Shown: positions 1 through 64,000, counted from the stretch's first letter. The stretch is DNA of 64,000 nt from Scyliorhinus canicula (GCF_902713615.1 NC_052158.1:13512546-13576545); one strand, 5' to 3'. A program made the numbers and translations. Notes: a model not told the origin generated them from the sequence alone.

Positions 1-35
1 TCAGCCATAATATAATCTTATGGCAGAGATGATTC

Positions 36-87
36 GTGATTTCGAAAGGCCTCCTTCTCTTCCTAATTCTGTTCTCCTTGCGATGTG
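36..87 (+). CDS. Gene A candidate signal-peptide exon (reads (V)ISKGLLLFLILFSLRC, phase-1 donor); no in-frame ATG
   Basis: Hydrophobic frame ends at G87 followed by GTCAGT donor; splicing to 959 gives ...LLLFLILFSLRC-AAAIA-DVKVTQ, a good signal peptide. In-frame TGA at 30-32; ATGs at 20 and 29 are in another frame. Confidence 0.6.
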
Positions 88-958
88 GTCAGTTATGGAG
101 CCGACGTCACCAGAACTGTAGCCTGAATGTTATCAGATCCCACACCCTTTGCCCATTCCAGATTTTCAGCAATTCCTTGATAATAGGTGGAATGAGCCCT
201 GATAGCTGAAGTAGTATATGCGATTGCGTCAACATCAGTGTTACGCAGCGATGGATCATCCACTCAGCTTATCGCGTTGAAGATGGCTAGAAATTCATCC
301 ACGCTAACACTCACGTGCTGGATTCTTCGTTGTTGGAGATGGTGGACACTTATGGAGCTTCCTCCTACATTTAATTGTTTAAGTACCAACAAACAGGAAT
401 GGGTTTGGCAGGACTGCAGAGATGTTATGTGATCCGTTGGTTTTGGGTTGCTAATTATTATTAACACTTTGCTTTTTGTATTTGGCTTTCATGTGTTGTA
501 TCGACACCAGGTTGGTATCGGATCTTTAGGGCTGTCTGGTGCTGTCCCTGGCATGTTCTCCGCCACTTCTCATTAAATTGGTAACGGAATGCCAGGTCGT
601 TTCTGTGGATACCGGCAGTCCTTGCACATTAACAGTCCCTTGACCGACTCAGTGGGCGTCAAGGAAATGAGAAGTTCCATGTGCGACTTATCAGTGAAAT
701 TGGATAGGATGCTGATCCCCCGACATTGCACCTCAGGTTTAATGGCTCCAAGGGAAAAAAATAACTGTCCGCACCAAAATGGTTCATGGCAGGAAACTCT
801 GGTCATCTTGTCACGGACTTTCAGGGGATGTAAGTGGGTAGTCGTTGTTGGAATTCGAAATTAGTTGCATTTGAATTGTTTGCAAGGTGTCAGTACAAGT
901 AATCTGAAATGCGGAGTTGATTTCTCTAACAAAGATCATTGGTGTCTCTGTTTTACAG

Positions 959-1297
959 CTGCTGCTATTGCTGATGTCAAAGTAACTCAAAGTCCAGGAA
1001 ATATCGAAATAACCGAAGGGCAGGAGTTTCAAATCTCCTGCACGTTTACTCCGTTTAGCATCAAACTTTACGCAATCACCTGGTCCAAGGCAGTAATAGG
1101 TTCTCAAAACTGTAAAGTTACGAACACGTCTGAAGAATTTATTGGGCGAGTATTGTATAAACACGATAAAGTGTCAAAATCCAGTCAACTTATAGTCATG
1201 GACACAAAACAGAATGATTTTGGGATATATTATTGTGAAGTGCAAGTCATGAATGCTGGCAATGGAAGTGGAAAGGGCACACGGGTAACAGTCAACG
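959..1297 (+). CDS. Gene A Ig V-set exon, germline V-J joined, NKp30/NCR3-like
   Basis: Acceptor ttttacag at 951-958, donor GTACGT at 1298, phase 1-1, 339 bp. V motifs VTQSP, ISC, ITW, DFGIYYC and J-like GKGTRVTV; KVTNTSEEFIGRV and YYCEVQVMNAGNGSGKGTRVTV parallel human NKp30 EVRNGTPEFRGRL and YVCRVEVLGLGVGTGNGTRLVV (recalled). Confidence 0.9.
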
Positions 1298-2589
1298 GTA
1301 CGTGGCTATTCTGCTAATTTCTGGCTTTCTTTGCATCTATTCTTTCCAATAACGGATCATCCTACTTCCTCTTCCAACATCCATTCTGTAATTCCGAAAT
1401 AAGAGTCATGAAGAGCATTTATAAATATTGAATCTGTGTAGATTAATTCTCATTTAGTCGACTATAAACCTAATAATCTGCTTATTATGAACACTACAAA
1501 AGGATGAATTTCAGTGTTGAATCCATATTCATTTGGAGCATAGGTTTAAATGTGTAAATCGATTAATCATATTTGAAACTTCCTGAGAATTTGAATCTAT
1601 CTGTACAGATTGCCGTTTTAACACAATTTACCGTGTATGAATAATAGAGCCCAACTATTTTAGTTAACTTAATTCTCTCTGAATTGTATTCTACTTTGAA
1701 CCTAAGTTCAGTGAAATCCTCCAAAAACACAACAATACGTTACACCTGCATTCCGATAACACACAGCGGAAATATGCGTGCCCCGCCATACTACAATAAC
1801 CAATAGGCTTGTTGTTGAAACACCTAAACATACAACATAGGATCAGGAGGAGGACATTTAACCCTTTAAGGCTGCTCCGCCGTTCATTATGATCATAGCT
1901 GATCATCCAACTCAATAGCCTATTCCCACTTTCCCCCATATACCTTGATCCCATTCGTCCTAATTGCTATATCTAACTGCTTCTTCTGAAACCTACTGGC
2001 CGAAATATCGGGCAGAAGCAAGAACATCCGCTCCAATGAGTGGCGGAAATACCGCCCATCCCTCGTTGTTGAGCACCATAGAGCTTTCTGGCGTCAGGGC
2101 TGGTCGGAATCAAATGACGTAGTTTCCAGGGGACATTGCATCGCCACTAGTGAATCAACCCATTGGTTTTAATTCCTCAAACTCCATGGGCAAGGGATTC
2201 GCTGCAAGGGAACTTTGGGACGACTGAAGCCATCTCGATTGCCGTCACAAATACTATTTCATGACCGTTGTCTCAGTTGCTGGTAATTGTTTCAACTGAG
2301 TAAGACATTTTTCAATCTTGGTGCCTTATTTGACGACAAGTTTAGTTTTCGTTTGTACATTTGTGTTATCACCAAGATTGTTTATTTCTACCTCCTTTAT
2401 ATCCCGTTTAATCTACCTTAACTTCTCTTCCAATGAAATCCTCATCCATTTGTAAATTACCTGTCGATTTGATTATCCCAATTCATGCAATTATTCCTTC
2501 TGCAAAATCGCGTGTTCACCTGAAACATGAATTACTTTTCATAACTTGTCTTGCTCGCTATCTTATTCACCAATCATTCCAGAAAAATA

Positions 2590-4846
2590 GAAACCAAAGT
2601 TGGAAGGCAGAGGAAACGGGGGCCAGAGAAAAATTATATGTAAAGATGTTGAGAAGACAAGTCTCAAGTCACAGTATGTGAATACACGTATGATGCGCAA
2701 TATGGTAGAGGAATTTACTAAGCAAATTGGGACGCACAGGAATTATATTTTTGTAATTACGAAGATATGGCTGCACGGTGATCAAGACTGGGTATTGATT
2801 ATCCAATGGTATTCAATATTTATGAAAGACTGAAAAAAGGGAAAGGGGGGTGGTGTGATTATGTTAGTTTTGAATGATATCATTGCAATAGTGGGGTAAA
2901 AGCGACACAAGAAATGTAAGCCAACCACCGTTCACGAAAGAGGAGTCCTATAAAGCTGCCAGAAACAGAGCATATCTAAGGATTAGTAGAAGGTCGATAT
3001 TTTGTAAAGGAAGAAAACGAGATTAATTAAGAGAGGTAAATAGTGAATGGGAGTAAACTTTCAAGGAACATAACCGTGCCATTTTAAATATATTAACAGA
3101 AAAAGACACAGGAAGAGAAATGCAAGTCCTACGTTCCATAACAGGATACTTTATAACAGAAGAAAGGAAATGGCAGAGCAAATAAACAACAACTCTCCTT
3201 CTCTCTTCACGTAGGAAGAAAGAAATCACTTCCCAGAAACGCAAAGGAATCAAAGGTCTCGTGAGAAGGAGGGATTGGAGGAAAGTGTTATTACTAGAAA
3301 AATACTGTTGGGGAAATTAATGGGACTCTAAGCTGATAAATCAGCAGGACCTGATAATCTACATTCCGGGATACTACAGGTGGTGGCCATGGAAATAGGC
3401 CTTGCTTGTCGTCAAAAATCCTGTAGATTCTGGTACAGTCCCAACAGATTGTAGTGTCGCAAATGTAATCCTGCTATTTTGTTTAAATACTGCTAGGGTA
3501 AACAAGGAATTACAGACCGGTAATCCTGACCTGGCATCAGGAGCCGGGAAAATGTTTGAGTCTATTTTATAAAGGATGCAACAAAAGGACACTTCGAAAA
3601 TATCAAAATGATTAAACAACGTCAACATATATATATGATGTTTGACGAACATACTGTAGATGTTTGAGGATATAATTAGTAAGATACATAAGTATGAATC
3701 AATGGATGTGATGAATTTGGATTTTAAGAAGGGGTTTGACAAAGTCCCACAAAAGAGGTTAATATTCAAAATGAAAGCCCGCGGGGTTGAGGGTATTATA
3801 TTGGCACAGGTTAAAAAGTAGCAGTCAGGAAACAGAGGAGGAATAAATCAGTATTTTTCGAAACGACAGCCAGTGACGAGTGTGATGGCGCGGGGTTCAA
3901 TGCATGGCCCTAGTTATTCACAATATACATGAATGATTTGAATGAGGGAACCATAAATAATCTTTCCAATTTTGTTGATGACACATGTTCGTGCTAAGGA
4001 GGATACTAAGAGGGTCCAAAGTAATTTAGACAAGCTAAGTGAGTGGAAAATACGTGGCAGATGCAGCATTACGTCGATAAATGTGAAGTATCCACTTCAT
4101 ATGGAGAAGCAGAATGGCAAAGCATTATTTGAGCGCTGATAAATTGGGAAATGTTGAACTACAAATGCACCTGGGCGATCTAGTACATGAAACCATTCAA
4201 AACAAGCATAAAGGTGCAGGAAGCAGTTAGGAAACAACTAACATGTTGACCTTCATTGCAAGAGGACTTGAGTGCAGGAGCAAGAATGTATTACTGCAGC
4301 TGTACAGGGTTTTGGTGATACGACACCTAGAATGTGGTGTGCTGTTTTGGTATCGTTATCCAAGAACATAGTGGGAGTGCCCTGAACATTAACTGGACTG
4401 ATTCCTGGATTGGCAGGATAGCTGTATGAGGAGAGATTTGGGTCACGCGGTCGTTTTTCACTGGAATGTAGATGAATGAGAGTCGATATAATTGAAGCAT
4501 GTAAAAATTGAAAAAGAATTGGGCAGATTGGATACAGGGATGTTGTTTTCTCTGGTTGGCGGGTGTAGAACAAGGTGTCACAATCTCAGGATACGATTAA
4601 ACGATTTAGGACTGATATAACGAGATACGTTTTCTTTCAGAGGATGGTTAACATGTGGAATATCGACCACAGGAAGCTGTGGGGACAAAGTCACTGAATA
4701 TATTTAAGACGGAAATAGATATATATCTAGATTGTAGGGATGCCCACGGATATGGGGAGACAGCTGGATTATAGTGTTGGGATAGAGGACCGGCCATTAC
4801 CATGTTTAGGCTCGAATGGCCTAATCCTGCTGCTATGTTTATATGC
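2590..4846 (+). mobile_element. Old CR1-type LINE remnant in gene A intron 2
   Basis: Degenerate RT motifs (ggacctgataatctacattcc; gattttaagaaggggtttgacaaagtccc; tttgttgatgacaca) and CR1 3' end ctaatcctgctgctatgttt. Confidence 0.75.
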
Positions 4847-5468
4847 TCCATTAATAATTATTATCTTTATTATTGTCACAACCAGGCTTACATTAACACT
4901 GCAATGAAGTTAACGCCGTGCGAAGATGACAGAAACGTTCTTCTATCGTCGTTGCTCTTCTTCATGCTTGTCAAAGTCTATATGACTTTTTTGTTTTATT
5001 TCAAATCGATAACGATTAAAGGTGTAACCTTGACTTGGTGTTGATACGCAAATGTGCACGCACACGAATCTACTCATCGGCAGATCTATCAGAAATTCAA
5101 GACATGGATATGGAGTTATATTTCATATCACAGCTCTTTCGCCAGTTATCTCTTCGATCATTCCAAGATCATTGAATTAGGACTGATGTCGTGATTGTGC
5201 AACAGGGCGGACCGTAAATTTCCCTCAGGTGTGTGGATAACCCTACGCACAGTTTGTAACACGCACCCTCAGGTCGATTAATTCACACAATCACATGTAA
5301 CTCGGCAGAACGCAAAAGATCCCCAACAAATAAAATGTAACTGAAAGGTAAACTAAATGCTTAAAAAAAGTCGTTTTAATAATTTTATAATGACCCAAGG
5401 AGTTGGTGTTCAGTTCATTAAAACAATCGAGTGGATGTCATTATTACCAATCGTTTCTTAATCCCCAG

Positions 5469-5603
5469 GTGTGAACGACAGCAAGAAGAAAGTGTCTGCT
5501 GCAAAGCGCAAATTGACCGCTTTATCTTCATCGCTGGTGTTGATTATATTGCTGCTGCTCCTAATCACAATTCTTATTGTTTTGCGCCGCAGAAAGAGTC
5601 AAG
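5469..5603 (+). CDS. Gene A stalk/transmembrane exon (GVNDSKKKVSAAKRKLTALSSSLVLIILLLLLITILIVLRRRKSQ)
   Basis: Acceptor atccccag, donor GTAACT at 5604, 135 bp phase 1-1, uncharged ~23-aa TM followed by RRRK stop-transfer; same length as gene B TM exon. Confidence 0.88.
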
Positions 5604-7100
5604 GTAACTGTTATATGCATTATGGTGGCGTTAAGTGAACGGATATATTGAGCGTTAAAAGCATTATTGGATGGAAACGCGTGAGTTCTGCTAGGTATTA
5701 ACTGCCTCGTATCACAAAGAAAGAGAGAGTTTGTCTCATTCCAGCCAAATCGTCTGTGACCATGACAGAGATATAACTTTATACTGGAGTTTCCGGAACT
5801 GATGACTTCTTAAGCCCACTTTCTAATAATGAAATGCGTTTAAAGCGCAATGCACTGTCAGGAGGTTGACAAGGCAAGCTGCAGAAGCAAGAATGAAATC
5901 ACGATAAGAACATTTATTTCCGGGCTGTTGTCTCATTGATCAATATTGGCTGTGGCACGAGGTGGGGTGGGGGCGCGGGATTCACTTGTTCGTTCGCGTT
6001 GTATTGATGGTTGATCGTTCACTTTCAGATTAAAATCTCCTAGCCTAAAACGGACTTTCTAGAGTCCGATTCATCCCCTTCCAAATACAGCGCCTGCGTC
6101 ATTGGAGCGCCTCTTCTGCAGCGTCAGACTGTGTGTTCAAAGTTGTGGAGTGGGGTTTGAGCTCCAAAGCTTCTTACTCGGAGGCAAATATGATAACATT
6201 GACAAATGGCCCAAGGAGGCAGGTAGCCGAATATGGCACAAGCTGACAGCAGTGCAAGCCTTGCAGACAGCCTCCAAAATAAGCAGCAAATAATTAGTTT
6301 ACACATATGCCTAATGTTTGGCCATCAGCTTACGGAGCACTGCTGTTCTAATTATATACATACATAAAGCTGAGTGTTTGTAGAATAACTTGCAGTGAAG
6401 CGCCATAATACCTTTAGAGCTAATAAGTAGATGGTAACTGATTAGCCAATATTTAGTTGAGGAATGCGCTGAAATTGTGTTTCTTTCCTGTTTTATATAT
6501 ACTTTTATCGGATGCGGCTGTCACCTGTAAACCCAGCATTTGTTGCTAATAGGGATTGCCTTTGGGGAGGTGGTAACGAACCAATATCGTCCATCGCCTT
6601 TCCCCCACCTGTTTGGTCCAACTGAACAGATTAGCAGGCCACTTCCGGTCATAGTCCAACACATTGCTGTGGGTCCGCGGCCATCTGAGGAGAATATCGA
6701 GTAAGACCGATCCCAGGAGACATTATTGCACCGGACGGGGCTTGGCCCCCGTCGGTGGTTTCATGGCCATCATTATTGAGACAAGCTTTCAATTCCGGAA
6801 TTATTTAATAATTCAATTTGTATTCTACCAGCTGCCTCGTTGGAATGTGGACTTTTGTCCCGAGTAATAAACCCTGGCTGTGGACTAAAGGCCAGTATAA
6901 TGTCCTATTGTCCAGCATTCCGGCCAGGTTGCCTGTAGCTCACGTGATAGCACAAAGGTTGGCCATTCAAGTCCGACTACATATTTTACATTTTGGCTTC
7001 CTACCTTTATTCGGCGATAAATTCATGTAAATGATAAGCTGATTGCTTCATTCCATTTACTTTATTCACCGCATATATCTTTATCTCAAACATTTTCCAG

Positions 7101-7132
7101 ATAGAACATCAAGAACTGGAAATGAAGAACAG
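7101..7132 (+). CDS. Gene A short cytoplasmic exon (DRTSRTGNEEQ)
   Basis: Acceptor cattttccag, donor GTAAGA at 7133, 32 bp, phase 1 to 0, joins the TM exon to the ITIM exon in frame. Confidence 0.8.
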
Positions 7133-7655
7133 GTAAGAATGATAGACCACGTTAGAGGAGACATATTTATTGTTTTAACGAACTGTTACTCTTGATGAAA
7201 GTCAGGGATGAAATGTCAACACATAAAAGGCATTGGGTTAAAACGCAGATTGCGAGTTCCGTAGCCCAATCATCTCAATTATCATTCTAAGTGGATTTCA
7301 GAAAATGTTCGTTCTAAAAGATGCTGCATCCTCTTTATAATGTCCAGTGTCTGGTCCCCTCCAAGTGTGTATTTTAAAAGAGAAAATTAACACGTAAACA
7401 CATTATTAATCGATAATCACATGTTCTTCCGATCGCTAATTAGTCCCTTTACTCCAAGTACATTCCCGCGATATTTTTAAATTGCGGAACAAGAAGCGTT
7501 ATCAGCACTGAGGAGGTTAGTCTTGCAGTTCAAGTGAACGTGGTTGGAGCGTGGTGCAATGAGTGGTTTGTGGTAGATGAAAATGATTTCAGTGAAGTGT
7601 GAGTCAATGCCATTCGATTGGAAATTGGAGGAGACGCCTACAAGCTTAAAAGCAG

Positions 7656-7957
7656 GGTGGTACGGTAGCACAGTGGTTAGCACTGTTGCTTCACAGCGCC
7701 AGGGACCTGGTTTCGGTTCCCGCTAGGGACACTCTGTGCGAAACAAGCATGTTCTCCCCCTGTTTGCGTGTGTTTCCTCCAGGTGCTCCGGTTTCCTCCC
7801 ACAAGTCCGGAAAGACGTGCTGTTAGGTGGATTGGATATTCTGAATTTTCCTTCTGTGTACCCGAACAAGCGCTGGAATGTGGCGACTAGGGGCTTTCCA
7901 CCGTAATTTCATTGCCGTGTTAATGTAAGCCAACTTGTGAGAAGAAAGATTATTATT
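7656..7957 (+). mobile_element. tRNA-derived V-SINE/HE1-related SINE
   Basis: A/B-box head ggtagcacagtggttagc...ggttcccg, V-domain gtttcctccaggtgctccggtttcctcccaca, simple-repeat tail. Confidence 0.8.
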
Positions 7958-10900
7958 TTTAATAGTGCAGTTTTTGAAGGCTAAATATTTGGAGTTATCG
8001 ACCCCAGAAAGCTTTGGAGGCTCGGTTATTTAGTATGTCAAAGCAGAGATCGTTAGATTCTGCGCATTAAAGGCATCAAGGGATGTGGGGATAATGCGAG
8101 AAAATGGCTCTGAAGTAGATCAATATTAATCTAATTGAATGGCGCATCAGGCTCTAGTGGCCGAATGTTCTATTCCTGCAAATATTTCCTAAGTTTGCAT
8201 GCAAGGACAGATCTAAAGTGCTTAGCTCTAGTATAAAAGTATGAAAAGGCAGGTGATCCAGCACTTGCAATATTGAGTACTGTAAATAGAGACGTACAAT
8301 ACTAAAAGCAGACAGTTGTATTAAACTCGCGTGACATACAACATACCGAGTGGAAAAAAGCAAACAAACGCCAATGTCAGGTGTCAATGACCCAACACAG
8401 CACAAAGCCCGCAGGAGTATGGAAAATGCAGGGTGAAATTAAAAACAAAGGAATACACATTGAGAACAACACTACGAAGTACAGAGGCCATAGTGACTTG
8501 CAAGTTAACGGATATGGACGTCTGAAGTTGAGAGGAGAAGGTAACAAGGCTATGCTACTTTGCGTCTCTTGTATAGCTGCATTAACTTTGAAAGCAGGAA
8601 AGTCATGCTGCATAAAGCAATGATTATGCTACAGCTAGAGAACTGCGCCAGTTCTGGTCGCTATATTTCGGAAGACGGAAAGAATAACTGGAAATGCGTG
8701 GAGGAGATTTACAAGAATAGTTCCAGCGATGAATGAATACAGCTACAGTGTTAGGTTGCAGAATTTGGGGCTGTTCTTCTTGGAGCAATGGTGACTGTGC
8801 GGACTTGCTAGGTTTAGATCAGAGGGACAAAAGAAAAGCCTGTCCCTGTCAGCTGATGGTACAATGACTTGTTGGGGGGGGGGGGGGGGGCGGGGGGGGG
8901 CAGGTTTTAAGTTTTGGGCGAGAGAGGAACAAGGGGCTAGAAAGCAAAACTTCCTTACGCAGTGAGTGGTTGCGATCTAGAAATTGTGAGGAAAGGAAAT
9001 AACAAGGCCAATTATAGACCGAAAAGTTAACATGCGCCTGGAGATAAAAGACATGGACATGGATGATAATGCACACTTTCCACCTGTATTTATCTGAGAA
9101 ATAATGTAGACAATGGAGGTAAGGAGGCAAACCCGAACAATGCCATGATATGAACGTAGTGAGGAAGAGTAACCTATTTATCGGACACGTCACCAGGCCC
9201 ATGTGAAACGTAACCCTGGGTTATAAAGAACACCAGTAACAACAAGAGGCTGGAAAATCATTTTCCAGCATTGAATAGCTATCGGAGCGATGCTGTAGAA
9301 GAAAAACACTGTTAGCATGCACAGTTATTTCAAAAGGAAGGATGGGATGGACCAGTTACTTCCAGAAAACTAAGCCTAACCACACTGCTTCGCAAATTAC
9401 TCGAAACATTTCTGAGAGATGATATATATCCTCATTTAAGAAAGGCTGGGATCAATAAAGGATTGTTAACGTGGACTTCCAGTCTCTCTACACTTCTAAC
9501 GCCCAGGCCGGCCTGAGGGTATCCTTGATTTGGATTTATTTGGATTTGGGTTTATTGTCACGTGTACCGAGGTACCGTTAAAAGTATTGTGCTGTGTACA
9601 GTCCAGACAGCTCGTTTCATATATGGAAATCATTGGACATACAATAAATACACAATGTAAATACGTAGAGATAGACATCGAGTGAAGCATCCGGAGTGCA
9701 GAGCTACTCAGTAGAGAAGATGCGTGAAGAGATCAGTTCAACTAATTCCATCCAGCACCACCCCCTCTGCTTGACTGATATTCTCTCCTGCTATCGCCCT
9801 GAAATGGAAAAACTTCAACAAAATTGTTTTTAAAATTCACCCTTCTTCAGTTCTGACGTTCAGTCACGGTGGCCTGCCAGCTACAGCAATCCTCAAACAG
9901 TAGTGACGGGTTTCAAATTAAAGCCCGTTAAAGAGCAATAAGCCCCTACTTATATATACAACTGGAATCTTGTGAGAAGTGCAAGGGAACACCACTGTGT
10001 CACCACCCCCTGCAGGTGAGAGGGGATAGCCTATCGGTAGGAGGTCAGAATCTGTCATATTTCAGGCCTTTGAATAGCTCATTGGCTGCAAATGGCAAGG
10101 CTCCTGCTTTCCAATGTCGCATAGAAGAGATCCTAGATTCAGATATCGCTAATGGCCGCATGCAATGAACTTACTTCACTAACTCTGACAGACACGAAAG
10201 TGTCCCTCTGCCTCTTCATTAATATGTCCCTGTGCCACACTGCTACTAGTCTTAACGTGGGTTCTCCTGGTCTTCCGTAACCAAGGGTTAAAGAATGAAT
10301 GTAAAATGCTATAGGATATAGCATGAATAAATTGTAAACAACAATTTCTTAAACCTGGGGTAGATCATTCTTTCAAATTTCTCCACTTGCTAATAATATG
10401 TCCCATAGAATGTCTGTTTTTCCCATTATTTGTCATTTTCGAATTGAATTCATAAGGTTTCATGTTGTATTCAGTTCACTAATACACGGCAGCTCATGAA
10501 GTCTTTCTATATATGTACAGTCGGTTAAAGTAAACCCTAAGTAGATGGACGTTTTTCAAGTAGTTCTATGTAAGAAGTGTGCAGAGACTATTTAGGATTT
10601 ACTTTGTGATTTGCAGCACTGGCGCTGTTCTTTGTATGTAATAATAATAATAATAATAATCTTGATTGTCACAAGTAGCCTTACATTACCACTGCAATGA
10701 AGTTACTGTGAAAATCCCCTAGTCATCACATTCCGGTTCCTGTTCGGGTACACGGAGGGAGAATTTAGAATGTCCAAATTACCTTTTGTTACTTTTCTGA
10801 GGAAACCTGAGCACCCGGAGGTAACCCACACAGACGCAGGGAGAGCGTGCAGACTCTGCACAGTCGCCGTAATCCAATAATAGCACGGTGGAAACCTATG

Positions 10901-11515
10901 GAAAATGTTAGAAAGTTAGTCATAGTTCCTTATGGAATCAAAAAGTAGTAGAGCACGAACTTTTTAAGAATGCTTCGAACTAATGAAAATCAGTCCAAGG
11001 TCAAACGACTGATGAATGAAAACATCAAAGCACACTAAGTCTCAATTTCTGTCAAGGGCATTTGAATAGCATAGGAACATAGGAAACGAGTAGCCCATGT
11101 AGCACCTCGGGTCTGCCCCGCCATTCAATTATATCATGGCTGATCTGTGGCCCAACTCCCTATACCTGCTCTTGGGCCATGTCCCTGCTGACCAAAAATC
11201 TATCGATCTCAGATGTAACATTAACAGCTGTTCTCGCTTCAACTGTTGTTGGTGGGAGAGATTTCCAAACTTCTATCAACCTCGAGTGAAGACGTCCTTC
11301 CTAACATTTGATCTGAACGCTCTGGCCCTAATTTGTTGAAAATTTCAAATAGTTTAAAAATTCCATGTTGTAGGGCAGTGTACAGTAGAACGATGAATGC
11401 AAAAACAAATTCCTGCCGTGTGACGGTAACACAGGAATAGCACCCTTTTAATAAGCAACTGCAGCGTCAACTGTTCCAGGTCTTTTGTTCATTTTCAAAT
11501 TTCGTTTCGTTTCAG

Positions 11516-11692
11516 GTGGAAACACCGAACACTGTTGTTTATGCTAACCTGCGCATCGACAAATCCAAAAGGCATCGTCCGGGAAATCACATCAACGATC
11601 AAATTGCGGGGCCCCCCTTGCGGGCATATCACCGGGACGAAAACACAGTTGTATACGCAGCCATCCGTCCACCTCGTGGAAGACCGAATTGA
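11516..11692 (+). CDS. Gene A terminal coding exon with two ITIMs (VVYANL, VVYAAI)
   Basis: Acceptor ttcgtttcgtttcag, phase 0; VETPNTVVYANLRIDKSKRHRPGNHINDQIAGPPLRAYHRDENTVVYAAIRPPRGRPN-TGA; both motifs fit the (I/V/L/S)xYxx(L/V/I) ITIM consensus. Confidence 0.88.
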   Translation: METPNTVVYANLRIDKSKRHRPGNHINDQIAGPPLRAYHRDENTVVYAAIRPPRGRPN

Positions 11693-12292
11693 GGGAATGG
11701 GCGCCAGTGAGGATTCCTTATAAGATGTAAGAACTGGTAATTTGCGGGATGATCGCATCCGGTTGCACCAATTATGTCTCAGGCACAGACTCCGCAGTGT
11801 TCAATTCTAACTTCAATAGAAAGTGTAAAGTTCAATAACCCTTTCATTTTTATCCTGAAAGTTAAGGAGCACCGCAGTCAGCAACATGTTGTAACTAATT
11901 TTGGTACTAAAAAGTTGATAACTGCGCGGTCCTTTTTATTACTTTGCATTACATTTTAAGCATTATTTTAAGCATTACTACTATTGTACAAATAATGATC
12001 ACTTGTTTCATTCATATCGTCTTCCCAATTTCGCCCCATCACTCAAATCATTCTTTTCCCCAATTAACTAATCATCTAATTACCATGAGTTGTCCTGGAG
12101 ATACTGAGGAAGAGATATCCTTCAGATCGCTCTCCCGGGTTCCAAGGCGGTTGAATATGTCTGTGTTTGGTTTGGAGTATGATGTTGGCTCAGCTATAGT
12201 CCTTCAATCGGAATATTTCACTTAAGAAACATTCACAGATTTGCGTGGTTTAGCAGTAAGGTTCGAAAAAGAATATCTTCTGGCTCAATTCA

Positions 12293-12298
12293 AATAAA
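12293..12298 (+). promoter_or_regulatory. Candidate polyadenylation signal of gene A
   Basis: AATAAA about 600 nt downstream of the stop at 11692; not verified. Confidence 0.3.
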
Positions 12299-12599
12299 AT
12301 GATCTTCCGTCTCAGTGCCCTAGCCAATGTGCTACAGTGATATTCTCTATAAATATAGATTGCCATTGGAAGCAATTTGTTGGGTGAATTATTTTTGGAA
12401 ACCGGCGTGATGACACCGTAAACGGTGTCCTACATCATCACGCCCCAAAATTCGGTTGGCAAAGGAGGAAACGCTCCCGGTTGGTAGAATTCATCCCCTG
12501 ATATTTCATCCCACTTTGACGAAGGAAAATGCATGATGAAGTCTGTTGACTGCCGCGGTTCAAATAGCAGGGAAACTCACTGAAATCATCAGACCAGAA

Positions 12600-24863: not shown

Positions 24864-25199
24864 ACAGCTTCTGTTTGATACTCCCATTGTTCATTTTACT
24901 TTCTGTTAGTCACTGACTGAGTTTCTGTACCTCAATAATATATGCAAGCTAGATATAGTCCGCTATTGAAATATTGAAACTGACCTTAAGCTCCTAATTA
25001 TAAAATGTGAATTTTAACGATCTATCCCCTGATTTTCCTGGAAGAACTTATTTCCCAAATTCTTCACCTCCTCCCCATTCTTTTTCCAAGCCTCACTAGT
25101 TTTCTGAGCACAGTGATATGCTGCATTTATCAATAGACCCATTGCCATTTCAGCTCTTAACTTCGTCTCGTCCATCTGTCTCTGAACGAATGCTATTAT
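24864..25199 (-). pseudogene. Probable decayed third NKp30-like V exon
   Basis: Acceptor tctcttttgcacag, donor GTAATG, 336 bp; remnants GSIDKCSISL, WKKNGEEVKN, and ATA TAT TAT TG--AG GTA CAG (IYYCEVQ as in gene A with a 2-nt deletion); C-W 37 nt, W-C 154 nt (gene A 153). Stops and frameshifts present. Confidence 0.5.
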
Positions 25200-25213
25200 C
25201 TGTGCAAAAGAGA

Positions 25214-25561
25214 TAGAACATAGAACAGTACAGCACAGAACAGGCCCTTCGGCCCTCAATGTTGTGCCGAGCCATGATCACCCCACTCAAACCCACGTAT
25301 CCACCCTATACCCGTAACGCAACAACCCCCCCCCCCCCCCCCTTAACCTTACTTTTATTAGGACACTACGGGCAATTTAGCATGGCCAATCCACCTAACC
25401 CGCACATCTTTGGACTGTGGGAGGAAACCGGAGCACCCGGAGGAAACCCACGCAAACAGGGGAAGGACGTGCAGACTCCACACAGAGAGTGACCCAGCCG
25501 GGAATCGAACCTGGGACCCTGGAGCTGTGAAGCATTTATGCTAACCACCATGCTACCCTGC
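25214..25561 (-). mobile_element. HE1-type SINE with CR1-like (TTCTATG)n tail
   Basis: atagaacatagaacagtacagcacagaacagg tail, V-domain and tRNA-like head; near-identical 3' part at 52281-52487. Confidence 0.85.
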
Positions 25562-27019
25562 AAATGCTGCAAATAATTTCTGAGTAGTATTTGGAATCCT
25601 TTGCTAGTCACGTTTGCTAGCGTCTCTCGGTAGAGAAACTAAGCCGTTCCAACTAACACCTATGACGGTAGTATCAGAGACATTGGCGAAATTACAGTGA
25701 CCCCAATACCTCGAGGGCTGGCCTTTGCCCATTACAACGTTGGCCTGGCTGATTCACCAAGATCCATTTTTACAAACACCAATGTTGTCATTCTGTCTCA
25801 AACGTTTGGTGTCACCAATTTATAAGTTCTAGAGAGAGTGAAACAGAGTTAACGTTTCAAGACGACATGACAGTTCTTCAAGGTCATTACTCTGTTTCTC
25901 TCTCGGCAGGTGCTGCCAGACCTGCTAACGTGTTCCAGCATTTATTGTTTTTGCTTGCGATTTCCATTACCTGCAGTATATTTTTTTCATTTACAGAATT
26001 TGAGGAGCTATTTAAATTAAATTCCAATTTTGTGCATTTGTGGTTCTAACCATACAGGCAACAAGAGAAAGTTTGCTGAAATTACAGAGGACATTTTATG
26101 AAGCTGTAAATGAATACTTATGAAAGCAGAGGAGCGAATTTATAAATGCACCACGATTCTTGCTTTCCAGTTTAGCTTTTTAAGGAGGACGATTCATGTC
26201 TAGCCTTGCTCTTTGACTTTGTATTAGTCCATTCTAGGCAATATACTTACCCACTTATCTAAATACTGATGCTTAGATATAGATTTCCAAAAAATAAATT
26301 GTTGAATTACAAGTTTTTTTTAAATAAATTTAAGTGAGGAATATTAACAAGTTGCAATAACTCACTCATTTGCAGAACATTCAAGAAGGAAATACAGTCA
26401 AGGACATTTTAAAGGTAGAAATAGCAGAGAAATTCAATAGAATACAATTAGATAAAGATAAGACACTTCAAACACTCAACACCACTTCTGTCGTGTCCAA
26501 AGTAGGTAAGTCACTTTATCCGTTTGGAAACCATTGTCTTTTGTTATGTTAGCAATTGTGGACTGTCTGGGATGGGGTGCTGCCAGAGGAGCGGGAAGTT
26601 GTTTTTTTTAATACAGGCCTGTTCAAAACGGGATAAACATTACAATTAGAGATCAATTAGGTTTATTGACAGTAACATAAAAAATAAGAGTAGGCCATTC
26701 GGTCCATCTAGACTGTTGTGCCATTCAATAACATCATGGCTGATCTTCTTGCGAGTTTAATTTTCCAGCGCCCCATCATATTTGGTTTCCTCAAAAATTT
26801 GTCTAACTGAGCCTTGTATATATTCAACGATCTGGACAACGCTGCAGTGTGAGCAAGAACGTTTCAAAGACTAACAACTATCTGTGAGAAGGAGTCCATA
26901 TTGCCAACCCTCTTAAATGGGAGACCACGCATTTGAAATATGTGTACCCTCACGAGGGAAAACATCACCTTAGTGTGCATCTTGTCAATTCCATTCAGAA
27001 TCGTATAAGGTCACCTTTC

Positions 27020-27335
27020 ATTCATAGAATTTACAGTGCAGAAGGAGTCTGCACTTGGAAAGAACACCCTACTTAAACCCACACGTCCACCCCATCCCTG
27101 AAACCACGGGAACCACGCCTATCCTTTTTTGAACACTCAGGGCAATTTATCTTGGCCAATCCACTTAACCTGCACATCTTTGGACTGTGGGAGGAAACCA
27201 GAGCACCCGAAGAAAACCTACGCAGATACAGGGAAAAAGTGCACACTCCACACAGTGACCCAAGCCAGGAGTCGAAACTGAGACCCTGGAGCTGTGAAGC
27301 AACTGTGCTAACCTTTGTGCAACCGTGCTGCCCAT
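27020..27335 (-). mobile_element. HE1-type SINE
   Basis: tcatagaatttacagtgcagaagg 3' end plus V-domain on the reverse strand. Confidence 0.8.
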
Positions 27336-28279
27336 TCTTTCAAATTGAAATGAGTATAATTCGGTGAAGAAGACGTTTATGGAATCTGTCAGCCAGCATC
27401 AAATAATTCACAGACAATGTTCGGATCGATGAACATTCTAGAAACAGTGAGGCTCCGTGGTGGCGCAGTGGTTAGCACTGCTGCCTTATGGCGCCTAGAA
27501 CCGGGGTTTGATTCCAGCCCCGGGTCAGTGTCCATGTGAAGTTTGCACATTGTCGCCGTGCCTGCATGTGTCTCATCTCCACAACCCAAAGATGTGTAGG
27601 TTAGGTGAATTGGCCACGCTAAATTATGCCTTAATTGGGAAAGCTAAATAATATATTTTAAAATGTTCTAGACATAGTAGTTAATGTAGAAATATTCCAA
27701 TTGGTGGGAGGGCCGAGAATTACAGAACACGGTGAATTCTGAATTCAGTAAACCTAAATCTGAAATTAGAAGTCTAATGATGACCATGAAGCCATTCACA
27801 ATTGTAAGAACCCATTTGGTTCACTAATGTCCTTGAGGGACGGCGATCTGTCATCCTTACCTGGTCTGGCCTACATCTGACTCCAGACTCACAGCAATTT
27901 GGCTGACTCTTAAATGCTCTCAGAGATGGACAATAAACGCTGACCCAACCAGCGATGCCCACATCCCATGAACAAATAAAGAAAAGAAAAGAAAATAATG
28001 TGAATGGGAAAAGTGCAACAGGCAAGTTGGGAGTCTTGTGAAGGCAGTGGGAGGGGAAACAATACAGCGAAAAGAAGGGGTTTTGAAAGTAGTTTAATTT
28101 CTCTTGTAGACATGGGTCGAATGGCCCTCTTCTGTGCTGTACGCATTCACTGACTCTATAATGTAATGTCCATCAATAAATTAGGCGAACACCTATTTAT
28201 CAAAATTAGGTTTGACTAACGGATCAATTATTTGATGGAAAGCTAGAAAAAGTGATAAGGGTACCGTACTTGATGTTGT

Positions 28280-29090
28280 GTATGATGCCTCTTTAAAATT
28301 GATAAAGCAGCACACCAAAGATCAGGCAAGCATGCGTTGGAACGGTCGAATCGAGAGGTAACGTAGACAAGGTGGAGAGTTTCAACAGCAGATGAGATGA
28401 GACATGTGCGACGTCGAGCGATGTTATGCAGGTGGAAAAAGGTCGTTTTGTTGATGTTGCAAATGAAAGACCAAATGCTCATCTCTGGATTAATGGTGAC
28501 ACAAAGCTTCTGATCAGACTAACGCAACGTCAGACTTTAGCCAGACAGAGGGAAGGAGTCGGTAGGTTGGTAATAGAGATGGAGCAAGGACTTAAAACAA
28601 TGGATTCTTCGCAATATTTCATTTTAATATAATTATGCTCAGGCAGTCCTGGATGTCGACATAGCAGTCTGATAAATTAAAGGTTGCGGAGTCAATGGAA
28701 ATACTGTTGAGGTGGAGATGGCTGTCAATAACAACCATATAAAAATGAATGCTGTGCCTTCAGATGATGTTGGAAGCGAAAAAAATGATGAGGCTAAGAG
28801 TTGTTCCTGCGGAACGGCGGGGGAAGTATGAAAATAATTCGGCATGTAATTCGTAGGTTAAGCTCGGTTAGATACGAATTGAATTATATGAGACCAGCCC
28901 TACCACATTGAACGGCAGTGGAAAGTCATAGGAGAAGAATAGCGCGGCCAACCATGTGAAGGGCTGAGCAGGTCGAGGAGGGGCGGCTTACTTTTGTCAC
29001 AGTCACAAAGGATGTAATTTATGCAGTTCATACCAGGCACAAGGGTAGAAATCTGATTGGTGTGTTTCAAACATGGAATTCTGGGAAATA
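28280..29090 (-). mobile_element. L2-clade LINE remnant
   Basis: ORF 28243-28482 KTTFFHLHNIARRRTCLISSAVETLHLVYVTSRFDRSN matches the typical L2 AFFHLRNIARLR...ETLIHAFVTSRLDYCN segment. Confidence 0.7.
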
Positions 29091-30758
29091 TTAAGATGAA
29101 TTCAGAATTTTGTAAAGGGAAATTAGATTTGGGGCAATAGAATGCCTTCTTTCACCATTAATATATATATGCTTCTCCTGAGAACCAGCATTGCTGAGCT
29201 TGAAGATATAATTTAGACATATTTAATTGAAGACTCAGGGCATAATTAGGGTTTGATACAACAAACAAATTTCCAACAGCGAGTTCTGGTGCCTTTTCTC
29301 TAACTGGGTTAAGCATTATTTTTGCTCTTGCATTCTTTTCAAATTTGCTGCCATTTGCTGGGAAACAGTCAATAAAAGGGAACTGGAAAGTTGGGAGGAT
29401 GAGAATATATGTTCTTGCGGGTTGAGGAAAGGGGGTTAATAGAGGAACTGGAGAATTATAAAAGAACTATCACTTTTACGTAAACAGAATTGTGCAAGAT
29501 AGAAAGTATAAACAAGGGCACAAGATATGTTCTGTTAACATGATTAATGCAATAATGATACAAAAATGCTAGAAATGTACTGAAGAAATCTTGAATCATA
29601 AAGATTTAGGTCTCACGTAAATGCACATTTGTCAGCGAATAGACTTGTTTGATTTATCTCGCAACTGGGTTGTGTTGAGTCTCTCTTAGATACACTAAGA
29701 TACAATTGCAAGCACGGGGGCGGGGTTCAAGGGTAGTTGTTTGTGTTTGGAGGACAGGTGTGAAGCAGAGCATGGAGTCAGAGAGGTCGACAACACAGAA
29801 AAGGCCTTCGGCCCATCACACCTGCGCTGGTGAAAAACAACTGCCTCGGTATTCTAATCACATTTTCCAGTCTGTGACACACAGCCTTTCATGCTTCGGC
29901 ATGGCAAGTACACATCAAAATACTTCTTAAATGGTATGAAGGTCTTTGCCTCCACCATATTGACAGGCAGTGTGTTCCAGACTCCAACCACGCTCCGGGT
30001 GAAAAAGCTTTTCCACATATCCACATATCCTCACCAAACTTCTTACCCTTTTATCTAGTTGTTGATGACACCCATCTCAACCCCAACAGCATTTCCTTCG
30101 ACTCCGTAACGTTTGGTAATTTCAACAATTTATTGTGCAAGATAACTAAACGATAGACAGCTCTAATTTTAAATCTATGCCCCTTGGTCATTGATCCTTC
30201 TCCCAAGGGGAAACGTTTCTACCTGTCGACTCTATTTATGCCCCTCATAATTTTATATATCTCAATCATATCCCCACTCAGTTTTTTCTGCTCCAAAGAA
30301 AACAACCCAAATCTGTCCAATCTCTCTTCATAGTTAAAACTCTCCAGCCCAGGCAACACTCTGGGAAATCTCCTCTATGCCCTTTCCAGTGCTTTCAGAT
30401 CCCTATTATAATCCAGATTCCTGTAACATGCAACGCAAAGCCAGGCAACGTCTGGAAAGAGATATCCACTTATAATACCAGCTAACAAAGGAACCTGTCT
30501 GCTGGGATTGGGGTGAATTGAGTGATCAGCAAGTGAAGGATCGCGGGAACAGCAGGTGGCTCTGATTGGAATGACGAGCTCAGAGAGGGCAAGAGGGGAG
30601 ATACAGGAGAAATGGAAAGACGCCAGTTCGCGCCTATGGCAGGGAGGATTACGACAGGCAATTTGATCAGGTGACCCGTTGAAGGGCGGGATAAACAGTT
30701 TTTTTGACGAATACGTGCATGAAATCTTCACATTTTTTGTTGGAGGTGAGGCTTGAGA

Positions 30759-31040
30759 GGGGCTGGTTTAGCACACTGGGCTAAATCGCTGGATTTTAAA
30801 GCAGACCCAGGAAGGCCAGCAGCAACACAGGAAAGGCCTTCGGCCCATCACACATGCGCTGGTGAAAAACAACTGCCTCAGTATTCGAATCACATTTTCC
30901 AGTCTGCGACACACAGCTTTTCATGTTCAATTCCCGTACCAGATTCCCCGAACAGGCGCGGAATGTGGCGACTAGGGGCTTTTCACAGTAACTTCATTAG
31001 AAGCGTAGTTATGACAACAAGTGATTTAAATTTCATTTCA
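30759..31040 (+). mobile_element. Short tRNA-derived SINE carrying a 103-bp internal insertion
   Basis: gggctggtttagcacactgggctaaa head; body shared with copies at 32065-32222 (-), 44963-45128 (+), 52690-52800 (-). Confidence 0.8.
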
Positions 31041-31477
31041 TTTCAGTACAAGGGACAGGAGTTAAGAAGACGATTTGTAGTAGAGCAAAGACGTTTTGGC
31101 AGTTAGCCTTGCATTCCAGCATAATCCAGAATTAGTAAGTAGTTTTAGAAGAGGGCATCAATCTTTCATGTAGCCTAGCAAGTCCAGCAGTTGCCCATCA
31201 TATCCTATCTAGTCGCGTTCTTTAGACTTTAGGGAATGGGATGAGGGTCGCGCCAGGGGAAATGGCCGCGTTGCCAGGGTACTGACTTTATTGGGGAGTA
31301 GGTCATCAAAGGTAGAGGTGAGGGCACTGTTGAGTAAATCAGTGCCTGCAGCAAGGGTACTGGGGAACGAAGAACCAAAAGTTAAATAGTAGGTGTTCTC
31401 AAAGTGTAGCTATAAGTGAATTGACGTTCGTTTTTTAATTATTCAGTGGTCACTATTAAATGTACCCTGAACCCATT

Positions 31478-31870
31478 GACTCCATCTACACCTTCCGCTA
31501 CCTGTGGAAAGCGGGCAGCATTATGAAAGACCCCTCCCACCCTGCTTACTTACTCTTCCAACTTCTTGCATGGGGCAGGAGATACATAAGTCTGAGAACA
31601 CGCACGAGCATTCAAAAACAGCTTCTTCCCCACTGTTACCAGACTCCTAAACGACCCTCTTGTGTACTGACCTAATTAACACTACACCCCTGTAGACTTC
31701 ACCCGATGCCGGTGTTTATGTAGTTACATTGTGTACCTTGTGTTGCACTATTATGAATTTCTTTTATTTTTTTAAATTTTCGTGTACTTAATTATCTGTT
31801 TAGTTGCTCATAGAAAAATACTCTTCACTGTACCTCGGTACACGTGACAATAAACAAAATCCAATCCAAT
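31478..31870 (+). mobile_element. Rex1/Babar-type LINE 3' end
   Basis: KAGSIMKDPSHPAYLLFQLLAWGRRYISLRTRTS motif and tail cactgtacctcggtacacgtgacaataaacaaaatccaatccaat; the same 3' end occurs reversed at ~9525-9745. Confidence 0.75.
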
Positions 31871-33299
31871 ACAACCTCTTCTGTTCTAAGGGCAGGAATC
31901 GCGAATCATCCAATACTCAAATGGAGGAGAGGAGCTCTTCCCCCTTTAAAGTATCACAAGTAGACAAGTAGATTGGATTGAGATAAACGGTTTCAAGTGT
32001 TCTTGTCGTTTGGGTTTGAAAGTGCATCAAACCATTCAGCATTTGTGCATAGTGCATGTTGAAAATGAAATGAAAATCGCTTATTGTCACGAGTAGGCTT
32101 CAATGAAGTTATTGTGAAAAGTCCCTAGTCGCCACATGCCGGCGCCTGTTCGGGAATTGAACCGTGCTGCTGGCCTGCTTTAAAAGCCAGCGATTGAGCC
32201 CAGTGTGCTAAACCAGCCCCTGCACGTTTATTGCTGACGCTCGGATTTGACTATACCACTGAAAACCTAAGTCATCATACTAGTCAGGTTTATGTGCACG
32301 TTTGATCACATATGAAGGTCAATTCTTCACGCGCATTTCAACAATTTATTGCGCAAGATAACGAAATGATAGACCGCTCTAATTTTTAGCGTGGAAATAC
32401 CAGGTAAACGAAAGCTTGTGTGGGCGTCACTTGCTTGTAACCACAAGACATTATCTAAGCCTCATATCAAAGCAATGTTTCCATCAATTATTCAGGGGAA
32501 CAGCAATTTGCAAGACAGATTGAAACATATAATTTATTAGTATTGAATAAAAGTGTTACAATAGAAGATTGTTTCTGAGGCAGACCAAGTGCTTAGTGAC
32601 ATAACAGTAAAGCAGAAATCTCTTGATCGTGCACTCTCCAAGTTTGAACTGGCTCTAAATACACAACAATTATTTCATTCGAAGAAGCATTCTATTGTGG
32701 TTTCAATCATATGCTGAAGGCAGGGAGACAGTGGCGCACTGGCAATATCGAAAAACTAATAATCCAGAAGCGATTTGGTTCAAATCTCACCAGTTGGTGG
32801 AAATTGAATTCAATTAATAAAATTGGAATATAAAGCTAATGGCGAGCGTGAAAATGTAATTGATTCTTGGGTTATTTTTAAAACATGAAGGAAATGCGCC
32901 ATTCTACCTGACCTGGCCTGCACGTGACTACAAACCCACAGCAATGGCTCACTCTTAATTGCACTCTGAAATGGTCTAGCGAGCCACTCAGTTCAAGGGC
33001 AATTAAGGATAGATACCACATGGTGACCTTACCAGTGACACTCCCGCCATGAGAGAAAACAAAATGTATTTACTGTAATTAAATATTCCAATGAAGCTTC
33101 TGGGAGATACATCGAGCAAAAAATGTAACTCTAGACACTAATGGAGAATAATATTGAGCTCGGTGTAAAACTATCATTGTACCCAAACTGGTTCAGTTTC
33201 TGAGGGACGAGTTAAGTTAAAATTACCAGAATATTACTATTTTTATTGTTTTCGCCTTCAGTACATTTCACCTTTCTCAGCAGCTCTCCAAATTATTAG

Positions 33300-33494
33300 C
33301 ATCCTTTCTCAAATTATGAATTAATTATTTTTGGTTCCAAGATTCTGCTGGTCTGTATCTTCACAGGCCTTCTCATCTGCAAAACAGTTTGTTGGAGAGT
33401 TTCACACAGCAAAGAAAGAACAAACCAAATGAGTGGCCCGAGTCCTACTGAATGTCAATTGAGAAGGTGGGCACTAATTGGTAAAAATAAGTAG
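33300..33494 (+). CDS. Orphan TM/short-tail exon with intramembrane Lys (HPFSNYELIIFGSKILLVCIFTGLLICKTVCWR...), activating-receptor type; possibly pseudogenic
   Basis: Open frame with hydrophobic segment containing K (AAG 33339-33341). The strong phase-1 acceptor at 33261 runs into TAG at 33297-33299; only a phase-0 acceptor at 33299 avoids it. No upstream + strand V exon found. Confidence 0.4.
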   Translation, partial: HPFSNYELIIFGSKILLVCIFTGLLICKTVCWRVSHSKERTNQMSGPSPTECQLRRWALIGKNK

Positions 33495-33959
33495 TTTTAG
33501 TGATTAATGTCCAGAACAATGTTTTTTATGGAAAAAAGTGTGGGTACTCTCACTACAATATATCCCCCCTAATATTAGCGTCACTCTGGATGAATTCGTC
33601 GTATATATTCTTCTTATCCAAACTGTATTTGCTGCAGTGGTTTAGCATTCAAACAGTATTTCGTCTGTATGTGGTTAAGTTCAAATCATGAAATATTTCT
33701 TGATTGATTAAGCTCTGATAGTGATATTTCGAAATTAATGAAATGGTTTACATCGCTCAGGAGCCGAAAATGAATTAATTAATTGCACTCTCCACAAATC
33801 CAATATAACAAACTAATATATCACAAAAAGATGGTAAAACAAATACAATAATTTGTCACAAACTCATATTTTCTAAGGTTCACTTTGGTAAAAGATATAA
33901 TCTAAATGGTTCCTAAATTGACAAATCAGTTGAATTATTGCCCTAAGAGTAAATCTGGA

Positions 33960-35570
33960 GGAATTCAACAAAATGGAGAGAGCACAATTGGTAAGATTAC
34001 ATGTTAGCATTGAGGAGATCGCAGCAATCATCGAGATATCTTATATATCCGCATCACTGGGATGGCCTTTGCCTTCAAGCTAACGAAGATGCATCAGCCT
34101 TCAACAGAATAGATCCAAAGACACAGTGTAACTGAACAGCAATAGATTCAGTGTAGACATGATCTTCCCTCACACCTGCCCTGTCATCAGCTTCCAGAAA
34201 AGTGCAAAGTGTAGTGCAAACTATTATCACATGTTTTTCTGAATTTCACTAAAGCAGTTGATACCCTGAGTAGGACGAGTCTAAAATGGTACCAGTGGAA
34301 ATTGGGCGCCCTCCAATAGTTCGCAGTTGCATAGACTTTCCATGATACCAGGCGTCACACCATTCAGTTCAATCGCTCCCACAGTGACATCCTGGTGATC
34401 AATAATGGGCTCAAACAAGGTTCCATCTTACTTCTGACTCTGTTAGGTAGTTTTTTTTTATCAGTCCTATTGCCTCCGCACTCACGATAAGACTGGAAGC
34501 TCCTTAAATTATCAAAATTGAATACTAAAGCAAATGCGTCCTGAACAGGGGACATATGTACACCGCTGATGCTGCACTAGTTGCTCAGATTAAAGAAAAG
34601 ATCCAAATGCTCATGGAAATTCTTTCCCATGCCTGTGCCACCAGCAGAGCCACGAACACTGTAATTATAGTAAGACGTCTTGCAACGCCAGGTTAAGGTG
34701 AAACCCCAGGAAGGAGCAGTGCTCCCAAAGCTAGTGATTTGAAACACACCTGTTGGACTTTAACCTGGTGTTGTAAGACTTCTTACTGTGCTCACCCCAG
34801 TCCAACGCCGGCATCTCCACATCATCACCGTAATTATGGCATAGCTTATTGTGTCTCCACCCATGATTGGAGAAAATAACTCACCACTACGAACAGTAAG
34901 CAAATCATGTTACCTTGGATCTACGATGATGTACAACATATCCCCTAATGAGCCTCGCATTGTAGAGGCCGCCACCAACTTTAATCGATTAACAAAAAGT
35001 GCATGGATACACAACAAATTGACCACAGAACGAATGTGCTTACCGACAGGGCCAGTAACCTCTGCACATTGCTGTAAGGCAGGCAGACCTGGCGATGTAC
35101 ACCCTCCAAAAACAAAGACTCATATCCAACTGTATCTGGTGTTTACTGCGCATCCTTAGCACCATTATTAAAGATGAAGGAAATTAGTTGCATAACACAT
35201 CACTGACTTGGGCATTTGCGTTGGATGGAAAATGGCCACATCCCCAAGGATGTGATACATGGGGAGATATTCGGTGCTAAGTAATGAGAAGAGCGCCCAA
35301 AGCACGATGCAAGGAGATTGCCAAAAGATACACGAAAGCTTCAACATCAAATATTTCAAGTGGAAAACTCTAGCTAACGATGAGTACAAACAGCAGCAGC
35401 TGGCGGACCCCGACGGTATGTGGTTTCAGAAGTTCCACATGAGCCGCCAACACTGCAAACAAGTGGTTCTTAAAAATCATTCGGCACTCCTGGAAAGGGA
35501 TAACTTCACACGTAACACTTGTGGTAAATTTTGTCTTTCCAGAATTGCTGAGCCGGCAGAAGTGAGTCAG
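33960..35570 (+). mobile_element. RTE-clade LINE remnant
   Basis: SCYLGST..., AATNFNRLTKSAW..KLT, and C-terminal WKTLAND...FTRNTCGKFCLSRI matching an RTE ORF C-terminus. Confidence 0.75.
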
Positions 35571-35869
35571 ATGATCTCTTCTAAGTTCTCCAAATGTGTC
35601 TGTATTCCCAACATTTCTTACAGCAATAAGTCTACCAAGCACAGACCATATCTATGTTTACCAGAATGCTGAATCAGATTACCATGAACATTTATTAAGT
35701 GACTCTGCCCCAATCTTGAGAAACTCACTCCATGATTTCTAACACTTTGCTCCTTCTTTCCTTTGAAAGGCTATTTAAACAAAAACACTCCCAAATACAT
35801 CTCTAAGATGTTATTAGCTGTGAGGAGCACGCAGCCAAACCAGAAGGCACCTTGATATAGAATCTAATT

Positions 35870-36180
35870 CGTCGAGTGCAGAAGGAGGCCATTTGGCCCA
35901 TCGAGTCAGCATCGACCCTCTGAAAGAGCACCCTACCTAAGCCCACGCCTATCGCCGGGAGTCCACATAAATTAGACATGTTTGTATACTAAGGGGGAAT
36001 GTAGCATGGCCAATATACCTAATCTGCACTTCTTTAGACTGTGAGGGGAAATTGGAGCACCCGCAGAACACCCACGCAGACGCGAGGAGAAAGTGCAAAC
36101 TCCACACAGTCGCCCAAGGCCGTAATTGATCCCAGGACTGTAGCGCTTTGGGACTGCAGTGTTAACCACTGTGCCACCTG
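35870..36180 (-). mobile_element. HE1-type SINE
   Basis: Reverse-strand SINE head, V-domain and 3' end. Confidence 0.75.
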
Positions 36181-39100
36181 TTTTAAACAGGTTACTCCCC
36201 ATTTCAAATATGCTTTTCCAGGAGGTATGGCATCATAGTTTTGCCTCCATTAGTGAACCTAGACGATCATTACCTATCCCTCAAGGCTATTATGAGCAGT
36301 GGTATTTCCTGACAGAAGTCAATGAACCTATTTTGGATCTATTCTGGCCTTCCCTCCATCCCTGCTCCCTAATTCTAGGGATTTCGTTTTTTATCATTCA
36401 GTTTTGAAAAGTTCTCTGAGACATGATTCCGCAGCTCTGAAGCAAGATTAGTTATTATTGCCATTTATGTTATAGTTATTTAACTGTTTAGCAACAAATC
36501 TCATGCGCAGAAATTGAAAATCAAAAATTGAAATGCGCTTTTATTGAAAAGAGCAGAAATATTACTAATTGTGCAAGTGTGCAACTGATTCATATGATTA
36601 AGTTTGTATTTCAGTCGCATTTCTAAAATTGTGAAAATTATTTGCATAATAATACATTTACTTAAAAGTAGTGCAGATTATTAATTACAAATCTGTAAGA
36701 ATTTACCCGACAGAAAGATCTGTACTTAAATGAAAAACACAATTCTGGTCAAATGTAGCACGTGGTATTTAGCATGTGAAATAATTTTAAAATAGTAAGA
36801 AATATAACATAACCATCTGTCATGTTTTGTCAGTACATGCATATTTATCTTAACCGAATGCACATATATACATATCCTAATGGGGCGTTTCCTGGTTTCA
36901 ATACATTTTGTTTCTTTAATGCCGCCCAAAATATTGTTCGGTGTACAGTGAGATACTTGTGCACACATACATTATTTTCAATTTTAAAAGCAAATTACTG
37001 CGGATGCTGGAATCTGAGACAAAAACAGAAAATACAGGACAATCTCAGCAGATATTCCAGCATCTGTGGAGAGAAAAGGGAGCAAACGTTCCGAGTCTGG
37101 ATGACTCTTTGTCAAAGTTGGCTGTGACAAATAGTCATCCATACTCGAAACGCCAGCACCCTTTTCTCTCTAAAGAGGCGTTCAGACCTGCTGAGATTCT
37201 CCAGTATTTTCTGTTTTTGTTTCTGTTCAATTATGCTTGTTACTCTATTTTATTATTCCAATTGCTGGTTAGACGCAACGTATTCACATGTACATGTTTC
37301 CCCAGTTTTGTTTGGTATTATCAGTGTTTTCTTTGTAAAGGTTTGGGGTATGGAACATTTTATCATGTCAACTGCGGGCAGGATTGTAACCCATTGGATT
37401 CGGATCTGGGAGCTGTCTGTACATATCCCCTATGTCACCTAAAAACAGCAATTATAAAGCAAAACAGATAGGTGACAGCCAGGTTTATCACTGGGAAACA
37501 TAAGTGCAGATTGAAACTATTGCAAAGTACTGAACTATACAGTAGTTTAACAAATTCAGGGAAGGTGTTTAGATGACGCCAAAGTTTTAAATGAATTTGG
37601 AAAGTGGGAATTTGGATCAACGGAGAGAATACAAGCACCACTCCGTTCTAAGCTTGTGATAAAAAAAAATATTTTTAAAGCGTTAGGTCATATACCTGCA
37701 ATTGAAACTAAAAGCGCAGGGAAGAAAAATAAAACTTCGAGTTGTGTCGTAAGAATAGCCAAGTAAACTTACAGAAGAAATTGACAAGGTGATATCGATA
37801 AAACACAAGCACGAATAATTGAATTAAAAGACGGGTAAGCTTACTCTCGGAAGGTCTTGTGTCGCAACGGATAACGTTCCTGAGATCTAATCCCTGGAAT
37901 CGAGACTCACTCCAGGATATGAAAGGCACAAAAGGTGCATTAGTAACGCAGCCAAACTGTGAATCCCTTTGATGCACCTGTGAGAGTCTCCTGGCCAGCC
38001 ATGCCTGATGTGGCTTTTCAAGATGAAGTGTTTATCGGTTTGTTCCAACGGAGACTAGCTATGGAAACAGACCCAGGCATTTGTGATTTATCGTGCCATT
38101 CAGAACCAGACGTTTTCTACATGCTCTGCGGATATTTCGCTACTCGAAAGCATTTCAGGGGACTGCAGCTTTTCATTGCAATGAACCGTATTAATAATAA
38201 TTCTCAATAATATATATATATATAGAGAGAGAGAGACTGCACAACGGCAACAGCAACCTCAAAGAAAGACTCTAGTTGAAAAAGAAGCAAAGTCATATAT
38301 TTGGAATTTCATAAAACGTGTATTCTACATCAACGATCAAAAAATAGTACCACGTAAAATTGAAAAGGTAAAAGTAGTTTTTTTTATCTTACAGTTGTTT
38401 TGATAAGGCAGTCGTGAAACAGAAACGCCATAATAATCAAAGAATGCTGTCTACTGCATGTTCCTCCTTGGCGGTAGCGGGCGTTTATTCTTCACTTTGG
38501 CTTCATTACCATGACAGTGAAGGTAACTATCGTCCTGCTTTTGGAGAAAGGACACGAACATTATGTTGGTCAGCCACACGGTAGAAAGAAGGCTTTATTT
38601 TATTTTATAGAGCAAGGGGTTGTGTTATATAACCTTGACAATTTACTTTCCTTCAGAACCAGTTTTAACTTGCATCCAGCTGAAATTATGGTGTCCAAAA
38701 TTGAGCCTATGTGAGACGATTGCAGAATTTAACACTTAATGCTTTGATAGTATAGAACATGTGTCGCTGGAAAAAGCGATATATTATAGAAGCTTTTTGT
38801 CCATCACTCATCAGGATAGCTACGTAAGATAAACCAACAGTAAAAAGAACAACTATTTATACTGCATCAAGAAATGATGCGGGTTGGTTAGCAATCAGGT
38901 GCCAACCAGAAAGCATTCTCTTCTCATGCAATATAAATAGCTGTTCCCTGTACTGCTGGCTTATCATAGGTAGCTCTCCTTACGAATTCAAGACGAAAAG
39001 CTACGGTAGCATGTTTCTTCTTTTCTTTAGCAATTTCAAATTTCTTCGATGATGTAGTAAATATTATGGCCGTACCTAGTGTCATTGCTGTTCCAACAAC

Positions 39101-39429
39101 AAGCATGCACACATCAGGTATAGGACATGGTATGGAGTTAAAGAGAAAAGTGATAATGACGGTACTTGTCTGATTAAATTAAAGAAATAGCCTTCAAAGG
39201 AAAGGGGCAGCAATCAGAATAAAATCATTTTAACATAATTCTACATTATATTATAGAGCTATGGTTACACTGCATTTACAGGTCTCAGCCACATCAGTAT
39301 ACAGATTATCGTTATGTAGAAAGCTCCCGAAGAACAATCGCTGTTTTATAAACAATTTCGATAGAGCCCCATTAGCTTGGGAGAAAGTACCAAACAGATT
39401 AACTTCGTGAGTATTGCAAAGCAAACTGT

Positions 39430-39985
39430 ATTCTACCGGGATCAAGGGAACTGATTTGGTCCCCTTTTCTAAGGAAAATATACCGGCATTGAAGGCAGTT
39501 CTGAGAAGGTCAACTAGGTTCATCCCAAGTATGGCGGAATTTTCCTATGAGGCTAGATTGAGTAGGTTGGGCCTGTACTCACTCGTGTTTGGAAGAATGA
39601 GAGGTGAACTTATTGAAACATGTATAATTCTCAAGGGGCTTGCCGGGGTATATACGGAGAGTATGTTTCCCGTTGTGGGAGCGTAGGACCAGAGGGCATG
39701 ATCTCAGAGTAAGGAATCGCCTATTTAAGACAGAAATTAGGAGGAATTTATTTTCTCAGATGGTGGTGACTGTCAATTCTTTACTGCAGACAACTGTGGA
39801 GACTAGGTTGTTAAGTCTGCTCAAAGCTGAGAATCACAGACTTTTAGTCAGAAAGGGTGTTAACGGTTATGAGGGCAATACGGGAAACTGGAATTGAGAA
39901 TTATCATATCAAATCAGTCAAGATCTCATTGAATTAAAGAGCGAACTCGATGGGCTGAATTTCCTACTTTTGCTCCTATGTCTTA
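39430..39985 (+). mobile_element. CR1 LINE 3' remnant
   Basis: ALKAVLRRSTRFIPSM..SYEARLSRLGLYSL..RMRGELIET motif. Confidence 0.8.
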
Positions 39986-41929
39986 TAATCTTATGGTCTT
40001 GTGTGATTTACCCTTTACCGGGGCAAAATATATCTTTGGGGAAGGAGTTTTTCAATTTTAATTTGTCCCTGAATGTGCAAACCAGTCATCTTTGCACAAG
40101 TGTCAGTATGTCCCAATTCAGGAAGCTGTGGGCAAATTAGATTGACCTGGAGACCCAGCAGTGCAACAGGGGTGATGTCCATTTTTGGGACTACATGCAG
40201 TCCAGCCATCAAGAGCCTAGGAAATACGGGTCGCGCTGCCCGGTTGTCAGTCCCCTAGTGAGGGATGTGGTGGATGTGACCAGGGAAGAAGAATTAAAGG
40301 GAAGATGACCTCGAAGCGATGGAAAAAAAGTGATTTCTACCATGGCCTTCCCGGCGTCATCCCATGCCGCTTCCGCATCCAGGCTTTCCAACTGAGGTGG
40401 GACCTCCCATATCATGAGCAGCAGTGGCTGGATGAGCGCATGCGTCACTTAAGTGCCTTAGTAGGCCAAGGGCAGGTCGGCATTGTTCCTCCATACTACG
40501 TGTAATTCCGATGTGATAGGAGCAGTAAGTTAGATGCCGGGCTCGGCTCTGCTAGATTTTGAGTCAATCCTAGCCCCACCATCAATCCCTACGTTTTAAA
40601 TTAAAATACATCTTAAGTCACGAGGGAGGTTGGAGATAAATTGAATCTCAATCATACTTTCATTACTAAGTAATTCCGAAAGATCTCAAAAATATATATA
40701 ATTAAACCAGAGCTTTGCTTCTATCCCCGTGAGACTTAGTGGAGAGCATGGCCAGGTTTACGCAACTGCAGCTATATAATTGCGTGTTGCGGGTGAAAGT
40801 ATTTTCGGCGTTTCGAAAGTGCCCTACCGTTTAGCATTGACCTTTGAGTACTTTGCAGGCTATAGTTGGAATGCTTTTTCTTGGCAGATCGTTGCAGCAG
40901 ACTTGAAATATTTTTAATCAATAGCTCCGGAAGCAGGACAGAAAATAGGGAAGAATTCGGATCATAGACTCAAAGCGGGTGATGTGCAAAACGAGTTACC
41001 GATTCCCTATCACCAATTGAGGTTGCCCACCCTCTGCCAGGTATGACAGTACTGTTCACTGGTGAACGGTCAGAGTTCATGAATATGTAGTAATTCCAAT
41101 TAAAGGCCATGACTACTGCAAATTTGGAAGAAAATTAGTTATGATCTACCCGAAACCGTTTGCTGCTCTAACCCTCCTTCTTTTCTTGCCCTTTGATGAC
41201 ACGTTGCTCAGAAATGTCTGTACGTCAGTTCAGTGGCTTTACTTGATCCGTTTTTGAGAAGTATTTTGATATAATCAATGTAATTGCAATATATATGTGC
41301 CTGTAAAGTTAAATCACACTTCATACGTAACAACCAGTGCAACTACATAGACAGACCCGCATGTACCTGATGTGGGGCAGGATTGCGCCTTTTTTTTCTC
41401 TGTGGTGGTTCTGTTTTGGGAAAGGAGAAATAAAGTTAATGATTGTTCGAGGAAAATAACGTAAAACATATCTGATATTTTGGGTGACGAAATATTTTCA
41501 TTCTCAAAATGCAGTCACGTGTAGATTTATAGACCAAACGTAGGTGGCGTTCAAATTATGTTGGGGGCTGCGAATGGAATCAGCCTGTCTGTTAATGAAC
41601 TTTGCATGCATGCTGGAAGGCATGGCCAATTCACCTGCTAGATGCTTAAAATCAAATTTAAGGAAGAATTTGAAGTCTTGCCACAACCTTTGGACGTCCA
41701 AAAAGGCTTTGCTATCACATAAATACGTATATACTAGTCCAGTTGTGGAATTTAGATTTAATTTAATCTCGTATTTTTGCCATTTTGATCCCTTTTTCGT
41801 TTTATAAATAATCTGCAAGCAGGGACTAGTGTAACATAGCAAAATCTGCGATTGATACCAAAACAGGTGGGAAAGCAGACAGTGAAGAGGAACAAAATAT
41901 AGAACATAGGACAGTACAGCACAGATAGG

Positions 41930-42760
41930 CTAAGAGAATGGACCAACATTTGGCAGATGGAGTTTAATGTGAGTAAGCGTGAGGTTATCCATTTTGGCAG
42001 AAACAATATAAAGGTAAATAATTATCGAAATGTAAAGTAGATTCAATATGCGTCCGGGCAGAAGGACCTGGGTGTCTTTATCATGAATCGCAGAAAGTCG
42101 GTACTCAGGTAAAGTATGTAATTAAAAAGACAAGTTGAACATTAGCGTTTATTGCAAAAGGACTGGAGTATAAAAGTAGAGAAATGTTGCAACTATATAG
42201 GGTGTTGGTGAGACCACGTTTGGAGTATTGTACCCACTTTTGGCCTCCTTATTTGAGGAAGGGTGTGGTGGTATTGGAGGTAGTTCAGAGGAGCTTCATC
42301 AGATTGATTCCAGGGATGAAAGGGTTGACATATGAGGAGAGATTAAACAATTTCGACTTATACTCGCTGGAGTTTAAAAGGATGAGAGGGGATCGGTGTG
42401 AGGTAGATAAAATACTAAAAGAGATTGTGAAAGTAAACGTAAACCAAATGTTCTCCCTGGAAGGGCAATCTAGAACGAGAGGTTTCAGATTAGGTTGCGG
42501 GGCAGTAGATTTAGACTTCTCGCTGAGGATGGTGAATTTTTGGAAGTCTCTGCCCCATCGTGCGAGGGAATCTGAGTCATTAAATGGTTTGAAGAAGGAG
42601 ATAGATATAGTTCTGATTTTTTTAAACAACGTGTTATTGGGCTATGGGGGACAGGTAGAGAGGTGGATTCGAGACCAGAAAGAGCAAACGTGATCTGATT
42701 GAATGATGGAGCAGGTTCGAAGGGCCGAATTGCCTACTTCTGCTCCTAATTCCTGTGTTA
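41930..42760 (+). mobile_element. CR1 LINE 3' remnant
   Basis: ORF 42184-42693 MLQLYRVLVRPRLEYCTHFWPPYLRK...YEERLNNFDLYSLEFKRMRGD. Confidence 0.85.
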
Positions 42761-42927
42761 TCTCATAGTGTATTGGGACTGCAGCTACCTAATAGCGAGG
42801 AAGCTTTATTGTTCAATATGTCAGGGTGCAATTTGGCCAACTTTACTCATCAGCGGCTGATGATACGCAAATTATATGTGTGATTTGTGTCTGTTAACTT
42901 ATTTTGTCCTAACACATTTGAAACCTG

Positions 42928-43316
42928 AGGCTGCATTCACGGCCCCAAAGCCGCTTGTTTCTCGGCGGCGACGGGGTCTATCCTCCCGCCGCTTGTCAAT
43001 GCGAATTTTGCATTGAAACCACCCCATATCACTGGGAAACCTAAGGGCTGGGGTGTGTTGCTAGCGAAAAGAGAATCCTAATGACTCTGATAGCCGTACA
43101 GCCCAAAGTTTGCCACTAATACAATAGGATATTGAGAGAATGAGCGACTGGTATTCACTGCTCCGGTCAAAAGTATACCACGGCCTGCTTTTTTCCAGCT
43201 GACTGGTGTGGCTTTGATGGAAAAGTCCCAAGGCAAGCGGCGGGAAGATATAATCCCGCCGCCAGCGAATGGTGAGCCAAGGAAAAGGGTGATCTGGCGG
43301 ATGGAGAATCCCGTCC
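42928..43316. mobile_element. Non-autonomous Harbinger-type MITE (palindromic)
   Basis: Right end GGAGAATCCCGTCC resembles the Harbinger TIR; internal inverted arms tcctcccgccgcttg / caagcggcgggaaga; left end degraded. Confidence 0.5.
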
Positions 43317-44183
43317 ATTATGTAGTATTTTGTAGGAGTGCCTGGTTCGTCTTCTTCAAACCAGAAGAAGTCTGGGCCTCTTCTTCAAAATTGCGCTCAC
43401 ATACTGTAATGCATCAGCAAAGACAGTGGGAAAATCTTAATGCTGACGCAGAGGTGGCCTTTGTACATGGTGGAAGCTTTGCCCGGTGCAGAAGCCAATT
43501 AAGACACTAAAATTGCCACTTAAGGATAGTCTAACAGCTTCACCGCCGCCAGTATTGAATCAGTTGCGGGCAACTATTCCCACTGGAGGGACTGGATAAT
43601 AGCAAGGGGGAGCAAGCCGCAGGAAGACACGAGCCGGCCCTTCACAAAGATATCACTTGCGACTCTCCATTCCACCTTGACTATCCCCCAGAGTTCCTCT
43701 ACCCACTCAGCTTGCTTTCAGTGAGGGGCCCGCCCATCATCATTATCGGGCCCCCTGTTCTTGGTGCTGGCAAGATGGCTCTCCATGAAGTTACACCCAA
43801 AGAAGTGTGACTAAAAATGAATAAAGATTTTGTGCTTTCATTAACGAATTGTAGAAAAAGCCAAGGTTGAAAGGATTACGTCTGTTACTCAATAGAAAAA
43901 AGGATGCAATACAGTGTATGTTTCCCTATCTCAGCTATTTAAAGACACTGCATGATGTCTGAATGTAGCAAATCACAATTAAAGGATTTCATTGCACTCA
44001 TTCCCGTATAAGCCTCCCCGAAATGGCGCCGGAATGTGGCGACTATGGGCTTTTCACAGTAACTTCATTTGAAGCCTACTTGTGACAATAAGCGATTTTA
44101 ATTTCATTTTCCTTTCATATTTGGTTTGTCACATTGGCATCGTCTTGCTTTTATGTCAAATCAGCATCCGCTGCGATTTCAGT

Positions 44184-44250
44184 GGGGTAACGGATTCTCT
44201 GCCCAATTGCGTTTCTTGATTTTGGCATTAGTCGATGGAGAATCCCGCCA
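44184..44250. mobile_element. Tiny Harbinger-type TIR pair (~65 bp)
   Basis: cggattctc...ggagaatcccgcc inverted ends resembling the TIR core GATTCTCC. Confidence 0.4.
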
Positions 44251-45288
44251 CTTGTGCGAGCTTGTGATGCAGCAGCTGACATTGGTGCATCATACACAAT
44301 GACAACTAAAACTGTGAAATTAAGGGAAAGATAAAGATTAAGGGATATTCGGGTACCGAATATATGCCACGCAGTAAAAATTGAGCTATGCTGCTGATAC
44401 CTGTGCAAAGAAGCGAAAACAATGTAGGCACAGCTACATAGGAAAGGCCTCACTGGGATACAATATAGTCTGTCACAGATACATGTCTTGTTGGGCCTCA
44501 TAGTCATTGGCTGTTACCCATATAAGAGAAGGGGAAGTTTCTCGCCTGATAGATGCTGGTAGGCCTGCTGACTTTTTTTCCAGCTTCCTCTGTTCTTGTT
44601 TCAGATTCCAAAATGCGCTGTATTTTGCTTATTTTAGAGAATAAGCAGAAGCGGTTAGAAATAGAAGCACAATAGCACGGATCGCAGCGACAGAGAGGAA
44701 GATAGCTGGCCAGCAGTAGTTTATACTAGGGATATAAAGTAGCTACAGAGAAGGATCGTGCCTAAATTCCGAGTAAGAATGTCTAATTAACTCTTTCCAG
44801 CAAGCAAGTGGTGCAAAACAGCTCTGCACATCGTCTTTTATTAAGTACGAGAAGAGTAAAATAGATTATATATATTTTCAAAATCTGATCCGACAGCAAG
44901 TATTAGAGATCGAACTTGACGGACAGATATTGTTTTGATTGAATGCGCCTTAAGAACGTTGAGGCTCGTTTAGCACAGTGGGCTAAAGAGCTGGCTTGTA
45001 ATGCAGAGTAATGTCAGCAGTGCGGGTTCAAGTCCCGCACCGGCCACCCCAAACAGGCCATAGAACGTGGTGAACGGCTTTACACAGTAACTTTATTGAA
45101 GCCTACTTGTGACAATAAATGATTGTTCTTTAAATGTGCATCTACTCACTGCCATGTTATGTTCTGCTGCTTTACAGGACGACGGGAGTTTAACTCTTTG
45201 TAACGTCCGTTATTACCATTAACAGAAATGAAAGTGTTTTGATCAGTGCATTTTCGATTAGCATATGCTGACCGTACAAATTGTGTTT

Positions 45289-45348
45289 TCAGTACACTAA
45301 TATAAACACAATGTTTACTTTATGATATACATTTCTTTCTGGTTTTGC
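45289..45348 (-). CDS. Gene B probable terminal coding exon (AKPERNVYHKVNIVFILVY-stop)
   Basis: Acceptor ttaatttcagctttccag, phase 0; Tyr motif NVYHKVNI sits at nearly the same distance from the junction as VVYANLRI in gene A. Gives a 205-aa protein. Confidence 0.5.
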   Translation of the reverse strand, partial: AKPERNVYHKVNIVFILVY

Positions 45349-45533
45349 CTGGAAAGCTGAAATTAACCAGAAGGGTTTTTGATAATTTTAACAAACTACG
45401 AATACTACGACTGTTCACGACATGGCAATGTGGTTCAGCCAGCAGACCAGCCACCATACTGAACAGTGGAAGAGGCTCAAGGAGTCGGCTGGCCTTACTC
45501 TGGCTCACATTTTTTATGTTATTATGAATCAGA

Positions 45534-46016
45534 ATCATAGAATTTACAGTGCAGAAGGAGGCCATTCAGCCCATCGAGTCTGCACCGGATCTTGGAAAGA
45601 GCACCCTACCCAAGGTCAACAACTCCACCCAATCCCCATAACCCCATAACGCAGTAACCCCACCCAACCCAATAGGGCAGCACGGTAGCATTGAGGATAG
45701 CACAATCGCTTCACAGCTCCAGGGTCCCAGGTTCGATTCCAGCTTGGGTCACTGTCTGTGCGGAGTCTGCACATCCTCCCCGTGTGTGCGTGGGTTTCCT
45801 CCGGGTGCTCCGGTTTACTCCCACAGTCCAAAGATGTGTGGGTTAGGTGGATTGGCCTGATAAAATTGCCCTTAGTGTCCAAAATTGCCCTTAGTGTTGG
45901 GTCACTGAGTTATGGGGATACAGTGGAGGTGTTGACCTTGGGTAGGGGGTAGGGTGCTCTTTCCAAGAGCCGGTGCAGACTCGAAAGGCCTCCTTCTGCA
46001 ATGTACATTCTATGAT
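45534..46016. mobile_element. Inverted HE1 SINE pair (reverse 3' fragment 45534-45670, full + copy 45675-46016)
   Basis: atcatagaatttacagtgcagaaggaggcc...gagcaccctaccc versus gggtgctctttccaagagccggtgcagactcg...cattctatgat. Confidence 0.85.
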
Positions 46017-46489
46017 ATCACATAGAATATGTTCTAACCCTTTGCTACTTCTGAAATGTACTCTTTTTTGCCCGTTCAAGATAAAAACAGTTTACTTTAA
46101 CAATACCGCAGAAAATGCGGTTGAGCGGCATGACTCCAAAATGTTACAACAATGTTGAGGGAATTTGTCAGTCAGCCTGAGTGACAAAATGCATTGGATT
46201 TTATGGTTAATTCGATGGGGTGTGTTCACCTCAACTTTCCAAATTTCACTTCTGATCCCTTTGTAGGTCAAGAAATTATTTCTCAGAAACACCCTGAGCT
46301 AATTAAGTAACTTTTATGTTGAAACAATCTATTTTTGCTGAATCTTTTCAGCTACACCCAAGGTTGAAATTCGATAATTTTATTGGTCTGTCATTCAATT
46401 CTGATGTGTTTGGAACATTATTTATTTTCAGATTAAAAGGATGGCGCAAATGTTCCTTGCTGCCCTGAGTAAGGACAAACCGAGACACA

Positions 46490-46670
46490 ATCACGTGCGT
46501 GCGCACGCACACATGAACCCTCACAAAAACAAAAACACACACAAACGCGCACAGGAACAAGTACGCACACAGGAGCGCAGGCAAACAAACTCACAAAAAC
46601 ACACACACACAGAAATAAATATACACTGACAGATAGGCACACACACGCAATCACACATACAAACACCGCA
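46490..46670 (+). repeat. Degenerate (CA)n-rich microsatellite directly after the donor of gene B exon 46741
   Basis: acacacacaaacgcgcacag...acacacacacag; GT-rich on the gene B sense strand. Confidence 0.7.
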
Positions 46671-46740
46671 GATTCTTTATCTTAAATACAAGCCGCTGGC
46701 AATCTCTTGAGTAAACCAAATAAAGATGGAGATCCCTTAC

Positions 46741-46775
46741 CTGTTTCTTTTGTGCAATCGAAAGAGGAACATTCT
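46741..46775 (-). CDS. Gene B short cytoplasmic exon (ENVPLSIAQKKQ)
   Basis: Acceptor ccttcttattctgcag, donor CAG/GTAAGG, 35 bp phase 1 to 0, positional equivalent of gene A exon 7101-7132. Confidence 0.75.
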
Positions 46776-48094
46776 CTGCAGAATAAGAAGGTATTTAGCA
46801 AATGTGTACCTGGCTCTAATTTTTCATCTTGTGTAAAGGGTTAGAATGAATCATGACATTATTACAAATCGACAAGGAACTGTTGATCGGCTTACCTGAC
46901 CAGTAAAGCGTAAGCTGTAAATAAGAAAATGATTAAATGTAATTGTGGTTAATATTGTTATTTATAGTGATGATTAATATGGCAAAACAATGATTGACTA
47001 CAATACAAACTCAAAATTATGGAAATCCTCCAAATGCACATGTGCCGCTGCTGAGTCGGACTTACTTTAAATGTGCTTGTTCTTATAAATGGTGAATTAA
47101 CAATTGGATCTTAGTCATAATATCGGTGTTCCCAATGTATTTTCGTTTATTTTTTTAATCTTACTTTTTGTCTTTTCATTTTCCGCTTGCACATGCTGCT
47201 TGGAACACGTTACAGTATTAAACAAGATTAACTTATTAATACAGCTTATATTTCTCTGAAAAGTAAAAAAGTACCTTTGCATATTAATACTACTACAGTA
47301 GTTACTGGACTAGCAATCTAGAGACCCAGGCTAATTCTATGCGGGAATTCAAATCCCACCATGGCAGCTCAGTTGCTGCTACAATTTAAACTGAGCTAAT
47401 AATAAGTCTGGAGTGAAAGCTAGTTTCAGTAATGGTGATCATGAAACCTAATGTCGATTGGTGTAAGACCCCATCTGGTTCACTGATGCACTTTACGGAA
47501 GAAACTCCATCGCCCTTGCCCTGCTTGGGTTACACCTGAGTCCAGACCCGCAATAATATGGCTGACTCTTAACTGCCCACAGAAATGGTCAAGCAGTTGC
47601 CAGGTGATGATGTACGGGCAACAAATGCTGGTCATGCGATCTCATAAAATAATACATGTTTTACAAATGACTCATTCGAAAATTGCGTGCTGTTGCAACG
47701 CAGAAACAAACATTTCAACCCTACAACTTCACGCTTGTTAGTTATGCCCCACAAAGACCTCTTCAAACCCTTCTTCATCTAACCCCATCAACGCTTTTTG
47801 ATATTTCTTTGCATCTCATGTGTTTCTCTAGTTTCACCTTAAACGTTTCTATGCTAGTCGAATCAATTACATTTTGTGGCAATAAGTTTCAGATCCTAAC
47901 CGCACCCTGAGTAAAGCGGTTTCACATGATTTCACGATTTAATTTATTAGTGACCATTTTATATTAATTGCCCGCAATTCTGATTCGTACCATCAATAGC
48001 CTATGCTACATCTTTATATTTTCACTTATCAATAGCTTTGACAATATTTTTTCTTTATTCTTTCATGAGATTTGACCGTCAGAATTTACAGACT

Positions 48095-48395
48095 TAATAG
48101 TGGAGAAGGAGGCCATTCGGCATGGGCCCTTAGAAACAACACCCTAAAGCCCACACCTCTATTCCCGCAACCCAGTAACACCACCGAACCTTTTTGGACA
48201 GTGCGGCCAATTTAGCATGGCCAATGCATATAGCCTACACATCTTTGGACTGTGGGAGGAAACTGGAACACCCAGAGGAAACCCATACAGACACGGCGAG
48301 AATGTGTAGACTCCGCACAGACAGTGACTCAAGCCGGGAAACGAACCTGGAACCCTGGAGCTGTGAAGCAACAGTTTTAACCACTGTGCTGCCCC
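48095..48395 (-). mobile_element. HE1-type SINE
   Basis: Reverse-strand SINE consensus. Confidence 0.78.
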
Positions 48396-49330
48396 ATTTA
48401 CGTCGCTGGCACTTACAATCATCCCAATTGGTCTTGAACTGAGAGGCGTGTTAGGTCACTTCAGATGGGAGTTAGGAATCAGCAATTATGGTTCTGAGGT
48501 TGTGTTTAGCGTAGACCGTGAGGAAGGCAGATTTCCTTCCCGGAAAGACGTAAGTGAACCAAATGGGTTTTATGAGAATTGGTGATACTTTCGTAGTTAT
48601 CATCACTTGGAGTACATTTTTATTTCGGAATTATTCATTACATTTTAATTCCACCAGATGCCTTGATAGGAGATCGTCCCGAGTATTAATTTTGGTCTTT
48701 GAATTACTAGATTGCTGTCATCATCATGATGCGACCGTCTGCCATGACTTTATAAATCAGCTCCTGCCTCTTCAATTATTCCGACGCGGAATAAGTACTG
48801 AAGAGGAGTGTTTAGCTTAGATAGCCAAATAGTGTACTTCCGACCAGCAACAACAGCGTGGAATCGATTCCACGCACAGCTGAGGAGGACTTATGACCTG
48901 CCTCTTCATCCTACCTCTGAGAGTGGAAGACAATGACAAAAGCTCACTGGAAAAACAAACTGTACAGGAGATGCCTGAGGATGGAGAATCAACAGACAAT
49001 GAGCCAGGGAGCTGTCTTTTGACACATCACTCAAGTAATGGAATGACATAACTTCATCTGAGTAAATATTATTCATTGCGCCTTCTACAAAGGCTATGTG
49101 CCTTTGTTTTTTAAAAATATGGAGACCAGAATTGTTCGCACACTCCAACTATGAAAACCATGTGTGTCATACATGCTATATTCACTAGAAAATGCAAAAT
49201 CTATTGAGCATTCACTTCCAATTTGCGAAAATGTGCATTGCACTGTAATTATATTTTTGCACTGTGAAGCATGAGACAGGGTAAAATTAATATTTCATGG
49301 CATGGATATAATTTTCAATATTTTAAATAC

Positions 49331-49465
49331 CTTTGTTACGTCGAGTAAGAACTATTATCACCACCAGCAGTGCCAGAGTAACAAGCAACGCGACACCCCC
49401 TGCCACTGCAATCCACATCCAGTCGAACGTAAAGTTATTTAAAGGACGTGATTTGTCGCAAACAT
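49331..49465 (-). CDS. Gene B stalk/transmembrane exon (HVCDKSRPLNNFTFDWMWIAVAGGVALLVTLALLVVIIVLTRRNK)
   Basis: Acceptor ttctttccttctgcag, donor GTATTT, 135 bp phase 1-1, uncharged TM followed by RRNK. Confidence 0.88.
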
Positions 49466-49793
49466 CTGCAGAAGGAAAGAAAACGTAAGAGATTTCTTCA
49501 TAAATTCTCATCGAAGGAACAACAGCAAAGAAAGCAGCGCTATAAGGGGACAGGTTTAGAAATAAATAGGGAGACAAGCACGTGGGGAGAAAGGCAAAAA
49601 CATACAGGTAAGATGGGCAAGGGGAGAGAGTGAAATTGAAATACGCATGCGCAGAAAGTTTGGAAAGGTTCAAAAAACACAGACAGATAAAGGGTTACAC
49701 GAAAGCAGAGTAACTAAAGCATGGAGGAAAGAATGAGGGGACGTTTTAAATCAGGGGACAATACTGCAATGCCGTATGGTTAGGTTAACATAC

Positions 49794-50120
49794 GTTCTAC
49801 GGTGACCAAGGTTCCATTGCCTGTCTGCTTCTGTTTCCCCAGCATTTCAATCTCACAGTAATATATACCAGAGTCGCATTCAGTCATGTGCTTAATGTGG
49901 ATAGATGCATCCTTCCTCGACTTGAAAGCCTTCTGGTCAGCTTTTATAATTCTTTGCTTGTACCTTGGAGAATCAAAGTCAATGGGACTGTCATCCCTTC
50001 TCCAGCTGTACGTCCCCAAGCCGTCTAAACGAAAACTGCAATTCAAGGTCACATTGCCGCCTTGCAATAAATGAATTGAAGCGGGCGTTTGCATCACGCG
50101 AGAAATAACGGCCTCCATAC
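49794..50120 (-). CDS. Gene B Ig V-set exon, germline V-J joined, NKp30/NCR3-like
   Basis: Acceptor tttctttgtgcaccactag, donor GTATGT, 327 bp phase 1-1; VMQTP, GGNVTLNCSF, YSW, ASIHI, DSGIYYCEIEMLG, TGNGTLVTVE (NKp30: TGNGTRLVVE). Confidence 0.9.
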
Positions 50121-51006
50121 CTAGTGGTGCACAAAGAAACAGTATTAATTAACTAATCTAACTAACACAGTATTGCCAAATAGGCATGGTCAATCTGGTT
50201 TAAAGCTCGCACTCTTGCCTGCGACTAAAATGGTTGTAAGTTCAAAGTTTGCAAATGCAAATATTATTATATGAAGAGTTTAATGCGGTAAGTAAGCGAA
50301 TGCCTCCACCCCCTCCACCCCCTCTGCACCCCCCCCCCCCCCCACCCCCTCCACCAAAGGAGAAGAAACGTGCACCCGGTGCAACAGCGAATATTTGTTC
50401 AGTGAAAAAATACCCCAAGTCAACTTGCGAAGTGTTGAGATCATTATAATTGAAGAATCTTAGTATCACCAAAGCATTTGGTGCACTGGTCTATCGAGCA
50501 ACAAATATTATAGTTCAGTTGTCATTCACTGGCCGTGAAATACTTTGAGAAGTTTTTAGTTGCAGGAAATGCAACCTCAGATTATACTTTCATTGAATTC
50601 AACTGTACGTTGTCATTCAATTCGGAATAAATTATTATAAGTATGATACAAGCATAGGGGAGAAAGCATTGGAGAAAGAAATAAAGAATGAAAGGTGTAG
50701 AGAGAAAATAATGGAAAGAAAACAAAAAAGACAATTTTGAGCCCCTCCTCATTAATATTAGAAGTAATAAATCAATTCAATACATATTTACCCTTCCGGC
50801 GTCTTTGATTTTCATATTAGGGAATTATAAGAAAATGCGTTTCCTTAATGCAGAGAGCCATAATATGACATGAGATGCTGGCATTCGCTATTAATATATT
50901 GCGTTCGTGAAACTATCGATAGAGTAAATCATTGAGCACTATCCACATCATAAATTCAGAGAAACTAAGCATTGCCTCAAATGTATTCAGGTATATATAT
51001 ATATTG

Positions 51007-51352
51007 GTGGGCAGCACGATAGCACAGGAGGTAGCACAGTTGCTTCACAGCTCCAGTGCCCCAGGTTCGAATCCCGGCTTGGGTCACTGTCTGTGTGGAG
51101 TCTACACGTTCTTCCAGTGCCTGCTTGGGTTTCCTCCTGGTGCTCCAGTTTCCTCCCACAGTCCAAAGATGCGCAGGTTGGGTGGATTGTCCATGTTAAA
51201 ATTGCTCTTAATGTCCAAAATGGTGAAGTGGGGTTGCTGGGTTACAGGGAAAGGGCGGTGGAGTGGGCTCTTAAGTAGGGTAGGGTGCTCTTTCCAAGGG
51301 CCGGTGCAGGCTTGAAGGGCCAAATGGCCTCCTTCTGCACTGTAAATTCTAC
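51007..51352 (+). mobile_element. HE1-type SINE in gene B intron 1
   Basis: gggcagcacgatagcac head through tgcactgtaaattcta 3' end. Confidence 0.82.
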
Positions 51353-52234
51353 AATATATATATATATACAATTATACCATTTCCACACTATGCCCATAAA
51401 TAACCGAATTTCATTTACATCCTAGATTTAGAGATTACGATCTCGAGCGCTATCCCTATTTGGCATCATTATTTTCTTCCCTCAGCTGCTCACCTCAAAG
51501 AAAAATTATCTATAAATATGTCGGATGTGGCCGCTAAAAATGCGATCATTCTATAAGAGTCTTCATTTGTAGTTTTCACCTTAATTCCCTAGATTAAGGT
51601 ATTCATATGTGGTTGAACAGCGGATGAAATTTATGGATTTTAGGCTGTATGTCATATTATCAAAGCAATATAATGAACATTATGATGAATTCAATTAACC
51701 ATCAAACCACTTTTCTTTCTGATCCGTACCCGAAATTTGTGACTATAATGTTTCTGTCTCCACGAAAGATTTTCTTCCATGATAAGCAACAAAGTATTGT
51801 AGTCACTGTTCTCAATTGTACATTTCACTGCATGTTTAGTTAAATAAAGAAATGTCTTGATGTTAACCTTAAATATTAGAGTAGAAGATTATTAGAAAGA
51901 GTAACTCTGTAACTTCCAGTTAATTTTATCATTTACAATAATCATCTGTTGAAAGTATGTATCAATTTGGCTGTAATCCAAGAGGCAAAACAAATAATGC
52001 TTGATTGTCTAGTTTAAAACTATATCTTGCCCGGTGAGTTATATTGTGGGTTCTGCGTGTGTCACTGTTTCCACCAGCATGGCCAGACATCAGAAGAAGT
52101 ACAGAGAAGACCTGCACGTTTAATCCCTGAATTGCACAGAATTACTTTTGAGGATCTATCGATAACTATTGATAAGACTATCTAAAAAGGTAAAATGATT
52201 TGAAGTTATTTTTTCAAATAAATTTAGATTACCC

Positions 52235-52630
52235 AATTATTTTTTCCAATTAAGGGGCAATTTAGCGTGGCCAATCCACCTAGAACATAGAACAGTACAG
52301 CACAGAACAGGCCCTTCAGCCCTCAATGTTGTGCCGAGCCATGATCACCCTACTCAAACCCACGTATCCACCCTATACCCGTAACCCAACAACCCCCCCC
52401 CCTTAACCTTACTTTAATTAGGACACTACGGGCAATTTAGCATGGCCAATCCACCTAACCCGCACATCTTTGGACTGTGGGAGGGCACATTTTTGGGTTG
52501 TGGGGGTGAAACCCACAGAAACACGGGGACAATGCGCAAACTCCACACGGGCAGTGACCCAGAGCCGGGATCGAACCTGGGACCTCAGCGCCGTGAGGCG
52601 GTTGTGCTAACCACTAGGCCACCGTGCTGC
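52235..52630 (-). mobile_element. Nested SINEs (CR1-tailed SINE fragment inserted into another V-SINE)
   Basis: gccaatccaccta occurs twice, with an inserted tagaacatagaacagtacag...ggactgtgggag block between. Confidence 0.65.
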
Positions 52631-53555
52631 CTTTGGTTTGAAGTTATAAAATAACTGGGCAAATTGGAGTCAGTTTGTCTACGGTTGAAAAAAAATGAAA
52701 ATCGCTTATTGGCACGAGTAGGCTTCAATGAAGTTACTGTGAAAAGCCCCTAGTCTCCACATTCCGGCGCCTGTCCGGGGAGGCTGGTACGGGAATGTAG
52801 GATTTAAGGTTGATTCATTTTCAAATGAAAATAGCAGAACAATTGTAAATGCGAGAAGAATTTAGTTACTCCGGGTGGCATTTTACTGGCAAATGTAGTG
52901 GAAGGAAAAGACGTCTTGAACTTCAAGGAGGCTCTTTTCAACAATTAAGGATTGAGGATTATCAGAAATGCACATCGGTAATATTGTGGATTGAATGGCT
53001 AAATGGTTCAGCAGTTACTCGTTGGATGGATCCTTCATTTGTGGTGACCACAAACACACTTTGCAAAAATGCTGACATTTGATTTTATAGTTATGCGCTG
53101 GTAACACGTCAAGGAATTTCTTTAGTGAATGACCAGGAAACACATCAGTGAAATGTAACTGCATGGTTTAATCATTTGCCACAATAAACATTCCAAACAC
53201 ATTATTATAGATTTACAACGGTACCGGGTGAAACATGCCAACTCATTCACAGGCTAATGTTCAGGTCAGCTCAATACCAGGCGTCTGTATTTGAGTACTT
53301 TCACTGGCAATGCTTTGCAAAACTTAAATTTGAATAAAAACTTGACACTAAACATAAATTGGCGGTTGTGTATCATTCTAAACATTCTATTATTGCAACT
53401 CATGTTTTTTTCTTCCTCTGCTTAGACAATATAGAAAGGTATTAATGCCTACTTCTCTAGTGTTTTAAAAATGCACGCCATCGTTTACTTAGTCTGATTA
53501 ATGGTCACGACGTTCTTAGAATATTTAAACAATCAGAGCGTGACTATTCACTTAC

Positions 53556-53616
53556 CGGTTGTACAACTTGAAATCAGGAGAAAAAGAGAGGTTGTCGCCC
53601 ACCGTTCTGCCGCCAT
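53556..53616 (-). CDS. Gene B signal-peptide exon (MAAERWATTSLFLLISSCTT)
   Basis: ATG at 53616 in strong Kozak context (gtaacaATGG), donor G/GTAAGT at 53555, phase 1; weaker upstream in-frame ATG at 53631. Confidence 0.85.
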
Positions 53617-54354
53617 TGTTACGGACTGCATTGAGACAGGAAAACAAATTTCGTTAGTCGAAAGGCAGTTTGCGATAAGATCAGCCTTTAGCGTGAGATA
53701 ACATTGTGCTTTACAGCACGCCTGAACCGCGGTTTGCCAGTAACCTTGCAATTTGGGTTTGTAGTATATGGCTGAACTGAAAAGCCCACATCTGACAGGA
53801 TGTCAGACGTCAACAAAATTAACGAGCCTGGCGAAGAAAGGAAGAAGTAAGATGGCAAGATGCATATCCGCCCCAGTTCACATCCTCATAACTAAAGCAA
53901 AAACAAACTCTGGAAATATAATTTTATGCCCCTTTCTATATAGTTTAGCACGGGCTATCAAATCCATGGAACCTCTTAAGACCCCCCCCCCCCCCCCCCC
54001 CACCCCTCTCCCCGGCTCAGACAAAACCACCCGTTCAGTGCACTCTGATTTTTAAAATTGCACACTTGTCAGCACCCAACTGTCACTTCATCCTTGATGC
54101 AGGCTGGTCTCCTCTGCCCACTTAGAGCTGTGCATAGATGTTAGCGCTTTGAATTTTGTCTACGTCTCTCAAATATAGAGCCTTCCACTTATAAGGACAC
54201 ACAACAATAAACACAATGTAATTACTGTCATGCCATCTGAAAGCGTATAAAAATGGCAAGGTTTTAAACTGAATGCAGCTCCAGGCATTGTCACACGCAT
54301 GAACTCACGATATCACAGAGCGCTTTTACATGAAAGGAAGAATGATAAACAAAG

Positions 54355-54800
54355 AACAAAGAACAAGTAACAAACAAAAGCACAGCACAGGATCAGGACC
54401 TTCGGCCCTCCAAGCCTGTGCCGACCATGCTGCCCGTCTAAACTAAAATCTTCTACACTTCCTGGGTCCGTGTCCCTCTATTCCCATCCTATTAATGTAT
54501 TTGTCAAGATGCCCCTTAATTGTCACTACCGTCCCTGCTTCCACCACCTCCTCCACAGCGAGTTCCAGGCACCCACTACCTTCTGTGTAAAAAACCTTGC
54601 CTCGTACATGGCCTCTAAACCTTGCCCCTGGCGCTTTAAACCTATGCCCCCTGATAATTGACCCCTCTACCTGGGAAAAAGCCTCTAACTATCCACTCTC
54701 TCTACGCCCCTCATAATTTTGTAGACTTCTATCAGGTCGCCCCTCAACCTCTGTCCTTCCAGTGAGAACAAACCGAGTTTATTCAACCGCTCTTCATAGC
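54355..54800 (-). mobile_element. CR1 LINE 3' end
   Basis: aaagaacaaagaacaa tail and CR1 3' sequence on the reverse strand. Confidence 0.7.
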
Positions 54801-57758
54801 TAATGCTAATAGCTAAAGAAGTGCCGCTGTTTTATATATTGTGGCATTCAATACAATTAAAATGTGCTATGACCAGGCTATAGACAAGGGAGCTAACGTT
54901 TGCAAATGGTTAACTGAAATCTGGTTCATTTTTTTAGACAGACTGATTACAAAACAAGTTGTTCATAGAAGTGTTCTTCCTGTTATGTTGATGGAATGAG
55001 GAACTAGGTTGCGTGAATTTGTACAACTCTATTGCAGATTAAGACACGCTTCTCCGTGCGCCGTATACCAATTATTTTCACTTGCTGTGGCCAGTGCCTG
55101 ACCTAAATAAACGCACATGGGCCTGCTACGATGGAAGCATTATGTGAGCCGATTTTTGAAAGGAACAGCTGAATTCAATAACGATGCTGAGCATTAACTG
55201 TCGAAAGCAGCTGCGCCACGTAACCTGTACCTTTGAACATCAACTTTTGACCGAAGGCAGCAGAAGTACATTCAAGCAGTTGATGGGGGAGAACAAAAGA
55301 CTAGAGCATCGCGTTTGCCGCAAATGAATCTACAAATCTTGCCTAAGCCTGTTCTTGAAAAGAATTAATTAATTTGTTCCTCCGCAGCAACAACCACCAC
55401 CACACAGCATCCAACACTCCTACTCCAGACTCCGCCACCAGTTCCCCATAACCCTATATTTGCCTTCCATTTCAATTATGTATTTATTGCCTTTTTGGAA
55501 GTTAGCAGTGACGCACCACCCTTTCAGGCAGCACATTCCGTATCATAATAAGGGGCAGCCAATGACTTTCGCAATTTCGTCTATAATTGTATCATTCATC
55601 AGATACCAACGTTATCTTGTCATGAGCCCATAGCCATTGGAAACTGCTTCTAATTATGTATTCTATCATAGTTACTGAGAATTTTGAACCTCTATTATAT
55701 TTTCTGAAATGTGGTATTGGGAAGTCAATGGAATACTCCAATGGAGGCCTACTCCGTTATTCATAAAGGGGTTGAGTCTAATTTCTGGGGTTTTGTACTA
55801 TATGCATAAATCCAAGGATCACATACTCTGTTTTCACCCATAGGTCCCTCAATCCGCAAAAGAACCACATCCGGTTCGGGTGACCTTTCGACTTTTAATG
55901 CTGCTAACCTTTAAACAGCCCCTTATTATCTATCTCATTCTTCGGAATTACTGTACACCAACACTCACCGCAACGCCCCCCCCCCTCCCCCCCCCCCCCC
56001 CACCCCACACACACGCCTACCGCTTGTCCCCCTTTTTTTGTTTACGATGAGCTCGGCATCAACATCTGTTTTGCGAAGACTTGTACAAAGTAATCATTCA
56101 AACAAGTAATTTTCCTTCTTCTATCTTTCTGAAAGACTGAGTGGCCCCTCTGATTTCGTTTGACCACATATTTTTATATGCACTTATTGTGATTATTTTC
56201 TTTAATTAGTTACTCTTCCGCCTATTGTGTATTCAGTTTCATTATCTATTGTATTGGATACCTAACATGTATCATAAATTCCATTATTCTGTTTAATATT
56301 AATATAAATTTCTACAGCCATCAGACAGTTGTACACTTTTGAAGCTCAATCCTCCTTTATAAATGTCTTCATATTGTTACCCTAAATAAATCGTCCTTGA
56401 AGACCATTCATTTACTTTAAACAGAAAATGGCATGGATAAAGATGTCCAATCTAGTAGCTGTGTCTCTCAACATCCGGCCAACAGAGTTACCATGATCAC
56501 CTTCCTACTTTGGCTTGTAGTCACTAAAGTCCCAAAGCAGTGTGAATTATCCTCTGATATTTCCTTCTTAAAACGTGTGCTCTACACAAATGAATGCTAT
56601 GTTGCCATTTCAAGGGTCCCTTTGTTAAACACCGAAAATCTCCTTACTTTACTTGATGCAATGAAGCCTTTTGTGGAACATTCCGAATGCTGAGTTATCA
56701 CAGGCCATGGTCACACAAATGGACAATTCTGATGCAGGCTCTCTTAAATGCAATATGACCAGGGATGCCAGCTGAAATACATGCTTCTGAGAGTATGCCG
56801 TTATCGAATGGTTCCTTGGATAAGGGGGTTATTCTCTGAGAAAGGTTGCACACTGTAGGTCTATAACCATTGGAGTTTAGAATAATGAGAGGTAATCTTA
56901 TTGAAATAATAAGATCGTGGGCCGACCTTGACAGGGTGGGAGCTGAAGAGGATAGAAACTCTGAAACATAGAAAATAGAGCAGGAGGAGGCCATTCGACC
57001 CTTCGAGTCTACTGCGTCATTTATTATAATCATGGTTGATCACCCAAGTCTATAGTCTGATCGCGCCTTATTCCCATACACTTGATTCCCTTCACCCCAA
57101 GTGCTATATCTACATTTTGGAAGCATAACGTGTTTTGGCCTCAACTACTTTCTGTTGTAAGTGCTTTCCCTTGTGTGAGTGACTGAACTCTGGGACACCG
57201 GTTAAAAATTTTAAAAACTGTCACTGAAGTCGGAGATAAGGAAAATGTTTTGACTTCAAAGTTTCGTACCTCTGTGGAACTCTCGCAACGGGAGAGCGGC
57301 GGTGCCTATGTCATTGAACATTTTAAAATCGGAGTTAGATTGAATCTTGGTTAACAAGTGAATCAAAGAGCATAGAGATAGACAGGGAGGGGGGAGTGGT
57401 GGTACAATCAGATCCGGGCCAAATGGACTGTATCCTGCACCTATATCATATGCCCATATATAATGTCAATCTGTGATGCAGATATTACTACTTGTGCATC
57501 CATGTGTTTATATGGAGGAGGAATATTTTGGAAGATTGCAGACTGATACAGCAGACTACTGCTACAGCGACTTTTCTTTGCAAATAGAGTATTCGTTATC
57601 TTTCCCAATTGTTCTGTTATGTCGCAGTCAAAACGCCATGATATAAAGATGTATTTCAGAAGGCTCTAACAATCAGCCACATTTTGGCAATCACATATAG
57701 GCGATACCAGGTGGATGAAAGGCATCGTTTCCGGAAGAAACATCTAAATCTGTTGGAG

Positions 57759-59751
57759 AACATAGAACATAGAATATAGAACACTATAGCGCAGTACGGG
57801 CCCTTCGGCCCTCGATGTTGCGCCGACCTGTGAAACCATCTGAAGCCTATCTGACCTACACTATTCCATTTTCATCCATATGTCTATCCAGTGACCACTT
57901 AAATGCCCTTAAAGTTGGCGAGTCTACTACTGTTGCAGGCAGGTGGTTCCACACCCCTACCTCTCTCTGAGTAAAGAAACTGCCTCGGACATCTGTCCTA
58001 TATCTATCACCCCTCAATTTAAAGCTATGTCCCCTCGTGTTGGTCATCACCATCCGAGGAAAAAGACTCTCACTGTCCACCCTATCTAACCCTCGGACTA
58101 TCTTATATGTCTCTATTAAGTCACTTCTCAGCCTTCTCCTCTCTAACGAAAACAACCTCAAGTCCCTGAGCCTTTCCTCGTAAGACCTTCCCTCCATGCC
58201 AGGCAACATCCTAGTAAATCTCCTCTGAACCCTTTCCAAAGCTTCCACATACTTCCTATAATGTGGTGATCAGAACTGCACGCAGTACTCCAGGAGCGGC
58301 CGCACCAGAGTTATGTACAGCTGCAGCATGACCTTGTGGCTCCGAAAATCAATCCCCCTGCTGATAAAGGCTACCACACCATATGCCTTCTTAACAGCCC
58401 TATTAACCTGGGTGGCAACCTTCAGGGATTTATGTACCTGGATGCCGAGATCTCTCTGTTCATCTACACTACCAAGAATCTTGCCATTAGCCCAGTACTC
58501 TGCATTCCTGTTACTCCTTCCAAAGTGAACCACCTCACACTTTTCCGCAGTAAACTCCATCTGCCACCTCTCAGCCCAGTTCTGCATCTTATCTATGTCC
58601 CTCTGTATCCTATAACATCCTTCAGCACTATCCACAACTCCACCGACCTTCGTGTCATCTGCAAATTTACTAACCCATCCTTCTACACCCTCTTCCATGT
58701 CATTTATAAAAATGACAAACAGCAGTGGCCCCAAAACAGATCCTTGCGGTACACCACTAGTAACTGAACTCCAGGATCAACATTTGCCATCAACCACCAC
58801 CCTCTGTCTTCTTTCAGCAAGCCAATTACTGATCCAAACCGCTAAATCACCTTCAATCCCATACTTCCTTATTTTCTGCAATAGCCTACCATGGGGAACC
58901 TTATCAAACGCCTTACTGAAATCCATATACACCACATCAAACGCTTTACCCTCATCCACCTGTTTGGTCACCTTCTCAAAAAATTCAATAAGGGTTTGTG
59001 AGGCATGACCTACCCTTCACAAAACCGTGTTGACTATCGCTAAGCAACTTGTTATTTTCAAGTTGATTATAAACCCTATCTCATAACCTTTTCCAACATT
59101 TTACCCACAACCGAAGTAAGGCTCACAGGTCTATAATTACCAGGGTTGTCTCTACTCCCCTTCTTGAACAAGGGGACAACATTTGCTATCCTCCAGTCTT
59201 CCGGCACTATTCCTGTCGACAAAGACGACATAAAGATCAAGGACAAAGGCTCTGCAATCTCCTCCCTGGCTTCCCAGAGAATCCTAGGATAAATCCCATC
59301 TGGCCCAGGAGACTTATCTATTTTTACATTTTCCAAAATTGCTAACACCTCCTCCTTTTGAACCTCAATTCCATCTAGCCTGGTCGACTGAACCTGGTCC
59401 TCTACAACATTGTCTTTCTCCAGTGTAAACACTGACGAAAAATATCCATTGAACGCTTCCCCTATCTCCTCTGATTCCACACACAACTTTCCACTACTAT
59501 CCTTGATTGGCCCTAATCTTACTCTAGTCATTCTTTTGTTCCTGATATACCTATCGAAAGCCTTAGGGTTTTCCGTGATCCTATCCGCGAACGACTTTTC
59601 GTGTCCTCTCCTCGCTCTTCTTAACTCTCCCTTTAGGTCCTTCCTGGCTAACTTGTAACTCTCAAGTGCCCTAACTGAGCCTTCATGTCTCATCCTAACA
59701 TAAGCCTTCTTCATTCTCTTGACAAGTGCTTCAACTTCCTTAGTAAACCAC
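57759..59751 (-). mobile_element. Relatively young 5'-truncated CR1 LINE (ORF2 RT region, few frameshifts)
   Basis: ORFs 59076-59765, 58652-59008, 58270-58734, 57856-58248: KSPGPDGIYPR, GNYRPVSL, DFSKAFDKVPH, GPLLFVIFIND, KFADDTK; (TTCTATG)n tail at 57759-57783. Confidence 0.93.
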
Positions 59752-60197
59752 GGAAGTTGAAGCACTTGTCAAGAGAATGAAGATGGCTTATGTTAGGATG
59801 AGACATGTGGAACGATGTGGAGTGTTCCAAAGAACTCATTTGGAAAGGATTTGGCGGTGGGAGTGGCTTCTAGTGTGGTTCTAGTGGTGTTGAGGAAACA
59901 GGTTGCTTATATCACAACAAGGCAACTGGGTCGCTGGGATGTTGGCATCAGCAATAGAGGAAGTAGAAGAACATCTGGACATGTTTCCAAATGCCTATTG
60001 AAGACCTAGTGACATTAGACTGGAGAGTGACTGATTGAACACTTCAGTGCGTCATAGGAAGTAAGAAGATCAGGCAGTTCAGTATTCGGTGTTGCAATAA
60101 ATCAGCATCGAAACCAAGAAACAACAAACAAACATCCAAAAACATATTTGTTATTTAAAAGTTTGACATTTGCAAGTCATTAGCTGAACAGTGCACC

Positions 60198-63100
60198 GGG
60201 AGCGGTGCCAGCGGGGCCAACGAGCAGGAGAGAGAAAGAGGGGGAGAGAGAGGGCCCCCACCCCACCCCCTCCCCGCCATCCCGCAGCGACCACGTGGTG
60301 AGCGGCGAGACAAAGAGCGACTCCCGTCCGCACCAGGAAAATTCTCTCCCAAACCCTCCTGAGCCAGTGAATAGGAAGGGGGGGGGGGGGGGAAGAGAAG
60401 AAGAGGGGGAAATAACAGTAAATAAATAAACAAGAGTCGAGGAAAGAGAGAAAGGACGGGAGGAAGGTAACCAACCACAACCCCCCCAACAAAAAAAGGG
60501 AAACCCGAGACAGATCCAGCGAGAGCAGAGGAGCGGGGGAAATGAGAGCAACCCCAGGGTAAGGAACAGCAGCGGGGAAAGAAAGAGAGACAGACAGATG
60601 GCTGGAGGAAAGAAAACCATAAAGGTGAAGGGACAGCGAGATACAAGCAGCAGCAGCAGCGAGGGTAAGGCGCATGAGCAGCGGACGCGTAGGCAGGCCA
60701 CCCCACAAGATGAGATGGAGGTATGGGCGAGCCTGAAAGGGAAAACGATGGCGGACCAAGCAGCGGAGCGTGAGCAGGACGCAATGACCAGCATAAAGGA
60801 GGCGCTCTGGTCGGAGCTCCAAGCAATGATGAAGGAGACGATGCACAAAATGCAGCAGACCATCAAAGGCCTGGAAAGGGAAGTGAAGGCGCAGAAAAAA
60901 AATCGATTTTGGAGTTGGAAAGAGACCCCTGGGACCAGAGCGACAGGGTGATAACCCTTGAAGCCGAGGTTAAAAGGTTAGTAATGGCCCAGTGGAGCCT
61001 AAGAAGGAAAGTGGAGGACCAGGAAACTAGGTCCAGATGGCAGAATAATAAAATGATGGGTCTGCCAGAGGGGATAGAGGGCAGAGACCCAACAGGCTAC
61101 ATCACCCAAATGATGGGCAAGCTAGTGGGAAAGGAGGTATTCCCAAACCCACCGGAAATAGACAGGACACACAGGTCACTCCGACCCAAGCCCAAAGCCG
61201 GCGACCAGCCCAGAGCAATTATTGCGAAGCTGCACCAGTCCCAAGACCGGGAGAGAATCCTAAAGTGGGCCCAGCAAATGAAACAGAGCACATGGGAAGG
61301 GAAGAACATGAGGGTGTATCAGGGCATTGGGGTGGACCGAGCCCAGAAAAAGGGCTGAATTCAACAAGGCGAAATCAGCACTGCATAAAAGCATGGTAAA
61401 ATTTGGGATGTTATTCCCGGCCAAACTCTGGGTAACATTTGGGCAGAAAGAGCTGTATTTTAACACCCAGCGGCGCCTGATGAGTTCGTTAGAGCGAAAA
61501 AGCTGGGGGAAGAGCGCACGCAACCGCAATGAAAGACATGGGGCGAAATCGGAAGGGAAAACCAGAACAAAGAGCGGAAGACAGACCCCAAACAAGGACA
61601 ATGGATTCATGAACTGTGCACATGGGTGTTATGCCTTGCGAGGGACTGTGCAGTCTTCTTCCAGTCTTGTCTCCACTCTCAATGCAATGGGGGGTGGGGG
61701 GGGGGGGTGAGTGGAGCGAGGGAAATTAGGGTGAAGAAAGTAAACAGGAGGGCGAGACAAGGGCCATTAGGAGAAAGGTTAAACAGGGCCAGAACTGGGC
61801 GAATACTGGGAGATAGGCCACTGTAAAAGTGTGGAGGGACAGCACGGGAGGGCAGGAAGGAAGGAGGGCTGTGGCGCTCCTCTCAGGGAAGGGGGAGTGC
61901 CTGGCACAAGGAGACGAGGGGAGGGCATCAGGATTGTGAACACAGTGGGGCAAAGGGACAGGGGCTAGGGAGGGAGAGGAGGCAGGGGGAGAACACAGAA
62001 CAAAAGGGAAGCAAAGAGAGGGGTGAGATAGTGAAGCAGTACAGACATAGGCCTCGGCTGGCATGGAGAAGGGCGAGGAACCAAGAGGGCGCTGCAAACA
62101 GCCACTCGAGAGGGCAGCAGAGTGGAAGAAGACCCCAGAGCGCAGGGACGCATCCGTGTGGCGTACACACAGCTGGTGGCCACATCGGGTGCCCCGGGGC
62201 AAAGGGAAACCACGGAGCACTGGGGCCCGACCCCATGGTGAGGGCGGTGACCCTGGTCATTTTGGACGCCCCCCTCGCAAAGGGAAACCCAGAATGCAGG
62301 GGGGCGTCCACCAGGTAAGTATGGGTGATCCCACAGGACCGGGGGCGTCAGAAAACCCCCATCAGGATTGTTACCTCAACGGACCAGTGAAAAGATCCAG
62401 AGTGTTCGCTCACCTAGAAAGCCTAAAAGCAGGCATAATCAACTTACAAGAGATGCACCTGAGAGAGAAGGACCGACTGCTGGTAAGCAAGGGCTGGATG
62501 GGACAGACGTACCAATCATGATACGGGACGAGGGCTAGGGGGGAGGCATCAAAATTAATTAGCAAAGGGGCGAGGTTTACAGGAATCAAGGCAGTTACAG
62601 ACCCAGGGGAAGTCATGATCAGCGGTGTCCTGTCGGGGAACCTGTCATACTGGTAAATGTGTATGCTCCCAACTGGGACGACTCAGAATTCATAAAGAAG
62701 ACCATGGTGGACATCCCCGACCTTAACACATACCGACTGATTATGGGGGGGGGGCGACGTTAACTGCATGCTGAACCCACTGACCGACCGATCAAATCCC
62801 AGAATGCAGAAAACGTCTGGCATGGCTAGGATGCTAGGGGCCTTCATGGAACAGATGGGGGGTGGTGGACCCATGGAGGTTCTTTCACCTGGGAGAAATG
62901 AGTTCTCGTTCTTTTCTCAGGTGCACAAGGTATACACCCACATCGACTAATTTGCAGGGGGAAAGCGATGCTTCCAGGAATCACGGGAACGGATTACTCC
63001 ACGATCATTATCTCCGACCACGGTCCACATTATATGAATGTGACGTTGGAGACAGGACGGGCTCAGCACCTGTGAAAAGGCTTACATGGACCTCCTGGCC

Positions 63101-64000
63101 GACAAGGCCTTCTGCCAAAAAATATCGCAGGCCATAGGAGATTACGTTAGTAACAACCAAAACATGGAGATCTCACTCTCCACTTATTGGGAGGCACTGG
63201 AGGCCGTGATCAGAGGAGAGATCATAGCCTACAAGGCAAGTAGAGATAGGGAAGAGAGGGTGGCCAGGCAACAGCCAGTGTGCTCCATTCTGGAAGTCGA
63301 TAGAAAGTACTCCGAGGCCCCGACCATAGAGTTTCTGGCAGAGGAAAAAGCTGCAACTGGAGTTTAACCTGTTATCCACTAGGAAATCAGTGTACCAACT
63401 CCGGTAGGCACGAGGGGCCTTCTACGAACACAGAGTCAAGGCTGGCCACCTATTGGCTCACCAGCTGAGAAAGCAGGTAGTGGCACTGAGGTCCCAGGTT
63501 CGATTCCGGCTCTGGGACAGTGTCCGTGTGGAGTTTGCACATCCTCCCCGTATTTGCGTGGGCATCGCCCCCTCAACCCAAAGATGTGCACGGTAGGTGG
63601 ATTGGCCACGTTACATAGCCCCTTAATTGGAAAAAAAATGAATTGGGTACATAACATCTTTTTAAAAAGAGAAAGTAGTCAACCACGAGGGAAATAGTGT
63701 AGGTTAAGGATAGCAAAGGCAGACTGGTGAAAGAGCCAGAGAGCAATCGGGCATTCGGGACCTTCCACCGGAGACTGTACACCTCCGAGCCCCCCGACGG
63801 GGATGCGGGAATGAAACAGTTCCTAGACAGACTGGAACTACCATGTTTCGGGAAGACAGTGGGAGTTGGAAGCACCAATAGACCTGGGAGAAATCATGGA
63901 GTGCATCAGCTCCATTCAGGCGGAGAAGGCACCGGGACCCGACGTGTTCCCGGCAGACTTCTACAAAACATTCGCACCAGTCCTGGCCCCACACCTAAGG
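60198..64000 (+). mobile_element. L1-clade LINE, 5' portion: 5'UTR, frameshifted ORF1 (~60598-61520), disrupted ORF2 endonuclease and start of RT
   Basis: ORF1 motifs RSRWQNNKMMGLPEGIEG, EIDRTHRS, PRAIIAKLH, FGMLFPAKLWVT; ORF2 LNGPVKRSRVFAHL..LQEMHL, ISDH, PGPDVFPADFYKTF; runs off the window end. Confidence 0.9.
63477..63668 (+). mobile_element. SINE inserted in L1 ORF2 with 10-bp TSD
   Basis: gagaaagcag (63467-63476) / gagaaagtag (63669-63678) flank a B-box and V-domain SINE. Confidence 0.8.

Follow-up and report, generated by a model that had tools for sequence, protein, structure and literature searches.

Two non-rearranging V-J receptor genes of the NKp30 (NCR3)-like group in the catshark Scyliorhinus canicula

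Exon structure of genes A and B

The analyzed window, a stretch of 64,000 nt from the genome of Scyliorhinus canicula, contains two intact receptor genes with germline-joined V-J domains, which are oriented tail-to-tail and located about 27 kb apart (Table 1). Two intact single-V genes facing each other had been proposed in a first-pass annotation of this DNA, and the arrangement is borne out by the match of the gene A exons to the annotated protein P0001 and by the RNA junctions of gene B.

Table 1. Positions of receptor exons and other features in the 64,000-nt window
Feature	Position	Strand	Evidence or remark
Gene A (exons inside the window)	959-11692	+	
Gene A, V-J exon, 339 nt, phase 1 to 1	959-1297	+	Pfam V-set, E 2.8e-10; 100% match to P0001
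Gene A, stalk and TM exon, 135 nt	5469-5603	+	100% match to P0001 residues 127-171; AG/GT
Gene A, cytoplasmic exon, 32 nt, ends CAG (DRTSRTGNEEQ)	7101-7132	+	Matches P0001; AG/GT
Gene A, last coding exon, two ITIMs and stop codon	11516-11692	+	100% match to P0001 residues 182-240
PIF/Harbinger-like DNA transposon, G+C-rich	14800-21500		Between genes A and B, belongs to neither
Myb/SANT ORF (transposon)	15905-16300	+	
Tandem repeats (transposon)	16704-17016 and 20677-21044		
DDE_Tnp_4 ORF (transposon)	19488-20324	-	
Candidate Lys-bearing stretch IIFGSKILLVCIFTGLLIC	33324-33380	+	Judged a chance feature
Gene B (coding span)	53616-38451	-	
Gene B, exon 1, coding part, leader MAAERWATTSLFLLISSCTTG	53556-53616	-	RNA junction 53553/6 to 50117/20, four runs
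Gene B, V-J exon, 327 nt	49794-50120	-	Pfam V-set, E 2.9e-13; RNA junctions on both sides
Gene B, stalk and TM exon, 135 nt	49331-49465	-	RNA junction between 49465 and 49794
Gene B, 19-nt micro-exon, encodes AYALLV	46896-46914	-	Pattern search; AG/GT sites
Gene B, 35-nt exon, ends CAG, read (R)ECSSFDCTKET	46741-46775	-	Loose end at 41416 (run X6) reads this exon; AG/GT
Gene B, 44-nt exon PPQRKKRRNPAPHQ	41367-41410	-	RNA junction 41367 to 38537, three runs
Gene B, last coding exon QDDSYLHCHGNEAKVKNKRPLPPRRNMQ, stop at 38453-38451	38451-38537	-	RNA contigs cover 38300-38537

Gene A is already present in the NCBI annotation of S. canicula as "natural cytotoxicity triggering receptor 3-like" (P0001). 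This protein is 99% identical to the gene A query, and the four exons in the window correspond exactly to its residues 15 to 240, with AG/GT splice sites throughout. The leader, previously assigned to position 36, has to be sought elsewhere: the window does not contain the annotated leader MYPDTIIGVLLIS, which lies about 2.27 kb before the window start (annotated CDS span of 13,963 bp). The V-J exon ends with the J-like motif GKGTRVTV, the anchor LTALSSSLVLIILLLLLITILIVL is uncharged, and a motif scan of the tail revealed the two ITIMs VVYANL (189) and VVYAAI (227). Gene A accordingly combines an uncharged anchor with motifs of the form (S/I/V/L)xYxx(I/V/L), the hallmarks of an ITIM receptor, and judged by its sequence it is the inhibitory member postulated for this locus. 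Orthologue-like proteins covering 96 to 100% of the query are found in S. torazame, Mustelus, Carcharodon, Cetorhinus, and Heterodontus; the anchors of all six proteins displayed are uncharged. Both tail tyrosine motifs are retained as canonical ITIMs in most shark orthologues; P0173 has VAYADL, and P0174 lacks the first tyrosine. The RNA runs contain at most 0.15 of the words of the gene A V exon.

Gene B comprises seven exons and is backed by spliced RNA contigs, with lengths of 978 nt in run X1 and 924 nt in run X3 and with fragments in runs X2 and X6. They document the junctions 53553/6 to 50117/20, 49794 to 49465, and 41367 to 38537; the RNA thereby supports five elements of the gene B model predicted in the first pass, namely the leader, the V, TM, and 35-bp exons, and the last exon starting at 38537. 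The leader starts with the ATG at 53616 and resembles that of Pristis P0008, and the untranslated regions extend to at least 53699 on the 5' side and to at least 38300 on the 3' side. The V-J exon ends with the J-like motif GNGTLVTV, and the subsequent TM exon, whose anchor WMWIAVAGGVALLVTLALLVVIIVL is uncharged, exhibits 56 to 59% identity to the equivalent exon in Pristis and Pristiophorus proteins. In the 978-nt contig, 98 nt separate the TM exon from the last exon, which is the sum of 19, 35, and 44 nt. The 19-nt exon was deduced from this arithmetic, from its conservation (AYALLVR is kept in P0005, P0008, and P0012), and from a mixed loose end in run X6, which suggests that the exon is sometimes skipped. 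The frame of the 35-nt exon matches RECTSFDSAKE of Pristis, and the last exon shares 52% identity with the C-terminal part of proteins from Pristis and Narcine. The assembled CDS of 708 nt is open and encodes 235 amino acids; over its full length the product is 51% identical to P0156 of Pristis pectinata (E 8e-91).

A simpler five-exon model of gene B, in which the TM exon is followed directly by the 35-nt and the last exon, maintains the reading frame but translates the 35-nt exon as ENVPLSIAQKKQ. It was ruled out, since the frame conserved in rays is ECSSFDCTKET and the long contigs contain 98 nt instead of 35 nt at this site; the wrong frame of the earlier reading arose because the 19-nt and 44-nt exons had been missed. 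A tyrosine exon encoding VHYLAI at 48837 (minus strand) is not used by the RNA contigs. The "same architecture" previously ascribed to both genes applies to the V exon, the 135-bp TM exon, and the 32- or 35-bp exon ending with CAG, but not to the 19-nt and 44-nt exons, which raise the number in gene B from five to seven. The tail of gene A carries two ITIMs, and that of gene B contains neither an ITIM nor an ITAM.

Relationship of the V-J domains to NKp30

Both genes encode a germline-joined V-J domain (GxGTxLxV) of the Pfam V-set type in a single exon. In the sequence comparison of gene B with solved structures, human NKp30 was the best full-length single-domain match (3.5e-10; profile search, 8e-9); multi-Ig chains, e.g., contactin-1, score equally well or better overall in both searches, over summed or short stretches only. 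The predicted fold of gene B (pLDDT 93) points in the same direction, with NKp30 on ranks 1 to 4 and an E value of 1e-9 versus 1e-7 for the next family, i.e., a 100-fold better match. In the phylogenetic tree of the V domains, gene B belongs to the clade comprising all sequences named NCR3 (support of 87/90), including those of mammals, Xenopus, sturgeon, newt, and elephant shark as well as the published nurse-shark NCR3. The earlier classification as an NKp30-like receptor is supported for gene B by sequence and predicted fold and agrees with its position in this tree.

For gene A, the same label stands by virtue of the NCBI name, and the affiliation is less direct. Its lineage, the A-type clade (96/88), groups next to the NCR3 clade as its sister (91/82), and NITR and an Ig-heavy-chain-like V branch separately from both; the tree contains few outgroups, i.e., NITR, a single Ig-like V, and a single teleost protein. 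The domain itself is no nearer to NKp30 than to antibody VH or to the V domain of shark IgNAR: in the sequence search against solved structures, NKp30 (7.5e-8) ranks below shark V-NAR (3.2e-10) and below antibody fragments, and the lead of NKp30 in the comparison of predicted folds is nominal (1.1e-10 versus 2.5-4e-10 for VH and IgNAR). Look-ups in the ESM Atlas returned generic V-set neighbors only. These rankings, the exclusion of the A-type clade from the clade with every NCR3-named sequence, and an additional match of the A-type profile to zebrafish NITR 1l (E 9e-7) are what one would expect if gene A stood outside the true NCR3/NKp30 family, as a separate shark inhibitory V-J lineage whose sole common trait with NKp30, NITR, and antigen receptors is the type of domain. 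Such a placement is nevertheless doubtful in view of the sister-group position next to NCR3, of the NCR3-like label that NCBI gives to gene A and its white-shark orthologue, and of the AU test, which failed to reject a single clade of A-type and B-type sequences (p 0.19).

Overall, with a probability of about 80%, the window harbors two separate non-rearranging V-J IgSF receptor genes of the NKp30 (NCR3)-like group of cartilaginous fishes, and an activating-type or dead member cannot be demonstrated here. Both genes belong to a family previously reported in sharks, that of the NKp30 (NCR3)-like receptors. With 24% identity and unrelated tails, gene B is, by sequence comparison, not a close paralogue of gene A; it is instead a lineage with its own tail that has been kept between sharks and rays.

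A second A-type V domain of S. canicula (P0002), located on an unplaced contig of 51.8 kb, is 80% identical to that of gene A, and the differences are found mostly in loop regions. The unplaced contig, the almost identical leader and first framework, and the intron read-through GTWLFC in common with gene A would suit a divergent allele on an uncollapsed haplotype contig, in which case gene A would be highly polymorphic and not recently duplicated. Alleles that differ in 20% of the amino acids of a single exon would be very divergent, and this explanation is less probable still than a position of gene A outside the NCR3 family.

Search for further receptor sequences in the window

A decayed V exon had been proposed between the two genes. 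The whole window was therefore searched with six-frame fragments against family HMMs (built from 5 sequences and from 151 V domains), by tblastn with 166 relatives, by relaxed blastn with both V exons, and by scans for the motifs D.G.Y.C, YYC, and G.GT.V.V. Only the two intact V exons were returned, all further HMM and tblastn matches in the window having E values of at least 0.4. The best frameshift-tolerant join, a collinear pair at 43317-43081 and 43060-42902 (minus strand), attains only 4.1 bits, and the weak candidates at 8306-8620 (plus), 6524-6760 (minus), and 32912-33049 (plus) were rejected as well.

The TM exon with a lysine that had been claimed, for which no coordinates were given, fared no better. 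Hydrophobicity scans allowing one charge, blastp-short searches with every relative's TM segment, and a query with the Lys-anchor exon of S. torazame P0004 were applied to the whole window; no sequence resembling a charged TM exon of the family, be it of the P0004 type or another, was found. The sole strong candidate, the stretch listed in Table 1, has no similarity to family TM exons and is equaled or surpassed in 38% of composition-matched shuffles.

A further reading of the locus is a paired NK-receptor locus, in which an inhibitory gene, an activating remnant represented by an orphan Lys TM exon, and a decayed V exon would reflect birth-and-death evolution like that of KIR, Ly49, and NITR. 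In its favor are the ITIMs of gene A, by sequence a bona fide ITIM receptor, the second A-type V domain P0002, and the S. torazame protein P0004, which is nested in the A-type clade, shares 60% identity with the V domain of gene A, and has a short tail and the Lys anchor LILMGVKLTGF. In the window itself the reading is not supported, because there is no decayed V exon and the Lys stretch is at chance level; neither of the proposed relics rises above chance. No pseudogene relic was detected in the window by HMM, tblastn, or blastn, nor was an activating member with a charged anchor, a short tail, and a similar ectodomain, a form represented only by P0004 from the genome of another species. The low identity of genes A and B and their unrelated tails also speak against a paired locus, and the retention of the whole B-type tail in ray and sawfish indicates slow evolution and not a rapid turnover. 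The claim that this window combines an activating/inhibitory pair with relics cannot be upheld, and a paired locus of this kind is very improbable.

Tail motifs and comparison with known receptor systems

Gene A belongs to a shark lineage of predicted inhibitory receptors, in which a single V-J domain on a short stalk is joined to an uncharged anchor and to a tail containing two ITIMs. From the established biology of these motifs, phosphorylation is expected to recruit SHP-type phosphatases, which would dampen the cell. The gene B lineage is older, different from that of gene A, and common to sharks and rays, with the more NKp30-like domain of the two. Its putative tail of 59 residues, built from the 19-, 35-, and 44-nt exons, is shared with Narcine P0012 and Pristiophorus P0005 and features a conserved membrane-proximal AYALLV (YxxL), LHCH, and a basic proline-rich end KRPLPPRR that fits PxxPxR; these three motifs are kept in sawfish and electric ray and partly in sawshark. 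Gene B probably signals, in an activating or an inhibitory direction, or traffics via these motifs. The tyrosine of DSYLHC is replaced by histidine in Narcine and is therefore probably not essential in the tail.

A more far-reaching proposal is tentative and is rated below even odds. B-type receptors may be a distinct NKp30 branch of sharks and rays that signals by a micro-exon tail (AYALLV, LHCH, and an SH3-type end) without a charged anchor, ITIM, or ITAM, and in which transcripts with and without the 19-nt exon would differ in the reading frame of the tail. In addition, a true paired system may exist in the A-type lineage of catsharks, composed of an ITIM form and a Lys-anchored form such as P0004, with the activating partner encoded outside the window.

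Shark genes of the NCR3 (NKp30) family have reportedly been described by Kinlein et al. 2021 (Immunogenetics 73:333) and Flajnik et al. 2012 (Immunogenetics 64:571). Like genes A and B, they encode one V-J domain that does not rearrange and occupies a single exon, with a TM exon and short tail exons further downstream. The published nurse-shark NCR3 (P0119, QTT61901.1), located in a neighboring clade, is 30% identical to gene B over 208 residues (E 1.5e-23) and shares the membrane-proximal motif NKA..L. Human NKp30 (NCR3; PDB 3NOI, 3PV6, and 6YJP), with about 30% identity, combines a V-type domain with a J-like GxGTxLxV strand, as does gene B. The anchors of both catshark genes are uncharged, and their tails carry ITIMs in gene A and a proline-rich end in gene B; the human receptor, in contrast, has an arginine in its anchor and signals via CD3-zeta/FcR-gamma. 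Since several non-mammalian NCR3-named relatives also lack the anchor charge and have ITIM-like tails, the charged anchor defines the mammalian gene and not the wider family.

An expansion of NCR3/XMIV in Xenopus is said to be the subject of Ohta et al. 2006 (J Immunol 176:3674). There, as in the shark, the gene has grown into a family, and the NCR3-named Xenopus tropicalis proteins P0018 and P0107 are among the relatives of gene B in the same tree clade; the Xenopus copies form a tight clade of their own, and some have two V domains, unlike the catshark genes. With respect to NITR, KIR, and Ly49 clusters, gene A resembles the inhibitory arm in its V-type ectodomain and ITIMs, the A-type profile gives a weak match to zebrafish NITR 1l, and a Lys-anchored A-type relative occurs in S. 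torazame. Unlike in these clusters, neither an activating partner nor a pseudogene was found in the catshark window; NITRs possess an I domain in addition to the V domain and take an outside position in the tree.

To our knowledge, NKp30 is the sole natural-killer receptor that can be traced through all lineages of jawed vertebrates, and its V-J domain, which does not rearrange, is relevant to the origin of antigen receptors. Exact catshark gene models are therefore useful for comparative work on the NKp30 family; the present ones contribute an ITIM-bearing lineage and a shark and ray lineage with a micro-exon tail, i.e., with exons that are prone to be missed by gene predictors and unaided readers. 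The general picture is unchanged, as the NKp30 family, its shark expansion, and ITIM-bearing relatives outside mammals are already on record.

No MHC gene is present in the 64,000-nt window. The DNA separating genes A and B is transposon-rich, and the GC content of the PIF/Harbinger-like region at 14800-21500 is 0.50 to 0.61.

Placement of the two genes in the NCR3-like family

Genes A and B are further members of the already known shark NCR3-like family, to which the current analysis adds, as modest extensions, a seven-exon correction to the gene B model and the finding that the tail of this gene is conserved in rays. Kinlein et al. in 2021 reportedly described a shark NCR3 family with several divergent subtypes and linkage to the MHC. 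Eight nurse-shark NCR3 subtypes are available in GenBank as MT914154-MT914161. Outside mammals, NCR3-like proteins with ITIMs are common. Gene A has already been publicly annotated, since a protein search with the first V-type ORF of the window returned P0001, a 240-residue S. canicula protein (99% identity) named "natural cytotoxicity triggering receptor 3-like" at NCBI.

Among solved structures, the best full-length single-domain sequence match of gene B is NKp30 (E 3.5e-10 with the sequence alone and 8e-9 with a four-sequence profile); contactin-1 and like multi-Ig chains equal or beat it overall, over summed or short stretches only. The top four fold matches of the AlphaFold model (pLDDT 93) are NKp30 (E 1e-9; TM about 0.8), with SIRP-alpha, PD-L1, and TCR lying 100-fold behind. 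In a library of 1.8 billion proteins, the nearest relatives of gene B are cartilaginous-fish proteins, followed by NCR3-named sequences from Xenopus, newt, sturgeon, elephant shark, a mammal, and nurse shark (QTT61901.1). The maximum-likelihood tree of 47 V domains places the B-type clade (93/83), i.e., the V-domain lineage of gene B, within the clade of every NCR3-named sequence (87/90), while the corresponding A-type clade (96/88) is the sister (91/82) of the clade with all NCR3-named sequences; zebrafish NITR and an Ig-like V fall outside both. The description of both genes as NKp30-like in the first-pass annotation holds, with gene B falling in the NCR3 clade and gene A in its sister clade. 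The gene A domain is about equally similar to NKp30, antibody VH, and shark IgNAR V, and the two genes are 24% identical to each other. The union of A-type and B-type domains in one clade was not rejected by the AU test (p 0.19), and the order of the deep branches is therefore beyond these data.

Gene structures, transcripts, and tails

In RNA contigs from four sequencing runs, 53553/6 is spliced to 50117/20 and 49794 to 49465, the minus-strand introns being bounded by GT..AG. This confirms the leader ATG originally placed at 53616, the V-J exon, and the 135-nt TM exon, and provides, for gene B, the spliced transcripts that had been named as a check. A 978-nt contig from run X1 continues for 336 nt past the TM exon; its final 238 nt map to 38300-38537, and 98 nt separate the TM exon, at contig position 642, from the last exon, at 741. 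This stretch is accounted for exactly by three exons of 19, 35, and 44 nt. The earlier five-exon model had correctly included the 35-nt exon, but not in the frame ECSSFDCTKET that is conserved in Pristis and Narcine, and it lacked the 19- and 44-nt exons. The assembled CDS of 708 nt is open and encodes a 235-residue protein with 51% end-to-end identity to a 236-residue protein of Pristis pectinata (E 8e-91).

Features located in the window
Feature	Position	Strand	Basis or remark
Gene A V-J exon	959-1297	+	P0001 mapping, AG/GT sites
Gene A stalk/TM exon, 135 nt	5469-5603	+	P0001 mapping, AG/GT sites
Gene A 32-nt exon, CAG at end	7101-7132	+	P0001 mapping, AG/GT sites
Gene A last coding exon	11516-11692	+	P0001 mapping, AG/GT sites
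PIF/Harbinger-like DNA transposon	14800-21500		Between genes A and B; G+C-rich, 0.50-0.61
Transposon Myb/SANT ORF	15905-16300	+	ORF in PIF/Harbinger-like element
Transposon tandem repeat, 45-nt x 7	16704-17016		
Transposon DDE_Tnp_4 ORF	19488-20324	-	ORF in PIF/Harbinger-like element
Transposon proline-codon repeat, 21-nt x 17	20677-21044		
Gene B 44-nt exon	41410-41367	-	AG/GT; junction 41367/38537
ORF related to LINE reverse-transcriptase fragments	42184-42693	+	Without Pfam match
Gene B 35-nt exon	46775-46741	-	AG/GT; seen in first-pass annotation
Gene B 19-nt exon	46914-46896	-	Found via AYALLV encoded in relatives; AG/GT
Gene B TM exon, 135 nt	49465-49331	-	RNA contig junction
Gene B V-J exon	50120-49794	-	RNA contig junctions
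Gene B leader	ATG at 53616	-	RNA contig junction
LINE reverse-transcriptase fragments	57856-59765	-	RVT_1 on 58270-58734

The 19-nt exon seems to be skipped in a minority of transcripts, as seen from a mixed loose end at 49331 in RNA run X6. Its omission with retention of the 44-nt exon would change the frame of the tail, and such skipping, if real, would result in a different, tyrosine-free tail ending in ...VMVMKPK. At the last exon, the acceptor is a NAGNAG tandem (38535-38540, minus strand; aaaag/cag/GAC), of which the contigs take the upstream site, adding one Gln. Repeats in the gene B introns at 48100-48500, 50900-51500, 52100-52900, and 43900-44100 reach a summed RNA word depth of 10^4 to 10^5, with many heterogeneous joints at their copies, and are probably abundant transcribed SINE/LINE families outside the gene proper.

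The exons of gene A were set by mapping P0001 onto the window with a check of splice sites, and the four-exon translation corresponds to P0001 residues 15-240 with AG/GT sites throughout. Its annotated leader MYPDTIIGVLLIS is absent from the window; the assembly gives the CDS a span of 13,963 bp, and the ATG therefore lies ~2.27 kb before base 1, which displaces the leader formerly proposed at 36. Words of the gene A V exon are rare among the indexed RNA runs (share of <=0.15), and the case for its transcription rests on the NCBI model and conservation.

Both membrane anchors are uncharged. The tail of gene A contains two canonical ITIMs, VVYANL and VVYAAI, and a profile search recovered orthologue-like proteins from S. 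torazame, Mustelus asterias, Carcharodon, Cetorhinus, and Heterodontus (96-100% of the protein covered), most of which keep both ITIM positions; the anchor is uncharged in all six whose sequence was examined. A motif scan found no ITIM, ITSM, or ITAM in the tail of gene B, whose conserved elements comprise NKAYALLVRE (YxxL) next to the membrane, LHCH, and KRPLPPRR, a basic proline-rich end that fits PxxPxR. Narcine has His in place of the DSYLHC tyrosine, which is therefore unlikely to be essential. The motif "NKA(Y/C/I)..L" directly follows the anchor in gene B, in the published nurse-shark NCR3 (P0119), and, with P0085 and P0139 among the bearers, in a sister group made up of skate, sawfish, and S. 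torazame proteins.

The gene structures, motifs, conservation, and splicing of gene B were directly observed; the signaling that follows is proposed. Established ITIM biology suggests that gene A encodes an inhibitory receptor, which would recruit SHP-type phosphatases upon tyrosine phosphorylation. Gene B most likely signals or is trafficked via its YxxL and proline-rich motifs; such signaling may be either activating or inhibitory.

Intergenic DNA and the paired-receptor question

Genes A and B are indeed arranged tail to tail, as first described, with stops at 11692 and 38451. The proposal that the window itself harbors a paired-receptor locus was not sustained: neither an activating partner nor a relic was found in it, and the lineage of gene B, which is shared with rays and evolves slowly, is no recent duplicate. 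A decayed V exon had been reported without coordinates, but no third V exon was detected when the whole window was searched with two family HMMs, with 166 relatives by tblastn, by blastn at relaxed settings, and for sequence motifs (no E better than about 0.4). Of the frameshift-tolerant candidates, the best, at 43.3-42.9 kb on the minus strand, was rejected at 4.1 bits. The Lys-bearing TM exon, likewise reported without coordinates, fared no better: nothing in the window resembles a charged-anchor exon of the family type, including the Lys anchor of the S. torazame protein P0004. The sole strongly hydrophobic Lys-bearing stretch (33324-33380, plus strand) is without homology and was equalled in 38% of local shuffles.

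At the family level, a real hint of a paired system comes from P0004, in which an A-type V domain (60% identity), nested in the A-type clade, is joined to LILMGVKLTGF, an anchor with a Lys, followed by a short tail. The anchor motif "GVKL" recurs in P0159, an NCR3-like protein of Pristiophorus, and both proteins are candidate activating counterparts. Within S. canicula, the A-type protein P0002, encoded on an unplaced 51.8-kb contig, has a V domain 80% identical to that of gene A, with the differences concentrated in CDR-like loops. The two have a near-identical leader and a common intron read-through, GTWLFC, and P0002 may represent either a paralogue of gene A or a divergent haplotype.
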